Source of the DNA: Holophagales bacterium
GTDB lineage: Bacteria; Acidobacteriota; Thermoanaerobaculia; Multivoradales; UBA5704
Reading direction: 5' to 3'
NCBI GenBank assembly: GCA_031390755.1
Contig: JANMTS010000060.1
Location: 700-64,699 of the forward strand
DNA length: 64,000 bases
In this document: positions 1 to 64,000 of the stretch, piece after piece
Layout: each line of letters opens with the position of its first letter
Position numbering within the stretch: the first letter of the stretch is position 1
Translations under genes and position numbers: made by a program
Notes under the pieces: generated by a model
What the model was told of the DNA's origin: nothing
The model's input: only the letters and a program-made list of their open reading frames with translations
Databases searched by the model: none

Positions 1-497
1 ATACGGCTGGGGGTCTCCCGGCCGCTCCAGAGAGCCCCGGTGACCAGCACCCGGTCGCCTTGAATCTGGAGATCGGGCCCGCGGAGCGAGATCACCCGGC
101 CGCCGTCCTGTTGCAGCGAGGGGCGCGATACGACCCGGCTGCCGGACGATCCGACCACGGCCTCCGTCGCGGCGGCGGACTCCGCCTCGGCCTCGCGCCG
201 GCCGCGCAGGCTCTTGAGCTCCGCGACCGCCCCTTCGAAGCCGGTCTTGTATTGGTCGCGCTCCTTCGCCACCGCGGCGAGTTGCTCGCTGGGATTGTCT
301 CCGATGGGAGTCGGGGGGCAGGGGGTCGTCCCGGCGGGACGCGCGCCGGCCAGCTCTCCGACTCCGTCGAAAGCCGAAAGCCGAGCCCGCGCCACCGCCA
401 GCTCACGCCTGGCCAGGACTGCGGCGTCGTGCTCGTGCAGCCAAGCCCAGCCCGCACAGCCCAACAGCAGGGCGAGACACGCCGACAGGATCTTCAT
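1..497 (-). CDS. hypothetical lipoprotein, partial (C-terminus runs off window start)
   Basis: Own minus-strand translation from ATG 497-495 gives MKILSACLALLLGCAGWAW... with a lipobox-like LLGC. The frame stays open to position 1. It is absent from the ORF track because no stop lies in the window. Confidence 0.4.
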   Translation of the reverse strand, partial: MKILSACLALLLGCAGWAWLHEHDAAVLARRELAVARARLSAFDGVGELAGARPAGTTPCPPTPIGDNPSEQLAAVAKERDQYKTGFEGAVAELKSLRGRREAEAESAAATEAVVGSSGSRVVSRPSLQQDGGRVISLRGPDLQIQGDRVLVTGALWSGRETPSR

Positions 498-553
498 AGG
501 GGGGCCTTTCCGAGCTCAGGTTTGTTGCGGGTCAGTACGCACGGCCAACCCGT

Positions 554-760
554 TCAGGAGTCCATTGTTTCTAGAAGAGAGATGGCAAGGAGCGGTCTTG
601 ACTTTCGCGCTCGGCAAACTGCAAGCAACTCGGCAGCGGCTTCCGCCGTCTCATCGTCCACCCCTTTGAGCTGTTCGAAGAACCCAGGCGACCAGTCGGA
701 ACCTGATGCCGGTTCTGTCGTTAGCAGCTTCGAGGATTGCTTGTCAGTGACGTTGGCCAT
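554..760 (-). CDS. small hypothetical protein (possible antitoxin-like remnant)
   Basis: Track ORF 554..793, trimmed to MANVTDKQ. It lies in a locally AT-richer patch. The 'DWSPGFFEQLKGVDDE' stretch is only vaguely like C-termini of AbrB/VapB-type antitoxins. Confidence 0.2.
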   Translation of the reverse strand: MANVTDKQSSKLLTTEPASGSDWSPGFFEQLKGVDDETAEAAAELLAVCRARKSRPLLAISLLETMDS

Positions 761-830
761 GCTGTGAGTATATCCATGTGAGTTTCTGATCACCGACTGC
801 GGGAAGACGGCCGGCGGTCCCAGCGGGCGG

Positions 831-3800
831 TCAGGGCTTGACGTCCCTCGTGAGCCATTCCTCCAGGTAGCGCCGCAGCTCCGGCGTGTCGGGGAGCGGG
901 TCGCCGTAGCGCTTCATGGCCCGGAAGGGGAGGGGCTCGACCTGGGAGGCTTCGAAGGTGTTGCGGTCGGCGTCCTTGTCCCAGCCCTGGCTCTCCAGGA
1001 AGAGGGTGCGGGTCCAGCCCTTGCGGACGGGTGGCAGGGACTTCGCGTCGAAGGTCAGGGCGATCTCGTCGCCGGGGGCCAGGATGACGGTGCGGTCGTC
1101 CGCGGCGAGGAGCAGCTCTTTCACGTCCCCATAGCGGGTGTAGCGGCCGGGGAACGGCAGCCAGGGCGACTCGGCGGTGGAGCGCTCGTAGAGATAGCCG
1201 TGCGGGCCGTTCGGCGAGCGGCGGATCAGTTGGGAGAAGCCGCGGTAGCGCAGGTCGGCGGTGGCCGGGTCCAGCCGGGCCGCGATCACGGGCTCGGAGT
1301 CGACAGGACTGGAGGTCCAGGCGATGCGGTCCCAGGCGATCCACTGGTTGGTCACGATCCTCAGGCGGTGCGCTCCGGGCGGGAGCGCCGGGGTGTCGAC
1401 GACCATCGTCTTGGTCTTGCCCGCGGGGAAGCCCATCTCGGCAACCAGGATCTCCCAGCCGCCGTCCGTCTCCACCTCGACTCTCGGGAAGGTGGGCGGC
1501 AGGTCGGAGCGCTGGGCCACGGCGAGGTTGAGGCTGGCGTCGGCCGGAAAGTTCCAGCCGTCCAGGTGAAGGCGGACCGGACGGTTCGGCGCTTCTCCCA
1601 GGTCGAAGGTGAAGGTCCAGGGCTTCGCGGTGACGCCCTGGTAGGGGCTGGGCTCGAAGCCGGAGGCGTAGACCTCGTCGCGGCGGCGGACGCGCTCGGT
1701 GGCGTCCTCGCCCGCTCCATCCCAGGCGGCGGTCACGGGGCGGAGGCCTCGGCTGGCCTTCACCTCTTCGGGAAGAGGCTTGCCGGGGATGACCTTGAGA
1801 TTGCTCGCCACCTCCACGTCGGCCGGGTGGTCGACCACCCAGAGACGGACCTGATCGAAGAAGGCGGCTTCCCAGAGCTCCTCGGTGACCCGGATCTCGT
1901 AGCGGGATTGATCCCCTTCTCCCCCGCCCTCCCGGCGTGGCTCAAGACCGTCGATCCGCACGATCTCGCCCGGATCGGCGCCGGCCCAGACGCCGGGGGC
2001 GACGGGCAGGCCGATCGGGGAATTCCAGAGGAGGTCGGTGACGAAGGCGAAGCCCTTGCCGTCCCAGGCATAGAGGAAGGGGCAGCTTCCCTTGAGGAGC
2101 TGCTCCTCGACGATGCGCAGGTCGCCCTGCGGCTGCATGCGGTTCTGGGGGACGCCGTTGGTCCAGGTGACGCGCAGGAGGTCGGGCCGGGTGCGGCTCC
2201 CGAGGCCGAGGTGGGTGACCTGGCCCTGGACCTCGCGGAACTGGTAGGCGGAGCCGGAGCGCACCTCGACGACCGCGCCCAGGCCTTCGAGGTTGTTCTT
2301 GCTGTTGCCCTGGGTGAGGGCCTTCAGGCGGACGGAAAGCCAGTGGTTCCTGTTGCCGCCGTCATTGTCGAGCCGGTGGAGACCGTTCGGGCCGCCCGCC
2401 AGGAGGTCGAGATCGCCGTCGGCGTCGAGGTCGGCGGCGGCCAGGACGGCTGCGCTGGAAGGCGCGCCTTCGATCTTCAGGGCTTCGAAGACCGGACGCT
2501 CCGGCGTGCCCCGCTGGCCGAGGACGAGCAGGCCGGACGGACCGGCGGCGGCGAGATCAAGCCGGCCGTCGTTGTCCGCATCCAGAGCGAGGACATCGGC
2601 GAGCGCGGGCTTGTCCGGCAGCCCGGAAAGAGGCCAGGGCTCGAAGGTGCCGCCCCGGTTGTGCCAGGCCGCGAGGCCGGCGGAACCCGCGGCGATCAGA
2701 TCCGGAAGGCCGTCGTTGTCCAGGTCGGCGCTCACGACGGCCATCACGGAGACACCGGGCTGGCTCTTCGAGAGGCCCGCGAGGCCGGACACCGCCGTGC
2801 GGTCCCCGAACCGGCCCTGGCGCAGGTTGTCGAGCCACGAAAGGCCCTTGGAGTGGGCCACGAGGAGGTCGAGATCGCCGTCGCGGTCCAGATCGCTGGC
2901 GATCAGCGCGGCCGGCTCGGGGAAGGCTTCGCGGGGAAGAGTCGCCGCGCCCACCGCTTCCAGGGCGCCGGTGAGCACGCCGGTGAGCACGCCAATGAGA
3001 TTACTGCGGAACAGCTCGCCGGCTCCGGCCTTGCCGCCGACGAGGGCGAGATCCAGGTCGCCCTCGATGTCGAAGTCGATCGCCGCGGCGGCGGTGGCTC
3101 CCGCGCCCCCAATCACGCCCAGTCCGGCGGCGGCCGTGGCGTCCTCGAAGATCTCTCCTCCATGAGGCGCTGGCTGAGAGGGTGTTTGGAAAGTGCCTCG
3201 CGTGGAGTCCTCACCCCCTGGCCCCCTCTCCCGGGGGGAGAGGGGGAACCCCCGCCCGTCTTGCTCTCCAGGTTTTTGGGTGGTGGCGCCCCCTCTCCCG
3301 GGGGCGGGGGCAGGGAGATGGGAGAGGGGGTCGAGGGGTGAGGACTCCATGCCGCCGACGTTCCGCCACCAGCGGAGCGTCTCCGGACCGTAGGCGATGA
3401 GGTCGAGCCTGCCGTCGTTGTCCAGATCGGCGGCGAGCAGGCCGGCGACGCCCGAGGCCGGGAGATCGAGCGTGCGGCTGGCGCCTCCCTGCGTCAGCTC
3501 CAGGCGCGGTGCCTTCCCCTCTCCCCCGGAAACGACCCGCGCGATGTCGGCCTTGCCGTCGCCGTCGAAATCGCCCACGGCCAGGGCTCGGCCCACCGTC
3601 CCGGCGCTCGCTGAGCTGTCTCCGATCCGGACACCCACGAAGCGCACGGGCAGGGGATCGCCGAAGCGGGTGACGGGCGGCTCCCCGGCGAAGGTCTCGA
3701 TGGGGAGTCCCTGGATGCCGGGCGACAGCTCGCTCAGGCTCTGCCGGTAGAGCGGAGTGATCCTGAGCACGTTTTCCAGGCGGATGCCCGGGATGCGCGC

Positions 3801-4496
3801 GGCTTCGAGGTTGTTCTCCTCCAGGGCCTTGAGAATCTGGCCGAGGCTCGCGGCGGCCGGGGCCGGCGCCTGCCAGAGGATCTCCTTCACGCGCAGGAAG
3901 GCCTGGGTCGCGGCGGCACGGGCCGAGTCACTGCCTCCACCGCCGCTGATACCGGCCCGGATGGCGCGCTGCCCTTCCTTGAGAAGGACGACGAGGTTCT
4001 CCGGGCGGAGCCGGACGAGGGCGGCCAGCGCTTCCGCGGACGCCGCCCGGGCAGCGTCCGTCTCTCCGACGGCCGCCGCCTGCTGGAAGAGCGCGAACTG
4101 GACCCGCACCTGGGCCGGGTCCGCGGCGGCGGCCTGGCGGTAGGCGGCGAGCGCCTCGTCCGCCTTGCCGCTCCATTGCAGGATGTCGCCGCGCAGCGCC
4201 AGGAGGTCGGCCCGGCCCGGCGCCTTCGCGAGGGCCTGGTCGGCGGCTTCGAGCGCGGCGTCGTTCTTCTGCTGGCGCAGGAGCGAGAGGGCCAGGTTGG
4301 CGTCAGGCATCGGGTCCGCGGGCGCAGTCGTCTTCAACTGACGGATCAGCTCGCGGAAGGTGGCTTCGGCCTGGGCCGGCTGCTCGTTTTCGAGCTGGGC
4401 GATGCCGAGGTTGCGCAGCTCCAGGGCTTTCTCCGAGAGCGTCGAAGCCGCCGACGGAGTGGCCAGAAGCAGGAGCAGGGCCAGGGCGGCGCGCAT
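831..4496 (-). CDS. secreted TPR + FG-GAP/VCBS repeat + ASPIC/UnbV protein (CRTAC1-family-like)
   Basis: Track ORF 831..5381 is over-extended. The start is taken as ATG 4496-4494 (MRAALALLLLLATPSAAS signal peptide), which overlaps the TGA of the upstream gene. TPR-like N-terminus, many DxDxDGxxDL FG-GAP loops, and an 'NRNHWLSVRL...GAVVEVRSG' UnbV/ASPIC-type motif. Confidence 0.85.
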   Translation of the reverse strand: MRAALALLLLLATPSAASTLSEKALELRNLGIAQLENEQPAQAEATFRELIRQLKTTAPADPMPDANLALSLLRQQKNDAALEAADQALAKAPGRADLLALRGDILQWSGKADEALAAYRQAAAADPAQVRVQFALFQQAAAVGETDAARAASAEALAALVRLRPENLVVLLKEGQRAIRAGISGGGGSDSARAAATQAFLRVKEILWQAPAPAAASLGQILKALEENNLEAARIPGIRLENVLRITPLYRQSLSELSPGIQGLPIETFAGEPPVTRFGDPLPVRFVGVRIGDSSASAGTVGRALAVGDFDGDGKADIARVVSGGEGKAPRLELTQGGASRTLDLPASGVAGLLAADLDNDGRLDLIAYGPETLRWWRNVGGMESSPLDPLSHLPAPAPGRGGATTQKPGEQDGRGFPLSPRERGPGGEDSTRGTFQTPSQPAPHGGEIFEDATAAAGLGVIGGAGATAAAAIDFDIEGDLDLALVGGKAGAGELFRSNLIGVLTGVLTGALEAVGAATLPREAFPEPAALIASDLDRDGDLDLLVAHSKGLSWLDNLRQGRFGDRTAVSGLAGLSKSQPGVSVMAVVSADLDNDGLPDLIAAGSAGLAAWHNRGGTFEPWPLSGLPDKPALADVLALDADNDGRLDLAAAGPSGLLVLGQRGTPERPVFEALKIEGAPSSAAVLAAADLDADGDLDLLAGGPNGLHRLDNDGGNRNHWLSVRLKALTQGNSKNNLEGLGAVVEVRSGSAYQFREVQGQVTHLGLGSRTRPDLLRVTWTNGVPQNRMQPQGDLRIVEEQLLKGSCPFLYAWDGKGFAFVTDLLWNSPIGLPVAPGVWAGADPGEIVRIDGLEPRREGGGEGDQSRYEIRVTEELWEAAFFDQVRLWVVDHPADVEVASNLKVIPGKPLPEEVKASRGLRPVTAAWDGAGEDATERVRRRDEVYASGFEPSPYQGVTAKPWTFTFDLGEAPNRPVRLHLDGWNFPADASLNLAVAQRSDLPPTFPRVEVETDGGWEILVAEMGFPAGKTKTMVVDTPALPPGAHRLRIVTNQWIAWDRIAWTSSPVDSEPVIAARLDPATADLRYRGFSQLIRRSPNGPHGYLYERSTAESPWLPFPGRYTRYGDVKELLLAADDRTVILAPGDEIALTFDAKSLPPVRKGWTRTLFLESQGWDKDADRNTFEASQVEPLPFRAMKRYGDPLPDTPELRRYLEEWLTRDVKP
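3204..3348. repeat. 145-bp palindromic MITE/REP-like element inside the FG-GAP CDS
   Basis: Perfect 14-bp termini ggagtcctcacccc (3204-3217) and ggggtgaggactcc (3335-3348), extending to about 29 bp with 4 mismatches. Internal hairpins ccccctctccc/gggagaggggg at 3222-3246 and 3289-3330. Confidence 0.7.
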
Positions 4497-5230
4497 CACC
4501 CTCCCAGGGACTGGAGGCTGGCGCGAGCCGCGGCGTTGTCCGGCCGCAGGGAGAGGATCTGGTTCAGAAGCTGGCGGGCCTCGTCCTTCTTCCCCTGCTG
4601 GATGAGCTGGACGGCGAGGCCGGTCAGGCTGGAGACGAAGCCGTCGGCCTCGGCGCTGTGGCCCAGCTCCACGGCGCAGTAGGCGGCGGCCAGGAGGACG
4701 TCGCCGTCGTCGGGATGCGCCGCAGCCCACGGCTGGAGCAGCTTGTAGGCCTCGGCGAATTTGCCCTGGCGGCCGTAGCGCAGGCCGAGGGCGCGCGCGG
4801 CCATGGAGCCCGGCGCCTTTTCGAGAGCCCGCACGAGAAAGCCTTCGCCCTTGACGTCCTGCTTGAGCGCGAACGCGGCCCGCGCGGCGTTGAACAGCAG
4901 CGCCGGGCCGGCCGCGTCGCTCGCGGCGACCGGATCGAGCAGCAGCTGGGCGTCCTGGAACCGGCCCAGCTCGATGAGCGCGCCGCCGTACAGGCTGAGC
5001 ATCGGCGCCGGAGACGTGGAGTCCATCTTGAGCGGCTCGAGGAGCGACACGACGCCCTGATAGTCGCCGGCCTGATACTTCTGGCGCGCCTGATCGAAGC
5101 GCTGCTGAAGCTTTTCGTCGGCGGCCGGCTCCTGGGCCCGGAGGGGCGCGAGGACAGTGGCCAGGAGACCGGTGGCCAGGAGAAGGGACAGGAAGAGGAC
5201 GCGGGCGGAGGGGGTGCGATGGTGTTTCAT
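4496..5230 (-). CDS. secreted TPR repeat protein
   Basis: Track ORF 4496..5275. Likely start MKHHRTPSARVLFLSLLLATGLLA (ATG 5230-5228) with a signal peptide. TPR-like helices (YQAGDYQGVVSLLEP, RYGRQGKFAEAYKLL). Confidence 0.7.
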   Translation of the reverse strand: MKHHRTPSARVLFLSLLLATGLLATVLAPLRAQEPAADEKLQQRFDQARQKYQAGDYQGVVSLLEPLKMDSTSPAPMLSLYGGALIELGRFQDAQLLLDPVAASDAAGPALLFNAARAAFALKQDVKGEGFLVRALEKAPGSMAARALGLRYGRQGKFAEAYKLLQPWAAAHPDDGDVLLAAAYCAVELGHSAEADGFVSSLTGLAVQLIQQGKKDEARQLLNQILSLRPDNAAARASLQSLGG

Positions 5231-5280
5231 GACGGTCCGAAAATATACCGCATCGGGCTTCCGAGGGGTCGGCATGGGCG

Positions 5281-6330
5281 GTGCGGTATGCTTCGACGGC
5301 TATGCGGCGGCTGGTCTTCCCCTTGATGTGTCTCGCTCTCGCCCTGGGCCTGGGCGTCGGTATCGGCGGCATCGCCGGCATTCCGGCCCGGGCGCAGACG
5401 GCGTCCGATCTCGTGCCCGATCTCGTGCCCGATCTCGTGGAAACCGGGCGCCGGGCGCTGGAGGCCGGCCGCCACGCCGAGGCGATCCGGAGCCTGGAAG
5501 CCGCGGTGAAGCTGGAGCCCGGAGCCGCCGAGATCCACTCGATGCTCGGCCGGGCCTATCTGCTCGATCATCAGGCGAAGCCCGCCCAGGCCAGCCTCGC
5601 GCGGTCGGCGGAGCTTGGATCGCAGGACCCGCGGACCTTCCTCTACATGGGGAGCGCGGCCTGGGAGCTTGGCCGTCCCGGGGAAGCCGAAGCGGCGTTC
5701 CGCAAGGCGCTCGGCTCCGGGTCCGGCGCCTCGACCCTGATCGCGCTGCAGCAGCTCGGCCGGCTCCTGCTCTGGCAGGGTCGCCCGGCCGAAGCGCTCG
5801 ATCCTCTCCAGCGCGCGGCGGTGCTGCTGCCGGACGAGGTCGATCTCCAGCTCCAGCTCGCCCAGGCGCTGGACGCCTCGGACAAGCCGGCGGAGGCCCT
5901 GGCCGCCTACCGCCGCGCCGTGACCCTGGCGCCGGAGCTGGCCCGCGCCCGCTACGGCCTGGCACAGCAGCTCCGCCGCTCGGGCGACCTCCACGACCGG
6001 GAGACTGCGGGACGGGAGATGGAGACGTTCCGCCGCCTGACCGCCGCGGACGGCGAGCGCATCCGCCGCGGGAACCTGGAGCGCGCCCGGCTGGACGAGG
6101 GCTGGGCGCTCCTGCAGGGCGGCCGGGCGAAGGAGGCCGAGGCTCTCTTCGCGCAGCTCGGCGAGAGCCCGGAAGCGCTCTCCGGCGTCGCCTTCTCGCG
6201 CTCCGCGGCGGGCGATCACCGCGGCGCCGTGACCGCCCTGGAAAAGGCCGTGACGCTCGCGCCGGACCGCGACGATCTTCGCCGCGCGCTGGACGAAGAG
6301 CGGCTGGCGGCGGAAGGAGAGAAACCGTGA
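5281..6330 (+). CDS. secreted TPR repeat protein
   Basis: Track ORF of 349 aa with a signal-like MRRLVFPLMCLALALGLG (alternative start 5302). Repeated TPR helices (AIRSLEAAVKLEP, AEAAFRKALG, ALAAYRRAVTLAP). Confidence 0.75.
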   Translation: MRYASTAMRRLVFPLMCLALALGLGVGIGGIAGIPARAQTASDLVPDLVPDLVETGRRALEAGRHAEAIRSLEAAVKLEPGAAEIHSMLGRAYLLDHQAKPAQASLARSAELGSQDPRTFLYMGSAAWELGRPGEAEAAFRKALGSGSGASTLIALQQLGRLLLWQGRPAEALDPLQRAAVLLPDEVDLQLQLAQALDASDKPAEALAAYRRAVTLAPELARARYGLAQQLRRSGDLHDRETAGREMETFRRLTAADGERIRRGNLERARLDEGWALLQGGRAKEAEALFAQLGESPEALSGVAFSRSAAGDHRGAVTALEKAVTLAPDRDDLRRALDEERLAAEGEKP

Positions 6331-7997
6331 AAGGCCTCGGACTTCTCATCTTGGCGATACTCGCCGCGCCCGGAGCCCACGCCGCCGATCCAACCGGTGC
6401 CTGCGGTCCCCTCCGCCTCCGGCACGCCGAAACCGCGGCCGGTCTCGCGTTCCGGCACGATTCGGGCAAATCGGACGCCCGCCACCTCCCCGAGACCATG
6501 GGCTCCGGCGTCGCCTTCCTGGATTACGACGGCGACGGCTGGCAGGATCTCTACGTGGTCCAGTCCGGAGCCTTCCCGCCGGACGGCTCCTCCCGGGGAG
6601 CGGACCGGCTCTTCCGCAACCGGGGCGACGGCACGTTCGAGGACGCGACCGTCCGCGCCAGGATCTCCGACCGCGGCTACGGCCAGGGCGTGACCGCGGC
6701 GGACGCGGACGGCGACGGCGACACGGATCTCTATCTGTCGAATTACGGCGCGGACTCCCTGCTGCTCAACCGCGGTGATGGAACGTTTGAGGACGGGTCG
6801 GCCCGGTCGGGCCTGAACGCGGGCGGATGGAGCTCCGCCGCCGCCTTCGCGGACGCGGACGGCGACGGCGACCTCGATCTCTACGTCGCGCGCTATGTGA
6901 AGTACGACCCGAACAGCGGCGTCTTCTGCGGCGACTTCGCCACCGGCCGGCGGGACTACTGCGACATCAGTTTGTTCGAAGGAGAGAGCGATCTCTTCTA
7001 CCGCAACAAGGGGGATGGAACGTTCGAGGACGCCACCCGGGCGGTGGGTATCGGGACCAGTGCCGGGCCAGAAACGGGCCGCGGCATGGGCGTCCTCTTC
7101 GTCGACCTGGACAACGATCGGCGGCCCGACCTGTACGTGTCCAACGACATGAATCCGAACCTGCTGTTCCACAACAAGGGGGACGGCACGTTCGAGGACG
7201 TCTCGCTCTTCTCCGGCGCGGCCGTGAACGCCGAGGGCAAGGCGCAGGCCGGAATGGGGCTGGCCGCGGCCGACTTCGACGGCGACGGCGATCCCGACCT
7301 CACGGTGACGAACTTCGACGCCGAGCTGAACTCGCTCTACCGCAACCTGAGCGAGCCGGGCAACGTGATGTTCGAGGACGCGTCGAATTCGAGCGGCTTC
7401 GGACCGCCGTCCTACAACCTGCTCGGCTTCGGCCTCGTGGCCGCCGACCTGGATCTCGACGGCGACCTCGACGCGTACATTGCCAACGGCCACGTGTTCG
7501 AGCATCCCAAGTGGGACTCGGTGCTCTACGCGCAGCCCGACCAGATCCTGGCCGGCGACGGCCGCGGGCGCTTCGAGAACAAGAGCTGCGCCCTGCCCGA
7601 GGGTCCACCGCAGGTGGGCCGCGGGCTCGCCGCGGGCGACTACGATTCCGACGGGCGCCCCGACCTCGCGATCCAGAACAGCGGCGGACCGCTGGAGCTG
7701 CTGCGCAACGAGACCGAGAGCGGGGGAACCTGGCTCGGCGTGGTCCTCGAAGGCCGGGCGCCGAACACCGCCGCGGTCGGCGCGAAGGTCACGCTGTCGA
7801 GCGGCGCCGGCCGGCGGCAGGTGCGCTGGGCGACCGCCGGAGACAGCTATCAATCCACCAGCGACCGCCGCCTGCTCTTCGGCCTTCCCGCGGGCGAGGC
7901 GCCGAAGGAGCTGGAGGTGGCGTGGCCGTCCGGCAGGACGCAGCGCCTGGTCTCTCCGCCCACCGGGGCCTACCTGACCCTTTCCGAGCCGAGGTGA
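6327..7997 (+). CDS. FG-GAP repeat + ASPIC/UnbV protein (CRTAC1-family-like)
   Basis: GTG 6327 overlaps the upstream stop (GTGA). VKGLGLLILAILAAPGAHA signal peptide. Repeated 'RN(R/K)GDGTFED' plus 'DxDGDGDxDLY' units, and a C-terminal 'GTWLGVVLEG...GAKVTL' UnbV motif. The first 390 aa of track ORF 5157..7997 are Arg/Pro-rich read-through. Confidence 0.85.
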   Translation: MKGLGLLILAILAAPGAHAADPTGACGPLRLRHAETAAGLAFRHDSGKSDARHLPETMGSGVAFLDYDGDGWQDLYVVQSGAFPPDGSSRGADRLFRNRGDGTFEDATVRARISDRGYGQGVTAADADGDGDTDLYLSNYGADSLLLNRGDGTFEDGSARSGLNAGGWSSAAAFADADGDGDLDLYVARYVKYDPNSGVFCGDFATGRRDYCDISLFEGESDLFYRNKGDGTFEDATRAVGIGTSAGPETGRGMGVLFVDLDNDRRPDLYVSNDMNPNLLFHNKGDGTFEDVSLFSGAAVNAEGKAQAGMGLAAADFDGDGDPDLTVTNFDAELNSLYRNLSEPGNVMFEDASNSSGFGPPSYNLLGFGLVAADLDLDGDLDAYIANGHVFEHPKWDSVLYAQPDQILAGDGRGRFENKSCALPEGPPQVGRGLAAGDYDSDGRPDLAIQNSGGPLELLRNETESGGTWLGVVLEGRAPNTAAVGAKVTLSSGAGRRQVRWATAGDSYQSTSDRRLLFGLPAGEAPKELEVAWPSGRTQRLVSPPTGAYLTLSEPR

Positions 7998-7999
7998 TC

Positions 8000-8509
8000 A
8001 TGAAGAAGAACCTTCTCCTCGTCCTCCTGCTGCTGCTGGCGCCGACCGTCGCCGCTGCCGCTGCCGCCGCCGCCGCCGCTGATACTGCGGAGCCCAAGCC
8101 CGGCCTGACCGTGGAGGCCATCAGGATCGAGCCCGCGGCGCCCGGCCCGGACACGCTCTGCAAGCTGAGCGTCACCCTCAGGAGCACCGGCACGAAGACC
8201 GCCTCGGCCCTCGGCTTCAAGGTCACGGTGGACGGCAAGGAGCTGGCGGTCTACCGGAACGAGCTGGTCTACAAGCCGGTCGAGCCGGGAGCCACGGCCG
8301 AGATCAGGCTCCACAACTTCTGGAGCAGCGAGACCGGCAGGCCCTTTCCCGCCGGGGGAAAGATGAACGTGGAGGTCACGCTGACCGAAGCCCGCTGGAT
8401 GGACGTCAAGACCGAGAACGGCGCCGAGGTCTGGACTCCCATCGGTCCCGTCGAAGGTTTGCCCAAGTCGAAGACAATTGCAGTGATTGTTAAAAAATCG
8501 ACTCAGTGA
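8000..8509 (+). CDS. small secreted hypothetical protein
   Basis: ATG 8000 follows gaggtg. MKKNLLLVLLLLLAPTVAAAAAAAAAA signal peptide. Beta-rich 169-aa body with no family recognised. Confidence 0.6.
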   Translation: MKKNLLLVLLLLLAPTVAAAAAAAAAADTAEPKPGLTVEAIRIEPAAPGPDTLCKLSVTLRSTGTKTASALGFKVTVDGKELAVYRNELVYKPVEPGATAEIRLHNFWSSETGRPFPAGGKMNVEVTLTEARWMDVKTENGAEVWTPIGPVEGLPKSKTIAVIVKKSTQ

Positions 8510-8603
8510 GCTCAGCGAGGAGAAGTCTTGCAGGATTCCCTTCAAGAATGTATGCTTTGGTGTACGAATTCTGGACAGCGACGGCTGGAAGGAGGGTTGT
8601 GTC

Positions 8604-9035
8604 TTGACCGAGTCCCTGGGCAATGCAGCGGGGAGCCGTGTCTCCCCCGAACGGATCGGCCGCCAACTCACGGCCTGCGAGGAGCCGGACATCGTCTACA
8701 TGAAGCTGGTGGGCGACGTGAGCGACGAGGAGGTGCGGGCGATCAACGCCATGCATCTCGACTTCGCAAGGGATCGCGACCGGATCTTCTTCCTGGTCGA
8801 CATGTCGGAGCTGGCCACGCTCTCCAGCTCGGTGCGCAAGTCGGCCATCGAGGCCCTCAACCAGATGCCGCTCCAGGGTCTGTCGATCTACAAGGCGCCG
8901 CTCACGGCGCGGGTGCTGGCGAAGCTGATCATTACCGGCATGCGGCTCTTCGGGAAGAACATCCCGCTCCAGTTCTCGGACTCCGAGGCCGAGGCGCGGG
9001 ATTGGATCGCCCAGCGCCGCGCCCTCTCTTCCTGA
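8604..9035 (+). CDS. STAS/SpoIIAA-like domain protein (start uncertain)
   Basis: C-terminal 130 aa of track ORF 8487..9035 (DIVYMKLVGDVSDEEV...FFLVDMSELATLSSSVRKSAIEAL...) resemble STAS-type domains. TTG 8604 lies 9 nt after GGAGG (8590-8594). Confidence 0.45.
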   Translation: MTESLGNAAGSRVSPERIGRQLTACEEPDIVYMKLVGDVSDEEVRAINAMHLDFARDRDRIFFLVDMSELATLSSSVRKSAIEALNQMPLQGLSIYKAPLTARVLAKLIITGMRLFGKNIPLQFSDSEAEARDWIAQRRALSS

Positions 9036-9042
9036 CCTCCCC

Positions 9043-14100
<5,058 letters not shown>

Positions 14101-14110
14101 TTGCGGACAA

Positions 14111-14131
14111 GGGCGGCCACGAGGGCCGCCC
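14111..14131. terminator. GC hairpin between convergent genes
   Basis: gggcggcc-acgag-ggccgccc (8-bp perfect stem) between the carboxylase stop (14100) and the VIT/vWA stop (14143). No T-run. Confidence 0.35.
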
Positions 14132-14142
14132 CTACACCACCT

Positions 14143-17100
14143 TTACTTCCAGCCGGCTTCGACCTCGCCGACGTCCACCATCGCACCGTCCGTCATCACC
14201 ACGAACGGCCTGGACTCGACCGTGAGATGGCCTTCGCCGTCGTGCCGGACGACCTGCACGAGCCCCAACCCGTAGCCCATCGGACCGCGGCTGTAGTAGT
14301 GGACGCCGATCCGGTACGGCGCCGCGCCCTTGCTCTTCGCCGCGCCCACCGCGAAGCACTCGGGGCCATAGCCGGTGGTCACGTCGGCGAACAGCTCGCC
14401 GCCCGAGGGCAGCGCTTTCTGCGAGTAGTAGGCGTGTCCGCCGAGGCGGTCGTAGATGTGGAGGTCGACGTCGTTGGCGTCGGTCTCCCAGGAGAGGACG
14501 AAGCGCAGCGAGGGCTCGTTGTCGATCCGGGCGCCCCGGGCGCGCACGCGGTCGGCGATCTCCCGGCTCCGCGACGGCTCCGCGCGCATCCAGGCTCCGG
14601 CGAGCAGCCCGAGATCCTCGCGGAGAACCCGGTCCACTCCGGCGAACCGGCCGCCCGGGTACTTCTGCTCGATCCCGGCGTCCAGCGCCTCGAAGGCGGC
14701 TTCCAGCTGGCCGTCCCGGAGCAGGGCCCAGGCCAGCAGGCGGTGGCTCGACGGATGGTCGGGCCGGTCCGCGACCGCCTTGCGGTAGGTGTCGATCGCC
14801 AGCCCCATCCCGGCTTCGCCCAGTCGCTCCAGGCGCTCGCCGGCCAGGCGGCGCATGTCGACGCGGCCCGGGAAGAGGTCGATCAGCGAGCCGTAGGCCC
14901 GCGCCGCGGCAGCCTTCTCGCCCGCGGCCTCCCAGGCTTCACCCAGCGCCAGCAGGGCCGCCACGTCGCCCGGCGCCTCGGCGCTCCAGGACTCGGCCAG
15001 CTCCCTGGCCTTCGCCACACGGCCGGAGGCCAGGAGATCCATCACGCTGGCGAAACGGCCGGTGTAGGGCGAACGCTGCTTCGCCTTTTCCTGGACCTCG
15101 ACCCTCTCCTCCGGGATCTGCGACGGAGCTTCGACCGGCTGCGGTTCCATCGCGGGCCGGGGCGCTGCCGGAGGCGGGGGCGGCGCCGATTCCCTGGCGA
15201 TGACGATTGCCAACTCTTCCCCCTCCGCGTTGCCGGGCACTCCAACCATCACACCGCCGGGCGAGCCGCCGGGCACGCCGCCCGCCACACCACCGACGAC
15301 GCCGGCCTCCACGCCTCCCTCCACACCATCCTCCATCCCCTCCGAGAGACTCTCCGGCTCGTCGCCGCCGGCCTCGTTCGCCGCATCCTCGAGGCTCGGG
15401 GCCTCCTGCTTCTGTTGGGTCCACTCGACGGGGATCGTCCGGGGCGAGCGGTCGAGCACCTCCAGGCCTCCCGCGCCGACGGTCAGGATGTCGGACAGCG
15501 ATTTCTGATCGAGGCCGAAGCGCTGGTAGTCGCTCGCGCTTTCGAGTACCAGCATCGCGGTGAAGGGGCTCAGTACCCGGTGCCGGACGCTCAGCTCGAC
15601 GATCGTCAACGCCAGCGCCTGGCGCATGTCGGCGTCTCCCTCGGGAGCCGTCTCGCGCAGGTGCGTCAGCCGCTCGATCCTCGCCTGGGCCCAGGCGCGT
15701 TCGAGCAGGGGCCGCTCGACCGGCGCCAGGTCGCCGCGCAGCGCCACGGCCCGGCCTCCCAGGCTGAGACGCAGCGGCTTGCCCGCCGGCAGGTCGGCGT
15801 AGACCAGCACCTCGTCGCCGGGCTGGACGCCGTCGAGCGTCTCGGGCCACACCCAGGCCGCGCCGTCGACCTTGACCTTGATTCCCGAATGGCTGGCCAG
15901 CGTCAGCCGGCGGGCGATCTCGGAGAGGGGCGCGTCGCCGTCGATGCGCTGGCCCTCGTGCTTCAGGTTGCCGGTCGTGACCGCGCGGAGGGCAGCTTCG
16001 TCGCGCAGGCCTCCGACGGCCAGCACGTCCAGCCGTTCGACGCCGGCCCTGCCGAGCGCCTGCACCGCGGCCTTGAGCTTGCCGGCCTCGGTCTCCCCGG
16101 CGGTTGCGACGCCGTCGGTGACGAGGAGCACCCGCGGATACGACCCTTTCTTCCCCGCCGGCCCCGCCAGCCGGCCGGCGAGCCAGGTGAGCGCGCCCTC
16201 CAGATCCGACGCCCCGAGCGGCCGGCGGGAGGCGAGGCGACGCGTTTCAGCGTCTCCAAACCCGCCCGCCGTCCCCTCGTAGATCGGAGCGACTTCCTGG
16301 TCGAACGCCGCGATCCCGACCGGCGTCGCGCTGCCGGCTCCGCCGCGCAGCCCCGAGAGCAGCTCGGTCACGCTCCGGACCTGGGCCGCATAGCCCAGGG
16401 CGCGCGATGCGCTGGAATCGACGAGCACGTAGAGCCCGCCGATCTCCTGCGTCACGGAGTCGCCCGGAGCCGCCACGCGGACCACGGCGAGGTTGCCGTG
16501 GCGCAGGCCGGCGCGGTCTCCGACGGGGTCGACGCGGTCCTGGCCAATCTCGAAGTCGCGGTCGGGCGTCCAGTCCTGCCTGTGCAGCTCGACCAGCCGG
16601 CGGTCGCGCACCTCGCCGCCGAGGTTGCTCACCGGCGCCTCGGAGGCCGCGCGCTCGCCGAGCAGCACCCGGATGTCGAGCCGGCCGATCTGCGCGAGGC
16701 CGGCGAGCGGAACGACGTACGGCTCGCCCGCCCGGGCCATCCCGTGCGAGTACGAGACGATCAACTCCTTGCGGCTCCGCGCCGGGATCGGAAAGACGCG
16801 GGCCGAGAACTCGTTGCCCGCCTCCTGCTCCAGCAGCGCCGGGTCCTGCTTACGGTGGAGGAAATCCTCATAGACGCGGCGGGCGCGCTGGCGCTCCACC
16901 ACCTCGCCCTCCTGCCAGGAGTCGCCGATCTTCATGGCGAAGCGGCTGAGCGCCGCGCCGGGAGGCAGGGCGATCCGGAAGCGCCCCTCGATCGTCTCGT
17001 CGCGGGGGTTCTCGAAGGTCATGTGCAACTCGGTGAACGCGAGCGGAGGCTCCAGCACGCCGTTCACCTCCAGGGCGACCAGGGAGAGGCCGCTGCCGTC

Positions 17101-17319
17101 CGAGGCGGTGAGAGCGATGGGAATGCTCCGGTCCGCGGCCTCGGGGGAACGATCCCCGGGATCCCCTGGGACGGGGGAGAATCGGAACGAAGTCGAGACC
17201 GGCCAGGACTCGGCATCCGTGCCGGCCGCAAGGCCGGCGGCGGTGACGGCGGCCGTCAAAAGGATCAAGCCAGCGACAGCAGTATTTCGGGAAATGCGTC
17301 GGGACATAGGTCGGGACAT
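14143..17319 (-). CDS. VIT + von Willebrand factor A + TPR + DUF2135-like C-terminal domain protein
   Basis: 1058-aa track ORF. VIT-like 'FTELHMTFENPRDETIEGRFRIALPPGAALSRFAMKI...ARVFPIPA'. vWA 'YVLVDSSASR...LLVTDGVAT'. TPR helices. C-terminal 'FADVTTGYGPECF'. Confidence 0.85.
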   Translation of the reverse strand: MSRPMSRRISRNTAVAGLILLTAAVTAAGLAAGTDAESWPVSTSFRFSPVPGDPGDRSPEAADRSIPIALTASDGSGLSLVALEVNGVLEPPLAFTELHMTFENPRDETIEGRFRIALPPGAALSRFAMKIGDSWQEGEVVERQRARRVYEDFLHRKQDPALLEQEAGNEFSARVFPIPARSRKELIVSYSHGMARAGEPYVVPLAGLAQIGRLDIRVLLGERAASEAPVSNLGGEVRDRRLVELHRQDWTPDRDFEIGQDRVDPVGDRAGLRHGNLAVVRVAAPGDSVTQEIGGLYVLVDSSASRALGYAAQVRSVTELLSGLRGGAGSATPVGIAAFDQEVAPIYEGTAGGFGDAETRRLASRRPLGASDLEGALTWLAGRLAGPAGKKGSYPRVLLVTDGVATAGETEAGKLKAAVQALGRAGVERLDVLAVGGLRDEAALRAVTTGNLKHEGQRIDGDAPLSEIARRLTLASHSGIKVKVDGAAWVWPETLDGVQPGDEVLVYADLPAGKPLRLSLGGRAVALRGDLAPVERPLLERAWAQARIERLTHLRETAPEGDADMRQALALTIVELSVRHRVLSPFTAMLVLESASDYQRFGLDQKSLSDILTVGAGGLEVLDRSPRTIPVEWTQQKQEAPSLEDAANEAGGDEPESLSEGMEDGVEGGVEAGVVGGVAGGVPGGSPGGVMVGVPGNAEGEELAIVIARESAPPPPPAAPRPAMEPQPVEAPSQIPEERVEVQEKAKQRSPYTGRFASVMDLLASGRVAKARELAESWSAEAPGDVAALLALGEAWEAAGEKAAAARAYGSLIDLFPGRVDMRRLAGERLERLGEAGMGLAIDTYRKAVADRPDHPSSHRLLAWALLRDGQLEAAFEALDAGIEQKYPGGRFAGVDRVLREDLGLLAGAWMRAEPSRSREIADRVRARGARIDNEPSLRFVLSWETDANDVDLHIYDRLGGHAYYSQKALPSGGELFADVTTGYGPECFAVGAAKSKGAAPYRIGVHYYSRGPMGYGLGLVQVVRHDGEGHLTVESRPFVVMTDGAMVDVGEVEAGWK

Positions 17320-17501
17320 GGAGGATCTCCTCCCAAGCGATCCGGGGTCCCGGTCTTGGAACCCCCGTACCTCTTAGACTCCCCAACCCGGCAAAAAGAC
17401 ACCACGCGGCTCAGGGAACTTTTTTCAAGTTGGCCCGAATCCTGCTTCAAGACGGCTATGCGAGATCTCGGAATGAATCCGGGACGAGGAGGGGAGACAA
17501 A

Positions 17502-18200
17502 ATGAACACTTTCAACCGCGCCGTACTTGCCGGAACCACGGCCGGGTTCTTTCTGATCGCCGCCGCCAACGCCCGGCTTCAGACGTCCCCGGTCCCCCAG
17601 GACCCCCAGACGGCGCCCAGGCCCGACCGTCCGCAGGCCACGCCGCCGCCAGACGCGATGCCGATGCCGGCGCCGACTCCGATGCCGATGCCCACGCCGG
17701 AGCCGACGCCTTCGCCCGAGCAGCCGGCCCCGACCGATCCGTCGGCTCCTACGCCTCCGGCGGAGAGCGACGCGGCGTCCGCGGTCACCGCGGCCACCGA
17801 CCAGTGGCTCGCCCTGGTCGACACGGGCAAGTTCGGGGAAAGCTGGACCGCCGCCGGTCAGCTCTTCCAGGCGAACGTCACGCAGGATCAGTGGGCCGCG
17901 AACATGACCACGGGCCGCACGCCCCTGGGTGAAGTCGTGAAGCGCGAGCTCGCCGAGCGCAAGGCGATGGACCAGGTCGCCGGCGCCCCCGCGGGCGAGT
18001 ACGTGGTCGCCGCCTACTTCACCGACTACGCGGCCCGCGCCGGACTGCTGGAGACCGTGACCCTGGTGAAGGAGAACGACACCTGGAAGGTGATCGGCTA
18101 CAACATCGCGCCGAAGCCCGCGGGGCAGGGCGAAGCCCCGGCGACCCCGCCGGCGGATACGCCCCCGGCCGAGACGCCTCCTCCCCCGCCGGGCCGATAA
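17502..18200 (+). CDS. secreted DUF4019-like protein with Pro-rich linker
   Basis: ATG 17502 follows aggagggga. MNTFNRAVLAGTTAGFFLIAAANA signal peptide. 'WLALVDTGKFGESW...QWAANMTTGRTPLGEVV' resembles DUF4019. Confidence 0.55.
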   Translation: MNTFNRAVLAGTTAGFFLIAAANARLQTSPVPQDPQTAPRPDRPQATPPPDAMPMPAPTPMPMPTPEPTPSPEQPAPTDPSAPTPPAESDAASAVTAATDQWLALVDTGKFGESWTAAGQLFQANVTQDQWAANMTTGRTPLGEVVKRELAERKAMDQVAGAPAGEYVVAAYFTDYAARAGLLETVTLVKENDTWKVIGYNIAPKPAGQGEAPATPPADTPPAETPPPPPGR

Positions 18201-18220
18201 GGTCCGTCCCTCGGAAGGAG

Positions 18221-18258
18221 AAGATCAGCTCGGCCTACAGGTCGAGCTGATCTTTTTC
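18221..18258 (+). terminator. rho-independent terminator candidate
   Basis: aagatcagctcg (18221-18232), 10-nt loop, cgagctgatctt (18243-18254), then a T-run. Sits just after the DUF4019-like gene and overlaps the 3' end of the convergent MBL gene. Confidence 0.55.
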
Positions 18259-19206
18259 GTCCAGCACTCCAAAACCCCTGGCCTCAATGGATTTCCTCGC
18301 CTCGCCCTTCGGATCGAGCGCCGGGTTCGAATGGTTCAGATGCGTGAACCACACCTTCACCCTGCCGGCTTTCACGAGCGGCCCCAGCAGGTCCATGGAG
18401 TCCGTGATCAACGGGTGCTTGATCTTGCTCACGTCCCGGTCGGGCAGCTCGTCCGGGGAGTAGAACGTGGCGTCGAGGAGGGCGTAGTCGACCTTCTCTT
18501 CTTCGATGACCTGCGTCAGCGGGCGGGGCCAGGTTTTCCAGGTGTCGGTGTCCGGAACGTAGAGAAGGGTTTTGTTCGGACCGCGGATCAGGAAGGCCAT
18601 GGTGTCGCTGTACTCGTCCCGATGGGGGACGGCGAAGGGCTTCACTTTGATGCCATCCCCAAGATCGAACCACTCCGCCGGTTGAAACACGTCCAGCTTG
18701 ATGTTGTTGAGCCGCACCAGTTGGCTCCACGGACCGTTGGTCTTCAGATACTCGGCCATCCGAGGAGAGACATGGACCGGGAGATCCTTCGTGTTGAGGC
18801 TCTCGAACCCGAAGTGGGCCAGTCCCAGGTAATGACCGATGTGCGCGTGAGTCAGGAGGACGCCGTCGAACGGCGCGCGGTCGGTCTTCCCCGCAGGGAA
18901 CGGCCGGAAGGCGTGGACCTTCTCGATCTGGGCTGGAAGGTCCGGAGTGGCGTCCACCAGGAAGGTGCGGCCGGTCGCCGGAACATGGATCGCGAGGCTC
19001 GCCACGTGCCTCGCCAGCGACGGGTCTTTCCGGGCTGCGGCGCAGAGTGCATGCTCGCAGCCGGTCTGCGGCATGCCGCCGTCCTGGGCCGTCCCCAGAA
19101 CCACAATGCGGGGGCCGGGCGGGCTGGTGGTTTCCGCGGCTGGAACGGCGGCTGAACGGACCGGAAGCAGGAGAAGCAGAGCCGGGAGCAGAAGCCTGGT
19201 TTTCAT
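18235..19206 (-). CDS. MBL-fold metallo-hydrolase, PqqB-like
   Basis: Start MKTRLLLPALLLLLPVRS (ATG 19206-19204). 'VLGTAQDGGMPQTGC', 'LLTHAHIGHYLGL', 'VPHRDEYSDT', 'THLNHSNP'. Confidence 0.75.
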   Translation of the reverse strand: MKTRLLLPALLLLLPVRSAAVPAAETTSPPGPRIVVLGTAQDGGMPQTGCEHALCAAARKDPSLARHVASLAIHVPATGRTFLVDATPDLPAQIEKVHAFRPFPAGKTDRAPFDGVLLTHAHIGHYLGLAHFGFESLNTKDLPVHVSPRMAEYLKTNGPWSQLVRLNNIKLDVFQPAEWFDLGDGIKVKPFAVPHRDEYSDTMAFLIRGPNKTLLYVPDTDTWKTWPRPLTQVIEEEKVDYALLDATFYSPDELPDRDVSKIKHPLITDSMDLLGPLVKAGRVKVWFTHLNHSNPALDPKGEARKSIEARGFGVLDEKDQLDL

Positions 19207-19289
19207 GGTTGAACGACTATACCCTCCCCAAGGCGGACGTTTGACAGTCGGCAAACGCGGTCCTATGCTCCTGAGTGAGGACGGAAACC

Positions 19290-19517
19290 ATGACAATTAC
19301 CATCGACATCGAGCACGAAAAGCGGCCTCTGGGGGAGCTCGTCGAACAGACTCTGGGCGGTGCGGAGATCGTCATCACCCGCAACGACCGCCCTGTCGCG
19401 AGGCTCACGGCCATTCCCGCGCGGATGCCCCGGCGCTTCGGCAGCGCTCGCGGGCTCATCGAGATGGCCGATGACTTCGACGAGCCGCTGCAGGATTTTC
19501 GAGACCTGACCTCTTGA
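19290..19517 (+). CDS. type II antitoxin, Phd/YefM-like
   Basis: MTITIDIEHEKRPLGELVEQTLGGAEIVITRNDRPVARLTAIP...GLIEMADDFDEPLQDF. The GAGG motif lies 9 nt upstream of ATG 19290. Confidence 0.7.
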   Translation: MTITIDIEHEKRPLGELVEQTLGGAEIVITRNDRPVARLTAIPARMPRRFGSARGLIEMADDFDEPLQDFRDLTS

Positions 19518-19690
19518 AATTCCTGCTGGATACCCACAGCCTGCTCTGGTTCCTGTCCGGCAATACCGCCCTCAGCCAGAGGGCCCGCCGCATCATCGAA
19601 AGCCCTGACTACGACATCGTGGTCAGCATGGCGAGCCTCTGGGAGATTGCGATCAAGCACAGCCTGGGCAAGCTGATCTTCCACGGCTGA
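19514..19690 (+). pseudogene. truncated PIN-domain (VapC-like) toxin remnant, 58 codons
   Basis: Own translation from TTG 19514, which overlaps the antitoxin stop (TTGA): LKFLLDTHSLLWFLSGNTALSQRARRIIESPDYDIVVSMASLWEIAIKHSLGKLIFHG*. This is the N-terminal half of a PIN fold (DTH..., SxASLWEIAIK) only. Confidence 0.6.
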
Positions 19691-19802
19691 TTCCGGCGGG
19701 GGTGAGGGAAGCTCCCCCGCGCGGACGTTTCTCTCCATGGTGGCGCAAGCCCCAATCCAATCCAGATTCAGCTTACGCGGCCACCCGGCGAGGATGCGCT
19801 CC

Positions 19803-21026
19803 ATGGAAACGAATCGGATCCTCTTGTTCAGCCAACCGGGAACGTCCCCGCTCGCCGACCAGCTCGCGGCGATCCTCAGCGCGGCGTCGATCGCGGTCCG
19901 CAGGGTCGAGGTCGACGGCGGCGGCGCGCCAGCCGCCAGTCAGGTGGCCGACGCCCTCTCCGGCGGCCAGCCGCACTCCGTCGCCATGATGCCCGAGGAG
20001 ACCCCGGCGGGATTGGGCCACGGGCCGTGTGCCCCGTCCAGGACGACGACCCGCGAGGCCTACGCCCTGCGCCAGCTCATCGGCGAGAGCCCGGCCTTCC
20101 TGGCCGCGGTGCGGAAGATCCCGATGGTCGCGAAGTGGGATGTCGGCGTGCTGATCTGCGGCGAAACGGGGACCGGCAAGGATCTGGCCGGCCGCGCCAT
20201 CCATGCCCTGAGCCCGCGCGCGAGCCAGCCCTTCGTCCCGGTCAACTGCGGCGCGCTGCCGGTCGAGCTGGTGGAGAACGAGCTGTTCGGCCACGAGCGC
20301 TCCGCCTACACCAGCGCGGCGACCTCCTCGACCGGACTGGTGCAGGCGGCCGAAGGCGGCACGCTGTTCCTCGACGAGGTCGATTCCCTCCCTCCGGCCG
20401 CCCAGGTCAAGCTCCTCCGTTTCCTGCAGGAGAAGGAGTACCGCCCTCTGGGCTCGTCCAGGGTGCGGCAGGCGGACGTGCGCATCCTCGCCGCCACGAA
20501 CGTCGACCCGGAGAAGGCCGTCGAGGAAGGGCGACTGCGCAGCGACCTCTACTACCGGCTGAACGTGGTGCGGCTGGACCTGCCGCCGCTGCGCGACCGG
20601 CGCGAGGACGTGCCGCTTCTCGCCCGGCACTTCCTGGCCCGTCTCAACGCCCGCTTCGGGCTTTCGATCTCCGGCTTCACGGCCGAGGCGGTCCAGGCGC
20701 TGAGCCTCCACGAGTGGCCCGGCAACGTGCGGGAGCTGGCCCACGGGGTCGAGCGGGCCGTGGTGCTGTGCGGCGGCTGCCAGCGGCTCGGCCGCGAGCA
20801 TCTGCACCTGTCGCAGGGAGCCTCCCGGGAGCCCGCCGAGCGCTTCCGCGAGGCCAAGGCGCGCACCATCGCCGAGTTCGAGCGCAACTACGTGCGCACG
20901 CTGCTGACGACCCACGGCGGCAACATCACCCACGCCGCCCGCGCCGCCGGCAAGGACCGCAAGTCGTTCTGGGAGCTCATCCGGACCCACCGGATCGATG
21001 TCGCCAGCCTGCGCAGCCAGGCCTGA
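19803..21026 (+). CDS. sigma-54-dependent transcriptional activator (bEBP, Fis-type HTH)
   Basis: Start METNRILLF (ATG 19803). Walker A GETGTGKD, Walker B LFLDEVD, 'ELFGHERSAYTSA' loop, 'WPGNVRELAH', C-terminal HTH 'GGNITHAARAAGKDRKSFWELI'. Confidence 0.9.
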   Translation: METNRILLFSQPGTSPLADQLAAILSAASIAVRRVEVDGGGAPAASQVADALSGGQPHSVAMMPEETPAGLGHGPCAPSRTTTREAYALRQLIGESPAFLAAVRKIPMVAKWDVGVLICGETGTGKDLAGRAIHALSPRASQPFVPVNCGALPVELVENELFGHERSAYTSAATSSTGLVQAAEGGTLFLDEVDSLPPAAQVKLLRFLQEKEYRPLGSSRVRQADVRILAATNVDPEKAVEEGRLRSDLYYRLNVVRLDLPPLRDRREDVPLLARHFLARLNARFGLSISGFTAEAVQALSLHEWPGNVRELAHGVERAVVLCGGCQRLGREHLHLSQGASREPAERFREAKARTIAEFERNYVRTLLTTHGGNITHAARAAGKDRKSFWELIRTHRIDVASLRSQA

Positions 21027-21146
21027 CTCCCGTCCGTCCCCCGTCCCCTCCTCCGTCCGTCCCCCGTCCTTTTCCCGTTCCTCCCTCCAGGGCCTGAGTG
21101 CGCCTGGCCCTGGCCGCGGTACCGCGGTGCCTCTCCCCCGAGCCGT

Positions 21147-21228
21147 GGGGTTTTCCCCCTGGTGCCCCGCCCCAGGCAGGGCCGCGGTTTGCGCGTCCGG
21201 CCCCGCTTCCGGGCAGGGGGAAAACCCC
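21147..21228. promoter_or_regulatory. 15-bp perfect inverted repeat pair, candidate enhancer (UAS) or structured element
   Basis: ggggttttccccctg (21147-21161) and cagggggaaaacccc (21214-21228) with a 52-nt spacer. The arms lie about 45-125 nt upstream of the -24 element. Confidence 0.3.
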
Positions 21229-21271
21229 GCAGCTGTCTAGTCAAACTGTTGAAAACAAAGGGAGACACTTG

Positions 21272-21287
21272 TGGCATCTCGCTTGCT
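21272..21287 (+). promoter_or_regulatory. sigma-54 (-24/-12) promoter
   Basis: TGGCAT-CTCGC-TTGCT. GG at 21273-21274 and GC at 21285-21286 have the canonical 12-nt register. It lies 41 nt upstream of the first operon ATG (21328). Confidence 0.7.
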
Positions 21288-21327
21288 CAAGGAGGGATGC
21301 GAGCCTGAGCCATGAACCACTTCGACG

Positions 21328-22260
21328 ATGACCTTCCCCATGCCTGACCGGCGTTCGCATCACGCGTCGCTGGTCGGCCACGTGGTGGAGGATCTGACCT
21401 TCGAGCCCCTGGACGCGGGACGGCTGGCGGCCGAGATGACGGGCAGCATGACGACTACAGGCCGGCTCGCGCGGATCAAGGACGGCGGCTTCTTCGTCTT
21501 CGCCGACCTGGCAGCGGGGGACTACGGTCTCCGGCTGACCGGCGAGCGGCTCGAAGCCCGGGAGATCCCGGTCACCCTTCCGTTCGCCCCCCTGCGCCTG
21601 GCGTTTCCGGGTGACAACGAGCTGCTGGTGACGGTCGCCGCGGTCGACCCGGCGGAGCGCCGGATCACGTTCGAGCCGGCCCACCTGCCGCGGCGGATCG
21701 AGGCGGGGGCGGCGGTGCTGGCCGCGGGCCTGGAGACGACCCTCACCGCCGAGCTGGCGGCCGGCCCCGCGGTCGCCGCGCGGCTGGAGAGTGTCGGCGG
21801 CGTCGGCGGCATCGGCGGCATCGCGCCGGGAGCGCTGGTGCGCATCGTGCGCGAGCGCTCGATCCGGCTGCGGCCCGATCCCTATGCGGCCCTGCCCCCG
21901 GGGCTGACGCGCCTGGTGGGGCGGGTGACGCGAGCCGTGCCGGCCGGCCATCCGGTGGCCGGAGCCACGGTGCGCCTGCGACGGCTGGGCGAGACCGACG
22001 TGGAGATCCGGGACGTGGCCGGCGCCGCCATCGCCGTCCTTCCCTCCAGCCCGTCCGTCTCCAGGCCGCTGGGGACGGAGCGCGACGTCACCGCCCTCAC
22101 CAACGCCCGGGGCGACTATCACCTCTACTTCTCCGACGCCTTCTTCCCCGCCGCCGTGACGCTCGAGGCCAGCGCCCCGGGTCTGGCGACGGCGGTGCGC
22201 ACGGCCGATGCCGGCCGCGGCGAGCGGAGAAGGGTCGACTTCCAGATGGAGGGCTCCTGA
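21328..22260 (+). CDS. carboxypeptidase-regulatory-like (Ig/prealbumin-fold) domain protein
   Basis: 'GHVVEDLTFEPLDAGRL...TTTGRLARIKDGGFFVFADLAAGDYGLRL' and 'VGRVTRAVPAGHPVAGATVRL...TNARGDYHLYF' look like two CarboxypepD_reg-type beta-sandwiches. Confidence 0.5.
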   Translation: MTFPMPDRRSHHASLVGHVVEDLTFEPLDAGRLAAEMTGSMTTTGRLARIKDGGFFVFADLAAGDYGLRLTGERLEAREIPVTLPFAPLRLAFPGDNELLVTVAAVDPAERRITFEPAHLPRRIEAGAAVLAAGLETTLTAELAAGPAVAARLESVGGVGGIGGIAPGALVRIVRERSIRLRPDPYAALPPGLTRLVGRVTRAVPAGHPVAGATVRLRRLGETDVEIRDVAGAAIAVLPSSPSVSRPLGTERDVTALTNARGDYHLYFSDAFFPAAVTLEASAPGLATAVRTADAGRGERRRVDFQMEGS

Positions 22261-22296
22261 GACGGCATGCCGCCGGGGAGCCAGGAGGACATCGAG

Positions 22297-22527
22297 ATGC
22301 CCAAGGTCAAGAACAGCTCGTGGAGCCCGTGCCTCCTCGCCGTCGGCGAGCGGATCATCCCCATCCCGGCGCGCGGCATCGCCAAGATCACCGACGACGA
22401 GGCGGGGAGCCCCGAGGTGCAGCGGCAGATCGCCGACGGCTCGCTGATCGTCCTGCCGGAGACCGCCGCCGAAACCGCCCGCAGCGGCGGCAAGTCCACC
22501 GGAACCGCGACGACACCGCAGTCCTGA
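22297..22527 (+). CDS. small hypothetical protein (76 aa)
   Basis: AGGAGG (22282-22287) lies 9 nt before ATG 22297. MPKVKNSSWSPCLLAVGERIIPIPARGIAKITDDEAG... No family recognised. Confidence 0.45.
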   Translation: MPKVKNSSWSPCLLAVGERIIPIPARGIAKITDDEAGSPEVQRQIADGSLIVLPETAAETARSGGKSTGTATTPQS

Positions 22528-22545
22528 TGAAAGGAGCCTGAAGCC

Positions 22546-24219
22546 ATGCCTGAATATCTGTCTCCCGGAGTGTACGTCGAGGAGGTCTCCTCGGGGATCA
22601 AGCCCATCGAAGGGGTCGGAACCTCCACCGGCGCCTTCGTCGGCGGCGCCGTGAAAGGGCCGGTCGACAAGGCGGTCCTGGTCACCAACTTCACACAGTT
22701 CGTCGACACGTTCGGCAGCTTTCACCCCAACCACTACCTGGCCTACGCGGTGCGCCACTTCTTCCTCGAAGGGGGCACGCGTTGTTACGTCGTCCGCGCC
22801 TTCCACCCGACCGACATTCCCAAGCCTCTCCCGCCGGACTGGCCCTGGCCCTCGGGTGTCCTACCGGATTTCGCCTGGTCGAAGCTCAAAGAGAACAAAA
22901 CGGACACAACCAACAACAAGGAAGTCCTCCTCGTGGCGGCCAACAGCCCGGGAGCCTGGGGCAATGATCTGTCGATCAAGATCGAGAAGGCCTCGTTCGA
23001 TCCGCGCGACGCCACGGACGCGGAGATGCGCTTCAAGCTGACCGTCCTGGCAAAGCGACCGGGGGCTTCGGCGGAAGCAGTGGAGGTCTTCGACTCTCTT
23101 ACCTTGGCCGACTTCATCGGCAACACCAAGCTGCCCAACCCGAACCACGCCGAGATACGGATCAATGGCACGTCCCGCTACATCCGGGTCTCCGACCTGA
23201 CGGCCACCGACAAGCTCATGAAGCCCTTCTTCGAGCCCGAACCCACCCCGCTCAAAGAAGGCCTCGACGGCGGCGTCAAGGCCGACGGCCCACTCCTGGA
23301 GCTGGGCGACCTCACGGGAGACGAGGCGAAGCGCACCGGTCTTCATGCGTTCGACCCGGTCGACGACATCAACATCGTCGCCATCCCGGACTTGATGCAG
23401 CTCGACGCTGCTGGAGACCAAAGCGCTACGAACGCGCGCGCCGGCACGCTCGCCGGCCTCACCTACTGCCAGAACCGCAAGGACTGCTTCTTCGTCGCCG
23501 ACATGCCCAGGGGCAAGACGCCGCAGGAGGCGCTCGCCTACAAGCAGGCGCAGGCGCCGTTCAGCGGCAGCCCGTTCAACTCGTCCTTCGGCGCGCTCTA
23601 CTACCCGTGGATCTGGGTGGACGACCCGGTCACCGGCGGGCGCAAGCTCTTCCCGCCCTCGGGGGCCGTCGCCGGCTCCTACTCCGGCACCGACGTGCGG
23701 CGCGGCGTCCACAAGGCGCCCGCCGGCACCGAGGACGGCTACCTGAACGCCGCCCTCGACATCGAGCGCACCCTGACCAAGGGCGAGCACGACACGCTCA
23801 ACCCCAACGGCGTCAACGTCATCCGCAAGTTCCCCGAGGCGGGCATCGTCCTCTGGGGCGCCCGCACGCTGTCGGCCGACCCGGAGTGGAAGTACCTCAA
23901 CGTCCGGCGCCTCTTCCTGTTCCTCGAAGAGTCGATCTTCAAGGGCACCCAGTGGGTGGTCTTCGAGCCCAACGACCCCGTGCTGTGGAAGCGCATCGTG
24001 CGCAACATCAGCGCCTTCCTGCGGGTGCAGTGGAGCGAGGGCAAGCTGGTGGGCGCCAAGCCGGAGGAGGCGTTCTTCGTCAAGTGCGACGCGGAGACCA
24101 ATCCTCCGGAGTCGGTCGACCTGGGCCGCGTGATCACGGTCATCGGCGTCGCGCCCTCGAAACCCGCCGAGTTCGTCATTTTCCGCATCTCCCAGTTCCA
24201 GCCCGGGGCGGGCGACTGA
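22546..24219 (+). CDS. contractile tail sheath protein 1
   Basis: Classic N-terminus MPEYLSPGVYVEEVSSGIKPIEGVGTSTGAFVG. C-terminal 'GVNVIRKFPEAGIVLWGARTL...EAFFVKCD'. Confidence 0.95.
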   Translation: MPEYLSPGVYVEEVSSGIKPIEGVGTSTGAFVGGAVKGPVDKAVLVTNFTQFVDTFGSFHPNHYLAYAVRHFFLEGGTRCYVVRAFHPTDIPKPLPPDWPWPSGVLPDFAWSKLKENKTDTTNNKEVLLVAANSPGAWGNDLSIKIEKASFDPRDATDAEMRFKLTVLAKRPGASAEAVEVFDSLTLADFIGNTKLPNPNHAEIRINGTSRYIRVSDLTATDKLMKPFFEPEPTPLKEGLDGGVKADGPLLELGDLTGDEAKRTGLHAFDPVDDINIVAIPDLMQLDAAGDQSATNARAGTLAGLTYCQNRKDCFFVADMPRGKTPQEALAYKQAQAPFSGSPFNSSFGALYYPWIWVDDPVTGGRKLFPPSGAVAGSYSGTDVRRGVHKAPAGTEDGYLNAALDIERTLTKGEHDTLNPNGVNVIRKFPEAGIVLWGARTLSADPEWKYLNVRRLFLFLEESIFKGTQWVVFEPNDPVLWKRIVRNISAFLRVQWSEGKLVGAKPEEAFFVKCDAETNPPESVDLGRVITVIGVAPSKPAEFVIFRISQFQPGAGD

Positions 24220-24243
24220 GGCGAGCACAAGGAGAGACCCGCC

Positions 24244-24681
24244 ATGCCACGGAGAGCGACCGATCCCTATGCCTCGTTCAACTTCCTCCTGGAGATCGAC
24301 GGCATCGCCAAGGCCGGATTTTCGGAGGTCACCGGCCTCAACGCCGAGGCCAACATCATCGAGTACCGGGAGGGCGGCGACAAGGCCAACACCATGCGCA
24401 AGCTGCCGGGCCTCGAGAAGTACGGCAACGTGACGCTCAAGCGCGGCGTCAGCCAGGACCCCGAGCTGTTCACCTGGCACAAGACCGTGATCGACGGCGA
24501 CATCGTGCGCGACGAGGCGATGTCGATCGTGCTGCTCGACGAGAAGCGCCAGGAGGCGGCGCGCTGGAACCTGCTCCAGGCCTGGGCGGTGAAGTGGGTG
24601 GGGCCGGACCTCAAGGCCGGCGCCAACGAGATCGCCATCGAATCCCTCGAGCTCGCCCATGAGGGCGTGGAGCGCCAGTGA
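24244..24681 (+). CDS. tail tube protein 1 (T4 gp19-like)
   Basis: MPRRATDPYASFNFLLEIDGIAKAGFSEVTGL...YGNVTLKRGV...ESLELAHEG. Confidence 0.9.
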   Translation: MPRRATDPYASFNFLLEIDGIAKAGFSEVTGLNAEANIIEYREGGDKANTMRKLPGLEKYGNVTLKRGVSQDPELFTWHKTVIDGDIVRDEAMSIVLLDEKRQEAARWNLLQAWAVKWVGPDLKAGANEIAIESLELAHEGVERQ

Positions 24682-25061
24682 TGTTGCAGACCGAGTTCGA
24701 GGTCACGCTGCCCAAGGGGTACGTCGACAAGGACGGCAACCTGCACCGCACGGGGATCATGCGTCTCGCCAACGCGCGCGACGAGATCGCGCCGCTCCAG
24801 GACCCGCGGGTGCAGCGCAATCCGGCCTACCTGACGGTGATCCTGCTGTCGCGGGTGCTCATCAAGCTGGGCGAGGTGCGCGAGGTCACGCCGGCCACGA
24901 TCGAGGGGCTGTTCTCGGCCGACTTCGCCTATCTCCAGGATTTCTACGGCCGGATCAACGCCAACGGGCACAGCGCCGTGACGATCGAATGCCCGGAGTG
25001 CGAGGCGCGCTTCCAGGTCACGCAGGATCTCCTGGAAGGAGGGCCGGACGCGGGGGGGTAG
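24681..25061 (+). CDS. tail assembly chaperone-like protein (zinc-ribbon C-terminus)
   Basis: ATG 24681 overlaps the tube stop (TGATG). It sits immediately after the sheath-tube pair, as P2 gpE does. 'CPECEARF'. It ends at a G7 tract followed by TAG. Confidence 0.55.
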   Translation: MLQTEFEVTLPKGYVDKDGNLHRTGIMRLANARDEIAPLQDPRVQRNPAYLTVILLSRVLIKLGEVREVTPATIEGLFSADFAYLQDFYGRINANGHSAVTIECPECEARFQVTQDLLEGGPDAGG

Positions 25062-25228
25062 CTTGCTATCCCCTGGACCAGGCGGCCAGGGAGGTAGCGT
25101 ACATCGCCTACTACTTTCATTGGCCGCGCGAGGAGATCCTCGACCTGCCCCACCGTGAGCGGCGGCGATGGGTGGAGGAGATCGCGCGGATCAACCAGGA
25201 GATCAACGAGGCGGCCGAGCGGGCCTGA
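25058..25228 (+). CDS. -1-frame extension ORF lacking its own start codon
   Basis: Own reading of the -1 frame from 25058: VACYPLDQAAREVAYIAYYFHWPREEILDLPHRERRRWVEEIARINQEINEAAERA*. No ATG/GTG/TTG occurs in that frame before GTG 25172. Confidence 0.45.
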   Translation, partial: VACYPLDQAAREVAYIAYYFHWPREEILDLPHRERRRWVEEIARINQEINEAAERA

Positions 25229-25266
25229 CAGGCTTGATCGAGCCGCCGGAGAGGGAGACCCAGGCC

Positions 25267-26949
25267 ATGGAGGCGAGAGCCCCGGGAGCACAGATCCGCG
25301 AGGTCGAGCTGGCGCCGCCGGCCTTCCTCCAGCTCAGCGTGGCCGGGTTCGTCGGCCAGGCCGAGCGCGGACCGATGCACAGCCCTCAGCTGCTGACGAG
25401 CTGGGGGCAGTTCACCGACGTCTTCGGCGGCTTCACGGGGCGTTCGTTCCTGGCCTACGCCGTGTTCGGCTTCTTCGCCAACGGCGGCCGGCGCTGCTGG
25501 GTGGTACGCACGGCGCACTGGCAGTCGCAGACGGCGCGACTCGATCTCCTCGATCCCGCCGGGACCTCCCGGATCGCCGTCCATGCGCTCGATCCCGGCG
25601 GCTGGGGGAACGCGATCGAGGTGGACTGCCGCCCGGTCCCCGACAAACGGATTCCGGGCGGCTTCCGCCTGGCCTTCCGTTACCGTCCCGGAGGCCGGAC
25701 GGTGCGGGAGGAGATCTTCGACGACCTCTCCCCCGATCCGGAGCACAAGCGGTATTTCGTGCGGCTCGTCAACGGCGATCCTCCGGCCGAGAGCTATGTC
25801 GAGAAGGCCCGGCAGGGGTGCTCGACCCTGGTGCGGGTCGAGGCGCTCGGGGCCGGTTCGCCGGCGGTCGTCACAGGGATCGCGGGCGTCAATGGCGCGC
25901 CGCTCGCCAGGGGCGAGGACGGTCCGTGGCGCCTCACCGTGGCCCACTATGTGGGATACGAGGACGGCGTGCTCTTCCGGCCGCAGGGCCTGCCGAAGGG
26001 GACGCTGGGCGGGCTCGCCGCGTTCGAGCGCATCTCCGAGATCGGCACCGTGGCGATCCCCGACCTGATCCTCCCCGAGCTGATCCCGCCGGGCGACGCC
26101 GTTCCCACCCGGGGACCGGTCTTCGCCGGCGCCCCGGCCGGCAGCCTGGAGGGGATGCTCGAAGGGCAGCGCGAGATGCTGCGCCACTGCCGCCGCAGGG
26201 GCGAGCGGTTCGCCCTGCTCGACGCGCCGCGCGGCGCCGAGCCCGGGCGCGGGGTGCGCCCGGTCGAGGACTGGGCGGGCAAGCTTTCCGATCTTCCCGA
26301 GGCGCGCGACGGCGCGCTCTACCACCCCTGGCTCCGCCATCGCGCCGCGGACTTCGGCGGGCGCGACCTGCTGATCCCGCCGTGCGGCCACGTGGCCGGC
26401 ATCTACGCCCGCAGCGAGGAGCGGCGCGGCGTGGGCAAGGCGCCGGCCAACGAGATCCTCCAGGGCGCCGTGAGCCTGGAGCTGTGTCTCGACGACGCCC
26501 GCCAGGCGCTGGTCAATTCCCTGGGCGTGAACTGCCTGCGCGTCTTCCCCGGCCGCGGCCTGCGCGTCTGGGGCGCGCGCACCCTCAGCCGCGACCCGCA
26601 GTGGAGCTACGTCAACGTGCGCCGGGTGGCCCTGGCGATCGTCAAGCAGATCCTGGTCCGCCTGCGCTGGACGGCGTTCGAGCCCAACGGCCCCGGACTG
26701 TGGCGGGCGGTCACCGCGACGCTGACCCTCTTCCTGCTCCAGCTCCTGGAGAGCGGCGCCCTCGCCGGAGCCTCGGCGGCCGAGGCCTTCTTCGTCCAGT
26801 GCGACGAGGAGACGAACCCGCCCGAGCTCACCGGGCAGGGCCAGATGCTGGCGCGGATCGGCTTCGCGCCGGCCCGGCCCGCCGAGTTCGTGGTGGTCAC
26901 CCTCCGCCGGACCGCCGAATCGCTGGTGGTCACGGAGCAGGGGCTCTAG
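25267..26949 (+). CDS. contractile tail sheath protein 2 (paralog)
   Basis: Start MEARAPGAQIREV (ATG 25267, preceded by ggagaggga). 'GVNCLRVFPGRGLRVWGARTL...EAFFVQCD' parallels sheath 1. Confidence 0.9.
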   Translation: MEARAPGAQIREVELAPPAFLQLSVAGFVGQAERGPMHSPQLLTSWGQFTDVFGGFTGRSFLAYAVFGFFANGGRRCWVVRTAHWQSQTARLDLLDPAGTSRIAVHALDPGGWGNAIEVDCRPVPDKRIPGGFRLAFRYRPGGRTVREEIFDDLSPDPEHKRYFVRLVNGDPPAESYVEKARQGCSTLVRVEALGAGSPAVVTGIAGVNGAPLARGEDGPWRLTVAHYVGYEDGVLFRPQGLPKGTLGGLAAFERISEIGTVAIPDLILPELIPPGDAVPTRGPVFAGAPAGSLEGMLEGQREMLRHCRRRGERFALLDAPRGAEPGRGVRPVEDWAGKLSDLPEARDGALYHPWLRHRAADFGGRDLLIPPCGHVAGIYARSEERRGVGKAPANEILQGAVSLELCLDDARQALVNSLGVNCLRVFPGRGLRVWGARTLSRDPQWSYVNVRRVALAIVKQILVRLRWTAFEPNGPGLWRAVTATLTLFLLQLLESGALAGASAAEAFFVQCDEETNPPELTGQGQMLARIGFAPARPAEFVVVTLRRTAESLVVTEQGL

Positions 26950-26958
26950 GAGAGGACG

Positions 26959-27405
26959 ATGGCGCGCCGAAGCACCGATCCGTACGCGGGCTACCGCTTC
27001 CTCCTCCAGCTCGGGGTGCTGCCCGCGGCCGGCTTTGCCGAGTGCACCGGCCTCCAGGCCGAGACCAAGGTCTTGGACTACGTCGAGGGCGGGCGCAACG
27101 GCACGACCCTCAAGTTCCCGGAGGCCACCGGCTACTCCAACGTCGTGCTCAAGCGGGGGGTCGGCCTCTCGAACGAGCTTCTCTACTGGCAGCTCGACGC
27201 CGCGCACGGGCTCTTCGTTCTCAACCCCCGGCTGGTCGTCAACACCGCCATCGTGCTCCAGGACGAGCGCGGCCGGCCCGTCCGCTTCTGGCTGCTGAAG
27301 CGGGCCTTTCCGGTCAAGTGGACAGGACCGGACCTCAAGGCGGGGGCGAACGAGGTCGCCATCGAGTCGCTGGAGCTCGCCCATGAGGGGATCGTGCCGC
27401 TATGA
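26959..27405 (+). CDS. tail tube protein 2 (paralog)
   Basis: MARRSTDPYAGYRFLLQLGVLPAAGFAECTGLQAE...YSNVVLKRGV...ESLELAHEG. Confidence 0.9.
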   Translation: MARRSTDPYAGYRFLLQLGVLPAAGFAECTGLQAETKVLDYVEGGRNGTTLKFPEATGYSNVVLKRGVGLSNELLYWQLDAAHGLFVLNPRLVVNTAIVLQDERGRPVRFWLLKRAFPVKWTGPDLKAGANEVAIESLELAHEGIVPL

Positions 27406-27974
27406 GCGCCTCCTCGGCCCTGGGCGACGTCACCCGCACGCTCGAGGATCTGCTCACCCGCGAGCAGCGGCCCGCCGGGCTGTTCGAGGTCTCCCTGCGC
27501 TCGCCCGCCGACGAGACGGTCGAGCCGTCGATGAAGCCCAAGATCAACGTCTATCTCTTCCGGGTGGAGGAGAACGCCAACGCCAAGAACCGGCCCTGGC
27601 CGGTCACCGGGAGCGAATCGCGGCGCTATCCGCCGCTGGCGCTCGACCTGTTCTACGTGCTCACGCCCTACGCCGACCGGCTGGTGGACGAGCAGACGGT
27701 GCTCGGCGAAGCCATGCGCGTGCTGCACGAGAACACGGTCGTGGAGGGCGACGCCCTGCGCGGCTCCCTGCGCCACTCGGGCGAGGATCTCAAGATCGAC
27801 CTCGGCCGCTGCGACGTCGAGAGCCTCACCCGCATCTGGAACGCGTTCAATCAGCCGTACCGCCTGTCCGTCTGCTACGAGGTCCGGGCCGTGCTCGTGG
27901 ATGCCGTGCGCGAAATCCGCACGGCCCGCGCCGGGGAGACCGCGGAGGAATATGAGAGTCTCGACGATCGTTGA
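27402..27974 (+). CDS. DUF4255 (Afp16/Pvc16-like) tail terminator/cap protein
   Basis: ATGA overlap with tube 2. 'INVYLFRVEENANAKN...PPLALDLFYVLTPY' is the typical DUF4255 signature. Confidence 0.85.
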   Translation: MSASSALGDVTRTLEDLLTREQRPAGLFEVSLRSPADETVEPSMKPKINVYLFRVEENANAKNRPWPVTGSESRRYPPLALDLFYVLTPYADRLVDEQTVLGEAMRVLHENTVVEGDALRGSLRHSGEDLKIDLGRCDVESLTRIWNAFNQPYRLSVCYEVRAVLVDAVREIRTARAGETAEEYESLDDR

Positions 27975-30177
27975 GGCGCCATCCGCGGTTGGCCCCGCGG
28001 TTGGCTCCGCGGTAGGTGATACCGGCGATCTTGACGAGCGCGGGCACCTGCTCGCGGCGCTCGACCGGATCGACGTCCTGCTGCGCCTGGCCGCGACCCG
28101 GCGGCGGCGCGACCCGTCGGCGGCCGAGGCCGACGGCTTCCGCGGCCTCTACATCTCGGAGGAGGAGATCCGGCGGCTGTGCGAGCCGGCCCCGCCCCCG
28201 GCTCCCCGCTCGGGTGAACGCTCGGAGGAAGAAGAGGATCTGCTCGCGGCGCTCGCCCTCGCCGAGGACGATCTGGCGCGGCACACCGCCGCCGCCCTGG
28301 CCGCCGGGGTGCGGCTCCCCCTCGCCGAGCTGGCGGAGCGCTTTGCGCTGTCGCCGTTCGACGTCGACGCGCTGCTGCTGTGCCTGGCGCCGGAGCTCGA
28401 CAGCCGGTGCGAGACGCTGTACGCCTACCTTCAGGACGACGTCACCCGCCGCCGCCCGACCGCCGGCCTGATCCTCTCCCTGCTCGCGCCGTCGCGCGGC
28501 GAGCGGCTGGCGCTCCATGCCCGGCTCGCGGCCGGAGCGCCGCTGCTGCGCCACGGCCTGCTGGTCTGGGTCGCGACCGAGGACGAGGCTCCGTTCCCCT
28601 CCCGCCCGCTGCGTCTCGACGACCGCATCGTCCACGTCCTCCTCGGCCTGGATCTCCCGGACGAGCGGCTCGCCCCGTTCGCGCGCCGGATCGCGCCGCG
28701 GGCTCCGCTCCGCGAGGTGATGCTGCCCGCCGGGCTCGGACCGGAGGTGCTGCGCGCCCGGACCGGCGGCGGCCCCGCCCGGCTGGTGTTCCAGGGGGAG
28801 CCCGGCGCCGGCCGGCGGCTCGCCGCCGAGGCCCTGTGCGCGGAGGCCGGCCTCGGGCTGCTGGAGGTGGACACGCCGGCCCTGCTCGCCCAGGGGTCCG
28901 AGATCCGCGCCCTCGCCGCGCGGCTGCCGCGCGAGGCGGCTCTCCTCGGCTGCGCCGTCTATCTCGACGGCGCCGAGGCGCTCCTGGACGACGTAGCGGC
29001 CCCGGCCGCCCGCGAGGTGCTCGGCGCCCTGGAGGGCTTCCCCGGCGCGCTCGTCCTCGGCACGGCCCGGCCCTGGCCCCCGGGCCGGCTGACCGAGGCC
29101 GGGCTGCTGCGGATCGACTTCCCGGCTCCCGACCCCGGGCAGCGGCGGGCGCTGTGGCGGGCGGCCGTCCGCCGCCACGGTCTCGCCGCCATCCCGGAGG
29201 CCGGCCTCGACGCCCTGGCCGAGCGCTATGCCTTCAACGCCGGGAGCATCGACCGCGCCGCGGCCGAGGCCGCCTGCGCGGGGGCCGGTCCTGAGGTCGG
29301 CGATCTCGACCGGGCCTGCCGCGCCCAGACCGGCGGCGTCCTCGCCGCGCTCGCGCGCCGGATCCCGACGCTCTCCACCTGGGACGACCTGGTGCTGCCG
29401 GCTGGCAGCCTGTCCCAGCTCCGCGAGCTGTGCGCCCACGTCGAGCACCGCCGGCAGGTCTTCGAGGGCTGGGGCTTCGAGCGCAGGATCGCGCGCGGCA
29501 AGGGGATCGCCGCCCTGTTCGCCGGTCCCTCGGGCGCCGGCAAGACCCTGGCCGCCGAGGTCGTGGCCGGGGCGCTGGGGCTGGAGCTGTTCCGGATCGA
29601 TCTCTCCGCGATCGTCTCCAAGTACATCGGGGAGACCGAGAAGAACCTCGCCCGCATCTTCACCGCGGCCGAGGAGGGTCACGCCGTCCTCTTCTTCGAC
29701 GAGGCCGACGCGATCTTCGGCAAGCGCTCTCAAGTCAAGGACGCCCACGACCGCTACGCCAACATTGAGGTCAACTACCTGTTGCAGCGCCTGGAGGATC
29801 ACCCCGGCGTGGTGATCCTGGCCAGCAACTTCCGCAAGAACATCGACGAGGCCTTCACGCGCCGCCTGCGCTTCGTGGTCGAGCTGCCGCTGCCTGACGA
29901 GGCTCTGCGCCGCGATCTCTGGAGGAAGCTCTTTCCCCCGGAGGCGCCGCTCGCGGCCGGCGTCGACTTCGAGTTCCTGGCCCGCCGCTTCAAGATCACC
30001 GGCGGCAGCATCCGCAACATCGTCCTCCATGCCGCCTTCCTGGCCGCGGCGGCCGGCGCCCCCGTGGGCATGGAGCACGTGCTGCGCTCCACCCGGCGCG
30101 AGCTCGCCAAGAGCGGCCATCTCTGCCTGCGCGCGGACTTCGAGCCCTACGCCGACCTGGCCGGAGAGGAGTCATGA
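27952..30177 (+). CDS. AAA+ ATPase (Afp15-like)
   Basis: ATG 27952 follows ggagga. C-terminal AAA module with 'FAGPSGAGKTLAAE', 'VLFFDEADAIFGKR', 'ILASNFRKNIDEAFTRRL'. Confidence 0.9.
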   Translation: MRVSTIVEAPSAVGPAVGSAVGDTGDLDERGHLLAALDRIDVLLRLAATRRRRDPSAAEADGFRGLYISEEEIRRLCEPAPPPAPRSGERSEEEEDLLAALALAEDDLARHTAAALAAGVRLPLAELAERFALSPFDVDALLLCLAPELDSRCETLYAYLQDDVTRRRPTAGLILSLLAPSRGERLALHARLAAGAPLLRHGLLVWVATEDEAPFPSRPLRLDDRIVHVLLGLDLPDERLAPFARRIAPRAPLREVMLPAGLGPEVLRARTGGGPARLVFQGEPGAGRRLAAEALCAEAGLGLLEVDTPALLAQGSEIRALAARLPREAALLGCAVYLDGAEALLDDVAAPAAREVLGALEGFPGALVLGTARPWPPGRLTEAGLLRIDFPAPDPGQRRALWRAAVRRHGLAAIPEAGLDALAERYAFNAGSIDRAAAEAACAGAGPEVGDLDRACRAQTGGVLAALARRIPTLSTWDDLVLPAGSLSQLRELCAHVEHRRQVFEGWGFERRIARGKGIAALFAGPSGAGKTLAAEVVAGALGLELFRIDLSAIVSKYIGETEKNLARIFTAAEEGHAVLFFDEADAIFGKRSQVKDAHDRYANIEVNYLLQRLEDHPGVVILASNFRKNIDEAFTRRLRFVVELPLPDEALRRDLWRKLFPPEAPLAAGVDFEFLARRFKITGGSIRNIVLHAAFLAAAAGAPVGMEHVLRSTRRELAKSGHLCLRADFEPYADLAGEES

Positions 30178-31796
30178 GGGGGGTCAGGAGGAAGACCCGG
30201 CGCCCGGCCGCGCTCGGTTTCGCCCGCGGCATCCTCGCGCGGCACCGGCCGCTGGCCCGGCCGCGCCCGGTCGCGAGGCTGGGCTCGCCGTTCTCGTGGG
30301 TGCATCCGCTGCTGGCGCGGGGAGGGCGGCCGGCGGGCGCCGGTGCCGGCCGGCTTCTCCGGACGGTCGTCCGGCAGGAGCACACGCGGCGTGACACGGT
30401 GCGGACGGTGCAGACGGTGCAGACGGTGCAGACGGTGCGAACGTTGCAGACGCTGCGGGAAACCAGGACGGTCGTGGTGCCTGGGAGGGTGGGCCCTCAC
30501 CCCCCGGCCCCCTCTCCCGGTCCGCCCGAGCCCTCCCGCCCCGGGAGAGGGGGAGACTTGCGGGTTCCGGGTGTCTCAGGGCGCGTCGCCGTGCTGGCGG
30601 CTGCCGGCGGGGTGGGCCGCCGGGCCGCCCGTTTCGGGCACGGAGGCGGCGCTATCGGTACCTGGAAGGTTGGAGACGCCCCGAGGTTCCGGGATCCGGT
30701 TAGGTTTTCGATGACGGACCGGGGCGTCTCTACCCGCACATCAGCCGGCATCGAGACGCGACTCTCAACCGCGTACCGCCACGTAGAGACGGCCCGGTCC
30801 GTCTACACCAACCTCACCGGGTCTCGAAACTCCGGGCCGTCTCTCCTCTCCGTCACCACGATCGTGCCGGGCGCGCACCACAACGGCCCGACCCTGCGTT
30901 TCGAGGGCGTTCCCTGCACCCCAACCGAAATCCAGACCCGCATCCAGCCGCGAATCCCAACCGCCTACCGCCACGTAGAGACGGCCCAGTCCGTCTACAC
31001 CAACCTCACCGGGTCCCGAGGCTCCGGGCCGTCTCTCCTCTCCGTCACCACGATCGTGCCGGGCGCGCACCACAACGGCTCGACCCTGCGTTTCGGAGGC
31101 GTGAACGGCTCGACCCTGCATCCTGCGGTCGTGAAGAGCACGACCCTGCGTTTCGGGCGCACAGGCGGCGGCATCGATTCCTGGAAGGTTGGAGACGCCC
31201 CGGCGTTTCGGAACCCGGTCAGGTTGGTGATGACGGACTGGGGCGTCTCTACCCAAACATCGACAAGCAGCCAGACCGGAATCCAGGCCGGGACCCAGAC
31301 CGCCTTCGCGGCAGCCGGATTCCGGTCCGGAAAGACTGTCGGCATGCCAATCGCCCCGAGCGGGACGGGCGGCAACGCCCAGCCCCGCCGCCATCGGTCC
31401 CCGGGAGGGAGGGGGCGCCCCTCTCCCGGGGCGGGCGGACTCGGGCGGACCGGGAGAGGGGACGGGGGTGAGGACCCCCACCCCTGGGCACCGGTGGCCG
31501 CCCCCGTGCTGGCCCCGGCGCCGCGGCCCGCAAGCCGAGCCACGGCCGCCGCCACGTCCTCGACGGTATCTACAACCCCAACGTCTGCGCCGGCCGCAGC
31601 CACCTCACCGGCAGCTCCCGCCCTCGGCGAGCGGCAGGTGGTCGAGCTGGTCCGCAAGGAGCTGCGCGGCGCCCTCGCACCGGTGCTGGCGGCCCGGTCC
31701 CAACCGGACGGCGGCCGGGACGCCCACCTCGCCGACCGGGTCGTCTCCAACCTCGAACGCCGCCTCCTCGTCGAACGGGAGCGCCGCGGGCTCTGA
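30174..31796 (+). CDS. hypothetical protein at the tape-measure position, carrying an internal repeat block
   Basis: ATGA overlap with the ATPase stop. The frame stays open for 540 codons. It sits directly upstream of the LysM tube initiator and gpD hub. C-terminus 'ADRVVSNLERRLLVERERRGL'. The function is assigned by position only. Confidence 0.4.
   Translation: MRGVRRKTRRPAALGFARGILARHRPLARPRPVARLGSPFSWVHPLLARGGRPAGAGAGRLLRTVVRQEHTRRDTVRTVQTVQTVQTVRTLQTLRETRTVVVPGRVGPHPPAPSPGPPEPSRPGRGGDLRVPGVSGRVAVLAAAGGVGRRAARFGHGGGAIGTWKVGDAPRFRDPVRFSMTDRGVSTRTSAGIETRLSTAYRHVETARSVYTNLTGSRNSGPSLLSVTTIVPGAHHNGPTLRFEGVPCTPTEIQTRIQPRIPTAYRHVETAQSVYTNLTGSRGSGPSLLSVTTIVPGAHHNGSTLRFGGVNGSTLHPAVVKSTTLRFGRTGGGIDSWKVGDAPAFRNPVRLVMTDWGVSTQTSTSSQTGIQAGTQTAFAAAGFRSGKTVGMPIAPSGTGGNAQPRRHRSPGGRGRPSPGAGGLGRTGRGDGGEDPHPWAPVAAPVLAPAPRPASRATAAATSSTVSTTPTSAPAAATSPAAPALGERQVVELVRKELRGALAPVLAARSQPDGGRDAHLADRVVSNLERRLLVERERRGL
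30396..30458 (+). repeat. 7 x 9-bp tandem repeat (acggtgcag-like)
   Basis: The seven units are acggtgcgg, acggtgcag x3, acggtgcga, acgttgcag and acgctgcgg, encoding TVRTVQTVQTVQTVRTLQTLR. Confidence 0.85.
30495..31473. repeat. composite roughly 979-bp repeat block bounded by about 60-bp inverted hairpin repeats
   Basis: Left end 30495-30553 is cctcaccccccggccccctctcccggtccgcccgag...ccgggagaggggg. Its reverse complement recurs at 31413-31473. Internal direct repeats: X (30661-30735 / 31180-31254, offset 519 nt) and Y (30766-30910 / 30957-31102, offset 192 nt). Confidence 0.65.
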
Positions 31797-31814
31797 CCCG
31801 CCGGAGACGACGCC

Positions 31815-32456
31815 ATGGCCCTCGAAAAGCTTCGCATCAAAAACCTCGACAGCACAGGGGATTCCATCGACGTCCTCTTCAATCCCGCGGAGTACACCTT
31901 CGAGGACGCCAACGTGTGGGAGGAACAGAAGCACCCGAAACAGAAGTCCGGCACCCAGTTCGTCGGCCGCAGCCTCAAGAAGCTCTCCCTGGAGCTGTTC
32001 TTCGACACCTACGAGGCGGGCGACGACGTGCGCAGGGCGACGAACAAGATCGCCGCCCTCCTCATCCCCATCCCGCAGCAGACACGGCCGCCCCGATGCG
32101 AGATCGTCTGGGGGCCGTCCAAAGAGCTATCGAAAGACTCGCTCTTCGTCTGGGTTCTGGAGAGCCTGAAACAGCAGTTCACCCTCTTCCGCGCCGACGG
32201 CACGCCGGTCCGGGCGCGCCTCACCGTCTCCTTCAAGGAATACATCGAGCCCTCGAAGGAGGAGAAGAGCGACCCCAAGCGGAATTCGTTCCCGGCCAAG
32301 ACCCACACCGTGCATGCCGGCGAGACCCTCGCCGGCATCGCCGGCACGCTCTGGGGCCGGCCCGCCGACTGGCGCATCCTGGCCAAAGCCAACAACATCG
32401 ACAACCCGCTGCGGCTAGAACCAGGCCGCGTGCTCACCGTTCCGGCGATCCCCTGA
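31815..32456 (+). CDS. tube-initiator-like protein with C-terminal LysM domain (Afp7-like)
   Basis: 'IDVLFNPAEYTFEDAN...LSLELFFDT' followed by LysM 'HTVHAGETLAGIAGTLWGRPADWRILAKANNIDNPLRLEPGRVLTVP'. Confidence 0.85.
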   Translation: MALEKLRIKNLDSTGDSIDVLFNPAEYTFEDANVWEEQKHPKQKSGTQFVGRSLKKLSLELFFDTYEAGDDVRRATNKIAALLIPIPQQTRPPRCEIVWGPSKELSKDSLFVWVLESLKQQFTLFRADGTPVRARLTVSFKEYIEPSKEEKSDPKRNSFPAKTHTVHAGETLAGIAGTLWGRPADWRILAKANNIDNPLRLEPGRVLTVPAIP

Positions 32457-32461
32457 GGGAG

Positions 32462-33532
32462 ATGCTCATGGCCGATCCCTCTCTCTCCAGCGTCCACGAT
32501 GCGCCCACCTTCAAGGTGCGCCTCGCCGGCCAGGATCTGCCGACCGCGGCAGCCCTCGACGTGCTCAGCGTGGAGGTCTCCACCCATGTCGAGGGCTCCG
32601 ACATGTTCGCCGTGACCTTCAGCAACTGGGACCAGAACCGCCAGGAGGTCACCTGGACGGAGCGCGACCTGCTGCGCGAAGGCGCGGAGCTGGAGATCCT
32701 GGCCGGCTACGCCCACTCTCTCCAGAGCCTGATGAAGGGCGAGGTGACGGCCCTGGAGCCCGAGTTCCCGTACGACCGGACGCCCACCCTGACGCTGCGC
32801 GGCTACGACCGCCTTCACCGTCTGCGCCGCGGGCGCAAGACCCGCTCGTTCGTGAAGATGAAGGACAGCGAGGTCGCCGGGCGCATCGGCCGCGACCTGG
32901 GGCTCAAGGTCGAGGCCGACGACTCCCAGGTGGTCCACGAGTACCTGCTCCAGAACAACCAGAGCGACGTCGACTTCCTGGTCGAACGGGCGCGCCGCAT
33001 CCGCTTCGAGGTCAAGGTCGAGGACAGGACGCTGCTGTTCCGCAAGACGCCCGACGACCGCACCCAGGTGTTGACCCTCAAGTACGGGCTTACGCTGCGC
33101 AGCTTCTGCCCGCGCCTCAACACCCTGGCGCAGGTCAGCGAGGTGACGGTCCAGGGCTGGAGCCCGAAGCAGCGCGAGGCCATCGCCGGCAAGGCCGGCA
33201 CCGGCGACGCCAAGGCCTCGGGCGGCACCCTGGGGGCCACGCTCGCCGAGCGCGCGTTCTTCGCCGCCAAGGCCGCGGTCGTGGACACGCCGGTCGCTTC
33301 GGCCCAGGAGGCGACGCAGATCGCCCGCGCGCGTTTGAACGAGCTGGCCATGGAGGCGCTGACCGGCGAAGGGCTGGCCGTGGGCGAGCCCGCCCTGCAA
33401 GCCGGCAAGGTGGTGGAGCTGGCCGGCCTCGGCAAGCGTTTCAGCGGCCTGTACTACGTCACCTCGGCCGTCCACCGGATCGACCACGAGGGCTACAGCA
33501 CCGCCTTCACCGTGGCGAGGAACGCGGCATGA
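32462..33532 (+). CDS. late control gene D-like baseplate hub protein
   Basis: Start MLMADPSL (ATG 32462). 'FKVRLAGQDL...VLSVEVSTHVEGSDMFAVTF', 'NQSDVDFLVERARRIRFEV', 'GLYYVTSAVHRIDHEGYSTAFTV'. Confidence 0.85.
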   Translation: MLMADPSLSSVHDAPTFKVRLAGQDLPTAAALDVLSVEVSTHVEGSDMFAVTFSNWDQNRQEVTWTERDLLREGAELEILAGYAHSLQSLMKGEVTALEPEFPYDRTPTLTLRGYDRLHRLRRGRKTRSFVKMKDSEVAGRIGRDLGLKVEADDSQVVHEYLLQNNQSDVDFLVERARRIRFEVKVEDRTLLFRKTPDDRTQVLTLKYGLTLRSFCPRLNTLAQVSEVTVQGWSPKQREAIAGKAGTGDAKASGGTLGATLAERAFFAAKAAVVDTPVASAQEATQIARARLNELAMEALTGEGLAVGEPALQAGKVVELAGLGKRFSGLYYVTSAVHRIDHEGYSTAFTVARNAA

Positions 33533-34188
33533 CGCTCTTCGACCTGCTCACCGACCAGACGGGCCTGGAGGCGCGGCGCGGGCGCGTCCACGGCGCGGTC
33601 GTGGGCATCGTCACCAACAACAAGGACCCGGAGACGCTCGGCCGGGTGAAGGTCAAGTTCCCCTGGCTCACCGACGCCGACGAGAGCCACTGGGCGCGGG
33701 TGGCGACGTTCATGGCCGGCAAGGAGCGCGGCGGCTGGTTCCTGCCCGAGGTGGACGACGAGGTGGTGGTGCTCTTCGAGCACGGCGACGTCCGCTTCCC
33801 CTTCGTCGTCGGCGCGCTCTGGAACGGCGTCGACGCCGCGGCCTACACCAACGCCGACGGCAAGAACAACGTGCGCGCCATCACCTCGCGCAGCGGCCAC
33901 GAGCTGATCTTCGACGACGACTCGAAGAAGGGGCGCCTGGAGATCCACACCAAGGCCGGGCACCGCATCCTGCTCGACGACTCCACCGGCTCCGAGACGA
34001 TCCTGATCGAGGACAAGTCGGGCAACAACAGGATCGAGATGGACGCGGTCAAGGGCTCGATCGCCGTCGAGGCGCAGCTCAAGCTCAGCCTCAAGGCGAA
34101 GACGGTCGAGATCGAGGCGGACATCGCGCTCAAGCTCAAGTCCGGCGCCACCCTGGAGATCCAGGGCACGCTGGTGAAGATCAACTGA
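33529..34188 (+). CDS. gpV/gp5-type spike protein (VgrG-like OB fold + beta-helix)
   Basis: 'GIVTNNKDPETLGRVKVKFPWL...HWARVATFMAGKERGGWFLPEVDDEVVVLFEHGDVRFPFVVGALWNG', then a beta-helical repeat tail. Confidence 0.85.
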   Translation: MTLFDLLTDQTGLEARRGRVHGAVVGIVTNNKDPETLGRVKVKFPWLTDADESHWARVATFMAGKERGGWFLPEVDDEVVVLFEHGDVRFPFVVGALWNGVDAAAYTNADGKNNVRAITSRSGHELIFDDDSKKGRLEIHTKAGHRILLDDSTGSETILIEDKSGNNRIEMDAVKGSIAVEAQLKLSLKAKTVEIEADIALKLKSGATLEIQGTLVKIN

Positions 34189-34194
34189 AAGGAG

Positions 34195-34479
34195 ATGCCC
34201 TTGCCCCCCGCAGCGCGCGTCGGAGATCCCAGCGGCCATCCCGGAGTCGTCACCGGCCCGGGCATCCCCACGGTGCTCATCGCCGGGATGCCGGCGGCCA
34301 CGCTCGGCGACCTCCACACCTGCTCGTTTCCGCCGCCGGCCGTGCATCCGCCCACCCCGATCGCCAAGGGGAGCGCCACGGTGCTCATCGGCGGCAAGCC
34401 GGCGGCGCGGGTGGGCGACATGGCCGGCTGCGGCGCGCCGATCGTGGCCGGCGCCTTCACCGTGCTGATCGGAGGCTAG
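34195..34479 (+). CDS. PAAR domain spike-tip protein
   Basis: 'PAARVGD...GMPAATLGDLHTC...GKPAARVGDMAGCG'. The start may be TTG 34201, given the GGAG at 34191-34194. Confidence 0.9.
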   Translation: MPLPPAARVGDPSGHPGVVTGPGIPTVLIAGMPAATLGDLHTCSFPPPAVHPPTPIAKGSATVLIGGKPAARVGDMAGCGAPIVAGAFTVLIGG

Positions 34480-34488
34480 GGAGACATC

Positions 34489-34881
34489 ATGAGCAAGGAT
34501 TTCCTCGGCAGGGGTTGGACGTTCCCGGTCCAGGTGGACGCCAACGGCGCGATCGCGCTGTCCGTGCAGGAAGAGGACGTGCGCGAGGCGATCCGCGTGA
34601 TCCTCCTCACCAGCCGCGGCGAGCGGCCGATGCGGCCCGACTTCGGCGCCGGTCTCCACGACTATGTGTTCGAGACGCTGAGCGCCACCAACGTCGGCGC
34701 GATCCAGGCGGAGGTCCGGCGCGCCCTGGTCGACTGGGAGCCGCGCATCGAGCTGCTGTCGGTGGACGCCCGGCCCGACTCCGGCGACGTCGGCCGCTTC
34801 CTGCTCGACGTGGACTACAGGGTGCGCTCCACGAACACGCGCTTCAACCTGGTGTTCCCCTTCTATCTGGGAGGCCGGTGA
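34489..34881 (+). CDS. GPW/gp25-family baseplate wedge protein
   Basis: 'FLGRGWTFPV...EDVREAIRVILLTSRGERPMRPDFGAGLHDYVFE'. Confidence 0.9.
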   Translation: MSKDFLGRGWTFPVQVDANGAIALSVQEEDVREAIRVILLTSRGERPMRPDFGAGLHDYVFETLSATNVGAIQAEVRRALVDWEPRIELLSVDARPDSGDVGRFLLDVDYRVRSTNTRFNLVFPFYLGGR

Positions 34882-37805
34882 TGGCGGGCCCGGCGCTTCC
34901 GAAGCTCGACGGCCGCGACCTGGAGGAGCTGCTGCGCGAGGCGCACGCCCTGCGCCCCGTCTACACGCCGGAGTGGAAGGCCGCGGCCGGCGACCCCGGC
35001 ACCGCGATGCTCGAGATCGTGGCCGGGCTCCTGGCCGGGACGATCGAGCGCCTCGACCAGACGCCCGCCCGGCATTTTCTCGCGTTCCTCGACCTGCTCG
35101 GGGTGCAGCTCACCCCGGCCCAGCCGGCGCGGGCGCCGCTGACCTTCGTGCTCAGCGACGGAGCGACCGAGCCGGTGGTGGTCCCCGCCCGTTCCCAGTC
35201 CGCGGCCAAGCCGCCCGAAGGCGGCGACCCGGTGGTCTTCGAGACCGAAAGCGCGTTCGTCGCCACTCCGGCGCAGCTCACGGGGGCTCTGAGCGTGGTA
35301 CCGGGTTCAGGCCTGGACTCCGACCTGATCGTCGACCACCGTCCCGCCCTCGAAGCCGGCGCCGCCTTCGCCCTGTTCACGGGCACCAACCTCCAGGAGC
35401 ATGCTCTCTACCTGGGTCACGATGCCCTGTTCGATGTGACGGGGCCGGTGAAGATCAAGCTCAAGATCGGGCCGTTCCTGGCCCCGGAGTCGGTCGTCTG
35501 GGAGTACTTCGCCGAGACGGAGGCGAAGTGGACGCCCCTGAGCGCCAGCGCGTCGGGGAATCTCCTCGTCCTCACCAAGCGCGAGTCCGGCGCCATCGCC
35601 AGGCTGGCGATCGGCGGCATCGAGCAGCGCTGGATCCGCTGCCGGGCGGTGGAGGCCGGGAACCTGGCCGGGATCGTCATCAACTCGATCGAGGCCAGCG
35701 TCGAGCCGGGTACGCCGGACGAGCCGGGCCTCGCGCCCGACCTCGCCTTCGCCAACGACGTCGAGCTGGCCCTGCAGAGCTTTCATCCCTTCGGCCGCAG
35801 GCCCCGCCTCTTCGACACCTTCTACATCGCCAGCCGCGAGGGCTTCTCGAAGAAGGGCGCGAAGATCTCCCTCGAATTCAAGTGGGAGGCGCCCCTCCCC
35901 GTTTCCTCGCTGGACCTCGTTCTCTCGTGGGAGTACTGGGACAGCCGAGGCTGGCGGGCGATCCTGATCCCAACCCCGAAGACCGAAGCCACCACCGACG
36001 GCCGCACAAGCTTCGCTATCAGCTTCGACTGCCCTGCCGATCTCGCAGCCGTCGAGGTGGCCGGGCAGGAGAATCTCTGGATCCGCGCCCGCATCGTCAG
36101 CGGCGACTATGGCAAGGAGACCTTCAAGCTCGATGCGAAGACAGCCCAGGTTACTCCCGAAAACAATTTCCTGCCCCCGAAGGTCAAGTCCCTGTTGATC
36201 AAGTACGGGATGGAAGCTCTCGTTCCCCAGTACGTCCTGACGCAGAACAACCTCGACCTCCGGGTGTGGGATCTTCAGGATCCTCAAACCCTCCTGCTCC
36301 CCTTCGCCCCCCTGGAGAGCGGACCGCCAGCCCTCCATCTGGGCTTCGACCGGCCCCTGGAGAAGGGTCCGCTGAGCTTCTTCTTCGCCGTCGAGGACCA
36401 CGGGGCCGCCGCGGACGCCCGGCCGCGCGTCGAGTGGCAGTACCTGCGGCGGCGGTCCGGCGAGGCTGCCGCGCAGTGGGCGGCCCTGGAGGTTCTCGAC
36501 GACACCCAGGGGCTGACCCGCAGCGGCACCGTCCAGTTCATCCCGCCGCCGGACCTGGCCCGGGACCGCCGCTTCGGCCTGGACGCCTGGTGGCTCCGCG
36601 CCGCCGCGGCTCCGGCGGCGAAGCTGCGCGGCCTCTACCTCAACACCGCCTGGGCCGTCCAGGGGGAGACGATCGAAGGGGAGCCCCTCGGCTCCGGCAC
36701 CGGCCTCCCCGGCCAGCGGTTCGCCACGGCCAGGGCGCCGGTGAGCGGCGAGGAGGTGTGGGTCGACGAGCTTGGAACGCTCTCCGACGGCGAGCGCAAG
36801 GCCCTGGCCGCGCGGCCGGACGTCCGGGTGCGGCAGCGGACCGACGAGACCGGGCGGCCCCTCGCCTTCGAGATCCTCTGGCGGCCGGTCGCGGATCTCG
36901 CCCTGGCCGGCCCGGGCGACCGGGTCTATGCCGTCGACCGCGCCGCGGGCCTCTTCGAGATGGGCGGCGGCGACCAGGGCCGCGTCGTCCCCCTGGGGCG
37001 GGACAACGTGCGCGCCAGCTACCGGGCCGGGGGCGGCGCGCCGGGCAACGTGCCCGCCGGATCGATCACCGCCCTGCGCACCACCCTGCCGACGGTGGAC
37101 TCGACGGCGAATCCGGTGCCGGCGGCGGGCGGCGCCGACACCGAGCCGCTGGCGCGGGCCCTGGAGCGCGGCCCCCTGGCGCTGCGCCACCGCGGCCGGG
37201 CCGTCACCCGCTCGGACTTCGAGGTGCTCGCCCGCGAAGCCTCCCCCGCGGTGGCGCGGGCGCGCTGCCTGGGCCATTTCGACGAAACGGGCAAGGAGAC
37301 GCCGGGCCGGGTGACCGTCGTGATCGTGCCCGAAAGCCTCGAAGCCCGCCCCTTCCCCACGCCGGCCCTGCGCCAGCGGGTGGAGCGCTTCCTGGCCGGG
37401 AACGCGGCCAACACCGCCGGGGTGCGGGTCGTCGGTCCGGACTATGTCGAGGTCCGCGTCACGGCCGAGCTCGTCCCCCTCGAACCCGGTCTGGCGCCCC
37501 AGGTGGAAGCCGAGGCCTTCCGGCGCCTGGCGGAGCTCCTCCACCCGCTGACCGGCGGCCATGAGGGTCTCGGCTGGGAGTTCGGCCGCCGCCCGGCCCT
37601 GTCGGACTTCTTCCCCCTGTTCGAAGCCCTGCCGGGCGTCGACCACGTCGCGAGCCTCGCCGCGGCCCTGCAGTCGGTGGATTCGGCCGGCAAGCCGTTC
37701 GGCGAGGTCACCGAGATCACCCTGGACCGGCCGGGCGACTCGACCCTGGCCGGCCACGTCCTCGTCTACGGCGGCGACCACCGGCTGCTGAGCCGGATGC
37801 CCTGA
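34881..37805 (+). CDS. large baseplate protein (gp6/J-like, Afp11-like)
   Basis: ATG 34881 overlaps the gp25 stop. 'LPKLDGRDLEELLREAHALRPVYTPEWK...GTAMLEIVAGL' and a C-terminal 'GHEGLGWEFGRRPALSDFFPLFEALPGVDHV' J-type motif. Confidence 0.8.
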   Translation: MAGPALPKLDGRDLEELLREAHALRPVYTPEWKAAAGDPGTAMLEIVAGLLAGTIERLDQTPARHFLAFLDLLGVQLTPAQPARAPLTFVLSDGATEPVVVPARSQSAAKPPEGGDPVVFETESAFVATPAQLTGALSVVPGSGLDSDLIVDHRPALEAGAAFALFTGTNLQEHALYLGHDALFDVTGPVKIKLKIGPFLAPESVVWEYFAETEAKWTPLSASASGNLLVLTKRESGAIARLAIGGIEQRWIRCRAVEAGNLAGIVINSIEASVEPGTPDEPGLAPDLAFANDVELALQSFHPFGRRPRLFDTFYIASREGFSKKGAKISLEFKWEAPLPVSSLDLVLSWEYWDSRGWRAILIPTPKTEATTDGRTSFAISFDCPADLAAVEVAGQENLWIRARIVSGDYGKETFKLDAKTAQVTPENNFLPPKVKSLLIKYGMEALVPQYVLTQNNLDLRVWDLQDPQTLLLPFAPLESGPPALHLGFDRPLEKGPLSFFFAVEDHGAAADARPRVEWQYLRRRSGEAAAQWAALEVLDDTQGLTRSGTVQFIPPPDLARDRRFGLDAWWLRAAAAPAAKLRGLYLNTAWAVQGETIEGEPLGSGTGLPGQRFATARAPVSGEEVWVDELGTLSDGERKALAARPDVRVRQRTDETGRPLAFEILWRPVADLALAGPGDRVYAVDRAAGLFEMGGGDQGRVVPLGRDNVRASYRAGGGAPGNVPAGSITALRTTLPTVDSTANPVPAAGGADTEPLARALERGPLALRHRGRAVTRSDFEVLAREASPAVARARCLGHFDETGKETPGRVTVVIVPESLEARPFPTPALRQRVERFLAGNAANTAGVRVVGPDYVEVRVTAELVPLEPGLAPQVEAEAFRRLAELLHPLTGGHEGLGWEFGRRPALSDFFPLFEALPGVDHVASLAAALQSVDSAGKPFGEVTEITLDRPGDSTLAGHVLVYGGDHRLLSRMP

Positions 37806-37819
37806 AGGAGAGCGAAGCC

Positions 37820-39547
37820 ATGGCCCTGCCTCTGCCCGTGCTGGACGACCGGACCTTCGAGGAGATGGTGGCCGAGGCCTTGCGCCTGGCGCCGCAGCGG
37901 GCGCCGGCCTGGACCGACCACAATCTCAGCGATCCGGGCGTCACCCTGGTCGAGCTGTTCGCCTGGCTCACCGAGATGCAGCGCTATCGCCTCGACCGGC
38001 TGCGCGAGGAGAGTCTGGTCAAGCTCCTGGGCCTGGTCGGCATGCAGCCGCGGCCCGCCACCCCGGCGCGAGCCGCGGTCGCGGTGTCGGCCCCGCAGAC
38101 GACGTTCCTGCCGCTCGGCACCCCCCTCCGGCTCGGCGGCGTCTCCTTCAGCACGGAGGAGGACATCACCGTGGTGCCGGCGAGACTCGCGAGGATCCTC
38201 ACCTCCTCGCGCGCCGGCCAGGTGGACGAGACCGCCGCCAACGACGGCGAAGGTCTCTCCTTCTTCGCCTTCGGTCCCGATGCCGAGGCGGGGAGCCGCC
38301 TCTATCTCGGCTTCAGCGAGCCTCTTCCCGCCGAGGTGGGCTTCAGCCTCGACCTCGTCCTCTACGAGGGCTACCCTGCCGCGCGCGGCGAGCATGGCGA
38401 GGAGCCGCCGAGGATCACGCCTTCCGCCCGCATCGAGTGGGAGGCGCTCTCCGGCGGCGGCTGGCTCCCGCTGGAGATCCTCGGCGACGAGACCGTGATG
38501 CTGTCGCTGCCCGGGCGCCTGCGCTTCCGCCTCGCCTCGCCGCTGGATGCCGCCGAGCTGCCGCCGATCCCCGGCGAGCTCTCCTGGCTGCGGGCCACGG
38601 TGGTGGAGCCCGGCTACGAGCTGCCGCCGCGCCTGGCCGCCGTGCGCTGGCAGACGGTGCCGGCGGTCGAAGCGACCGACGAGAACGCCGCGGCCGACGA
38701 GGACGCCGAGGACGACCCGGGCAGCCTCGGTCTGCGGACCGGCGCCGGCAACGTGGACCGCGGCGCCGCCGTCGCTCTCGCGGGGCCGCTCCCGGGCGGC
38801 GAGGGCCTGGTCTTCTCGCTGCCCGCGGCGGCCACCGGGGGCACGGACCGCGAGACCGTGGACGCGGCCCGCCTGCGCCTGCGCCGGGACAAGCTCACCC
38901 TCTGGCGCGCGGTCAACGATGCCGACTTCGAGGCCCTGGCGAAGGCCACGCCGGGGCTGCGCGTCGCCCGCACCTGGTCCCTGTCCGGGCAGTCCCTGTC
39001 CGGGCTCACACCGGCGACTCCAACCGCATCGGCGACGGTCACCGTGATCGTCGTGCCGTTCAGCGAGGCCGCCAAGCCCGTGCCCAGCTCCGGCTTCCTC
39101 CGCACCGTCCGCTGCCATCTCGACCGCCATCGCCTGCTCACCACGCAGGTCCGCGTCGTGGGGCCGGACTACGTGGAGGTCGGCGTCGAGGCCGGTCTCG
39201 TCCTCCAGGCCGGAGCCGGCCGGGACGCCGTGCTCGCCCGGGCCGCCGCGGCCCTCGGCGTCTTTCTCCATCCCCTGCAAGGAGGCCCTGCCGGGGAGGG
39301 ATGGCCCTTCGGCCGGCCGGTCTATCTGTCGGAGGTCTACGCGGCCCTGGAGGCCGTGGCCGGAGTGGACGCCGTCGAGCGGGTGGCCGTCTCCGCCGGA
39401 GCTGGGAGCGGCGTCTCCCGCGACGAGCGGGGGAATCTGCTCATCCCGTCCACCAGTCTGGTCTTCTCCGGCGCGCACCGGCTCACCGTCGTGGAGCGGG
39501 AAGGCGCTCTCTGCCGGGTGAAGCCGGCCCCGGGAGCCCGGTCATGA
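37820..39547 (+). CDS. baseplate J-like protein 2 (Afp12-like)
   Basis: '[21 protein letters not shown]...[20 protein letters not shown]' and a C-terminal '[28 protein letters not shown]'. Confidence 0.75.
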
Positions 39548-41712
39548 CGTGCGGCCAGGACAGCCCGTCCGTCCTCCGGCTGCGCGACGCCGCCGACTGG
39601 GAGCGCGGTTTCGCGTTCCGCCTCCGGATCTCCGCCGCCGGGCTCGACCTGGAGCCGAAGAAGGAGCACGCGCTCTCCCCGCTCGTCCAGGAGATGCCGG
39701 ACGCCACCTTCCTCGGCCACGTCGCCCTGGCCCGCGGGCGGTGCCAGGAGGTCTTCGTGCTGGAGTCGCCGACCGGCTCCCTGCTCCGGTTCGACGGCGG
39801 CCGCTTCGAGCACCTCGCCACCCCGGGCGCGGCGCTCCAGGCGCCCACGCTCCTCGCCTGGTTCCCCGGGCGCCTGTTCGTGGCCGGCGGCCCGAGCCCG
39901 CAACGCATGGTGGCCCTGGACGAAGCCACGTCGAGGGCCTTGTGGGCGGTGACCGACCAGCGCGACGGCCGCGGCCAGCCGCTTCCGCCCGGCGCTTCGC
40001 CGTTCCTCCCCGCCGCCCTGGCGGGCGACCGGACGCGGCAGCGGCTCTACGCCCTGATCCCCCTCCAGGCGAGCCAGGCCGCGAAAGCCCCCGACATCCA
40101 GCTCGCAATCGCCGTCTTCGGCCCGGGCGGCCGGCTTCTGCGCCTCCTGACCCCTCCCGGTCTCCGCCTCGACGAGGCCGCCCTGGCCAAGACCGATCTC
40201 GCCGTGGCCCCGGACGGCACGCTCTACATCCTGGACTCCCTGGGCCGGCGGGTCTTCGCCTTCGATCCCGAGAAGGACCGTCTGCGCAGCTTTCCGGTCA
40301 ACGAGCGCCCGAAGCCGGACACGATGACCGGCGTCGGCACCGGCACCGGCACCGGCACCGAAACCGAGACCTTCCGCATCCAGCCCGCCGGCCTGGCCGT
40401 CGGCGACGATGGCGTCCTCTACCTGGGAGACCTGCGGCGCGTGCCTCCGGCCGGCCAGGACGACGACCGGCTCATCCACCGTTTCGACGCCGACGGCAAG
40501 TATCTCGGACCGGTGGCCGGCTACCGCGGACCGGTGTCGGCGCTCGCCGTGGGGCCGGGCTCGCGCATCGTGCTCTTCGACCCCGGCACCCGGCACGCCG
40601 GCCAGGAGCCGGCCCTGTCCGAGCGGCGCCTGCGCGTGCTCCTCCAGCGCGACTCCCTGGACGGCGCGCGCGGCGTCTACTACTCGCCGCCGCTCGACAG
40701 CCGGGAGACCGGCATGCTCTGGCACAAGCTCACCCTTCCCGGCGCCCGGATCCCCGGCCACAGCCAGGTCCAGATCTCGTGGCGGGCGATCACGGACCCG
40801 GAGGAGGACGGCGGCGAGGACGAGCGGAAGATCTACGAAGACCTCCTGGAAGCCGGGGACAAGGTGGGCCTCGACCGGCTCCGCTGGTCCCCGCCGCTCG
40901 TGAACGTCCGCGACGCCCTCGTCCGGGAGGCGCCCGCGCGCTATCTCCGCGTGCGGGTGCTGCTGATGGGTGCGGGCCAGGATGCCCCTCAGGTGCCGGG
41001 CCTCGAAGCCTGGTTCCCGCGCACGTCCCTGCTGCGCCACCTGCCCGCGGTCTACCAGGAGATCCGCAGCGGCCACAATTTCCTGGAGCGCTTCCTGGCC
41101 CTGTTCGAGACCCTGTTCACCAGCATCGACCGGCAGATCGACGACCTGCCGGACCTGTTCGATCCGGACACCACCCCCTCCGGCTTCCTGCCCTGGCTCT
41201 CCTCGTGGCTCGCGCTCACCCCGGACGAAGCCTGGCCGGAGGAGCGCCGCCGCGCCCTGCTGCGCGACGCGCACGAGCTCTACCGGCTGCGGGGCACCCG
41301 CGAGGGTCTGGCGCGCCTGATCGAGACCCTCACCGGCGCCCGGCCGCTGATCGTCGAGCCGTTCCAGCTCGCGTGCGCCGAAGCCCCCGAGATGAAGACG
41401 CTGCTGGCGAGGCTCCATTGCCCGGACCCGTTCTGCTTCTCCGTCCTGCTCCGGCCCTTCCAGGTGAGCAGCGACGACGAGCTGCGCGCCATCCGCCGCC
41501 TCGTGGAAGACGAGTCCCCAGCCCACACCTCGCCCTGCGTACGGCGCCTCGAGCCCCTGGCGCAGCTCGACCGGCACACCTACCTGGACGTCAACACCTA
41601 TCTCAAGCTCCCCGCGGCGCGGCTCGACACCGGAACCGTCCTGGGGCGCGACTCGCTCCTGGGCGGCGCCGAGCCTCCGGACGAGCTGGCAACCGACGAA
41701 GGAGAACCGTGA
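39544..41712 (+). CDS. NHL-like beta-propeller fused to phage tail protein I-type domain
   Basis: ATG 39544 (ATGA overlap). NHL-like '[18 protein letters not shown]' and 'DGVLYLGDL'. C-terminal 'LPAVYQE...[46 protein letters not shown]...[12 protein letters not shown]', as in P2 gpI-type tail proteins. Confidence 0.7.
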
Positions 41713-43388
41713 TGGCCAACCCGACCCCGACCGCGGAGAGCAATCTGCTCCGCCTGGAAAAGAACAACTATTTCCCAGGCAAGCTGCTGACCAGCCGCGA
41801 CTGCCAGGATGAGCAGGACTTCCACAACGAGAAGCGCCGCCTGCTCAGCCGGCTCACCCTCGGCCGCGGCGTGGTCCGCGGCCTCAAGACCAGCCTCGAC
41901 GCCGCGGCCGGCCCCCTGGGCATCCGCGTCACCCGCGGCATGGCCATCGACGCCTGGGGCCGGGAGATCGTCGTCGACGCCGACCAGAGCCGCAGCCTGA
42001 ACGTGCTGCTGCCTGAGCTCGCGGCAGGGACGTACACCCTGCGCCTGGCCTACGACCAGATGCTCCGCGAGCCCGTGCCCTCGCCCGATTCGACCTGCGA
42101 CGAGACCTGCCAGAACAACCGGATCCGCGAGATGTTTGTGCTCAAGCTCGGCACCGGCATCGTCGAGCCGCGGCCGGACACCTGGAGCACCACGGTCACC
42201 CTCGTCGAAACGCCGACCTGGAAGCTCGTCCGCAAGACGCCGCGATGGATCAGGACGGGGGAGACGGCCGACGTCTGGCTGGGCCTCCTCGGCCAGAACG
42301 GCCTTGCCGTGCCGGCCGGCACCACCGTCGACGTGACCGAAAAGCTCACCGGCCTGACGCCGGCCCAGGCCACCTTCAAGCTGACCCAGGACGACCGGAT
42401 CAAGACCTATTCCGTGAAGGCCGGCACTCCCGGCACCACGGCCACCATCACCGCCGCGGTCACCCCGGGGTTTCCCACCGTGGAGCTGACCAGCAGCCTG
42501 CGGATCATCGCCGGATCGGTCGCGGACCGCCTCGTCAAGGCGTTCTTCGAAGAGCAGGGGGAGTACCAGGATCCGCCCGCCAACCCGGATGTTCCCCTGG
42601 CCACCGTCGTCGTCGAAGGCTCCGGCGACAGCCGCCGGATCGCGAGCGTCACTCTCTTCCCGGGCCAGCAGTTCGTCTACGGCAACGACATCCTTTTCGA
42701 CGTCCTGACCCTCCTGGAGCAGCGGACCGGAGCCACCGGCCCCAAGGGCGATCCGGGAGCCCAGGGGAACCCTGGACCCAAGGGAGATCCGGGACCGCAG
42801 GGACCGAAGGGCGATCCGGGAGGCTCCGGCCCGGGGAACCAGGGACCTCCGGGACCGGTGGGGCCTCCGGGGCCTCGCGGCCCGGCCGGCGCTCAGGGGC
42901 CTGCGGGACCGGCGGGACCCGGGCGTGTCAACTTCGGCATCGAGGAGATCACCCTGACCGGCCAGCTCACGACCTACAAGGTCGCCTCCTCGGGATTCCT
43001 GCGCCCGAACTTCTGCGTCATGGTGGCGCCCAAGGTCCAGCCCAACCTGGCGACGCTCCCCCCCGACACCGTGCCCCTGTTCGTCTTCGGCGAGACCTTC
43101 CCCACCGACCCCAAGCCCCTCTTTGTCCGGGCGTTCATCCCCGTCGACTCCTCGGGAGCGTTCTACATCCAGATCTATTCGGAGACCGTGCAGCCGAAGA
43201 AGGTCCGCGTCTCCTGGATCGCCGTCGAAGGCCAGTTCGTCGGCCCCGGCCCCCTGCCGCCGGAGCTGGCCAACCTCGGCCCCGCCGCCGCGCCCACCGC
43301 ACCGGCTGCACCGGCCGCGAAGCCCAGGACCGCCAAGAAGACCGCCAAGGCCGGGACGCCCCGCAAGCCGCGGAGCCGGAAGGCCTGA
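41712..43388 (+). CDS. tail fibre-like protein with collagen-like G-X-Y tract
   Basis: ATG 41712 overlaps the upstream TGA. About 65 residues of G-X-Y ([28 protein letters not shown]...) are encoded at 42729-42923. Lys/Arg-rich C-terminal tail. Confidence 0.65.
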
Positions 43389-43403
43389 CCTTCTGGAGGG
43401 ACG

Positions 43404-46400
43404 ATGGCGCGGCATGCTCCAGCGAAGTCCGGTCCGACGAAGCCCGGACCTTCCCAGCCGGGACCCCGCCCGGCTCCGGGCAAGCGCGCCCAGCATCCGG
43501 TCCTCGCCCTCCAGCAGGCCGCCGGCAACCGCGCCGTCGGCCGCCTGATCGAGGCCCGCAAGGAGGAGCGCAAATCCCGGCTCGATCCCCTGGAGCCTGA
43601 AGTCTCTCCCGAAGCCACGCCCAGGATCGCGGCCCGCGAGGCCGAAGCGGAAGCCCCGGCGAAGCAGGCCGCTCCGGTGAAGGAGCCGGCCGGGGCCGCT
43701 GTGGAACCTCCCGCTCCGGCAGCCACGCTGGCAGCCGCGCCGGCAAACGCTCCGGTGGTTGCTCCGGTGGCGGCGGCACCGGAGCCGGCCGCGGTCGAGG
43801 CGGCGCCGGCCGTGTCTGCGGAATCGGGAGGATCGGCCGCACCGGCAGTCCCGGAGGCTTCGGCAGAGCCGGCGCTGGTAGCGCCCGAAATTGCTCCCAA
43901 AACTGCGCCCGAGGCGGCATCCGCAGCCCCGCCACCTACTGGCGAGGGAGCCCCCCCTGCCCCAGCGCCGGAAGCCGGGGCCGCCGCACCGGCTCCGGAG
44001 CCTGCCGGTGAGCAGGCTCCGACCTCTCCGGAGCAGGATCCGGCTTTTCAGGCTGTCGTGGCCCGCATCGAAGGCGTCGCTCGCCAGAAGAAAAGCCACG
44101 TCCCCGCCCGCGCCGCCGCCGCGAAAGCCCAGGCCGCCGCCGTCGATCCGCCCAACGCCGCTTCCGCCCATGCGGCCGGCGCCCAGGTCGGCAAGATGGA
44201 CGCCCAGCAGCCGCGCCCCTTCGACCGGGCCGCCTTCAAGGCCGCCCTGCTCGCGAAGGTCGCGTCCGTCACGCCTCAGACCCTCGAAGCGGCCGACGAA
44301 TTCAAGTCGAGCGGCAAGGCCGGCGACATCAAGACCGCGGTCACCGCCCGGGTGGCCGCAGGCAAGGACCAGGCCCAGGGTGCCATCCAGAAGGCCGCCA
44401 CCGAGACCCCCTCCCCGGGCGGCTTCCATCCCCGGCCCGCCTCCGCCCTGGCTCCCCCCGATCCCGGCCCGCCGCCCCCGGACCTCGCCGCCGGCCAGGC
44501 GGCTCCCAAGCCCAAATCCGAAGCCGAGATCGAAGCCCCTCTCGCCGCCTCCAGCCAGCGGCTCGACGAGCCGATGACCGCCGCGGGCGTCACCGAGGCC
44601 CAGCTCGAACGCTCCAACGAGCCTGCCTTCCAGGACGCCCTCCAGGCGAAGCGCGAGGCCCAGGACAACGCCAGTCAGGCTCCGGCCGCCTACCGGGCCG
44701 CTGAAAAGGGCACCCTCGCCGTGGCCGCCGGACAGGCGCGGACCTCGGCCCGGGACCGGACGGCGGCCATGCACGGAGCCCGCGGCACGCTCCTCGCCCA
44801 GGTCGCCGGCCGGCAGCTCGGAGCCAAGGCCGCCGACGAGCAGCGCCGCGCCGAGGTCGCGCGCCGCATCGAGGGGATGTACCAGACCACCAGAGGCGAG
44901 GTGGAGGCCCGTCTCTCTCTTCTCGACCGGCAGGTGCAGGCGATCTTCGACCGCGGAGCCGGCGCCGCCCGCCGCGCCTTCGAAGACCACGTCGCGCACC
45001 GCATGGCGGCCTACAAGGAGAAACGCTACAAAGGGGTCAAGGGCTTGCTGCGCTGGGGAAAGGACAAGCTCTTCGGCATGCCCTCCGAGGTCAACGCCTT
45101 CTACGTCGAGGGACGCGACCTCTATGTCCGGACGATGGACGGAACCCTCGACGAGATCGCGACCACCGTCGAGTCCGGTCTCCTCCAGGCCAAGGCGCTC
45201 ATCGCCGTCGGCCGGCAGCAGACCGAGACCTACGTCGCGGGGCTCCCCGGCGACCTCCAGCAGGTCGGCCGGGAAGCGGCCGACGGCATCCAGGCCCGGT
45301 TCGCGGCGCTGGAGCAGAGCGTCGCCGACAAGCAGGGCCAGCTCGTCGAGGATCTCGCCCGCAAGTACGCCGAAAACCTGCAGCAGGTCGACGCCCGCGT
45401 CACGGAGATGAAGGAGGCCGACCGCGGCCTCGCGGACAAGGCCGGCGAGGCTCTCGGCGGCGTCCTGCGCACTCTCGCCGAGCTCAAGGAGATGCTGTTC
45501 TCGGTCCTGGCGCGGGCGGCCGGTGTCATCGGCACCATCCTCCAGGATCCCATCGGCTTCCTGGGCCACCTGGTGGACGGCGTCCGGCTCGGCCTCTCGG
45601 GCTTCGTCTCCAACCTCGGCGAGCACCTCAAGAAAGGCGTCCTCGAATGGCTCTTCGGCGCCCTGGGAGAAGCCGGCCTCCAGATTCCCGAGAGCTTCGA
45701 CCTCAAGGGCATCCTGGGCCTCATCCTCCAGGTGCTCGGCCTCACCTACGTCAAGATTCGGGCACGCGCGGTGGCCATCGTCGGCGAGCCCGTCGTGAGC
45801 GCCCTGGAGAAGACCGCCGAGGTCTTCAAGATCCTCGTCACCGAGGGGCCGGCAGGCCTGTGGCGCTTCATCCAGGACAAGCTCGCCGAGATCAAGGAGA
45901 CCGTGCTGGAAGGCCTCAAGTCCTTCCTCATGGAAAGCGTCATCAAGGCCGGCATCACCTGGCTCCTGAGCCTGCTCAATCCGGTCGCGGCGTTCATCAA
46001 GGCCTGCAAGGCGATCTACGACATCGTGATGTTCTTCGTCACGCGCGCCGCGCAGGTCATGGCCCTGGTCTCCTCGATCCTCGACTCGATCGCAGCCATC
46101 GCCTCCGGCGCCATCGCCGAGGCTGCGGCGGCGGTGGAGAAAGCGCTAGCCAAGACCATCCCGGTCGTCATCGGCTTCCTCGCGAGCCTGCTCGGCCTGG
46201 GAGGAATCTCCGACAAGATCCGCGAGGTCATCCAGGCCATCCAGGCTCCCATCAACAAGGCCGTCGACGCGGTCATCCACCAGGCGGTCAAGACCGCCAC
46301 GGCCGTGGGCGGCCTCTTCAGCGGCGGAAAGAAGAAGGAGGAAAAGCCTGTCCCGGAGACCGGGGATCTGGAGCACGACGCGAAGGTGGCAGCGGGGTTG

Positions 46401-46964
46401 GCGGCGATCGACGTAGAGGAAGCACATTACCCCGAGACCGGTATCACTCAGGATCAAGCTGAAAGGGTCGCCGCAAAGGTGCAAGCCGGGCACCCCGTCT
46501 TTAAGTCGCTCGCAGTGGTAGATAGTGGCGAGAGCTGGGATTACGATTACGTCGCTAGTCCCGGGCGGCGCAAACGCGGCGCAAGAAAAAGTAAACAGCC
46601 TGGTAGAACGACAGCTCTCTCAGGTAGACCAGCAGAAGAGGCGGTATCGAACGCCACGGGTGTTCCATTGAATGTTGGCACTGGCAGAGATACAATCCCC
46701 GGAAGTGGGCCAGGCAGGGTAAGGTTTCCAGACCTCAAGATTTTTGGCCTCGAAGGTTCAATTATTCAGCGCGGTTCCATTATCGAGGTCAAAGATGTAA
46801 AAAGACTCCAGGGTCGTCGGCAAATCAGAGATCTGATCGCTTACGCACGTTCCAAAAGCCTTGTGATTGAAATTTACAGCGACGCCTCCATACCCTCCAG
46901 AGGAGTGATTGCCGACGCCGTTGCGACTGGCTTGGTAGTGCTCAAAGGGATACCCAAGCGATGA
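43404..46964 (+). CDS. putative eCIS payload/polymorphic-toxin-like protein (disordered N-terminus, long helical core, C-terminal PD-(D/E)xK-like module)
   Basis: N-terminal 'VLALQQAAGNRAVGRLI' motif. About 200 aa of Ala/Pro-rich low complexity. Hydrophobic helical core (GFLGHLVDGVRLGLSGF...LQVLGLTYVKIRA...). C-terminal 'RFPDLKIFGLEGSIIQRGSIIEVKDVK'. Confidence 0.6.
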   Translation: MARHAPAKSGPTKPGPSQPGPRPAPGKRAQHPVLALQQAAGNRAVGRLIEARKEERKSRLDPLEPEVSPEATPRIAAREAEAEAPAKQAAPVKEPAGAAVEPPAPAATLAAAPANAPVVAPVAAAPEPAAVEAAPAVSAESGGSAAPAVPEASAEPALVAPEIAPKTAPEAASAAPPPTGEGAPPAPAPEAGAAAPAPEPAGEQAPTSPEQDPAFQAVVARIEGVARQKKSHVPARAAAAKAQAAAVDPPNAASAHAAGAQVGKMDAQQPRPFDRAAFKAALLAKVASVTPQTLEAADEFKSSGKAGDIKTAVTARVAAGKDQAQGAIQKAATETPSPGGFHPRPASALAPPDPGPPPPDLAAGQAAPKPKSEAEIEAPLAASSQRLDEPMTAAGVTEAQLERSNEPAFQDALQAKREAQDNASQAPAAYRAAEKGTLAVAAGQARTSARDRTAAMHGARGTLLAQVAGRQLGAKAADEQRRAEVARRIEGMYQTTRGEVEARLSLLDRQVQAIFDRGAGAARRAFEDHVAHRMAAYKEKRYKGVKGLLRWGKDKLFGMPSEVNAFYVEGRDLYVRTMDGTLDEIATTVESGLLQAKALIAVGRQQTETYVAGLPGDLQQVGREAADGIQARFAALEQSVADKQGQLVEDLARKYAENLQQVDARVTEMKEADRGLADKAGEALGGVLRTLAELKEMLFSVLARAAGVIGTILQDPIGFLGHLVDGVRLGLSGFVSNLGEHLKKGVLEWLFGALGEAGLQIPESFDLKGILGLILQVLGLTYVKIRARAVAIVGEPVVSALEKTAEVFKILVTEGPAGLWRFIQDKLAEIKETVLEGLKSFLMESVIKAGITWLLSLLNPVAAFIKACKAIYDIVMFFVTRAAQVMALVSSILDSIAAIASGAIAEAAAAVEKALAKTIPVVIGFLASLLGLGGISDKIREVIQAIQAPINKAVDAVIHQAVKTATAVGGLFSGGKKKEEKPVPETGDLEHDAKVAAGLAAIDVEEAHYPETGITQDQAERVAAKVQAGHPVFKSLAVVDSGESWDYDYVASPGRRKRGARKSKQPGRTTALSGRPAEEAVSNATGVPLNVGTGRDTIPGSGPGRVRFPDLKIFGLEGSIIQRGSIIEVKDVKRLQGRRQIRDLIAYARSKSLVIEIYSDASIPSRGVIADAVATGLVVLKGIPKR

Positions 46965-47785
46965 ACAGAAAGTCCGTGGTCTCCATCGATTTGGAAGTTT
47001 GCCTCGGGAGGTGCCTGTTGGACGAGGAGCTAATCGGCAAGGTACAAGAGATTCTTCTCCGGTATGCTGTGGGATGGGTTCCCGTGATGCGCCTCTGGCC
47101 TCCAGAGCACGGCGACAAGAACCTTGATCTTGGCGCCGACAGATCTCTTTTCGATCTGACAAAAAGAGAGATCGAGGAAGCAGCGGCTAATACGGGATCA
47201 AGACTGACCGGGCTCGTAGAGTTTCGTGGAGCAACACAAGGCCTGGCAGTGATTATGAGTGTCGACGAGAAGACCTTCTTTCGAGTGGGTGACAATTGGC
47301 TCTGGGGCAACCGTATTGCTCTTCAGATTCGGAAGCAAAAGATTGGAAGCATCAATTCGGTTAAGTGGGCGGGATCGGTGTTCGAGGAACTCTGCGCGGC
47401 AGTATCGCCTTGGTATGGGCGAGCAAGTTCTACTCAAGAGTACGAGGCGAAGAACATCGACCGCAGCGACGGCGTTCGTGCCGTTGGGGTCAACGTTGCT
47501 CGTGCTCTTCCGGGCCTCTATTGGCTTAATTTCTTCGGGAAACCTTATGTTGATCACATCGGTCGAGAACAAATCTTAAGCGCACCGGCGGAAACAGTTC
47601 GAGCAATCGACGATGGCATCTTGCTTCGCCTCATGGAGTATCCAGGGACGTGGGATTCAGCCGAGTATCGGCTCGGCGAGGAAAAAGTTCTGGAGCATTT
47701 GAGTCCGCGATACTTCTTCTCGAAAACAAATCCAGCCCGCATTCATAGTGCACCGTCTTTTGATCTTGTTGGGTATTGTGGGTGA
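46961..47785 (+). CDS. putative cognate immunity protein (DUF3396/Imm52-like by recollection)
   Basis: ATGA overlap with the toxin stop. Same low-GC patch. 274 aa. 'LPGLYWLNFFGKPYVDHIGREQIL...IDDGILLRL' resembles the C-terminal motif of type VI immunity family proteins as I remember it. Confidence 0.45.
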   Translation: MNRKSVVSIDLEVCLGRCLLDEELIGKVQEILLRYAVGWVPVMRLWPPEHGDKNLDLGADRSLFDLTKREIEEAAANTGSRLTGLVEFRGATQGLAVIMSVDEKTFFRVGDNWLWGNRIALQIRKQKIGSINSVKWAGSVFEELCAAVSPWYGRASSTQEYEAKNIDRSDGVRAVGVNVARALPGLYWLNFFGKPYVDHIGREQILSAPAETVRAIDDGILLRLMEYPGTWDSAEYRLGEEKVLEHLSPRYFFSKTNPARIHSAPSFDLVGYCG

Positions 47786-47993
47786 GGAGGGGGGCGCGCG
47801 TATGTTCAGCCTTTTACACGTCGTTCCTTCACGCTGGCGCCGTGTTTGGCGACAATTAGAATGCGAGAGGGGTCAGGCCCGACGCGCGCAATCTCGTTCC
47901 GGGTGATCCACCACAGGAACTGAAGAGCCTCGTTGATCGCCGCTTCCTTCCGAGTGGTTCAGTTCCTCGCAGGCGAGGACAGAGGCCGGCCCC

Positions 47994-49565
47994 TCACAGC
48001 TTCACCACTTCGATCCGCCGACCCCGGTGCTCGATTTCCCTGCGCGAGCAGCGCTCAGGCAAGGGCGGAGCCTGCGACCGGCCATCGAAGAGCACGAGCG
48101 CTCCCTGATCGAGTCCAAGCCGATCGAGGTAGGCGCTCAATTGTTCCAGGCCTTCCGACAGAGGATCGGGCCTGCCATCCCTCCAGACCTTGAGCTCCAG
48201 AGCCCAACGCTCAGCTCCCCCTGAATGCGGCCAGCGCACGCACAGATCGATGCGTCCGCTCCCCACCGCATATTCGCGGTCGATGAACCCCCCACCGTTG
48301 ACCACCCGCTGCAGGTAGGCCATGAAGACGAGTTGGGCAGCGGCTTCCGCGTAGGGCTGACGCTCCAGAAAGAACTCGGCGTGCTGGCACCAGAACGTGC
48401 GGAACTCGTCGAGCAGCACATCCCGCAGGAGCCTGCCGTCCGCGCCGACAAAAGCGACCTGCGGCAGCGGAAGCGAGCGCTGCACCACCGCCGTCAGTGC
48501 CCGGGGGATGATCTCCCGGTAGATCGGATTGGCGATCTCCAGACCGGCGGAACGCGCGACCAGGCCGAGATCCTCGACAAACTGCACGTCGTCGTCGAGC
48601 ACATCCGGCGACAGAAGCTCGCCGGCCAGGATGGGCTCGATGATGCGCCGGACCCGCGGCTCCCGCAGGCGATCCACCAGGGAATCGAGGTGGGTGTCGC
48701 GCCGCGCGATCAGCAGCTCCTTGGCCTTTTCCACATGCGCCGCCTCGATCGGCAGCGTCAGGTCGGTCACCAGGGTCTCGACCGCCTGGCGGGCCAGGGC
48801 GTTGACCAGCCAGGGTTGCCCGCGGGTGAGATCCCAGGCCAGGGCCTTCGCTTCCTCGGTGAAGGCCTGCCCCGTCTCCGCGGTGTGCTGGTCGTAGAGC
48901 TCTTGAATCTCCCCCGCGGTGAAGTTCCGCAGAGTCAGAGACTCGACCTTGATGTTGAACGGGGAAGACGTTCCCAGGCTGTCCGTATCCGGGCGCAGGC
49001 TGGCACGGTAGTCCCGGACGTCCCGCAGGCCGATCAGCGCGACCGACTGGGGAAAGCGCCGGGGACGGTGCGTGTAGCCGGCCCGGAGCTGCCGCAGCAC
49101 TGACAGGAGCGTCTCGTCGTACAAAGCGTCGATTTCGTCCAGGAAGAGAACCACGGGACGCGAGGAGCGCTCGCTCCAGGCGGCGAGGTAGGCGTCCAAC
49201 AAGCTCTCCGCCTCGATTCCCGCGAGCTCCCCCACGGGCACGGGCCGCATCTCGGCCGGCAGCACCTGCGCCGCGCGCTCGATGTCGCGAAGCACGGCCC
49301 TCACTCCCCGGTCGATGTCACCACCGGCAGGCTGCCCCTTTTCGCAGGTGGCGTGGAGCGCCACATACCGGCCCTCGGCCGTCAGATGGTGCGCGAGCGC
49401 CTCGCAGCACGTGGTCTTGCCCGTCTGGCGCGGAGCGTGGAGCACGAAGTAGAAATGCCGGTCGATCAGATCCCGGACGCCAGGGAGTCGACGCTCGGGC
49501 GGCAGCATGTAGTGCCGGGATGGATCGCAGGGACCAGCGGTGTTGAAGAAGCGCATCGGCGTCAT
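47994..49565 (-). CDS. AAA-ATPase-like + PD-(D/E)xK nuclease-like domain protein
   Basis: Start MTPMRFFNTAGPC (alternative M at 49556). 'HAPRQTGKTT' P-loop, 'VLFLDEIDAL'. C-terminal 'GSGRIDLCVRW...RWALELKVW' nuclease-like motif. Confidence 0.75.
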   Translation of the reverse strand: MTPMRFFNTAGPCDPSRHYMLPPERRLPGVRDLIDRHFYFVLHAPRQTGKTTCCEALAHHLTAEGRYVALHATCEKGQPAGGDIDRGVRAVLRDIERAAQVLPAEMRPVPVGELAGIEAESLLDAYLAAWSERSSRPVVLFLDEIDALYDETLLSVLRQLRAGYTHRPRRFPQSVALIGLRDVRDYRASLRPDTDSLGTSSPFNIKVESLTLRNFTAGEIQELYDQHTAETGQAFTEEAKALAWDLTRGQPWLVNALARQAVETLVTDLTLPIEAAHVEKAKELLIARRDTHLDSLVDRLREPRVRRIIEPILAGELLSPDVLDDDVQFVEDLGLVARSAGLEIANPIYREIIPRALTAVVQRSLPLPQVAFVGADGRLLRDVLLDEFRTFWCQHAEFFLERQPYAEAAAQLVFMAYLQRVVNGGGFIDREYAVGSGRIDLCVRWPHSGGAERWALELKVWRDGRPDPLSEGLEQLSAYLDRLGLDQGALVLFDGRSQAPPLPERCSRREIEHRGRRIEVVKL

Positions 49566-49620
49566 TGTATCCGTGTGCGCCTCAGCCCAGGCCCGCAACG
49601 CCGCAATCCACACCCGGCAG

Positions 49621-49888
49621 TACGTTGAAGCGCCCCTCTCGCACATTGAGCACTACTTGCTCTACGTTGAAGTCTTCCCGGTATCTTCAACATAGAAGTC
49701 TCTGTGAATTGAGGATAGGAGGACGGCGGTTCCGCCCTACCTGGGCGCTATTGAAGCGCCCAAACCGGATATTGAGTATACGTCGCTGTACATTGAGGAT
49801 GGAGAGAGCGCTTCAACATACAGGACGCTGTACATTGAGGATGCGTAGCTGTACATTGAAGCGCCAAAGGGCGCTTCAATGTACAGCT
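49621..49888. repeat. AT-rich spacer with at least 11 copies of a (T)AYRTTGARG motif and a perfect 19-bp inverted repeat
   Basis: Motif copies near 49621, 49642, 49663, 49683(inv), 49704, 49747, 49768, 49786, 49808(inv), 49827 and 49847. The palindrome is agctgtacattgaagcgcc-aaag-ggcgcttcaatgtacagct at 49847-49888. Confidence 0.75.
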
Positions 49889-49964
49889 CGGTGGCGGTGA
49901 TCCAGGAGATGTAGGGAATGACCTCCCAGCGCCGGGGTGTCATTCACCGCGCTTGCGCGGCGGT

Positions 49965-50933
49965 TCAAGCGATCGCGGAGCCGGCTGCCCGGAGCCAGGT
50001 GATGACCTGCGCGTCCACGCCGACGCCCTCGGCGAGCCCGCAGCTCACACCGGCCGGGAAGCCGACGTGGCCGCCGCGGACCCAGGCGACCCGCAGGAGC
50101 GGCGAGGCGCCGGCCAGGGCCGGGCGGACCGACCGCGAGGGGACCATCGGGTCTCCTTCCGAGTTGAGCAGGAGCGCGGGAATGCGGAGGTTCGGGAGCA
50201 CCGGGCCGGCGCTCGCCCGGGCGTAGTAGTCGGGCGCGTCCCGGAAGCCGTAGCGGGGCGCCACGACCCGCTCGTCCCAGTCGCGGATGCGGCGCAGCTC
50301 GGCGAGGCGCTCCACCGGGAACGGCACCGGCCGGCCCACGGCGGCGGCCCGCGCGGCCACGGCGCGGTAGAGATCCGCCAGGCTTCTCAGGAGATACCAG
50401 CGGTAGAGGCCGACGCCGGGGCTGTCGATCTCCGCCTCCGACAGGGCGAGGTCGATCGGTGAGCAGACCGCGGCCACGGCCTTCACCCGGGGATCGAGAG
50501 GCTCGGCGCCGAGGCGCAGCGTCACGTTGCCCCCGAGCGAGTAGCCAACCACGTAGATCGTGCGGAAGCGGGCCAGGTCCGGGCTCGCGAGCGCGGCGTG
50601 GAGATCCTCGGTCTGGCCGGCGTGGTAGTAGTCCTCGCCCAGGCGGTCCGCGCCGCGCAGGCTCATCCGCAGGCAGGAGAGACCGGCCGCGTCCGCGGCG
50701 TCCGCGCCGCGCACCATGTAGTGGCTGCTGACGGAGCCGCCCAGGCCGTGGACCAGGAGCAGCAGCTCGTCTCCGGGATGCTCGCGCATACGGCCGGTGA
50801 GGCGGACCGGGCCGACGGCGGGGTCGTCCACCATCGTCTCCCACGAACGCGATTCCGGGGCGAGCCGGGGCCGGAAGGCGTGGGCCAGCCGGGGGCTCAG
50901 CGTCCAGAGATGCGGAAGGATGTCGGGCCGCAC
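49965..50933 (-). CDS. alpha/beta hydrolase (YheT-like)
   Basis: 'LLLLVHGLGGS', nucleophile elbow 'GYSLGGN', and a C-terminal 'GGHVGF'. Confidence 0.8.
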   Translation of the reverse strand: MRPDILPHLWTLSPRLAHAFRPRLAPESRSWETMVDDPAVGPVRLTGRMREHPGDELLLLVHGLGGSVSSHYMVRGADAADAAGLSCLRMSLRGADRLGEDYYHAGQTEDLHAALASPDLARFRTIYVVGYSLGGNVTLRLGAEPLDPRVKAVAAVCSPIDLALSEAEIDSPGVGLYRWYLLRSLADLYRAVAARAAAVGRPVPFPVERLAELRRIRDWDERVVAPRYGFRDAPDYYARASAGPVLPNLRIPALLLNSEGDPMVPSRSVRPALAGASPLLRVAWVRGGHVGFPAGVSCGLAEGVGVDAQVITWLRAAGSAIA

Positions 50934-50940
50934 GGTGGGG

Positions 50941-51408
50941 TCAGGGCAACCGGGTCGACTGCCAGGCGACCATCTGCCACCCGGTCTCGTTCTTGAGCCA
51001 GACCGAGGTGAAGCGCAGAGCCAGCGCGTTTTCCTTGCCGCCTTGCGCGAGGAGCTTCACGTCGGCGCGGCCGGTGACCACCGCGGCCCGGTCTCCCAGC
51101 GCCCGGACCTGCATGCCGGACGGCACCACCGACACGTAGTCCAGGCGGCCGGAGGAGATCGTCTCGAGGAAGTGCTCGCGGCTCTCCACCTCGCCCGAGC
51201 TGTGGGTGTAGGTCAGGTCCGGAGCGAGCAGAAGAGCGAGCGCCTTCGCATCCCCCTGGACCATGGCCTCGATCCGCCGAGAGTCGGCGTCGCGCACCGC
51301 CGACTCGACCGTCTCCGCGGGCTCCGCGCCCAGGACGGTCGACGGCACCCAGAGCACGGCCGCCGCGAAAAGCAGGATCGTCGAGCCGAGCTGGAGCGCG
51401 CGCGTCAT
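50941..51408 (-). CDS. NTF2-like/DUF4440 (SnoaL-like) protein with signal peptide
   Basis: Start MTRALQLGSTILLFAAAVLW (ATG 51408-51406, ATGA overlap with the upstream stop). 'LLAPDLTYTHSSGEVESREHFLETISSGRLDY...WLKNETGWQMVAWQST'. Confidence 0.7.
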   Translation of the reverse strand: MTRALQLGSTILLFAAAVLWVPSTVLGAEPAETVESAVRDADSRRIEAMVQGDAKALALLLAPDLTYTHSSGEVESREHFLETISSGRLDYVSVVPSGMQVRALGDRAAVVTGRADVKLLAQGGKENALALRFTSVWLKNETGWQMVAWQSTRLP

Positions 51409-52094
51409 GACAGGCTCTCCCGCTGCACGGCCCAGAAGCTGGAGTACAGCCGGCGGTGATGAGCCTCGGCGTCGCGGTAGATCTGGCCGATCGAGCCCAC
51501 GTCCTTGTTCGCCACCACCATGTTCACGTTGTAGAAGAACGCGGCGTTGCCGTCGAGCGTGCGCAGGCCGTCGGCGAGCAGGATGAAGAAGCTGCGGCGG
51601 CGGTCGGCCGGGCCGATGTTGGTGATCGGCGCCATCTCTTCGAGCGGCGGCCGGGTGACGGTGCCCGGGCAGAGGAAGACCACCGGCGGATACTCCTGCA
51701 GAAAGAAGTCGCGGCAGGCCTCGACCGTCGCCAGGTGGACGGGCGAGAAGCCCAGGGCCTCGGCGGCCTGGCGCGCCGCGGGGCTGTCGGTGCCGACGAT
51801 CAGCGCCTTGGCCGCGAGGTCGTCCTCCAGGATCGCCTCGGACTCGTCGGGCGGCGGCACCGCGGCCTGCGGGCCGAGCGGCGTGGCCGGCGCCGCCTGG
51901 GGCGGGGCGGCCGGCGGGACCGGCGAGGCGGGGACGGGGCTCGGAGCCGGAGCGGTGGCCGGCGTCGCGGTCCGCCGGTCCACGGTCAGGGTGGACTTGC
52001 AGGCCGGACAGGGAAACGTGACCTCCCGCATGGGGAGCTTCGTCTCGTCCACCAGGATCGGCCGGTGACAGGTGTTGCAGTGAATCCGGATCAT
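51405..52094 (-). CDS. zinc-ribbon protein with Pro-rich linker and alpha/beta C-terminal domain
   Basis: 'MIRIHCNTCHRPILVDETKLPMREVTFPCPACKSTLTV' is a CxxC...CxxC ribbon. ATG 52094-52092 shares one nt with the pilT stop. Confidence 0.6.
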   Translation of the reverse strand: MIRIHCNTCHRPILVDETKLPMREVTFPCPACKSTLTVDRRTATPATAPAPSPVPASPVPPAAPPQAAPATPLGPQAAVPPPDESEAILEDDLAAKALIVGTDSPAARQAAEALGFSPVHLATVEACRDFFLQEYPPVVFLCPGTVTRPPLEEMAPITNIGPADRRRSFFILLADGLRTLDGNAAFFYNVNMVVANKDVGSIGQIYRDAEAHHRRLYSSFWAVQRESLS

Positions 52095-53287
52095 CAATCC
52101 TCCAACAACGAGAGCAGGGATTCGCCGTCGCCGCCGGACGCTCCGCTCGGGGGAGAGTCCGCGGTCCCGTCCCCGAGCCGGAGCGCCAGGTTCGTGGGGT
52201 TGGTGGCATAGGCCATGGCCGTGTCCTTGGTGATCAGCTTCCGTTCCCAGAGCTTCTCGAGCTCGTCGTCGAACGTCTGCATGCCGTCGATGCCGCCGTC
52301 GTGCATGGCGTCGAGGAGCGAGCGGCCGTCGGCCTCTCCCTTGAAGATGTAGTCGCGCGTGCGGTTCGTCGACTTGAGGATCTCCAGCACGGCGATGCGG
52401 CCGGCGCCGGCCCGCGGCACCAGGCGCTGCGAGATCACGTAGCGGAACGACTGCGCGAAGCGGGTGCGGACCTGGGCCTCCTGGTCCTTGGGGAAGACGC
52501 CGATGATGCGGTCGATGGTCTTCGCCGCGTCGATCGTGTGCAGGGTCGAGAGCACGAGGTGGCCGGTCTCGGCCGCCTCCATGGCGGTCTCCATGGTCTC
52601 CAGGTCGCGCATCTCGCCGATCAGGATCACCTTGGGCGCCTGGCGCAGGGCGGCGCGCAGGGCGAGGGCGAAGGACTTGGTGTCCGAGCCGACCTCGCGC
52701 TGGTTCACGGTCGACTTGACGTGCCGGTGCATGTACTCGACCGGGTCCTCGATCGTGATGATGTGGTACGCCTGCTCCTGGTTGATCTGGTTGATGATCG
52801 CCGCGAGCGTCGTGGACTTGCCCGAGCCGGTGGGGCCGGTGACCAGGACGATGCCGTTCTTGAGCTTGCCGACGTTGAGCAGCTCGGCCGGCATGCCGAG
52901 CTTCTCCAGCGTCGGGATGCCTTCGGGGATGACCCGGAGCACGATGGCGTAGGTGCCGCGCTGGGAGAAGACGTTGACCCGGAAGCGGGTCTTGCCCGGG
53001 ATCGAATAGGAGAGGTCGACCGAGCCGTTCTGCAGCAGCGTCCGGGTGAGATCGCGGTCGCCGCGCAGCATCTGGAGCGAGATGATCTCGGTCTGGAAGG
53101 GGGTCAGCCGGGGGAAGCCGGTGAAATTGACGCCGACGAGCTGCCCGTCGATCTCGACCTGGGGCGGCCGGCCGACCGAGAAGTTGAGGTCGGACACCCG
53201 GTCCGAAACCTTGAGCATGGCTTCGAGGATCGCGTCCAGATTGAAGTTCTTCATTCGAGCCTCTCGGGCCTCCTCGTCATCCGCCAC
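52094..53287 (-). CDS. pilT: type IV pilus retraction ATPase PilT
   Basis: 'GIVLVTGPTGSGKSTTLAA', 'HIITIEDPVEY', 'VILIGEMRDLET', 'GHLVLSTLHT'. The start could be MKNFNL (53254). Confidence 0.9.
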   Translation of the reverse strand: MADDEEAREARMKNFNLDAILEAMLKVSDRVSDLNFSVGRPPQVEIDGQLVGVNFTGFPRLTPFQTEIISLQMLRGDRDLTRTLLQNGSVDLSYSIPGKTRFRVNVFSQRGTYAIVLRVIPEGIPTLEKLGMPAELLNVGKLKNGIVLVTGPTGSGKSTTLAAIINQINQEQAYHIITIEDPVEYMHRHVKSTVNQREVGSDTKSFALALRAALRQAPKVILIGEMRDLETMETAMEAAETGHLVLSTLHTIDAAKTIDRIIGVFPKDQEAQVRTRFAQSFRYVISQRLVPRAGAGRIAVLEILKSTNRTRDYIFKGEADGRSLLDAMHDGGIDGMQTFDDELEKLWERKLITKDTAMAYATNPTNLALRLGDGTADSPPSGASGGDGESLLSLLED

Positions 53288-53383
53288 TTCATCAGTGGAT
53301 AGCGGCCTGTGTTGTGGCGCCTATTGTTGCTCAGTTTCGCGGTCCAGGGAAACGAGGCGCGGGGCGAGCTCCGGGCCGGCCGG

Positions 53384-55402
53384 TCAGATCACCCGCTCGT
53401 TGCCGCCGTCCACCGGCACCTGGGCGCCGGTCGTCTTCGCGAACAGCGGGCCGCACATCTCGGCCGCCAGCTCGGCCACGTCGCGGCTCGTGACCTCCAC
53501 GCCCAGGACGTTGTTCTTCCGGTAGGCGTCGACGTCCATCCCATAGGCTCCGGCGCGGGAGGCGAGGCGCTCCTCGCTCCAGATCCCGGTGTCGAAGACC
53601 GCGTTCGGATGGATCACGTTGATCCGGATGCCGTCCCTCCCCCACTCCAGCGCCGCCACCCGGGCGAGCTGGTTGAGCGCGGCTTTCGACGCGGAGTAGG
53701 CGGCCACGCCGGGGCCGGGTGCGGGTACGTTCTTCGAGCCCACCACCACCACCCGGCCGCCTTGCGGCGCCAGCGCCAGGAGCGGGTGGCACTCGCGCAG
53801 GAGCATCACGTTCGAGTCCACGTTGATCGACATCACCCGCCGCCACTCGTCGAGCGGCAGGTCGGCGATCCGCCGGCTCTCGGGGAAGATGCCGGCGTTG
53901 AGGATCAGCATGTCGACGCCGCCGAAGGCTTCCACCCCGGCGGCCACGGCGCGGCGCACGGCGTCCTCCTTCGTGACGTCGCAGACCACGCCCCGGAAGT
54001 CCGGACGGCCCGACAGCCCGGGCAGCGCCGCGATGGCGGGGTTCAGGTCGAGCCCGACCACGGCCGCGCCGCGCGCCAGGAGCGACTCCACGCAGGCCCG
54101 GCCGATGCCGGAGGCGGCGCCGGTGACGAGCGCCACCTCGCCGGTGAGGGCCGGCGGCTTGCCGCCCTTCTTGAGCTTGGCCTGCTCGAGATCCCAGTAC
54201 TCCATGTCGAACAGGTCGTTCGGCGGCAGCGCCCGGTAGCCTCCGAGCACGGCGGCGCGCTCGAGGATGTCCATGGTGTGCTCGTAGATCTCGATCGAGA
54301 TCGCGGCATCCTTCGCGGTGCGCCCCGCGGCGGCGAGACCGAGGACGGGATCGACGACCACGCGCGGCGCCGGATCCAGGATCGTTTTCTGATCTTTCGC
54401 CTTCGGCCCCTGGCGATCAGCACTTTCCCTCTGGAAGTACGCGCGGTAGGCCTCGACGAAGGCGCCGACGCCGCGGACATCCCGGCCGAGCATCGGGATC
54501 GACTTGGTGCGGATGACGTGGTCCGGCGTGGCCGGGCCCTGTTGCGAGAGCGTGGCGACATCCGCGCGGCGGGCGAAGGCGAGCGTGCGCGGCGTGGTGC
54601 GCGAGGCGAGCACCATGGGCGCTCCGGCGGCCGTGGAGATCGCGCGGCGCAGGCGCGCGGTTTCCAGCATGTCGGGCAGCATGTCAGGAGCCGGACCGGC
54701 GGCCTCGGGCCACGGCCCCAGGCTCCACGCGCCCTGCCGCTCCAGGTACTGCTCGGCGAGCCCGACGAGGTCGATCATGCGCTCGTAGGATTCGCGGGCC
54801 GTCTCCCCGAACGTGAAGATGCCGTGCTGGAGCAGCACCATGCCGAGCGTCTCCGGCCCGGCTTCGGCGGCGAAGCGCTCGGCGCAGAGGCGGGCGAGGT
54901 CGAAGCCCGGCATCACGTAGGGGATCACCACCACCGAGCCGCCGTAGATCTCGCGCACGCGGTCCTCGCCGCCCGGCGTGTTGGTGACGGTCACCACGGC
55001 GTCGGCGTGCGTGTGGTCCACGAACCGGTGCGGCAGGGCGGCGTGCAGGATGGTTTCGACCGAGGGCACCGGCGCGGACGAGCGCGTCATGTGGGTGACC
55101 AGCTCGTTGACCATCTGCGGATCGGACAGCTCGGCCAGCGAGGCCAGCCGCACCGCCGGGGCCAGGCGCACGGGCGAGAACCCGGCCTCCTCGATCGTCT
55201 CCAGATCCCAGCCGCTCCCCTTGACGTAGAGGATGTCCTCCTCGCCGCCGAACAGGTCGCGCTCGCGGATCTTGACCGAGGTGTTGCCGCCGCCGTGCAG
55301 CACCAGAGACCTGTCGCGCCCGAGCAGCCGGGAGGTGTACACCCTCAGGCGCAGATCCCCCTGGTAGCCCGCGGCCTCATCGTCGTTCCACAGGCTTTTC
55401 AT
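53384..55402 (-). CDS. bifunctional class II aldolase / short-chain dehydrogenase (rhamnulose-1-phosphate aldolase-SDR type)
   Basis: Start MKSLWNDDEAAGY (ATG 55402-55400). 'VLHGGGNTSVK'. C-terminal SDR 'ALVTGAASGIGRA...YSASKAAL'. Confidence 0.85.
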   Translation of the reverse strand: MKSLWNDDEAAGYQGDLRLRVYTSRLLGRDRSLVLHGGGNTSVKIRERDLFGGEEDILYVKGSGWDLETIEEAGFSPVRLAPAVRLASLAELSDPQMVNELVTHMTRSSAPVPSVETILHAALPHRFVDHTHADAVVTVTNTPGGEDRVREIYGGSVVVIPYVMPGFDLARLCAERFAAEAGPETLGMVLLQHGIFTFGETARESYERMIDLVGLAEQYLERQGAWSLGPWPEAAGPAPDMLPDMLETARLRRAISTAAGAPMVLASRTTPRTLAFARRADVATLSQQGPATPDHVIRTKSIPMLGRDVRGVGAFVEAYRAYFQRESADRQGPKAKDQKTILDPAPRVVVDPVLGLAAAGRTAKDAAISIEIYEHTMDILERAAVLGGYRALPPNDLFDMEYWDLEQAKLKKGGKPPALTGEVALVTGAASGIGRACVESLLARGAAVVGLDLNPAIAALPGLSGRPDFRGVVCDVTKEDAVRRAVAAGVEAFGGVDMLILNAGIFPESRRIADLPLDEWRRVMSINVDSNVMLLRECHPLLALAPQGGRVVVVGSKNVPAPGPGVAAYSASKAALNQLARVAALEWGRDGIRINVIHPNAVFDTGIWSEERLASRAGAYGMDVDAYRKNNVLGVEVTSRDVAELAAEMCGPLFAKTTGAQVPVDGGNERVI

Positions 55403-55428
55403 GGCCGGAGGCCTTTCATGGACGAAAC

Positions 55429-56379
55429 CTAGAGCTTGAGCTTCTCCAGCAGCTTCTTGATCGCCACGGCGCTCTGCATGACGTAGAAGTGGAGCGACGG
55501 CACGCCCTTGGCGAGCAGCTCCTCGCTCTGATGGAACGCCCACTCGACGCCGACGTCGAGCGCGTGCTCGGGCTTCGCCGAGAGGATGCCGTCGGCCAGC
55601 TCGTCGGGGATCTCCACGAAGAAGTTCTTCGGGATCGAATTGAGCTGCTTCTGGGAGGTCAGGATCTTCAGGCCGGGGATGACCGGCGCCGTGACGCCTT
55701 CTTCCCGGCAGACATCCAGGTAGCGGAAGTAGTGCTTGTTGTCGAAGAACATCTGGGTCACGACGTAGTCGGCGCCGGCCTCGATCTTGTCCTTGACGTG
55801 GCGCGCGTCCAGCCGGAGGTTCGGCGCTTCGAAGTGCTTCTCCGGATAGCCGCCGACGCCGACGCAGAAATCCGTCCGCTCGGCGTCCAGCAGATCCTGC
55901 TCCAGGTACTTGCCGTGGTTCATGGCCGCGATCTGCCCGACCAGGTCGCAGGCGTACAGGTTGGCGCTGCGGCCGTACTGGAGGGGCTTCTGGAAGCCGC
56001 TGTCGTCGCCCCGGACGGCCAGGACGTTGTCGATGCCGAGATACTTCAGCTCGATCAGGAAGTCCTCGGTCTCCTCGCGGGTGAAGCCGCGGCAGAGGAT
56101 GTGGGGGACGGCGTCGATCTGGTACTTGTTCTGGATCAGTGCGCAGACGCCGAGCGTGCCGGGCCGCTTGCGCTTGACCCGCCGCTGGATGCCGGACGGG
56201 GTCTCGTCGTACATCACCTCGGCCGCGTGGCTCGTGATGTCGATGAACGGGGGGCGGTGCTTGACCAGCTCGTCGATCAGGCCGAGCAGGCCTTTGATAT
56301 CCCCGCCGCGCATGGGAGGGATGATCTCGAAGCTGATGAGGGGCCGGTCGGCGCGGGCCAGATGCTCGATGACTTTCAT
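55429..56379 (-). CDS. metF: 5,10-methylenetetrahydrofolate reductase
   Basis: 'ISFEIIPPMRG...PFIDITSH...HILCRGFTREE...LAVRGD' over 316 aa. Confidence 0.9.
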   Translation of the reverse strand: MKVIEHLARADRPLISFEIIPPMRGGDIKGLLGLIDELVKHRPPFIDITSHAAEVMYDETPSGIQRRVKRKRPGTLGVCALIQNKYQIDAVPHILCRGFTREETEDFLIELKYLGIDNVLAVRGDDSGFQKPLQYGRSANLYACDLVGQIAAMNHGKYLEQDLLDAERTDFCVGVGGYPEKHFEAPNLRLDARHVKDKIEAGADYVVTQMFFDNKHYFRYLDVCREEGVTAPVIPGLKILTSQKQLNSIPKNFFVEIPDELADGILSAKPEHALDVGVEWAFHQSEELLAKGVPSLHFYVMQSAVAIKKLLEKLKL

Positions 56380-56447
56380 GATTCGTCTTTAAGAAGCGGG
56401 ATGCAGCCTATCCGCCCGCCGAAGCACGGTCAAGGTTTGATGAGGGA

Positions 56448-56561
56448 GCTCCCTCCCCTCGCCACGCGAGGGGAGGGTTGGGGAGGGGAGAATGGGATCA
56501 ATCGGCTCCCTCCCCTCGCCGCGCGAGGGGAGGGTCGGGGAGGGGAGAATGGGATCAAACG
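56448..56561. repeat. 2 x 57-bp tandem hairpin repeat in a divergent intergenic region
   Basis: Units at 56448-56504 and 56505-56561. Each unit contains ccctcccctcgc-N3-gcgaggggaggg (12-bp stem) followed by ggggaggggagaatgggatcaa. Confidence 0.8.
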
Positions 56562-56577
56562 GGATAGAGTCCGCCGC

Positions 56578-57978
56578 ATGAGTGCCTGGCGCGGCGAACG
56601 AAACCCCCGGAGGGCGCTGCACCTGTTCGGGGACGCGTCGATGGGCCTGCTCGCGTTCGCCGCCGCCGTCGTGGTCCGCATCCACCTGCCCCTGCCCTTC
56701 ACGAAGAGCCTGCTGCCGGAGGATCGCCTCCTGGCGCTCTTCGAGGAGTGGATTCCGGTGCTGGCGACCCAGCTCGGCGCCCTCTACTTCTTCGGCTTCT
56801 ACGACCTGCCGCGGCCGCGCAACCTCTCCGAGACGGCCCGCCGGCTCGCCGCGGCCGTGGGCGTCCAGGGGCTCGGCCTGATGGGGTACTACTTCCTGGC
56901 CAACCGGGCCTTCCCGCGCTCCGTCCTTCTCCTTCATCTCATCCTGGGCTTCTTCCTGCTGCTCGCCTGGAGGCTGCTCATCGACCGTGCCGGCGGCGCC
57001 GGGGAACGGCGGGTCGCCATCGTCGGCTGCGGCGACGCGGCGCTGGAGATCGCCGAGGCCCTTCATCTCCATCCCTGGCACGGCCTGCGCGTGGCCGGAT
57101 TCGTGCCGCGCCCCGGCGAGGAGCCGCCGCCGTCCGGAGCCGACCCGCGCCTCGGGCCCTGCCTGGGAACCGCCGACGACCTGCCGGAGCTGCTCGCCAG
57201 CGGCGTGGTGGAGGACATCATCCTCGCCGGCAGCGACGACTCCTGGCAGAGCCGGCTCCTCGACCGGCTGGCCGGCAGCCGCCCGGCCCACACCAACGTC
57301 CTTCTCCTGCCGGGTCCGTTCGAGAGCCTGATCGGCCGCATGCGCTACCGCTGGGTCCACGACCTCCCCCTGGTCGAGGTGGTGCGGGATTCGGAATGGC
57401 GGATCAGCTGGCCGCTGAAGCGAATGCTCGACATCGTCGGCGGGTTGATCCTGCTGATCCTGTCGTTGCCGGTGCTCGCCGCCTGCGCGGTCGCGGTCGC
57501 CGCCACGTCGCCGGGGCCGATCCTCTACCGCCAGATCCGGGTGGGCCACGGCCAGCGGCTGTTCACCCTCCTCAAGCTCCGCACCATGCAGGTGGACGCC
57601 GAAGCCGAGTCCGGGGAGGTGCTCGCCCAGCCGGGCGACCCGCGGCTGACGCGCATCGGCGCGTTCCTCCGCCGTTTCCGGCTGGACGAGATCCCCCAGC
57701 TCCTGAACGTCCTCGAAGGCAGCATGAGCCTGGTCGGCCCCCGGCCCGAGCGTCCAGGATTCGTCCAGAGATATCTTCAGGAAGTGCCGGGCTACGCGGA
57801 GCGCTTTTCGGTCGCGCCCGGCCTGACCGGGCTCGCCCAGGTGAACGGCGACTACCACTCCACCCCGCAGAACAAGCTGCGCTACGAGCTGGCGTACATG
57901 GCCAACCGCTCGCTCTGGCTGGATCTCTCCATCCTGCTGCGGACGGTCAAGATCGTGCTGACCTCGCGCGGGGTGTGA
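56578..57978 (+). CDS. polyprenyl glycosyl-phosphotransferase (exopolysaccharide sugar transferase, WbaP/EpsB-like)
   Basis: Start MSAWRGERN (ATG 56578). TM helices. 'KRMLDIVGGLILLILSLPV', 'LLKLRTM', 'DEIPQLLNVLEGSMSLVGPRPE'. Confidence 0.85.
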   Translation: MSAWRGERNPRRALHLFGDASMGLLAFAAAVVVRIHLPLPFTKSLLPEDRLLALFEEWIPVLATQLGALYFFGFYDLPRPRNLSETARRLAAAVGVQGLGLMGYYFLANRAFPRSVLLLHLILGFFLLLAWRLLIDRAGGAGERRVAIVGCGDAALEIAEALHLHPWHGLRVAGFVPRPGEEPPPSGADPRLGPCLGTADDLPELLASGVVEDIILAGSDDSWQSRLLDRLAGSRPAHTNVLLLPGPFESLIGRMRYRWVHDLPLVEVVRDSEWRISWPLKRMLDIVGGLILLILSLPVLAACAVAVAATSPGPILYRQIRVGHGQRLFTLLKLRTMQVDAEAESGEVLAQPGDPRLTRIGAFLRRFRLDEIPQLLNVLEGSMSLVGPRPERPGFVQRYLQEVPGYAERFSVAPGLTGLAQVNGDYHSTPQNKLRYELAYMANRSLWLDLSILLRTVKIVLTSRGV

Positions 57979-58019
57979 AGTAGCGGAGTGTGAAGTATCT
58001 GAACAGGCTGCTCAGAAAC

Positions 58020-58049
58020 TTGACACGCAGAGCAATCCCGGGCAATACT
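58020..58049 (+). promoter_or_regulatory. sigma-70-like promoter candidate
   Basis: TTGACA (58020-58025), 18-nt spacer, AATACT (58044-58049). It lies 41 nt upstream of ATG 58090 in an AT-richer spacer. Confidence 0.3.
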
Positions 58050-58089
58050 AGAGAATGTCACTCTTTCATCTCGGGTTTGAGGGTTATGT

Positions 58090-61000
58090 ATGAGCCCATA
58101 TAGTTTCAGTGTCGCCCGACGCCTGCGCTTCGCCGTTCTCACGACTGCCACCCTCCTGATTCCTTCAGGCTTTGCATCGGCTGCCACCACGGGTTCCACG
58201 TCTCTCTACACGCCTCAGGGGAATACCGCCGGCACGGGCAATGGTGACTACGTCACCGACACGGGCGGGATGAACACCTTCTACCGGTACTGGATCGAGG
58301 TTCCCGCAGGCCTCAGCCGGCTTGATGTTGACCTCTTCGACGCCGATATCGGTCTCGGCGGTGCCACGGAGGACACGGCGGGACGCGACCGGGACCGCGG
58401 CGGGGCCTACAACACGACGGCCACGTACAGCATCATCGATCCCGGCGGCACCGCGCGGACCACCCGGTTCAATACCGGCAGCCTGACCCTGCCCGCCGGC
58501 TCGGACAATACCTGGTTGACCTTCTACAGCGGCACCGGCAGAACGGTGGCCGATAACTTCAACACCGCCGCCTTCACCAACAACACGGGCACCAACAACT
58601 GGGCTGCCGCCTGGATCGAGAATGACAGCCTGGGCGCCGGGGCAGCGGCAGGCTCGGTCCAGGTCATCACCAACCAGCTTCGCATTCAGGATGCCGGCGC
58701 CACCGGTCTGCCCAGCCTCGAGAGACAGGCCAATCTATCTACCGGCGGCCTGGACATGGGAATGGCGTTCCTCAACTTCGACCTGACCACCTCGGGCAAC
58801 CTGGAAGACAACGACCGGCTCACGGTTCAGGTGTCTCCCGATGGCGGCGCGAACTGGACCAGCCTGAATACGTACCTCAACGACTCCACGGTCAGCGCCA
58901 GCTTCGACATCTCGAGCTTCATTGCGACCAACACACGGATTCGATTCATCGTCGGGCTGGATGGCAACCTGACCGGCACGGAATACTTCTTTGTCGACAA
59001 CGTGGTGATCTCGGACGGCCCCGTGACGGCCGGCCACTGGGAGCTGCGGGTGGCCATGAACGCCGGGGACGACATCAACGGTCTCGGCATCCGCGTTCAC
59101 GACGGCACCTCCGGCGCCGGCGGCACGGAGCTGAACACCTACTTCGATACGTTCAACCAGTTCGGCATCAATCCGCCGGCCTCGGGCACCAACTCCCGCA
59201 GCTACAGCGTCTACCCCTACATCACGGCGACCTGCACCTCGGCCGCGAACGAATTCGACTACGACAGCAACCGGGGAAACACAGGCTCGCTGTCCTTCAC
59301 GAGCCGCCTGGGCACCTTCACCCAGAACTACGACAGCACGGTGCTCTCGGCCGACGATGTCTGGAGCCGCGACACGTTCTCCGGCTGGACGTCGGACACC
59401 GACGCGGTCGACTACGGGATCTGGAGCGGGACGGTCGGCATCTCGTCCTACCTGGTGGGCGGAACGCCGAACGGCAACTACACGACGTTCTACATGAGCA
59501 ACACGCTGGCCGCGGCGAACCCGCCGGCGACCAACCCGATGGCGAACACCTACCGGGTCTACCTGCCGACCGACGCCAACGCCGCCCCGGTGAAGCCCTA
59601 CCTGGAGCAGCAGGTGCGCTGGTCGACGCTCGGGCCGAACCCGCCGCAGGTGGGGCAGATCAGCGGCTACACGGTAACGGTGCGGCTGGTGAATCCCACC
59701 CCGTACTCGGTCACGTTCTCCGCCACAAACCTGGTGACAGCCAACGTTCCCGGCGCCGGCGTCACCTATGGCGGCGTCGCCCAGGTCAGCCAGGGCACGA
59801 TCACCGCCCAGCCGGTCATCGGCGGCACCGGCAACATCACCTGGAACCCCGGCACGGTGACCGCCGGCTCCACGGAGCTTCTGGCGTATCAGGTCCGGGT
59901 GACGCCGACCTCGGCGGGCCAGCGGCTTCCCGTGACCGCGACTCCCGCTTCCGGCAACGGCACCCGCGCCCAGTTCGTGGACGAAACCGGCAACACCACG
60001 CAGACGCGCTCCACGTTCCTCGCCGGCCCGCTCTGCGAGCTGGCGGTGACCCAGGGGCTGCTCACCCAGGCCGTGGTCTCCTCCTTCAAGACGCGGGCGA
60101 ACGAGGACGGCGGCGTGCTCGTCGAGTGGACGACCGCTTCCGAGGCCGGCACCGCCGGGTTCTACCTGTCGCGCTGGGACGCGGCCACGAAGAGCTTCGT
60201 CCGCGTCAGCGAGAGCTTGCTACCCGGCCTGATCCACGCCGACCAGGGCGGCACCTACCGCTTCGTGGATGACGGGGCCTCGCCGAGATCCTCTCAGACC
60301 TACCTCCTGGAGGAGGTCGAGGTCGGCGGCGGCCGCAAGAGCTTCGGACCCTTCACCGGGCTCCCCTCCTGGGAGCGCCCGGAAGGCGCCCGGGCCGCCG
60401 TGGAGACGTTCGAGCGCGAGCCGCACGAGGCGATCCGGCGCACGGGCGCCCCGGCCGTCCCGGACTCCGACGGCGGCGCGATGCGCCAGGCCGTGGCGCC
60501 CGGCATCCGCGGCCCTGCGGACAGCCTCCACATCGCCATCCGCGAGACCGGCCTGTACTACCTTTCGTCCACGGTTCTGTCCTCGAAGTTCGGCGTCACC
60601 GCGGCCGAGATGGAGCGGCTGCTGCCCAAGGGCAAGCTCCTCCTGACTCGCGACGGCATGCCCGTGGCCTGGTATCCCGACTTCGTTCCCCCGGGCAACA
60701 AGACGGCCAAGGGGCTCTACTTCTACGGCGAGGCCGCGGACAGCCTCTACACGCGCGACGCGGTCTACCGCCTCCGGCAGTCGAACGGCTCCGGCGGGCT
60801 GACCATGCTGACGGCTGCCGGCAAGCCCGCCACGGCCGTGCCGGCGGGCGCTTCATTCCCCGCGGCGCTGCCGTCCGAGGTGAACGCCTTCCCGGCCACC
60901 GCCATCTCGCCGGACCCCGAGTCCGACTACTGGTACTGGGACTTCCTGGTGGCCGGCGACGCGACCTACGGTCACAAAACCTACAGCGCCGACGCCCCCG

Positions 61001-62658
61001 GTCTCGCCAGCAGCGGCGGCGCCGGCTCGATCACCCTCAATCTCCAGGGCGCGTCCGACACCGCCACCGCGGGCGAGCATCACGCCGCCGTGGCCGTGAA
61101 CGGCACGGCCGTAGGCGAGATGGAGTGGCAGACCATCGCCCCGCGGCAGGGCACGTTCCCGATCCCCGCCGGAGTGCTCCTGCCGACGGGCAACCAGGTG
61201 CAGGTCACGGCCACGATCGGCAACGGCGCCCCGTACAGCATCCTCTACGTGGACGGCTTCGAGCTCGGCTACCCCCGCGATTTCGCGGCGGCGGCGGACG
61301 GGCTGACCTTCACGGACGGCGGAAGCTCCACGGTGACGGTCACCGGCTTCTCCAGCCCGGCCGTCCGGCTCCTGGACGTCACGGACCCGATGCGGCCCCT
61401 CTGGGTGACCGGCGCGGCCGTCGAGGCCGATCCGGGCGCTCCCGGAACCTGGCGGCTCAGCTTCATCCCGACTCCGGAGGCCCGCTATCTGGCGGCCGGC
61501 CCGGGTGCGCTCAAGGTGCCCCCGGCCATCCGGCGGTGGAGCGAGATCGATCTACACCATTCCTCCCTCGCGGCCGATGTGCTGATCGTCGCCCCCTCGG
61601 GCTTCGAGATTCCGGCCGAGCGCCTCGCGGAGCAACGCCGGAGCCAGGGCCTCACCGCCCAGGTCGTGACCCTCACCCAGGCGGCGGACAGCTTCGGGGA
61701 CGGCGTCGCGACGCCGCAGGCCCTCCAGGCGTTCCTCTCCCACGCCTACACGGGCTGGTTCAGGGCGCCGCGCTACGTGGTGCTGGTGGGAGAGGGCAGC
61801 CTCGACTACCGGAACCTGCAGGGGTACGGCGATTCCGTGATGCCGCCGATCATGATCCAGGGCGAGGGCGGGCTGTTCCCCTCCGACAACCGTTTCGCCG
61901 ATATCGACGGCGACAGCGTGCCCGACATGGCGATCGGCCGCATTCCGGTGGTCACCCCGTCGGAGCTGAACGCCTACGTCGACAAGATCGTGGCCTATGA
62001 AGCCTCGGGCACTCCGGCCTGGGCGGCGAACGCCCTGATGCTGGCCGACTACACGGACGGCGGCGCCGACTTCGCGGCGGACAGCGACCAGCTGGCCTCG
62101 CGGCTGCCGCCGGGCTCGGTGGCGAAGCCGGTCTACCTCTCGACGACGCCGCTGGCGCAGGCCCGCACCGAGCTGCTCCAGGGAATCGAGGACGGCGCGG
62201 CCTGGTTGAACTTCCTCGGGCACGGCGGTCTCGACCGCCTGTCCTCGGACGGCCTGCTCGCCAGCGCCGATGTCGCCGGCCTGACCAACGGTCCGCGGCT
62301 GCCGGTGGTCACGGCGATGACCTGCACGATCAACCGTTTCGCCGTCCCGGGCGTACCTTCTCTGGGAGAGCTTCTGGCAAAGCGTGCGAACGGCGGGGCC
62401 GCCGCGGTCTGGGGGCCTTCGGGTCTCTCCTACCATGGAGAAGCCCGGCAGCTTGCGGAGATCTTCTACCGGTTGGGATCGGCACCCGCCGATCAGCGGC
62501 TGGGCGATATCGTGGTTCGTTCGCTGGACGAGTTCGGCGGACTTGGAGGGGACAGTCGGATGCTGGATATCTATAACTTGCTCGGGGATCCGTCGCTTCT
62601 CGTGCGCAGGGGACCTGCTCCGGTGGCCGAGGGCGGGGGCGGTGTCGACGTTGAGTAG
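58090..62658 (+). CDS. secreted giant peptidase C25 (gingipain-family) protein
   Basis: Signal peptide MSPYSFSVARRLRFAVLTTATLLIPSGFASA. C-terminal C25 core: 'YVVLVGEGSLD', 'FADIDGDSVPDMAIGRIPV', 'WLNFLGHGG' (His), 'VVTAMTCTINRF' (Cys). Confidence 0.8.
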   Translation: MSPYSFSVARRLRFAVLTTATLLIPSGFASAATTGSTSLYTPQGNTAGTGNGDYVTDTGGMNTFYRYWIEVPAGLSRLDVDLFDADIGLGGATEDTAGRDRDRGGAYNTTATYSIIDPGGTARTTRFNTGSLTLPAGSDNTWLTFYSGTGRTVADNFNTAAFTNNTGTNNWAAAWIENDSLGAGAAAGSVQVITNQLRIQDAGATGLPSLERQANLSTGGLDMGMAFLNFDLTTSGNLEDNDRLTVQVSPDGGANWTSLNTYLNDSTVSASFDISSFIATNTRIRFIVGLDGNLTGTEYFFVDNVVISDGPVTAGHWELRVAMNAGDDINGLGIRVHDGTSGAGGTELNTYFDTFNQFGINPPASGTNSRSYSVYPYITATCTSAANEFDYDSNRGNTGSLSFTSRLGTFTQNYDSTVLSADDVWSRDTFSGWTSDTDAVDYGIWSGTVGISSYLVGGTPNGNYTTFYMSNTLAAANPPATNPMANTYRVYLPTDANAAPVKPYLEQQVRWSTLGPNPPQVGQISGYTVTVRLVNPTPYSVTFSATNLVTANVPGAGVTYGGVAQVSQGTITAQPVIGGTGNITWNPGTVTAGSTELLAYQVRVTPTSAGQRLPVTATPASGNGTRAQFVDETGNTTQTRSTFLAGPLCELAVTQGLLTQAVVSSFKTRANEDGGVLVEWTTASEAGTAGFYLSRWDAATKSFVRVSESLLPGLIHADQGGTYRFVDDGASPRSSQTYLLEEVEVGGGRKSFGPFTGLPSWERPEGARAAVETFEREPHEAIRRTGAPAVPDSDGGAMRQAVAPGIRGPADSLHIAIRETGLYYLSSTVLSSKFGVTAAEMERLLPKGKLLLTRDGMPVAWYPDFVPPGNKTAKGLYFYGEAADSLYTRDAVYRLRQSNGSGGLTMLTAAGKPATAVPAGASFPAALPSEVNAFPATAISPDPESDYWYWDFLVAGDATYGHKTYSADAPGLASSGGAGSITLNLQGASDTATAGEHHAAVAVNGTAVGEMEWQTIAPRQGTFPIPAGVLLPTGNQVQVTATIGNGAPYSILYVDGFELGYPRDFAAAADGLTFTDGGSSTVTVTGFSSPAVRLLDVTDPMRPLWVTGAAVEADPGAPGTWRLSFIPTPEARYLAAGPGALKVPPAIRRWSEIDLHHSSLAADVLIVAPSGFEIPAERLAEQRRSQGLTAQVVTLTQAADSFGDGVATPQALQAFLSHAYTGWFRAPRYVVLVGEGSLDYRNLQGYGDSVMPPIMIQGEGGLFPSDNRFADIDGDSVPDMAIGRIPVVTPSELNAYVDKIVAYEASGTPAWAANALMLADYTDGGADFAADSDQLASRLPPGSVAKPVYLSTTPLAQARTELLQGIEDGAAWLNFLGHGGLDRLSSDGLLASADVAGLTNGPRLPVVTAMTCTINRFAVPGVPSLGELLAKRANGGAAAVWGPSGLSYHGEARQLAEIFYRLGSAPADQRLGDIVVRSLDEFGGLGGDSRMLDIYNLLGDPSLLVRRGPAPVAEGGGGVDVE

Positions 62659-62674
62659 CCAGGAGGGGCGCGTC

Positions 62675-62866
62675 ATGGAACCCCGAGAGTCCGGGGACAA
62701 CGATTCATCCGGCGCCGGAAGTCTTGCCGGCGCCGTCAAGCGGTCCTATGCACCGCCTCGGATCCTGTACCGGGAGCCGCTGGAGGCCATGGCCGCGGTG
62801 TGCGCGCCGACGCCTCCCGCCAAAGGCAGCGTGGCCTTCTGCTCCCAGGGTCCGATTTCGTCCTGA
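62675..62866 (+). CDS. candidate RiPP precursor peptide (63 aa)
   Basis: AGGAGG (62660-62665) lies 9 nt before ATG 62675. MEPRESGDNDSSGAGSLAGAVKRSYAPPRILYREPLEAMAAVCAPTPPAKGSVAFCSQGPISS. It ends 6 nt from the stop of the convergent radical SAM gene. Confidence 0.4.
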   Translation: MEPRESGDNDSSGAGSLAGAVKRSYAPPRILYREPLEAMAAVCAPTPPAKGSVAFCSQGPISS

Positions 62867-62872
62867 AGGGAT

Positions 62873-63994
62873 CTACTGGATGATGGGGAGGAGGTTTCTC
62901 CTCCCCACCGTTCCGGCTGTTTCGACGGTTCCGGCCGTCTCGCCCGCCCCCACCGCCTCGTCCGTCACTTCCATCCGCAGCACCGCTTCCGGGTACACCG
63001 CAAGCGGGTTCCCCGTCCGGGTCACGGCCGAGCCCGGGCAAAAGTTGAGGAAGCTCCCGGACGGACCGTAGGCGGCCACCACCGTCTTCGCCTCGGCCGT
63101 CAGCCCCCGCACCTCGCGCAGGCCGGTGGAGCCGGCCCAGATCTCGCGGATCGAGCTGGTATGAAGATTCCCCACCGCCCGCCGCCACTGCACGCAGGGG
63201 TAGACGTTGCCGAACGGGTCCACGGCCACCCCCGCCGAGCCGGCGCCGCAATGCTTGTCGGTCGACGCCGGCAGCGTACCGTCGTCCGCGCCCCGAGCAA
63301 CGGCAACCTGGCCTCCTCCGGCCGCGCGGGCGCGGGCCAGCTGAAGGTCGAAGAGCCGGCGCACGCCCTCGCGGCTGGGCGCCACGACCAGCGGGCTGCG
63401 GTCGCCGTCGTCCCGCGGCGAGACCTCGGGGTCGACCTGGATGGGCAGCCCCAGGGAGGCCGCCAGGTCCAGCATCCCCTCGGCCTCGTTCTCGTTGTAG
63501 GCGGTGAGCGTGCTGTTGATCTTGACCCGGAAGCCGAGGTCGAGCATCTCCCGGAGGTTCTCCATCAGGCGCTCGAAGCTGCCGGGCACCTGCGTCTGGC
63601 GGTCGTGCGTGGCCGCCGTGGCGCCGTGCAGGCTCACCTCGACGAGGAACGGATCGACCTCGTCGCGGATGCGCCGCGCCATCTCGCCGCGGAAGGCATG
63701 GCCGTTCGACTTGATGCGGACCACGAAGCCCAGCTCCTTCGCGCGGGCGCCGAGGGCCAGGAAGTCGGGATGCGCCAGCGGCTCGCCGCCGGACAGGGTG
63801 AGGTTCATCACCTGGAGGTCGCGGAGATCCTCGAAGAACCGGAAGTACTGGTCGCGCGTCAGCGGCTCGCCGCGCAGGCCGAGATCGTTGTAGCAGAAGA
63901 AGCAGTCGAGGTTGCAGCGGTACGTCAGCTCGACCAGCACGGAGAACAGGAGGTTCTGCCGCCAGGCGGTGGCGACGATCCGGGAGAGGCTCAC
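62873..63994 (-). CDS. radical SAM/SPASM-domain peptide-modifying enzyme
   Basis: 'LTYRCNLDCFFCY' CxxxCxxC cluster, 'LTLSGGEPL', and a C-terminal Cys-rich 'HCGAGSAGVAVDPFGNVYPCV...FCPG' SPASM-like region. Confidence 0.85.
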   Translation of the reverse strand: MSLSRIVATAWRQNLLFSVLVELTYRCNLDCFFCYNDLGLRGEPLTRDQYFRFFEDLRDLQVMNLTLSGGEPLAHPDFLALGARAKELGFVVRIKSNGHAFRGEMARRIRDEVDPFLVEVSLHGATAATHDRQTQVPGSFERLMENLREMLDLGFRVKINSTLTAYNENEAEGMLDLAASLGLPIQVDPEVSPRDDGDRSPLVVAPSREGVRRLFDLQLARARAAGGGQVAVARGADDGTLPASTDKHCGAGSAGVAVDPFGNVYPCVQWRRAVGNLHTSSIREIWAGSTGLREVRGLTAEAKTVVAAYGPSGSFLNFCPGSAVTRTGNPLAVYPEAVLRMEVTDEAVGAGETAGTVETAGTVGRRNLLPIIQ

Positions 63995-64000
63995 GGCCGG

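Follow-up and report, generated by a model that had tools for sequence, protein, structure and literature searches.

A sensor-less sigma-54 activator with a SAYTSA loop as the probable dedicated regulator of an acidobacterial extracellular contractile injection system operon

Background

Is an extracellular contractile injection system (eCIS) operon of an uncultured acidobacterium switched on by the bEBP gene that directly precedes it, and can the product of this gene, whose L1 loop reads S-A-Y-T-S-A at the GAFTGA position, work with sigma-54? The operon lies in the 64-kb stretch of DNA that was analysed (the window), which comes from the 7.6-Mb genome of a sediment Acidobacterium MAG (Holophagales bacterium). 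T6SS clusters under sigma-54/bEBP control are well known and include those governed by VasH in Vibrio cholerae and by Sfa2/Sfa3 and RpoN in Pseudomonas aeruginosa (H2/H3-T6SS). As at the present locus, a bEBP gene is found in or beside a contractile-injection cluster and the structural genes are driven from -24/-12 promoters. In contrast to T6SS, the machine in question here is extracellular and phage-tail-like (Afp/PVC type, with an AAA+/WHD ATPase) and not cell-anchored, and the activator, which has no regulatory domain, is encoded upstream of a single operon promoter.

The eCIS loci are mostly silent in culture and reviews call their regulation unclear (PMC10598620). Geller et al. 2021 (eCIStem) named GerE, BTAD and RfaH as regulators and left sigma-54, promoters and enhancer sites undiscussed. 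In the preliminary description of the window, sigma-54 control was not known as a described feature of eCIS loci. This holds for the main texts of eCIS surveys and reviews, in which no mention of sigma-54 was found, but not for the supplement of Geller et al. 2021 (supplementary files 5 and 13), where Sigma54_activat is listed 49 times in eCIS loci of 4 phyla ('Shell', odds ratio 1.59). The association of bEBP and eCIS genes is thus already present in published supplementary tables. Two of the eCIStem bEBPs, Ppro_0378 of Pelobacter propionicus and Lcho_3032 of Leptothrix cholodnii, resemble the activator described below in combining Sigma54_activat with HTH_8 at the edge of an eCIS locus.

Results and discussion

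The injection system operon

21312..21347, + strand, 11-codon remnant MNHFDDDLPHA of a conserved ~97-aa first gene; its stop overlaps the ATG at 21340 (ATGCCTGA) as in relatives
21340..22260, + strand, first eCIS operon gene, CarboxypepD_reg-like, 306 aa (Pfam match; start MPDRR set by orthologue alignment)
22267..47785, + strand, rest of the eCIS operon (Pfam matches)

The genes between 22267 and 47785 encode two sheath and two tube proteins, a frameshift chaperone, a Pvc16-like protein, an AAA+/WHD ATPase, a tape-measure candidate, a CIS_tube-LysM protein, a spike, two Baseplate_J proteins, and fibre-like and further large proteins. The Pfam families matched were Phage_sheath_1 (two genes), Phage_T4_gp19, CIS_tube-LysM, Phage_base_V, Baseplate_J (two genes) and WHD+AAA, and Pvc16_N is also found in related loci. 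Neither capsid nor T6SS-specific families were among the matches of the ORFs scanned from 21328 to 47785. This gene content identifies the operon as a predicted extracellular contractile injection system of the Afp/PVC-like type. The sampled reading frames of the operon are open, and each matches its Pfam family.

The gene placed first behind the promoter in the preliminary description does follow it, with two corrections: its start is the ATG at 21340, as indicated by orthologue alignment, and not 21328, and it is preceded by the 11-codon remnant ORF. The ~97-aa first gene conserved in such cassettes was lost here by an in-frame deletion, and contigs from two other samples cross the deletion junction without differences. 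The circuit of this lineage is therefore not the typical one.

The -24/-12 promoter

21272-21287, + strand, sigma-54 -24/-12 promoter TGGCAT-ctcgc-TTGCT (TGGCATCTCGCTTGCT), predicted transcription start near 21298

The GG and GC doublets of this element, which had been pointed out from the first for its exact register, are exactly 10 nt apart and lie upstream of a gene. The pattern TGGCAY-N5-TTGCW has its single match in the window here, with 0.02 expected by chance, and the second-best site, at 61631, carries one mismatch. Genome-wide there are 21 strict matches versus roughly 2.4 expected, as extrapolated from the chance rate in the window; all 21 are located in lower-GC stretches and several adjoin other bEBP genes. 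The register is conserved at the orthologous position in seven related loci, among whose elements are TGGCACagcctGTGCT, TGGCACagcccGTGCT, TGGCACgaccgTTGCT, TGGCACcccgcTTGCT, cGGCACgacggTTGCA and TGGCATgtcggTTGCT, and it is kept even where the surrounding sequence cannot be aligned (L009, L020). On these three grounds a chance match was rejected. The sequence of promoter and upstream boxes (21042-21285) is that of the assembly, this part having no coverage in the Logan contigs examined. The sigma factor itself is encoded in the genome by a single, intact rpoN, which the genome scan found as a 492-aa ORF (PF04552, 218 bits) whose region I and RpoN box are canonical.

Alternatively, most transcription of the operon might be read-through out of the activator gene or start at a sigma-70-type promoter not recognised as such, and the -24/-12 motif would then be incidental. 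No + strand terminator was found from the end of the activator gene to the start of the operon (21027-21340), which would leave the way open for read-through. The same region contains no sigma-70 consensus promoter, although the scan used the E. coli consensus, from which acidobacterial housekeeping promoters may deviate. Set against the uniqueness of the -24/-12 motif in the window and a register that persists in the non-alignable L009 and L020 loci, this explanation deserves hardly any credence.

Candidate enhancer boxes and recurrence of the cassette

21141..21161, no strand assigned, distal candidate enhancer box AGCCGTGGGGTTTTCCCCCTG, at about -145 (inverted repeat I1)
21214..21234, no strand assigned, proximal candidate enhancer box CAGGGGGAAAACCCCGCAGCT, at about -76 (same basis as the distal box)

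The pattern GGGG[AT]4CCCC occurs in the 7.6-Mb genome only at these two boxes. Since it is found nowhere else, the boxes were rejected as members of the mobile palindrome families (REP/MITE) of the genome. They were likewise rejected as the two halves of a hairpin in RNA or of a terminator, because the boxes of L003 are in direct orientation and the scan showed no + strand terminator. The candidate boxes are conserved in L002, L006, L003, L019 and L020. In the window, L002 and L003 the boxes are spaced 67-69 bp apart, and the distance from the centre of the proximal box to the GG doublet downstream is 51-54 bp.

Seven further acidobacterial loci show the whole cassette, in which the activator gene is followed by two GGGG-A/T-CCCC boxes, a -24/-12 promoter and the eCIS operon. 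The order of bEBP gene, intergenic region and eCIS operon is the same in the window, L002, L003/L004/L007, L006, L019, L020 and L009, and the upstream flanks are unrelated. The named MAGs among them belong to Thermoanaerobaculia (L003/L007), Holophagales (L006) and Pyrinomonadaceae (L009). Within this set L009 differs in having another type of activator and other boxes: its bEBP is 35% identical and carries a different HTH, and two copies of CCGGCAAAAGTTTTCCGG are found upstream instead. Across the loci the candidate boxes thus appear to co-vary with the type of HTH. In the activator clade (support 100/99), 7 of 7 members are eCIS-linked where the contig permits a check.

These observations also bear on the source of activation. 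The promoter could be real and yet be fired by another of the ~25 bEBP-like ORFs in the genome, many of which have canonical GAFTGA loops, while the adjacent gene regulates something else or only modulates the promoter; activators without DNA specificity can act from solution when highly concentrated. Such an arrangement is very improbable in view of the adjacency of the activator gene in seven loci with unrelated flanks, the boxes that change along with the HTH type in L009 and the restriction of the boxes to this one locus in the genome.

As activator, boxes and promoter adjoin the operon and recur together in related genomes, they very probably constitute its on-switch. The dedicated sigma-54/bEBP control proposed in the preliminary description gains support from the one intact rpoN and from the arrangement and GG/GC register shared with seven other loci. 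The locus would accordingly represent a real but fairly ordinary sigma-54 switch with no new mechanism, extending the logic known from T6SS (VasH or Sfa) to extracellular injection systems. Such control is not obligatory for this machine, since a related operon in another acidobacterial family has a BTAD regulator and no -24/-12 site. The self-contained cassette of activator, boxes and promoter offers a handle on the operon: expressing the activator could turn such an operon on, be it in native isolates or in a laboratory host.

Architecture of the activator

19803..21026, + strand, bEBP gene, 407 aa (P0002), with an N-terminal stub, AAA+ sigma-54 interaction domain, lid and C-terminal Fis-type HTH
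19821..19907, + strand, vestigial N-terminal beta-alpha-beta, residues 7-35 (AlphaFold2 and alignment with relatives)
20160-20180, + strand, Walker A GETGTGK (columns G120-K126 invariant in 120 homologues)
20280-20300, + strand, ELFGHER motif
20301..20318, + strand, L1 loop S-A-Y-T-S-A (GAFTGA position), kept in a 96.6%-identical relative
20364-20384, + strand, Walker B LFLDEVD (D191 invariant and E192 nearly invariant in 120 homologues)
20715-20738, + strand, WPGNVREL motif
20868..20987, + strand, C-terminal HTH region, putative DNA-binding (weak HTH_8 match, residues 378-403 of P0001; model helices)

The protein matches Sigma54_activat (PF00158, E 1.9e-62) and AAA_lid_14 (E 2.1e-22), and its nearest solved structure by sequence is ZraR (1OJL, E 2.9e-75, over residues 92-389). 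The Walker A, Walker B and WPGNVREL motifs originally reported for the gene upstream of the operon are all in place, and for the Walker, sensor and arginine-finger residues every column invariant in 120 homologues is kept. The match to HTH_8 is weak (E 1.2e-3, 19 bits, under the 22-bit Pfam cut-off). In the AlphaFold2 model (mean pLDDT 82.8) the HTH helices at residues 375-381 and 386-395 are modelled with confidence, and the HTH sequence is nearly identical among orthologues having the same upstream boxes.

At the N-terminus the model shows a strand (7-10), a helix (16-27) and a strand (32-35) at pLDDT ~70, followed by a disordered linker (39-78). This beta-alpha-beta stub contains no phospho-acceptor Asp of an NtrC-type receiver. 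The 470-aa relatives keep a full pseudo-receiver, in which S or L occupies the Asp position and P the Lys position as read from the alignment, and the N-domain is missing from orthologues of 336-346 aa. Orthologues P0004, P0005 and P0007 have no N-domain. The model and the orthologue alignment bear out the view that the protein has neither a receiver Asp nor sensory input, and mark the stub as the vestige of an aspartate-less receiver. With the N-domain vestigial, phosphorylation is a less likely means of control than the amount of activator or a partner acting in trans. PspF and HrpR/HrpS likewise consist of AAA+ and HTH only, with no sensory domain, and are controlled in trans (by PspA and HrpV), although the closest solved sequence relative of the present activator is ZraR and not PspF.

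The sensor-less 407-aa bEBP is likely to be functional and to serve as the dedicated activator of the eCIS operon downstream. Its C-terminal HTH would bind the two boxes of the GTGGGG-(A/T)4-5-CCCC(AC) type at about -145 and -76, where the activator is expected to form an AAA+ ring. ATP hydrolysis and the S-A-Y-T-S-A loop would then remodel RNA polymerase-sigma-54 at TGGCAT-N5-TTGCT, and transcription would proceed from ~21298 into the roughly 26-kb operon.

Variation and selection in the SAYTSA loop

The loop, initially contrasted with a nearly invariant GAFTGA, is present at 20301-20318, but its oddity was overstated. In 120 closest protein clusters only positions 2, 4 and 6 (A2, T4 and A6) are invariant (120/120), and all three are kept here. 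The remaining positions vary: G84/E14/S13/A8/D1 at position 1, F77/Y43 at position 3 and G92/S16/D10/N1/T1 at position 5. The eCIS-linked sister activators P0006 and P0007 have SAYTGA and the four closest orthologues AAFTGA. Judged from the alignment, SAYTSA is best regarded as ordinary variation within the protein clade of the activator and less odd than first thought. The combination S1+Y3+S5 was found among the 120 clusters in the host lineage only. By this comparison either three of the six loop residues changed on the SAYTSA branch or two reverted.

An alignment of orthologues had been proposed as a check on the conservation of the loop: the four closest have AAFTGA, and the 96.6%-identical relative, a 320-nt contig from another study, retains SAYTSA with two synonymous changes in the loop codons. 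It differs from the window at 11 of 320 nt, and of the 10 differences listed 8, including both within the loop, are synonymous (pN/pS ~0.09). With such a ratio and only synonymous change in the loop, the activator gene is not decaying; on the grounds of this purifying selection and of the full set of catalytic motifs, the alternative of a decayed paralogue raised in the preliminary description was rejected. An assembly error in the loop was rejected, as one Logan contig of the source sample shows no difference in 19700-20377 and the diverged relative keeps the residues.

Some bEBP-like proteins have left sigma-54 altogether (NtrC of Rhodobacter capsulatus and Caulobacter, TyrR, Myxococcus PexR), and these deviate from GAFTGA. 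In contrast to the present activator, with its intact A-x-T-x-A and an adjoining conserved -24/-12 promoter, their loop is missing or destroyed and sigma-70 promoters are used.

Characterized proteins indicate what the individual substitutions might do. HrpS naturally has a GAYTGA loop and is active, and the Tyr in the loop limits HrpRS output (PMC3105312). In NorR, replacement of the second Gly by Ser (G266S) leaves the protein active, Ser being one of six tolerated substitutions, whereas many others are non-functional; G266 variants show reduced ATPase and weaker open complexes (PMC2941729). The NorR variants share with the activator a Ser at the fifth loop position (PMC2941729), but they are engineered single substitutions in a GAF-regulated protein, whereas here the Ser is natural, is combined with S1 and Y3 and occurs in a protein without regulatory domain. 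Taken together, the effects seen in the NorR G266 variants and HrpRS mean that SAYTSA could be strongly attenuating. We infer that SAYTSA is a working variant of GAFTGA that probably lowers output somewhat.

The activator could also have lost productive contact with sigma-54 and persist as a DNA-binding repressor or placeholder, with the operon silent or cryptic in this lineage and the loss of the conserved ~97-aa first gene forming part of the same decay. The nearest orthologues have other residues at three of the six loop positions, SAYTSA is found in one of the 25 genomic bEBP-like ORFs and nowhere else among the 120 related clusters, and the many non-functional NorR substitutions at the second Gly (PMC2941729) fit this picture as well. 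It seems unlikely nevertheless: Ser at the second Gly is tolerated (PMC2941729), Tyr at position 3 occurs naturally in an active protein (PMC3105312), A2, T4 and A6 are kept, pN/pS is 0.09 with loop codons changing only synonymously in the diverged relative, the promoter remains a perfect GG/GC match, nearer to the consensus than those of L002 and L006, and the sampled operon frames are open. A working SAYTSA loop remains the preferred reading. The comparison with related clusters shows acidobacterial bEBP loops to be much freer at positions 1, 3 and 5 than the textbook GAFTGA, a freedom that matters when the motif is used to judge the sigma-54 dependence of bEBP homologues.

The deleted first gene

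In the psp system the anti-activator is encoded by the first gene behind the sigma-54 promoter. By analogy the ~97-aa protein of related cassettes could exert feedback as an anti-activator or co-factor, in the way that PspA acts on PspF. Unlike in the PspF and HrpRS systems, the small first gene, a potential partner, is deleted in this genome. On a more elaborate reading, which is quite unlikely, the ~97-aa protein is the trans partner of the sensor-less activators, this lineage deleted it, and Ser at the second Gly of the loop compensates by lowering output; if true, the window is a natural experiment in the rewiring of an eCIS switch.

The ~97-aa protein has no match in a Pfam scan, and a fold search of the PDB gave no significant match; the best hit had E 0.096 and TM 0.37, the weak matches all being winged-helix proteins. 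A word-indexed search retrieved only the protein itself; an exhaustive HMMER search placed it in a family that comprises at least 2,295 clusters (50% identity). A scan of metagenome contigs with the first-gene alignment gave no relatives. Of the 401 acidobacterial genomes covered by a phylum-wide search, just 3 carry the first eCIS gene, which makes the lineage a sporadic one.

Activator gene and promoter

The window appears to hold a real, useful and mechanistically standard sigma-54 switch, the local oddity of which is the in-frame loss of a conserved first gene. [quoted passage not shown] The features discussed are as follows.

19803-21026, ORF of 407 aa, sigma-54 enhancer-binding activator (bEBP)
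20160-20180, Walker A of the activator
20280-20318, ELFGHER-SAYTSA of the activator
20364-20384, Walker B of the activator
20715-20738, WPGNVREL of the activator
21141-21161, AGCCGTGGGGTTTTCCCCCTG, distal candidate enhancer box
21214-21234, CAGGGGGAAAACCCCGCAGCT, proximal candidate enhancer box, an inverted copy of the distal one
21272-21287, + strand, TGGCATCTCGCTTGCT, -24/-12 promoter element
21312-21347, 11-codon remnant (MNHFDDDLPHA) of a ~97-aa gene
21340, ATG of the first eCIS gene (MPDRR...)

The activator ORF matched Pfam Sigma54_activat (E 1.9e-62) and AAA_lid_14, and weakly HTH_8 (19 bits vs the 22-bit cut-off). All motifs ascribed to it in the preliminary description were found, and the nearest solved structure was ZraR (1OJL, E 2.9e-75, residues 92-389 covered). 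The proposed -24/-12 promoter was also located and is the sole TGGCAY-N5-TTGCW match in the window (0.02 expected from shuffles); allowing one mismatch added a single further site, at 61631. Scans between the activator gene and the operon found neither a sigma-70 consensus promoter nor a + strand terminator. None of the contigs used for comparison covered the promoter region. A C-rich direct repeat block (CCCGTCCGTCCCCCGTCC..., three overlapping copies, 21029-21088) directly 3' of the activator stop codon had no aligned counterpart in the related loci L002 or L003. The sequence GTCAAACTGTTG (21250-21261), between the proximal box and the -24 element, has one mismatch to the IHF core consensus WATCAANNNNTTR and is specific to this genome, since the relatives are GC-rich at that position.

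The source genome is a 7.6-Mb MAG of 68% G+C from freshwater sediment, and the named relatives closest to the locus are Holophagales, Thermoanaerobaculia and Pyrinomonadaceae MAGs, all Acidobacteriota. Since the genome carries a single intact rpoN (492 aa, canonical region I and RpoN box), 25 bEBP-like ORFs and 21 strict TGGCAY-N5-TTGCW sites vs ~2.4 extrapolated from the window chance rate, canonical sigma-54 promoters are very probably in use in this organism. All 21 sites lie in lower-GC stretches, several adjoin bEBP genes (examples of strict sites are C65:12482, C132:110229, C107:26715 and C183:62895), and together they provide a starting set for the sigma-54 regulon of the organism.

Conservation of the regulatory cassette

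In six other loci the same operon is immediately preceded by an orthologous activator; the upstream flanks of these loci are unrelated. A further orthologue is present in L005, the contig of which stops ~340 nt beyond the gene. Seven activators formed one clade with support of 100/99 in a maximum-likelihood tree. In the Pyrinomonadaceae locus L009, which holds a more divergent form of the operon with a first gene 41% identical, a bEBP also lies immediately upstream of the operon, only 35% identical and with a different N-domain and HTH. The GG/GC register is kept in every one of L002, L006, L003, L019, L020 and L009. The predicted dedicated sigma-54/bEBP control of the operon, as read from activator and promoter in the preliminary description, is thus well supported by comparative evidence.

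Table. Related loci and their -24/-12 or -24/-12-like elements
Locus; source or context; element
L002; metagenome, orthologous activator before eCIS operon; TGGCACagcctGTGCT
L006; Holophagales MAG, orthologous activator before eCIS operon; TGGCACagcccGTGCT
L003 (L003/L004/L007); Thermoanaerobaculia MAG, orthologous activator before eCIS operon; TGGCACgaccgTTGCT
L019 (and sibling contig); orthologous activator before eCIS operon; TGGCACcccgcTTGCT
L020; orthologous activator before eCIS operon; cGGCACgacggTTGCA
L009; Pyrinomonadaceae, different bEBP; TGGCATgtcggTTGCT
L015/L016; small-gene family; TGGTACgccacTTGCT
L017/L018; small-gene family; cGGCATggtccTTGCc
L014; small-gene family; weaker, TGGCATagggtTTGTt

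The sigma-54 linkage of the eCIS operon is not universal: the related operon of G251, from another acidobacterial family, has no -24/-12 element and is preceded by a BTAD-domain regulator (L013 8636-9739, - strand). Because this regulator stands where the bEBP would be, the upstream regulator module of the machine is exchangeable. In L009 a sigma-70-family gene (20-1111) lies just upstream of the 522-aa bEBP (1693-3261), which has an unassigned ~170-aa N-domain, and in L019 a 1300-aa TIR and protein-kinase gene (563-4465) lies just upstream of the full-length, 470-aa eCIS-linked activator.

The literature searched contained no paper linking eCIS to sigma-54, in agreement with the supposition that such control is undescribed; sigma factors are unmentioned in two eCIS reviews and in Chen et al. 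2019, and the eCIS regulators named by Geller et al. 2021 are GerE, BTAD and RfaH. The association itself is nevertheless tabulated, as Sigma54_activat appears in the supplementary tables of Geller et al. 2021 with 49 occurrences in eCIS loci (odds ratio 1.59, four phyla, 'Shell'), with Ppro_0378 and Lcho_3032 as examples.

Candidate enhancer boxes

Boxes of the GTGGGG-(A/T-rich 4-5)-CCCC(AC) type also occur in L002, L006, L003, L019 and L020. The box-to-box spacing is 67-69 bp and, in the three loci measured, the GG follows the centre of the proximal box at a distance of 51-54 bp, so that the boxes come to lie near -76 and -145. They might have been one of the mobile palindromes of the genome, a reading rejected because GGGG[AT]4CCCC occurs nowhere else in it. 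The inverted arrangement in the window could also form an RNA hairpin; this is argued against by the direct orientation of the boxes in L003. L009, whose activator has a different HTH, instead carries CCGGCAAAAGTTTTCCGG in two direct copies (3476-3528), 85-135 bp upstream of a perfect TGGCAT-N5-TTGCT. The boxes therefore change with the HTH type, the behaviour expected of cognate enhancer sites, to which the activator would bind.

The sequence CCGCGGTACCGCGG (21114-21127), 5' of the distal box, is a perfect 14-bp palindrome of which only the right half (CGCGGTG) is common to L002 and L006. In the more remote cassettes that have the small gene, a different dyad (AGGACAAAATTGTCCT or AGGATAAATTTGTCCT) follows right after the activator stop: L017 (2553-2568), L015 (319-334) and L014 (252-267).

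The SAYTSA loop and selection on the activator

The sigma-54-contacting L1 loop, GAFTGA in textbooks, indeed reads SAYTSA in the window activator, and this is unique among the 25 bEBP-like ORFs of the genome, most readable loops being GAFTGA or mild variants. The four nearest orthologues carry AAFTGA, the eCIS-linked sister pair P0006 and P0007 SAYTGA, and the L009 activator GAFTGA. Over the 120 closest clusters A2, T4 and A6 are invariant, position 1 is G 84, E 14, S 13, A 8 and D 1, position 3 is F 77 and Y 43, and position 5 is G 92, S 16, D 10, N 1 and T 1. GAFTSA occurs 10 times and GAYTSA 5 times, so SAYTSA combines residues already circulating in the clade. Variant loops are functional elsewhere: that of HrpS is always GAYTGA in an active protein, and the Y to F change raises output by 50% (PMC3105312); of all 19 substitutions tested at the second Gly of NorR, Ser, D, N, Q, C and M left activity, the D and N variants assayed showing lower ATPase and weaker open complexes (PMC2941729); and GSFTGA, GAYTGA and GAFSGA variants retain sigma-54 targets in a Clostridiales regulon survey (PMC6615313). 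The unusual status given to the loop was accordingly overstated: in this clade, which adheres only loosely to the textbook motif, such variation is ordinary.

The alternative that the gene is a decayed paralogue was confronted with X4, a contig of 320 nt that comes from another study (X5 is apparently the same data) and shows 11 differences to the window over 20059-20378. Eight of the 10 listed differences are synonymous, two of them inside the loop (TAC>TAT, Y169; GCG>GCC, A172), the replacements being R104Q and Q181H, and pN/pS is 0.09. A decaying loop was rejected, as the diverging population has synonymous changes in the loop codons and keeps the loop residues, and the activator gene is under selection.

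N-terminal domain

The AlphaFold2 model of the activator, built with 52 aligned homologues (mean pLDDT 82.8), was confident for the AAA+ core and C-terminal helices. The N-terminus comprised only a strand (7-10), a helix (16-27) and a strand (32-35) at pLDDT ~70, followed by disordered residues 39-78. This stub aligns with the start of a ~125-aa receiver-like domain in 470-aa relatives, in which, as read from the alignment, the acidic pair is absent, S or L stands at the phospho-acceptor position and P replaces the conserved Lys. The lack of an obvious receiver Asp signature was thereby confirmed. Among the eCIS-linked activators of the clade, P0006 has the whole domain, those of the window, P0003 and L006 retain a stub, and P0004, P0005 and P0007 have none of it, so the domain is being lost repeatedly. 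The window activator is thus functionally sensor-less, like PspF and HrpR/HrpS, and its signal would have to enter via activator amount or a partner protein.

The missing first gene

By orthologue alignment the first eCIS gene starts at ATG 21340, not at 21328 as previously placed. In relatives a ~97-aa gene lies between the promoter and this gene (L002 11391-11684, L003 11237-11536). The remnant in the window retains the original start region with its acidic DDD run, and its stop, also the original one, still overlaps the ATG that follows (ATGCCTGA), the gene having been deleted in frame; contigs of two additional samples from the same study cross the junction with no difference.

A profile built from the small proteins of L002 and L003 retrieved 2,295 cluster representatives at E <= 0.001, of which 412 reached E <= 1e-10; among the best 150 listed, most measure ~95-110 aa, and no Pfam model covers the family. 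Randomly sampled members are preceded by a short bEBP together with a -24/-12-like element, and eCIS genes come after them where the contig continues. Because family and cassette are widespread, the deletion is a departure from the usual arrangement; a link between it and the loop change is speculation. The AlphaFold2 model of the ~97-aa protein was confident (pLDDT 91.6) and gave no significant PDB fold match, the weak matches all being winged-helix proteins.

The L006 small gene has one extra G (3770-3800) vs the near-identical L002 (ggactcggctcgag vs GGACTCGCTCGAG), either a frameshift or a sequencing error. The start annotated by the gene caller for the L019 small gene (6418) falls inside the -24 element (ATGGCAC), and a Peptidase_S8 gene comes next after the small gene of L017.

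What the first reader, a model, noticed from the sequence alone, without database searches (positions are those of the whole stretch)
21272..47785. Complete roughly 26.5-kb contractile injection system operon with a P2-like backbone interrupted by a second sheath-tube-cap-ATPase module
About twenty-two consecutive + strand reading frames, many joined by 1-4-nt start/stop overlaps, encode the following, in order:
- a CarboxypepD_reg-like protein and a small ORF;
- sheath 1, tube 1 and a chaperone-like ORF;
- sheath 2, tube 2, a DUF4255 cap and an AAA+ ATPase;
- a protein at the tape-measure position, the LysM tube initiator and the gpD hub;
- gpV/VgrG-like spike, PAAR, gp25 and two J-like baseplate proteins;
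- a gpI-like/NHL protein, a collagen-like fibre, the payload and the immunity gene.

I see no capsid, portal, terminase, integrase, lysis or T6SS membrane-complex (TssJLM) genes. That places the locus in the eCIS/tailocin class rather than prophage or T6SS.

If the block 25267-30177 is removed, the order sheath-tube-chaperone-(tape measure)-LysM-gpD is exactly P2/R-pyocin-like. The Afp15/Afp16-type module plus the second sheath/tube pair therefore look like an insertion between chaperone and tape measure. This hybrid architecture, combined with a toxin-immunity end and sigma-54 control, is not one I can match to a characterised system.
Basis: partly seen in the sequence, partly recalled or inferred. 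Interest (0 to 1): 0.8.

Follow-up and report, generated by a model that had tools for sequence, protein, structure and literature searches.

The report
Soil-type contractile injection system with toxin
This is a complete phage-tail-like injection machine of an already catalogued but never studied lineage, armed with a swappable DNA-cutting toxin and its antidote; its odd gene order is normal for that lineage, and it seems to keep the ribosomal frameshift that phages use for their tail assembly chaperone.

Summary
Window 21272-47785 is one + strand block of 23 genes encoding every core part of an extracellular contractile injection system (eCIS). It sits behind a sigma-54 promoter and its activator gene, and no capsid, terminase, integrase or T6SS membrane genes occur anywhere in the 64 kb.

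The "P2 backbone plus inserted module" reading is only partly right.
- All seven relatives I sampled (52-82% sheath identity; Pyrinomonadaceae and unnamed metagenome contigs) have the same order: sheath1, tube1, chaperone, sheath2, tube2, cap, ATPase.
- Sheath2 is an old paralog that co-diverged with sheath1.
- A second tube gene after the chaperone is standard across the wider clade (Streptomyces, Chloroflexi, Bacillota, Methanoperedens).
- Both sheaths are far closer to Streptomyces CIS sheaths than to pyocin/P2.
- The features match dbeCIS subtype IIa.

The last two genes are a polymorphic toxin, built from a conserved ~1000-aa helical carrier and a Tox-REase-7 nuclease, plus its immunity gene. 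A syntenic relative carries AHH/Imm11 instead.

Most novel by-product: the "chaperone-like ORF" is a true phage tail-assembly-chaperone homolog. It is followed in the -1 frame by a start-less DUF6760 ORF, a G-run slippery site and a hairpin. This arrangement is conserved in 84 loci and two myophages, so I infer a programmed frameshift.

The parts
19737..21026 (+). sigma-54 enhancer-binding activator (Sigma54_activat + AAA_lid_14 + HTH_8)
   Evidence: Pfam 1.9e-62. An activator gene sits in the same position in L001, L004 and L081-L085, but not in L084.
21147..21228 (.). inverted pair GGGGTTTTCCCC (21147-21158) / GGGGGAAAACCCC (21216-21228); candidate activator-binding sites
   Evidence: Coordinates. 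Similar motifs occur upstream of the promoter in L081 and L082. Their function is inferred.
21272..21287 (+). sigma-54 -24/-12 promoter-like element TGGCATCTCGCTTGCT
   Evidence: One mismatch to the consensus; one of two such matches in the window and the only one upstream of the operon on the + strand. Equivalent elements lie upstream of the operon in L081 (perfect match), L082 and L001.
21328..22260 (+). CarboxypepD_reg-like protein, the lineage-specific first gene; role unknown
   Evidence: Pfam 1.6e-10. Conserved at 41-82% identity in L001, L081 and L082, and present in L083 and L085.
22267..22527 (+). small conserved ORF (86 aa), function unknown
   Evidence: tblastn 39-79% identity in L001, L081 and L082. 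No family hit.
22546..24219 (+). sheath 1 (main sheath, Cis2/Afp2-like)
   Evidence: Phage_sheath_1 and Phage_sheath_1C. PDB 8bky E 2.8e-121.
24244..24681 (+). tube 1 (Cis1/Afp1-like)
   Evidence: Phage_T4_gp19 2.3e-45.
24681..25061 (+). tail assembly chaperone homolog (126 aa, C-terminal CxxC zinc ribbon)
   Evidence: phrog_508 'tail assembly chaperone' 1.5e-6; 22 of 22 homologs hit it, best 3e-10. 50-96% identical across 84 loci.
25052..25098 (+). putative -1 recoding signal: slippery G_GGG_GGG (25052-25058), stop TAG (25059-25061), 6-nt spacer, hairpin arms 25065-25076 and 25086-25098
   Evidence: The native fold is more stable than all 300 synonymous recodings in the window (z -3.2).
25058..25228 (+). 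DUF6760 ORF in the -1 frame with no start codon (junction codon GTA); proposed frameshift extension of the chaperone
   Evidence: Pfam DUF6760 4.2e-16. Always in the -1 frame in 84 loci. Homologous segments lie in unannotated chaperone-to-tape-measure gaps of phages PG1 and BCD7.
25267..26949 (+). sheath 2, an old divergent paralog (33% identical to sheath 1)
26959..27405 (+). tube 2 (Afp5/Cis5 position; 49% identical to tube 1)
   Evidence: Phage_T4_gp19 1e-31; identity. A second tube gene after the chaperone is present in nearly all loci.
27402..27974 (+). tube/sheath terminator cap (Afp16/Cis16)
   Evidence: Pvc16_N 2.8e-41.
27952..30177 (+). AAA+ ATPase (Afp15/Cis15); start could also be 27901
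   Evidence: WHD 1.8e-46 and AAA 3.2e-31; start codons.
30174..31796 (+). tape measure protein. The N-terminal ~100 aa and C-terminal ~60 aa are conserved; the variable middle is built from in-frame direct and inverted DNA repeats.
   Evidence: No family hit. Conserved ends shared with L081 and L082. Repeats.
31815..32456 (+). tube initiator with LysM (Afp7/Cis7; gpU-like)
   Evidence: CIS_tube 3e-28, Phage_P2_GpU 6e-8, LysM 2e-6.
32462..33532 (+). baseplate hub (gp27/gpD-like half of Afp8)
   Evidence: Phage_GPD 1.9e-8; NCBIfam VgrG_rel 1.5e-49.
33529..34188 (+). spike (gp5/gpV-like half of Afp8)
   Evidence: Phage_base_V 4.6e-31.
34195..34479 (+). PAAR spike tip (Afp10)
   Evidence: PAAR_motif 4.7e-23.
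34489..34881 (+). gp25-like baseplate wedge / sheath initiator (Afp9)
   Evidence: GPW_gp25 5.6e-25.
34881..37805 (+). Baseplate_J protein 1 (Afp11 copy 1, 974 aa)
   Evidence: Frame set by GC3. Baseplate_J 2.7e-18; TIGR02243 2.8e-71.
37820..39547 (+). Baseplate_J protein 2 (Afp11 copy 2, 575 aa); lacks a ~125-150-aa internal segment present in relatives
   Evidence: Baseplate_J 2.2e-17; phrog_6 1e-24; internal deletion.
39544..41712 (+). Cis12/Afp12-like baseplate protein with an NHL-type N-terminal part
   Evidence: Tail_P2_I 4.8e-14. CIS12_fam 7.9e-64 (below cutoff) and TIGR02242 1.9e-32.
41712..43388 (+). Cis13-like tail fibre: baseplate-binding N-terminus, collagen-like shaft (aa ~340-405), C-terminal knob
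   Evidence: CIS13_fam N-terminus 3e-30; Collagen 1.4e-5; tail-fibre PHROGs.
43404..46964 (+). payload. N-terminal leader helix (aa 32-58, motif LQQAAGNRAV), disordered linker, conserved helical carrier (aa ~200-1000) with hydrophobic helices at 861-939, and a C-terminal Tox-REase-7 nuclease (aa ~1060-1186, 51% GC).
46961..47785 (+). cognate immunity protein (274 aa, 53% GC)
   Evidence: A 49%-identical homolog lies 6 nt downstream of an RHS toxin whose C-terminus is 63% identical to the payload C-terminus. Replaced by Imm11 in the syntenic L086.

Best explanation
The locus is a complete chromosomal contractile injection system of eCIS lineage II, with subtype IIa features. It belongs to an uncharacterised sub-lineage common in soil metagenomes (Pyrinomonadaceae and others).

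Proposed working; only the gene content is shown here, the steps are inferred from characterised systems.
1. The adjacent enhancer-binding protein activates the sigma-54 promoter at 21272-21287 and drives a 23-gene operon.
2. The baseplate forms from gpD hub, gpV spike, PAAR, gp25, two J-type proteins and Cis12.
3. The LysM initiator and tube2 start the tube. Tube1 polymerises along the tape measure protein, helped by a phage-type assembly chaperone and its -1 frameshift fusion to DUF6760.
4. Sheath1 builds the contractile sheath. Its old paralog sheath2 is either a specialised, probably baseplate-proximal, layer or a co-polymer.
5. The Pvc16-type cap terminates assembly.
6. The AAA+ ATPase loads the payload through its conserved N-terminal leader.
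7. Collagen-like Cis13 fibres bind the target. Contraction then delivers a carrier protein with membrane-inserting helices and a C-terminal Tox-REase-7 nuclease.
8. The downstream gene protects the producer and its kin, so the likely target is other bacteria.
For: - All eight eCIS backbone components are present (criteria from PMC6899500).
- Seven related loci show the same order.
- Both sheaths are closest to solved Streptomyces CIS sheaths.
- The sheath2 clade mirrors the sheath1 clade.
- The flanks are chromosomal and syntenic with L082/L086, with no phage genes.
- The sigma-54 element is conserved in three relatives.
- The payload carrier region has 30+ homologs carrying AHH, WHH, Colicin-DNase, Ntox15 or Endonuclea_NS_2 C-termini.
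- The syntenic relative L086 is 78% identical up to aa 1078, then carries AHH + Imm11.
- The C-terminal 127 aa is Tox-REase-7. 25 of 29 homologs match, and they sit on RHS, PAAR or PT-HINT carriers.
- The immunity homolog follows an RHS toxin that has the same C-terminus.
- GC drops from 0.71 to 0.51-0.53 over exactly the toxin and immunity segment.
- The 58-aa leader is shared with an otherwise unrelated payload in L087.
- Roles of the N-terminal loading sequence, the ATPase and the tape measure protein come from AlgoCIS experiments (bioRxiv 10.64898/2026.05.27.728243).
- Chaperone and frameshift evidence.
Against: - No expression, particle or activity data exist.
- The release route is unknown: the operon has no lysis gene, and the closest solved relatives (Streptomyces CIS) act inside the producer cell.
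- The roles of sheath2, the CarboxypepD_reg protein and the 86-aa ORF are guesses.
- The Tox-REase-7 match of the window sequence itself is below Pfam's cut-off (23.6 vs 25 bits). It rests on its homologs.
- Subtype IIa is assigned from published gene-content criteria, not from placement in the dbeCIS tree.
- The payload lacks the DUF4157 domain that many eCIS cargo proteins carry.
Confidence: 0.85

Rival explanations
1. One reading: a P2/R-pyocin-like tailocin backbone into which a foreign Afp15/Afp16 plus second sheath/tube module was inserted between the chaperone and the tape measure gene.
For: With 25267-30177 removed, the order sheath, tube, chaperone, tape measure, gpU-like, gpD does resemble P2. 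The chaperone is a true phage chaperone homolog. Relative to single-sheath relatives, cap and ATPase do sit in a different place.
Against: The block is present in all 7 relatives sampled. Tube2 after the chaperone is universal in the wider clade. Cap and ATPase are present in every relative, only elsewhere. Sheath2 co-diverged with sheath1. Sheath1 scores 1e-121 against the Streptomyces CIS sheath and 5e-10 against the pyocin sheath.
Confidence: 0.07
2. The machine is not released. It fires inside or from the producer cell, cytoplasmic or membrane-anchored like the Streptomyces CIS or the cyanobacterial thylakoid CIS, for example in stress-induced cell death or contact-dependent killing.
For: The nearest solved sheaths are from Streptomyces CIS, which are cytoplasmic (PMC12237407 abstract). 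The operon has no lysis cassette. The payload architecture resembles the Tme/Sle1 effectors of intracellular Streptomyces systems.
Against: A Cis13-type fibre with a collagen shaft and a distal knob, and no hydrophobic helix in Cis12 or Cis13, points to binding of external targets. The polymorphic nuclease with a dedicated immunity gene, shared with RHS toxins, is the signature of inter-bacterial antagonism.
Confidence: 0.25
3. A decayed prophage tail region or ordinary R-type tailocin.
For: All structural genes have phage homologs. The chaperone with a -1 extension and a tape measure gene are phage traits.
Against: There are no head, packaging, integration or lysis genes in 64 kb. The Pvc16_N cap, AAA+ ATPase and cargo toxin are eCIS hallmarks absent from R-tailocins (PMC6899500). 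The chromosomal position is the same in a relative.
Confidence: 0.03

Closest known systems
dbeCIS lineage II, subtype IIa eCIS loci (Chen et al. 2019, PMC6899500)
   Same: All eight backbone components are present. It also has two Afp11 (Baseplate_J) genes, Afp8 split into gp27-like and gp5-like ORFs, PAAR, divergent Afp12/13, and a tape measure protein unrecognisable by Afp14 profiles.
   Different: It has a second, deeply diverged sheath paralog between the chaperone and tube2. Cap and ATPase lie downstream of tube2 instead of upstream of the sheath. A CarboxypepD_reg gene comes first, and control is by sigma-54 with an enhancer-binding protein. Placement in the dbeCIS tree was not tested.
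Streptomyces CIS (CIS-Sc / SLP; PDB 8bky, 8bl4)
   Same: Closest solved sheath: E 1e-121, with 42-44% identity at locus level. It shares the sheath, tube, 126-aa chaperone, DUF6760 cassette with the same GGGGGAA junction.
   Different: In the Streptomyces loci sampled here I detected one sheath and a single Baseplate_J-type gene. No Cis13 homolog was detected, but most of those loci end near Afp11/12, so its presence could not be judged. ATPase lies upstream, and DUF6760 has a GTG start. Chen et al. give subtype IId a single Afp8 ORF. Those systems act in the cytoplasm.
Afp / PVC (lineage Ia eCIS)
   Same: Several sheath paralogs (Afp2/3/4) and two tube paralogs (Afp1/5), a cap, an ATPase, a 3'-end payload and an N-terminal cargo signal.
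   Different: Only distant sequence similarity (sheath E 1e-35 to 1e-46) and a different gene order. I did not check Afp/PVC for a chaperone/DUF6760 cassette. Their payloads target insects and have no immunity gene.
Tme / Sle1-type tape-measure-related CIS effectors (PMC11126660, PMC13277306) and DUF4157-linker-toxin eCIS cargo (Geller 2021, PMC8213781)
   Same: A large protein with a disordered N-terminus, long coiled coils, a hydrophobic helical hairpin region and an exchangeable C-terminal enzymatic domain, sometimes followed by an immunity gene. Homologs of the carrier region lie just upstream of the sheath gene, on the opposite strand in Streptomyces loci L047 and L050 and on the same strand in the Streptosporangiaceae locus L069. 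The opposite-strand placement is like sle1.
   Different: The window protein and locus lack DUF4157. Sequence homology to Sle1 or Tme themselves could not be tested. [quoted passage not shown]
Phage tail assembly chaperones with conserved -1 frameshift (lambda G/GT, P2 E/E+E'; from my own knowledge of Xu et al. 2004 and Christie et al. 2002, not checked here)
   Same: A chaperone homolog sits right after the tube gene, followed by a ~55-codon -1-frame extension without its own start, a slippery run just before the stop, and a downstream hairpin. The same cassette occurs in myophages BCD7 and PG1.
   Different: It is found in a non-viral injection system. In this lineage sheath2, tube2, cap and ATPase separate it from the tape measure gene. 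The slippery motif is a G-run (GGGGGAA or GGGGGGG), which is canonical X_XXY_YYZ only in the window's own sub-lineage. The fusion product has not been observed.

Membership tests
eCIS superfamily (Chen 2019 core backbone) | Afp1/5 tube, Afp2/3/4 sheath, Afp7 LysM initiator, Afp8 spike, Afp9 gp25, Afp11 Baseplate_J, Afp15 AAA+ and Afp16 cap all present in one locus | tested here: met
   Pfam hits above cut-off for all eight. Criteria quoted from PMC6899500.
eCIS superfamily | No head, packaging or integration genes and no T6SS membrane complex | tested here: met
   Pfam scan of the likely flanking genes, chosen by length and GC3, across the 64 kb. The flanks are syntenic with a relative.
eCIS superfamily | Particles are released and act extracellularly | not testable with these tools
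   Needs EM or proteomics of supernatant. No lysis gene was seen.
dbeCIS subtype IIa | Two afp11 copies; afp8 split into gp27 and gp5 ORFs; afp10 PAAR present; divergent afp12/afp13 present | tested here: met
   against the text of PMC6899500.
dbeCIS subtype IIa | Phylogenetic placement with subtype IIa reference loci | not tested
P2 / R-type pyocin-like tailocin | Sheath and tube most similar to P2/pyocin; no Afp15 ATPase, Afp16 cap or cargo toxin | tested here: not met
   Pyocin sheath scores E 5e-10, against 1e-121 for the CIS sheath. Cap, ATPase and cargo are present.
Type VI secretion system | TssJLM membrane complex, TssBC sheath pair, ClpV recycling | tested here: not met
   No such Pfam families in any gene of the locus or in the flanking genes scanned.
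Polymorphic toxin system (Zhang et al. 2012 sense) | Conserved N-terminal carrier, variable C-terminal toxin domain, immunity gene immediately downstream that switches together with the toxin | tested here: met
   GC drop.
Tox-REase-7 nuclease toxins (PF15649) | Match to the family profile above the curated cut-off | tested here: inconclusive
   The window domain scores 23.6 bits against a 25-bit cut-off (E 6e-5). 25 of 29 homologs match, best 4.5e-10. A D...E-x-K motif is visible (FPD...EVK). Activity was not tested.
Tme / Sle1-type CIS effectors | Coiled-coil plus transmembrane hairpin plus variable C-terminal domain; DUF4157 in the protein or a neighbour; homology to Sle1/Tme | tested here: inconclusive
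   The architecture is met. DUF4157 is absent from the window but present in homologs. Homology to Sle1/Tme could not be tested. Foldseek gave no significant hit.
Phage tail assembly chaperone with programmed -1 frameshift | Homology to phage tail assembly chaperones | tested here: met
   phrog_508 hit in 22 of 22 homologs, best 3e-10. Weak Pfam Phage_TAC_7 match in 7 of 22.
Phage tail assembly chaperone with programmed -1 frameshift | Overlapping -1 ORF without its own start, a slippery site in the overlap, and a downstream structure | tested here: met
   The -1 frame holds in 84 of 84 loci, and 23 lack a canonical start. G_GGG_GGG precedes the stop in the window. The hairpin is more stable than at least 95% of synonymous recodings in 30 of 39 loci. 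Covariation is weak.
Phage tail assembly chaperone with programmed -1 frameshift | The frameshifted fusion protein is actually made | not testable with these tools
   Needs mass spectrometry or a reporter assay.

The most novel reading that the evidence does not exclude
Lineage II contractile injection systems, including the studied Streptomyces CIS, retain the phage tail-assembly-chaperone recoding cassette. The conserved 126-aa gene after the tube gene is a G/E-type chaperone. DUF6760 is not an independent gene but its -1 frameshift extension, the counterpart of lambda GT or P2 E+E'. It would be made by slippage on the conserved G-run (window 25052-25058) just before the stop, stimulated by a hairpin 6-7 nt downstream. 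That would make DUF6760 a mis-annotated family, and it would give CIS tube assembly and length control a phage-like chaperone step that nobody has included in models or in heterologous expression constructs.
Probability: 0.65. Interest if true: 0.6.

Novelty: new variant of a known kind. Interest (0 to 1): 0.45.

Why it matters
For the finding as given, the locus adds an uncharacterised, soil-abundant eCIS sub-lineage. It has two sheath paralogs, sigma-54 control and a clearly antibacterial polymorphic nuclease/immunity cargo. The cargo shows that one toxin-immunity cassette moves between RHS toxins and eCIS cargo carriers, and it points to a short N-terminal leader as the loading tag. That is useful for people engineering eCIS, but it is not a new kind of system.

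The by-product matters more. If the chaperone-DUF6760 frameshift is real, a recoding event known from tailed phages also operates in non-viral injection systems across bacteria and archaea. It would assign a function to an uncharacterised Pfam family. It would also identify a component that may be needed for correct tube assembly when these systems are expressed heterologously.

Tried and rejected
- The exact-sequence look-up of sheath1 found no contig on record. Cluster look-ups gave no taxon names.
- The first-pass ORFs 34973-37564 and 39549-43388 were rejected as wrong-frame or merged after the GC3 frame plot. A candidate ORF at 20998-21240 was dropped because its translation looks like a wrong-frame product and it has no homolog.
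- I first suspected that the tape-measure-position ORF was non-coding or carried a MITE insertion, because of its 61-66-nt inverted repeats. I kept it as coding for four reasons. The frame stays open over 540 codons. The repeat spacings (192, 519 and 30 nt) are multiples of three. The N- and C-termini are conserved in L081 and L082. The intergene length matches that in L081.
- The AlphaFold model of the payload (pLDDT 65.6) gave no significant Foldseek hit in the PDB; the best was E 0.08.
- PDB sequence searches for the 126-aa protein and DUF6760 found nothing.
- tblastn of the 126-aa protein against phage genomes found nothing. Only the profile search (PHROGs) showed the chaperone relationship.
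- RNAalifold did not recover the group-A hairpin on its own, and covariation within groups is weak because the sequence is nearly invariant. The hairpin claim therefore rests on the synonymous-recoding control and on the different stem solutions in two clades.
- There are no Rfam families or tRNAs in the window. The terminator scan after the immunity gene was at chance level.
- Literature searches for DUF6760, for sigma-54 with CIS, and for a tail assembly chaperone or frameshift in CIS returned nothing relevant.

Full report
**What is there.** The window is about 70% GC, so mechanical ORF lists are full of shadow frames. A GC3 frame plot and start-codon scan resolve window 21328-47785 into 23 consecutive + strand genes. 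Pfam, NCBIfam and PHROG searches identify them, in order:
- a CarboxypepD_reg-like protein and an 86-aa ORF
- sheath1, tube1 and a 126-aa protein
- sheath2, tube2, a Pvc16_N cap and a WHD+AAA ATPase
- a 540-aa ORF at the tape-measure position
- a CIS_tube/LysM initiator, gpD hub, gpV spike, PAAR and gp25
- two Baseplate_J proteins
- a Tail_P2_I/NHL (Cis12-like) protein and a Cis13-like collagen fibre
- a 1186-aa payload and a 274-aa protein

Two ORFs in the raw list (34973..37564 and 39549..43388) are wrong-frame or merged. Many junctions overlap by 1-4 nt.

A sigma-54 -24/-12 element lies 41 nt before the first ATG and downstream of a Sigma54_activat gene. It is one of two one-mismatch matches in the window and the only one upstream of the operon. 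Equivalent elements, plus a GGGGTTTTCCCC/GGGGAAAACCCC inverted motif, occur in relatives.

The likely genes in the rest of the 64 kb are ordinary chromosomal genes. There are no capsid, terminase, integrase, lysis or T6SS membrane genes, no tRNA and no Rfam hit.

**Is the architecture a hybrid?** Sheath1 has thousands of homologs. I fetched contexts for homologs at 82, 71, 63, 60, 56 and 52% identity. I also mapped all window proteins onto 82 loci by tblastn.

Every locus of the window's sub-lineage has the same arrangement. These are L001 (Pyrinomonadaceae), L081/L087, L082/L086, L083, L084 and L085. The order is: CarboxypepD_reg-like protein (no Pfam hit on record for the L084 counterpart), small ORF, sheath1, tube1, 126-aa protein, (DUF6760), sheath2, tube2, cap, ATPase. 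A sigma-54 activator gene sits upstream in all of them except L084, which carries a Trans_reg_C/AAA_16 regulator on the opposite strand. The block 25267-30177 is therefore fixed in the lineage, not variably present.

The wider clade covers about 60 Streptomyces and other actinobacterial loci, plus Chloroflexi, Bacillota, Nitrospiraceae and Methanoperedens. Its order is ATPase, cap, sheath, tube, 126-aa protein, tube2, (tape measure), LysM initiator, gpD, gpV, gp25, J. This shows three things:
- Tube2 after the 126-aa gene is canonical. It occupies the Afp5/Cis5 tube-adaptor position (cites SlpT2 as the Afp5 homolog).
- Cap and ATPase are core genes that occupy a different place in this lineage.
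- The only added gene is sheath2.

A neighbour-joining tree places sheath2 of the four loci in a separate deep clade whose internal topology mirrors that of their sheath1 genes. Sheath1 and sheath2 are 33% identical over their full length, and tube1 and tube2 are 49% identical. Both sheaths hit the solved Streptomyces CIS sheaths best (8bky: 2.8e-121 and 6.3e-87). PVC/Afp sheaths score 1e-35 to 1e-46 and the pyocin sheath only 5e-10 and 4e-9.

The "P2 backbone interrupted by an Afp-type module" reading is therefore not supported. The P2 resemblance is the general resemblance of all contractile tails.

Chen et al. 2019 describe subtype-specific gene content. Two afp11 copies occur in IIa and IIc. 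A split afp8 occurs in IIa, IIb and IIc. PAAR is absent only from IIb. Divergent afp12/13 occur in IIa and IIb. The window meets the IIa combination. I found no paper on a characterised member of this sub-lineage, or on sigma-54 control of a CIS.

**The tape measure gene.** The ORF at 30174-31796 has no family hit. Its first ~100 and last ~60 residues are conserved in L081 and L082, and the distance from the ATPase gene to the initiator gene is the same as in L081.

Its middle third is unusual DNA:
- two 166-nt direct repeats, 92% identical
- two 135-nt repeats
- four copies of a 61-nt element in alternating orientation
- two REP-like palindromes (CCCCTCTCCCGG...CCGGGAGAGGGG) forming 66-nt outer inverted repeats

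All spacings are multiples of three and the frame stays open. I therefore read it as a coding, repeat-built, length-variable middle section. The closest relative has similar palindromes at the same place, and its contig breaks there.

**The payload end.** The payload starts with a ~58-aa leader containing LALQQAAGNRAV. The otherwise unrelated 1331-aa payload of L087 shares this leader at 67% identity. Variants of the motif head other cargo and DUF4157 proteins of this lineage.

Residues ~200-1000 are conserved at 40-78% identity in 30+ proteins. Their C-termini carry AHH, WHH/Colicin-DNase, Ntox15 or Endonuclea_NS_2 domains, and some of them begin with DUF4157.

AlphaFold with that alignment predicts a leader helix, a disordered linker, very long helices (407-714, pLDDT >90 in part) and a helical bundle with hydrophobic helices at 861-939. 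Foldseek found nothing significant. This matches the verbal description of Tme/Sle1-type tape-measure-related CIS effectors, and of the "DUF4157, long linker, toxin" cargo of Geller et al.. I could not test homology to those proteins.

Several results identify the C-terminus as a mobile toxin cassette:
- L086, from the same sample as L082 and with the same downstream chromosomal genes, has the same payload at 78% identity up to residue 1078. It then carries an AHH domain followed by Imm11.
- In the window, GC falls from 0.71 to 0.51-0.53 exactly over the last ~127 codons and the next gene.
- The C-terminal 127 aa has 121 homologs, nearly all at the extreme C-terminus of proteins 110-2044 aa long.
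- 25 of 29 of these match Tox-REase-7, on RHS, PAAR, PT-HINT or TcdB-type carriers.
- The closest homolog of the 274-aa protein (49% identity) lies 6 nt after a 3524-aa RHS toxin whose last 132 residues are 63% identical to the payload's.

The toxin-immunity reading is therefore well supported and points to bacterial targets. Polymorphic toxins on PVC-type systems and eCIS toxin-immunity pairs are already described, so this is a good example rather than a new principle.

**The chaperone and a probable frameshift.** The 126-aa protein is the most conserved protein of the whole clade, at 50-96% identity across phyla. All 22 diverse homologs tested hit PHROG 508 "tail assembly chaperone" (best 3e-10; the window protein 1.5e-6), and 7 weakly hit Pfam Phage_TAC_7, the P2 gpE family.

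Directly overlapping its stop codon, always in the -1 frame, lies the DUF6760 ORF.

In 84 loci the junction codon is GTG in 59 (nearly all Streptomyces-like), ATA in 15, GTA in 5, CTG in 3 and ATG in 2. The window has GTA and no canonical start within 12 codons. The peptide is nevertheless conserved from the junction onward.

The nucleotides before the stop are nearly invariant from low-GC Bacillota to high-GC Streptomyces. The motif is CTGGGGGAA, which uses the A-ending Glu codon GAA even in the high-GC Streptomyces loci. In the window's sub-lineage it is G_GGG_GGG or G_GGG_GGA, a canonical slippery heptamer. In low-GC loci the -1 frame is open for only 3-12 codons upstream, so any shift must occur on the G-run.

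A hairpin starts 6-7 nt after the G-run. Its stems are GCTACC.../...GGTAGC in one group of loci and GTACGCGA/TCGCGTAC in the other. The 57 nt after the junction fold more stably than at least 95% of synonymous recodings in 30 of 39 loci (median z -2.06). The signal is weakest where an ATG or GTG start exists. Covariation within each group is weak because the sequence hardly varies.

tblastn of DUF6760 against phage genomes gives two weak hits (E 0.02 and 0.2). Both fall in unannotated gaps in the -1 frame. One lies between the "tail assembly protein" and "tape measure protein" genes of Pseudomonas phage PG1. The other lies between a chaperone-like gene and a large downstream gene of Bacillus phage BCD7, whose chaperone ends CTG GGG GAG TAA.

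Neither protein appears in solved CIS structures, as expected for assembly factors. No paper in the library mentions DUF6760 or a CIS chaperone frameshift.

I infer a programmed -1 frameshift that produces a chaperone-DUF6760 fusion, analogous to lambda G/GT and P2 E/E+E'. That comparison rests on my own knowledge of the phage literature. Non-AUG termination-reinitiation is the alternative.

**Verdict.** The finding is a real, complete CIS of a known superfamily. It belongs to an uncharacterised sub-lineage with a conserved two-sheath arrangement, sigma-54 control and an antibacterial polymorphic nuclease cargo. The hybrid-insertion interpretation fails. Novelty is at the level of a new variant of a known kind. 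The conserved chaperone recoding cassette is the part most worth following up.

Noticed in passing
window 24681-25228 (slippery run 25052-25058, hairpin 25065-25098); also L001-L085, L091 3172-3623, L092 2722-3662: The 126-aa gene is a phage tail assembly chaperone homolog. DUF6760 follows it in the -1 frame without a start codon, after a conserved G-run and before a conserved hairpin. The same cassette occurs in 84 CIS loci and in myophages PG1 and BCD7, where the extension is unannotated. This is probably a programmed -1 frameshift.
   Followed up: yes
window 30476-31492 (inside the tape measure gene 30174-31796): The middle of the tape measure ORF is built from in-frame 166-nt and 135-nt direct repeats, four copies of a 61-nt element in alternating orientation, and two REP-like palindromes forming 66-nt outer inverted repeats. 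The closest relative (L082) has similar palindromes there, and its contig ends in them. This may be a way of varying tape measure length, or a tolerated repeat-element insertion.
   Followed up: partly
window 46581-47785 versus L086 13100-14047: GC drops to 0.51-0.53 over the toxin domain and the immunity gene. The syntenic relative has AHH + Imm11 at the same place, so the cassette was exchanged recently.
   Followed up: yes
window 43404-43580 (payload aa 1-58); L087 10001-10180; L001 18279-; L083 18573- and 20600-; L084 19386-: An N-terminal motif of the form L-x-L-Q-x3-G-N-x-A/Y-V heads otherwise unrelated cargo proteins and DUF4157 (eCIS_core) proteins of this lineage. It is a candidate system-specific loading tag.
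   Followed up: partly
window 47994-49646 (- strand): A 550-aa AAA_16 + PDDEXK_9 protein lies between the immunity gene and the alpha/beta hydrolase gene. In the syntenic relative L086 the hydrolase follows the immunity gene directly, so this gene looks inserted. It could be a defence or mobile gene.
   Followed up: no
window 37820-39547: The second Baseplate_J protein is 575 aa, against 723 and 761 aa in L086 and L087. An internal segment of about 125-150 aa is missing in frame.
   Followed up: partly
window 21288-21327 versus L081 8584-8883, L082 8532-8783 and L083 8195-8554: Relatives carry an extra 83-119-aa gene between the sigma-54 promoter and the CarboxypepD_reg gene. The window has no trace of it (tblastn).
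   Followed up: partly
L001 18279-21614; L083 18573-21689; L084 17909-21593; L085 18210-18980: In the more distant members of the lineage the cargo region lies between the ATPase and the tape measure gene instead of at the 3' end. It holds a DUF4157 protein, a CxxCxxCC protein and a large 1300-1560-aa protein. The cargo position is therefore variable within one lineage.
   Followed up: partly

What the first reader, a model, noticed from the sequence alone, without database searches (positions are those of the whole stretch)
24681..25228. G7 slippery tract predicts a -1 programmed frameshift (gpG/GT- or gpE/E'-style) in the chaperone-like gene
The ORF after tube 1 ends ...gac gcG GGG GGG TAG. 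Seven consecutive G (25052-25058) form an X_XXY_YYZ heptamer in the zero frame, directly before the stop.

Slipping -1 continues into VACYPLDQAAREVAYIAYYFHWPREEILDLPHRERRRWVEEIARINQEINEAAERA* (to 25228). This reads like a real helical peptide. Three observations support the link:
- That frame has no ATG, GTG or TTG until GTG 25172.
- The same frame upstream of 25058 translates to Arg/Gly-rich nonsense.
- A weak hairpin (ccctgg...ccaggg) follows about 11 nt downstream.

The gene position (sheath, tube, then this ORF) matches the frameshifted tail assembly chaperones of lambda (G/GT) and P2 (E/E+E'). A conserved frameshift of this kind in an eCIS-type locus would be notable. A G7 tract could instead act as a phase-variable switch through slipped-strand mispairing or transcriptional slippage.
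Basis: partly seen in the sequence, partly recalled or inferred. Interest (0 to 1): 0.7.

Follow-up and report, generated by a model that had tools for sequence, protein, structure and literature searches.

The report
Conserved -1 frameshift in injection-system chaperone gene
A small gene next to the tail-tube gene of a phage-tail-like injection system carries a complete, deeply conserved "slip back one base" signal that should fuse it to a hidden downstream peptide, as phage tail-assembly chaperones do, and genome annotation currently misses this.

Summary

**Anatomy**
- ORF-X (24681-25061, 126 aa) ends GCG GGG GGG TAG.
- The -1 frame continues to 25228 and encodes Pfam DUF6760 (E=4e-16).

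**Comparative support, 79 loci from more than 10 phyla with both parts (86 with 7 added later)**
- DUF6760 is always in the -1 frame.
- A slip motif always sits in the same register: mostly G-runs, plus independent canonical heptamers G GGA AAA, T TTT TTG and C CCT TTC.
- 32 of 79 loci have no ATG/GTG/TTG upstream of the domain.

**New finding**
- A hairpin starts exactly 6 nt after the heptamer (window 25065-25098).
- It is 90% paired across 78 sequences and shows compensatory changes.
- Its arms show extreme codon bias: Val GTA 65/68 against an 8.6% background.

**Limits and rejected readings**
- All 30 ORF-X relatives tested match PHROG 508 "tail assembly chaperone", but ORF-X is not related to P2 gpE.
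- DUF6760 is not detectably related to the Afp6/Cis6 plug.
- Phase variation and sequencing error are not supported.
- A Chloroflexota clade and Streptomyces seem to have switched to coupled initiation.

No searchable paper describes this frameshift. RefSeq annotates two genes, the second starting at ATA in the one record examined. It is a new member of a known kind; expression is untested.

The parts
24244..24681 (+). Tail tube gene 1 (T4 gp19-like). Its stop overlaps the ORF-X start (TGATG).
   Evidence: Pfam PF06841, E=2.3e-45; sequence.
24681..25061 (+). ORF-X, zero-frame product of 126 aa (13.9 kDa): tail-assembly-chaperone-like protein ending ...PDAGG, stop TAG 25059-25061.
   Evidence: Translation. 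1981 homologues, most of them 126 aa. PHROG 508 'tail assembly chaperone' E=1.5e-6, and 30/30 members match. GC3 0.88-0.96 in this frame.
25052..25058 (+). Slippery heptamer G_GGG_GGG (X_XXY_YYZ in the zero frame).
   Evidence: Sequence. The same register holds a canonical heptamer in 50/79 loci and a G_GGR tetramer in the other 29. G>=5 runs are enriched, 63/79 against 2.5%.
25059..25064 (+). 6-nt spacer (TAGCTT) between heptamer and hairpin. It contains the zero-frame stop codon.
   Evidence: Sequence. The spacing is constant in the ungapped alignment A3.
25065..25098 (+). Candidate frameshift-stimulating hairpin. Outer stem GCUAUC/GGUAGC, 1x1 internal loop, inner stem CCCUGG/CCAGGG extended by CC/GG, 4-nt loop.
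   Evidence: MFE -23.6 kcal/mol, z = -2.3. 90% of cells paired in 78 sequences against 34-59% for slid controls, and 39 double-change cells against 19.3+-3.1. Codon bias in the arms.
25058..25228 (+). -1-frame coding segment (56 codons plus TGA) encoding the DUF6760 domain. No usable start codon of its own before GTG 25172.
   Evidence: Pfam PF20546, E=4.2e-16. GC3 0.84-0.88 in this frame. Translation.
24681..25228 (+). Predicted trans-frame product ORF-X-DUF6760: 182 aa, 20.7 kDa, junction ...PDAGG|VACYPLD...
   Evidence: Inference from the cassette. A single-ORF homologue, P0008, has the same junction PPGG-VIVYPLD.
25267..26949 (+). Sheath gene 2, the next gene downstream (start ATG 25267 preceded by GGAGAGGGAG).
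   Evidence: Pfam sheath domains. The GC3 frame switch at about 25260 and the sequence place the start.

Best explanation
ORF-X and the DUF6760 segment form one recoded gene.

**Proposed mechanism**
- Most ribosomes translate ORF-X and stop at TAG 25059. This gives a 126-aa tail-assembly-chaperone-like protein.
- A fraction slip back one base on G_GGG_GGG (25052-25058).
  - The slip is either a tandem slip of the two tRNA-Gly, or a P-site tRNA-Gly slip with the stop codon in the A site.
  - It is helped by a hairpin that begins 6 nt downstream (25065-25098).
- Those ribosomes read on in the -1 frame to 25228 and make a 182-aa ORF-X-DUF6760 fusion.

**Proposed function (inferred)**
By analogy with lambda G/GT and P2 E/E+E', the two products would be made at a fixed ratio.
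- The shared ORF-X part would hold a tape-measure-like protein.
- The DUF6760 extension would recruit another tail component during assembly of the injection system's tube and sheath.

**Shown and inferred**
- Shown: the cassette anatomy, its conservation, and the chaperone-family match.
- Inferred: that slippage happens, its efficiency, and the partners of each domain.
For: 1. DUF6760 is a real domain and is in the -1 frame in every locus that has it. That is 79 of the 81 loci examined first, 7/7 IMG/VR loci and the RefSeq Nostoc plasmid.
2. A slip motif sits in a fixed register 15 nt (range 12-21) upstream of the conserved Tyr.
   - G GGG GGG occurs 31 times. G GGG GGA, G GGA AAA, T TTT TTG and C CCT TTC also occur. 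The other 29 loci have G GGR followed by a stop or by GAA/GAG.
   - Substitution of one canonical heptamer by another is what ribosomal slippage predicts.
3. The zero-frame stop moves from 0 to about 12 codons after the motif, while the distance from motif to domain stays fixed.
4. Start codons are missing.
   - 32/79 loci have no ATG/GTG/TTG anywhere in the -1 ORF upstream of the domain, and 59/79 have none within 30 nt.
   - In L091 and L094 a -1-frame stop lies one codon before the G-run, which confines the frame change to about 13 nt. L060, L014 and L021 have 13-16-nt windows.
5. A hairpin lies 6 nt downstream.
   - It is 90% paired across 78 sequences against 34-59% for slid controls. G:C<->C:G swaps occur 23:22 at one pair, and 0/500 shuffles reach the observed values.
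   - Val is GTA in 65/68 cases against an 8.6% background (3.7% in high-GC loci). Pro is CCC in 59/77 against 28%. The codon before Tyr ends GC in 66/79 loci while encoding R, G, S or C.
6. In the window, GC3 switches frame at the tract.
7. ORF-X family members match PHROG 508 'tail assembly chaperone' 30/30, best E=3.7e-8. The gene directly follows a tube gene.
8. The loci that have lost the hairpin are mostly those that gained a start codon overlapping the stop (9 of 12).
Against: - There is no experimental evidence of the trans-frame product.
- G_GGG_GGG, and especially G_GGG_GAA and G_GAG_GGA+stop, are not among the classic high-efficiency heptamers. 29/79 loci need a single-tRNA (P-site) slip.
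- In Chloroflexota, Streptomyces and L081 a GTG/ATG lies after the G-run. Gene callers produce standalone 52-55-aa DUF6760 proteins there, so DUF6760 may work alone in some lineages.
- Clean single-ORF fusions are very rare. P0008 is the only good one and its DNA could not be retrieved. P0044 is an assembly artefact.
- The hairpin lies inside conserved coding sequence, and the loci are phylogenetically related. The shuffle and binomial statistics therefore overstate independence.
- No tape-measure protein was identified by family.
- The structure model was too poor to confirm a chaperone fold.
Confidence: 0.78

Rival explanations
1. ORF-X and DUF6760 are two separate proteins. DUF6760 would be started independently by termination-reinitiation coupling at the ORF-X stop, with the G-run acting as a Shine-Dalgarno-like element and a non-canonical start (GTA, ATA or CTG 25073) in this window.
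For: - Chloroflexota loci have GTG/ATG overlapping the TGA stop.
- Streptomyces and L081 have GTG overlapping TGA, 4 nt after the G-run.
- Standalone 52-55-aa DUF6760 proteins starting at Met/Val are catalogued.
- RefSeq annotates the Nostoc gene separately, with an ATA start.
- The hairpin is lost exactly where a proper start exists. This suggests the mode does operate in some lineages.
Against: - In the window the -1 frame has no ATG/GTG/TTG between the G tract and 25172.
- GTA differs from AUG at two positions.
- 32/79 loci have no canonical start anywhere upstream of the domain.
- In loci such as L031, L057 and L095 the zero-frame stop lies 7-28 nt downstream of the conserved Tyr codon. 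Reinitiation after the stop would skip conserved residues.
- The Leu codon at the position of CTG 25073 is CTC, TTA, TTG or CTT in other loci.
- This model does not explain canonical heptamers replacing the G-run, or the conserved hairpin 6 nt downstream.
Confidence: 0.12
2. The G7 tract is a hypermutable or transcriptional-slippage site. DNA-level length changes (phase variation) or RNA polymerase stuttering would put the two frames in register in a subpopulation.
For: - Homopolymeric G7 tracts can be unstable.
- G-run length differs among relatives, from 5 to 8.
- One single-ORF homologue exists (P0008).
Against: - All 79 genome loci and all 7 IMG/VR loci are in the same -1 state. A switching tract should give a mixture.
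- Many loci have only G5. Some have G GGA AAA, or the non-homopolymeric C CCT TTC. These are poor substrates for polymerase slippage but good ones for ribosomal slippage.
- A conserved RNA hairpin at a 6-nt spacing is a feature of ribosomal frameshift sites.
Confidence: 0.06
3. The stop after the G tract is a sequencing or assembly error (a lost G) or a recent pseudogenising mutation. The true gene would be a single 182-aa ORF.
For: - Homopolymer indels are common assembly errors.
- One extra G would give exactly the fusion.
Against: - The same two-frame arrangement occurs in every locus with both parts. These come from different projects, technologies and phyla, and include cultured-strain genomes (Moorena, Okeania, Nostoc).
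- About 1981 homologues are mostly 126 aa.
- The one apparent 'fusion' whose DNA could be read (P0044) is itself an error-ridden contig.
Confidence: 0.02

Closest known systems
Lambda gpG/gpGT tail assembly chaperone, -1 programmed frameshift (Levin, Hendrix & Casjens 1993; Xu, Hendrix & Duda 2004; summarised in PMC5009743)
   Same: - A short ORF lies next to the tail tube gene.
- A slippery heptamer sits near its end. Lambda uses G GGA AAG, and some loci here use G GGA AAA.
- A -1 extension adds a second domain, so two products share an N-terminus.
- The expected role is in tube assembly around a ruler protein.
   Different: - No sequence homology to gpG or gpT was shown.
- The host system is a contractile injection system, not a siphophage tail.
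- The -1 domain is DUF6760.
- To my knowledge no downstream structure is needed in lambda, whereas here a hairpin is strongly conserved.
- The tape-measure gene is not adjacent in this window.
Phage P2 gpE / gpE+E' (myophage tail chaperone; annotated -1 frameshift at T TTT TTG)
   Same: - The tail is contractile, and the gene order is sheath, tube, then chaperone with a -1 frameshift.
- One locus here (L052) uses the same T TTT TTG heptamer.
   Different: - ORF-X is not detectably homologous to gpE: hhalign probability 0.1%, and gpE belongs to PHROG 103 against PHROG 508 for ORF-X.
- In P2 the tape-measure gene T follows directly.
PHROG 508 'tail assembly chaperone' family
   Same: All 30 ORF-X family members tested match this profile (best E=3.7e-8). 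So do the Streptomyces and Ktedonobacter homologues.
   Different: - The match covers residues 7-87 only.
- No phage in the INPHARED collection gives a tblastn hit to ORF-X-DUF6760.
- The PHROG name is an annotation, not a tested function.
Cis6/Afp6/Pvc6/Alg6 spike plug (DUF5908, PF19265; PMC8894136, PMC12546770)
   Same: It is a small helical protein of about 55 aa, encoded right after a tube gene in injection-system clusters and essential for particle assembly. It shares a short motif with DUF6760 (QRWVERI against RRWVEEI).
   Different: - Profile-profile comparison gives 3-8% probability.
- Afp6 has its own ATG and no upstream chaperone-like ORF.
- DUF6760 is therefore not shown to be a Cis6 homologue.
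dnaX-type bacterial -1 frameshift cassette (heptamer, spacer, downstream stem-loop)
   Same: The architecture is the same: a slippery heptamer, a 6-nt spacer and a stable hairpin.
   Different: - In dnaX the shift ends translation early and gives a shorter product (established knowledge). Here it extends the protein.
- No separate upstream Shine-Dalgarno stimulator was identified, although the G-run itself is SD-like.

Membership tests
Phage-type tail assembly chaperone with conserved -1 frameshift (lambda G/GT, P2 E/E+E' class) | Two overlapping ORFs, the second in the -1 frame and lacking its own start | tested here: met
   - DUF6760 is in the -1 frame in all 79 loci with both parts, plus 7/7 further loci.
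- The window has no start before 25172.
- 32/79 loci have none at all upstream of the domain.
Phage-type tail assembly chaperone with conserved -1 frameshift (lambda G/GT, P2 E/E+E' class) | Slippery sequence within the overlap, near the end of the first ORF | tested here: met
   - The window has G_GGG_GGG at 25052-25058.
- 50/79 loci have a canonical X_XXY_YYZ heptamer in register, and 29/79 have a G_GGR tetramer.
Phage-type tail assembly chaperone with conserved -1 frameshift (lambda G/GT, P2 E/E+E' class) | Located between the major tail (tube) gene and the tape-measure gene | tested here: inconclusive
   - The gene lies directly downstream of a tube gene in the window and in related loci.
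- A conserved protein of 394-778 aa with no family assignment sits in the tape-measure position upstream of Cis7.
- It has no family match and no similarity to Afp14.
- In the window it is separated from ORF-X by sheath2, tube2, cap and ATPase genes.
Phage-type tail assembly chaperone with conserved -1 frameshift (lambda G/GT, P2 E/E+E' class) | Sequence or profile homology to a recognised chaperone family | tested here: met
   - PHROG 508 'tail assembly chaperone' matches 30/30 members, best E=3.7e-8.
- No homology to P2 gpE.
- No Pfam or NCBIfam chaperone family matches.
Phage-type tail assembly chaperone with conserved -1 frameshift (lambda G/GT, P2 E/E+E' class) | Both products made at a set ratio, required for tail assembly, absent from the finished particle | not testable with these tools
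   This needs expression, proteomics and genetics.
Canonical -1 programmed ribosomal frameshift cassette | Stimulatory RNA structure 5-9 nt downstream of the heptamer, supported by conservation or covariation | tested here: met
   - The spacer is 6 nt and the hairpin is at 25065-25098.
- 90% of cells are paired against 34-59% for slid controls, with compensatory changes.
- Synonymous-codon bias occurs in both arms.
- Its stimulatory activity has not been tested.
Pfam DUF6760 (PF20546) | Score above the Pfam gathering threshold | tested here: met
   59.2 bits against a cut-off of 27, E=4.2e-16, residues 9-55 of the -1 peptide.
Cis6/Afp6/Pvc6 spike plug (DUF5908, PF19265) | Sequence or profile homology of DUF6760 to DUF5908 | tested here: not met
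   - hhalign probability is 7.8% (A2 against Afp6) and 2.9% (A6 against A5).
- PDB chain searches with the fusion and with DUF6760 profiles found no injection-system chain.
Phase-variable homopolymeric tract (contingency locus) | Length polymorphism giving both in-frame and out-of-frame alleles among close relatives | tested here: not met
   - Every locus is in the same -1 state, although G-run length ranges from 5 to 8.
- Non-homopolymer heptamers occur at the same site.

The most novel reading that the evidence does not exclude
The cassette of heptamer, 6-nt spacer and hairpin drives an obligatory programmed -1 frameshift in a whole lineage of contractile injection systems spanning more than 10 bacterial phyla. 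That would make it one of the most widely distributed recoding events in bacterial chromosomal (non-phage, non-IS) genes. DUF6760 would be a new 'T-domain' that exists only as a trans-frame extension in most lineages. In Chloroflexota and Actinomycetota it has been secondarily converted into a separately initiated gene, giving a natural series that shows how a frameshift site is lost.
Probability: 0.5. Interest if true: 0.72.

Novelty: new member of a known kind. Interest (0 to 1): 0.64.

Why it matters
**For injection-system biology**
- These systems are being engineered as protein-delivery devices, and how they set their length and assemble is poorly understood.
- A phage-style chaperone with a frameshift-set ratio of two products would mean this large, cross-phylum lineage assembles its tube around a ruler protein as long-tailed phages do.
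- It would also name two of the factors needed to rebuild such particles in a heterologous host. Cloning 'two genes' without the native junction would lose the fusion product.

**For annotation**
- It gives a first functional context to Pfam DUF6760.
- It explains why that 'gene' so often lacks a start codon. Current annotation splits it off, with a non-canonical ATA start in the one RefSeq record examined.

**For recoding research**
- The case is clean and alignment-rich. Heptamer identity, spacer and hairpin can be compared across hundreds of natural variants.
- It includes lineages that appear to have abandoned frameshifting.

Tried and rejected
- **Structure route.** AlphaFold2 of the natural fusion P0008 with a 48-sequence alignment gave pLDDT 56 and pTM 0.30. 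That is too poor for fold searches, so none were run.
- **PDB sequence and profile searches.** The fusion, ORF-X profile and two DUF6760 profiles gave only chance hits: zinc fingers, ribosomal L37e, PSRP-3.
- **DUF6760 as the Cis6/Afp6 plug.** Afp6 was retrieved from pADAP and is DUF5908. Only a short shared motif was found, and hhalign gave 3-8%. Rejected as unproven.
- **Homology to P2 gpE.** None found.
- **Phage relatives.** tblastn of the fusion against 50,697 phage genomes gave no match. The 7 IMG/VR hits carry the same cassette, and the one whose genes were scanned (L093) is an injection-system locus rather than a phage.
- **Natural single-ORF fusions as support.**
  - P0044 comes from a contig with many frame errors.
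  - This line of evidence is therefore weak and was down-weighted.
- **Tape-measure identification.** Pfam, NCBIfam and BLASTP against Afp14 found no family for the 540-aa protein.
- **Rfam.** Nothing in 24600-25400.
- **Alignment-wide RNAalifold.** On a 114-nt window it did not recover the hairpin. The hairpin became clear only from per-sequence folds and explicit pair counting.
- **Literature.** No paper in the searchable library contains 'DUF6760'. None links injection systems with frameshifting in this gene.
Full report
**1. The observation**

The window is 70% G+C. The sequence reads ...GAC GCG GGG GGG TAG, with seven G at 25052-25058 and the stop at 25059-25061.
- The zero-frame ORF starts at ATG 24681, which overlaps the tube gene's TGA. 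It encodes 126 aa beginning MLQTEF and ending PDAGG.
- The -1 frame from 25058 encodes VACYPLDQAAREVAYIAYYFHWPREEILDLPHRERRRWVEEIARINQEINEAAERA and stops at 25226-25228.
- That frame has no ATG/GTG/TTG between the tract and GTG 25172.
- Upstream, the -1 frame is formally open to an ATG at 24659, but there it gives Arg/Gly/Ala-rich sequence with a GC3 of only about 0.4.
- GC3 switches from the ORF-X frame (0.88-0.96) to the -1 frame (0.84-0.88) at the tract, and then to the sheath-2 frame at about 25260.

**2. Both halves are real proteins**

- The -1 peptide matches Pfam DUF6760 at E=4.2e-16.
- ORF-X has 1981 homologues in the protein collection, nearly all 125-127 aa. Some are named 'phage tail assembly protein' by NCBI.
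- ORF-X matches PHROG 508 'tail assembly chaperone'. All 30 aligned family members do so, best E=3.7e-8. So do the Streptomyces and Ktedonobacter homologues.

The locus is a contractile injection system. In order it contains:
- a sigma-54 activator and a CarboxypepD_reg protein;
- sheath 1 and tube 1;
- ORF-X/DUF6760;
- sheath 2 and tube 2;
- a Pvc16_N cap and an AAA ATPase;
- a 540-aa protein of unknown family;
- Cis7 (CIS_tube plus LysM) and spike proteins;
- gp25 and two Baseplate_J proteins;
- large downstream proteins.

**3. Comparative test**

A scan of one genome per species returned 80 loci. They come from:
- Acidobacteriota, Chloroflexota and Cyanobacteriota (including the cultured Moorena, Okeania and Nostoc);
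- Planctomycetota, Nitrospirota, Nitrospinota and Bacteroidota;
- Zixibacteria, Gemmatimonadota, Bacillota and Desulfobacterota;
- other groups.

With the window added, 79 of the 81 have a DUF6760 segment, and in all 79 it is in the -1 frame overlapping the end of ORF-X. The two exceptions (L068, L071, Ktedonobacterales) have no DUF6760 match. In L068, the one examined, an unrelated small ORF with its own ATG follows ORF-X instead.

Anchoring on the conserved Tyr of DUF6760 shows a slip-prone motif in a fixed register:
- G GGG GGG in 31 loci;
- G GGG GGA;
- G GGA AAA in L060, L064 and L065;
- T TTT TTG in L052;
- C CCT TTC in L067;
- in the other 29 loci, G GGR followed directly by a stop, or G GGG followed by GAA/GAG.

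Other points from the census:
- The zero-frame stop wanders from 0 to about 12 codons after the motif, while the distance from motif to domain stays constant.
- A run of at least five G occurs in 63/79 loci, against 2.5% of background 30-nt windows.
- 32/79 loci have no canonical start anywhere in the -1 ORF upstream of the domain, and 59/79 have none within 30 nt.
- Seven further loci from IMG/VR show the same layout. The largest is an injection-system locus, not a phage.
- In two of those loci a -1-frame stop lies one codon before the G-run, which confines the frame change to about 13 nt.

**4. A conserved hairpin**

Folding each locus showed a hairpin that begins 6 nt after the heptamer.
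- The outer stem pairs GC-UAC-C (last two bases of the codon before Tyr, the Tyr codon, and the first base of Pro) with G-GUA-GC (last base of Glu, the Val codon, and the first two bases of Ala).
- A 1x1 internal loop follows, then a variable inner stem.
- In the window it spans 25065-25098, at -23.6 kcal/mol with z = -2.3.

On an ungapped 78-sequence alignment:
- 90% of cells are paired, against 34-59% when partners are slid by 1-3 columns.
- 39 cells carry changes on both sides, against 19.3+-3.1 in shuffles (0/500 reach it).
- One pair is G:C in 23 sequences and C:G in 22. There a synonymous Leu third position covaries with a Gln/Glu first position.

Codon choice shows selection on the RNA:
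- Val is GTA in 65 of 68 cases, against 8.6% of Val codons elsewhere in these genes and 3.7% in the high-GC loci.
- Pro is CCC in 59/77, against 28%.
- The codon before Tyr ends in GC in 66/79 loci although it encodes Arg, Gly, Ser or Cys.

These statistics ignore shared ancestry, so the p-values are upper bounds on significance. The direction is clear all the same. Heptamer, 6-nt spacer and hairpin together make up the standard anatomy of a bacterial -1 frameshift site.

**5. Lineages that differ**

- The hairpin is present in 67/79 loci.
- Nine of the 12 that lack it are one Chloroflexota clade (Fisher p=5e-8, but possibly a single event).
  - In that clade a GTG/ATG overlaps the TGA stop immediately after the G-run.
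  - Both hairpin arms have changed there (GTC TAC CCG ... ATG GCC).
- Streptomyces loci behave likewise. They have a 165-aa ORF-X, CTG GGG GAA TCG TGA with GTG overlapping the stop, and a degraded hairpin of 7/11 pairs.

These lineages probably make DUF6760 by coupled initiation. A 90%-identical relative (L081) has a GTG after the G-run and still keeps the hairpin.

**6. Rival readings**

- Independent initiation fails for the window and for most loci: there is no start codon, stops lie downstream of conserved residues, and the Leu codon is variable.
- Phase variation or transcriptional slippage is contradicted by the invariant frame state, by G5 tracts, and by non-homopolymeric heptamers.
- Sequencing error is excluded by recurrence across independent assemblies.
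- The one apparent fusion with readable DNA (P0044) is an assembly artefact.
- P0008 (177 aa) remains a clean single-ORF form with the junction PPGG-VIVYPLD. Its DNA could not be fetched.
- Of 298 DUF6760 representatives, the 150 best were listed. Almost all are 40-100 aa, and only about three are long enough to be fusions.

**7. What it works like, and what it belongs to**

The arrangement works like the lambda G/GT and P2 E/E+E' chaperones (PMC5009743; P2 annotation).

Membership is narrower:
- ORF-X belongs to PHROG 508, not to the P2 gpE family (hhalign 0.1%).
- No Pfam or NCBIfam chaperone model matches.
- No phage genome in INPHARED carries a relative.
- DUF6760 is not detectably related to the Afp6/Cis6 spike plug, which is DUF5908.
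- Neither half has a solved structure.
- The structure model was unusable.
- The chaperone's presumed client is not identified. A conserved unknown protein sits in the tape-measure position upstream of Cis7 (window 30174-31796). It shares only a C-terminal motif with its Nostoc counterpart and has no similarity to Afp14.

**8. Novelty**

- No paper in the searchable library contains 'DUF6760'.
- None of the injection-system papers examined mentions a frameshift or a chaperone at this position.
- RefSeq annotates the Nostoc pair as two genes and starts the second at ATA.

The phenomenon is a known kind (tail chaperone -1 frameshift) in a setting where it has not been described. It comes with an unusually well-defined stimulatory hairpin and natural loss variants. 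I rate it a new member of a known kind, interest 0.64. Confidence that ribosomal frameshifting operates here is 0.78. The G/GT-like function of the two products is an inference held with lower confidence.

Noticed in passing
L085:4779-4949 (Nostoc sp. UHCC 0926 plasmid pn3, RefSeq): RefSeq annotates 'DUF6760 family protein' as a separate gene. Its first codon is ATA, overlapping the TAG stop of the upstream 'phage tail assembly protein'. This is a forced non-canonical start rather than an annotated ribosomal slippage.
   Followed up: partly
L027, L029, L033, L038, L041, L042, L045, L051, L062 (Chloroflexota); L082/L083 (Streptomyces): These lineages have a GTG/ATG overlapping the ORF-X stop and have lost both arms of the hairpin, but they keep the G-run. 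This looks like a secondary switch from frameshifting to coupled initiation. Streptomyces ORF-X also has a 40-aa N-terminal extension.
   Followed up: partly
L068:4001-4550 and L071 (Ktedonobacterales): In L068 the ORF-X homologue is followed by a 62-aa ORF with its own ATG in the +1 frame, not by DUF6760. Its C-terminus (LLAEKVYQLMLADLRQTRARGG) resembles the C-termini of Afp6-like proteins and of the tape-measure-position proteins. L071 also lacks a DUF6760 match but was not examined further.
   Followed up: no
window 30174-31796: A 540-aa protein with no family match sits just upstream of Cis7, in the tape-measure position. It shares only a C-terminal motif (LADRVVSNLERRLLVERERRGL) with the 524-aa Nostoc counterpart and has no similarity to Afp14. 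It is a candidate client of the chaperone.
   Followed up: partly
window 22546-27405: There are two consecutive sheath-tube pairs (sheath1/tube1 and sheath2/tube2), with the recoded chaperone gene between them. The cap and AAA ATPase genes follow, rather than lying at the end of the cluster as in Afp.
   Followed up: no
window 19737-21026: A sigma-54-dependent activator (Sigma54_activat, E=2e-62) lies just upstream of the injection-system cluster. It is a possible regulator.
   Followed up: no
window 24990-25040 (ORF-X residues about 100-115): A CPxCE motif has two invariant Cys (C104, C107 in alignment A1). It gives weak hits to zinc-ribbon families, but only one CxxC pair is present. A metal-binding knuckle or a dimer-shared site is possible.
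   Followed up: no
P0026 (277 aa), P0027 (210 aa): These low-GC homologues contain two tandem copies of the ORF-X N-terminal domain in one protein.
   Followed up: no
P0262 (1735 aa): A very long protein matches residues 10-33 of DUF6760 (the AYIAYHFHWP region) in five separate stretches. This may be a repeat protein or a chance compositional match.
   Followed up: no
L089-L095 (IMG/VR contigs): Seven contigs catalogued as viral carry the same ORF-X/DUF6760 frameshift cassette. The one whose genes were scanned (L093) is an injection-system cluster with cap, sheaths, tubes, Cis7, VgrG and baseplate J, and no head genes in the stretch examined.
   Followed up: partly
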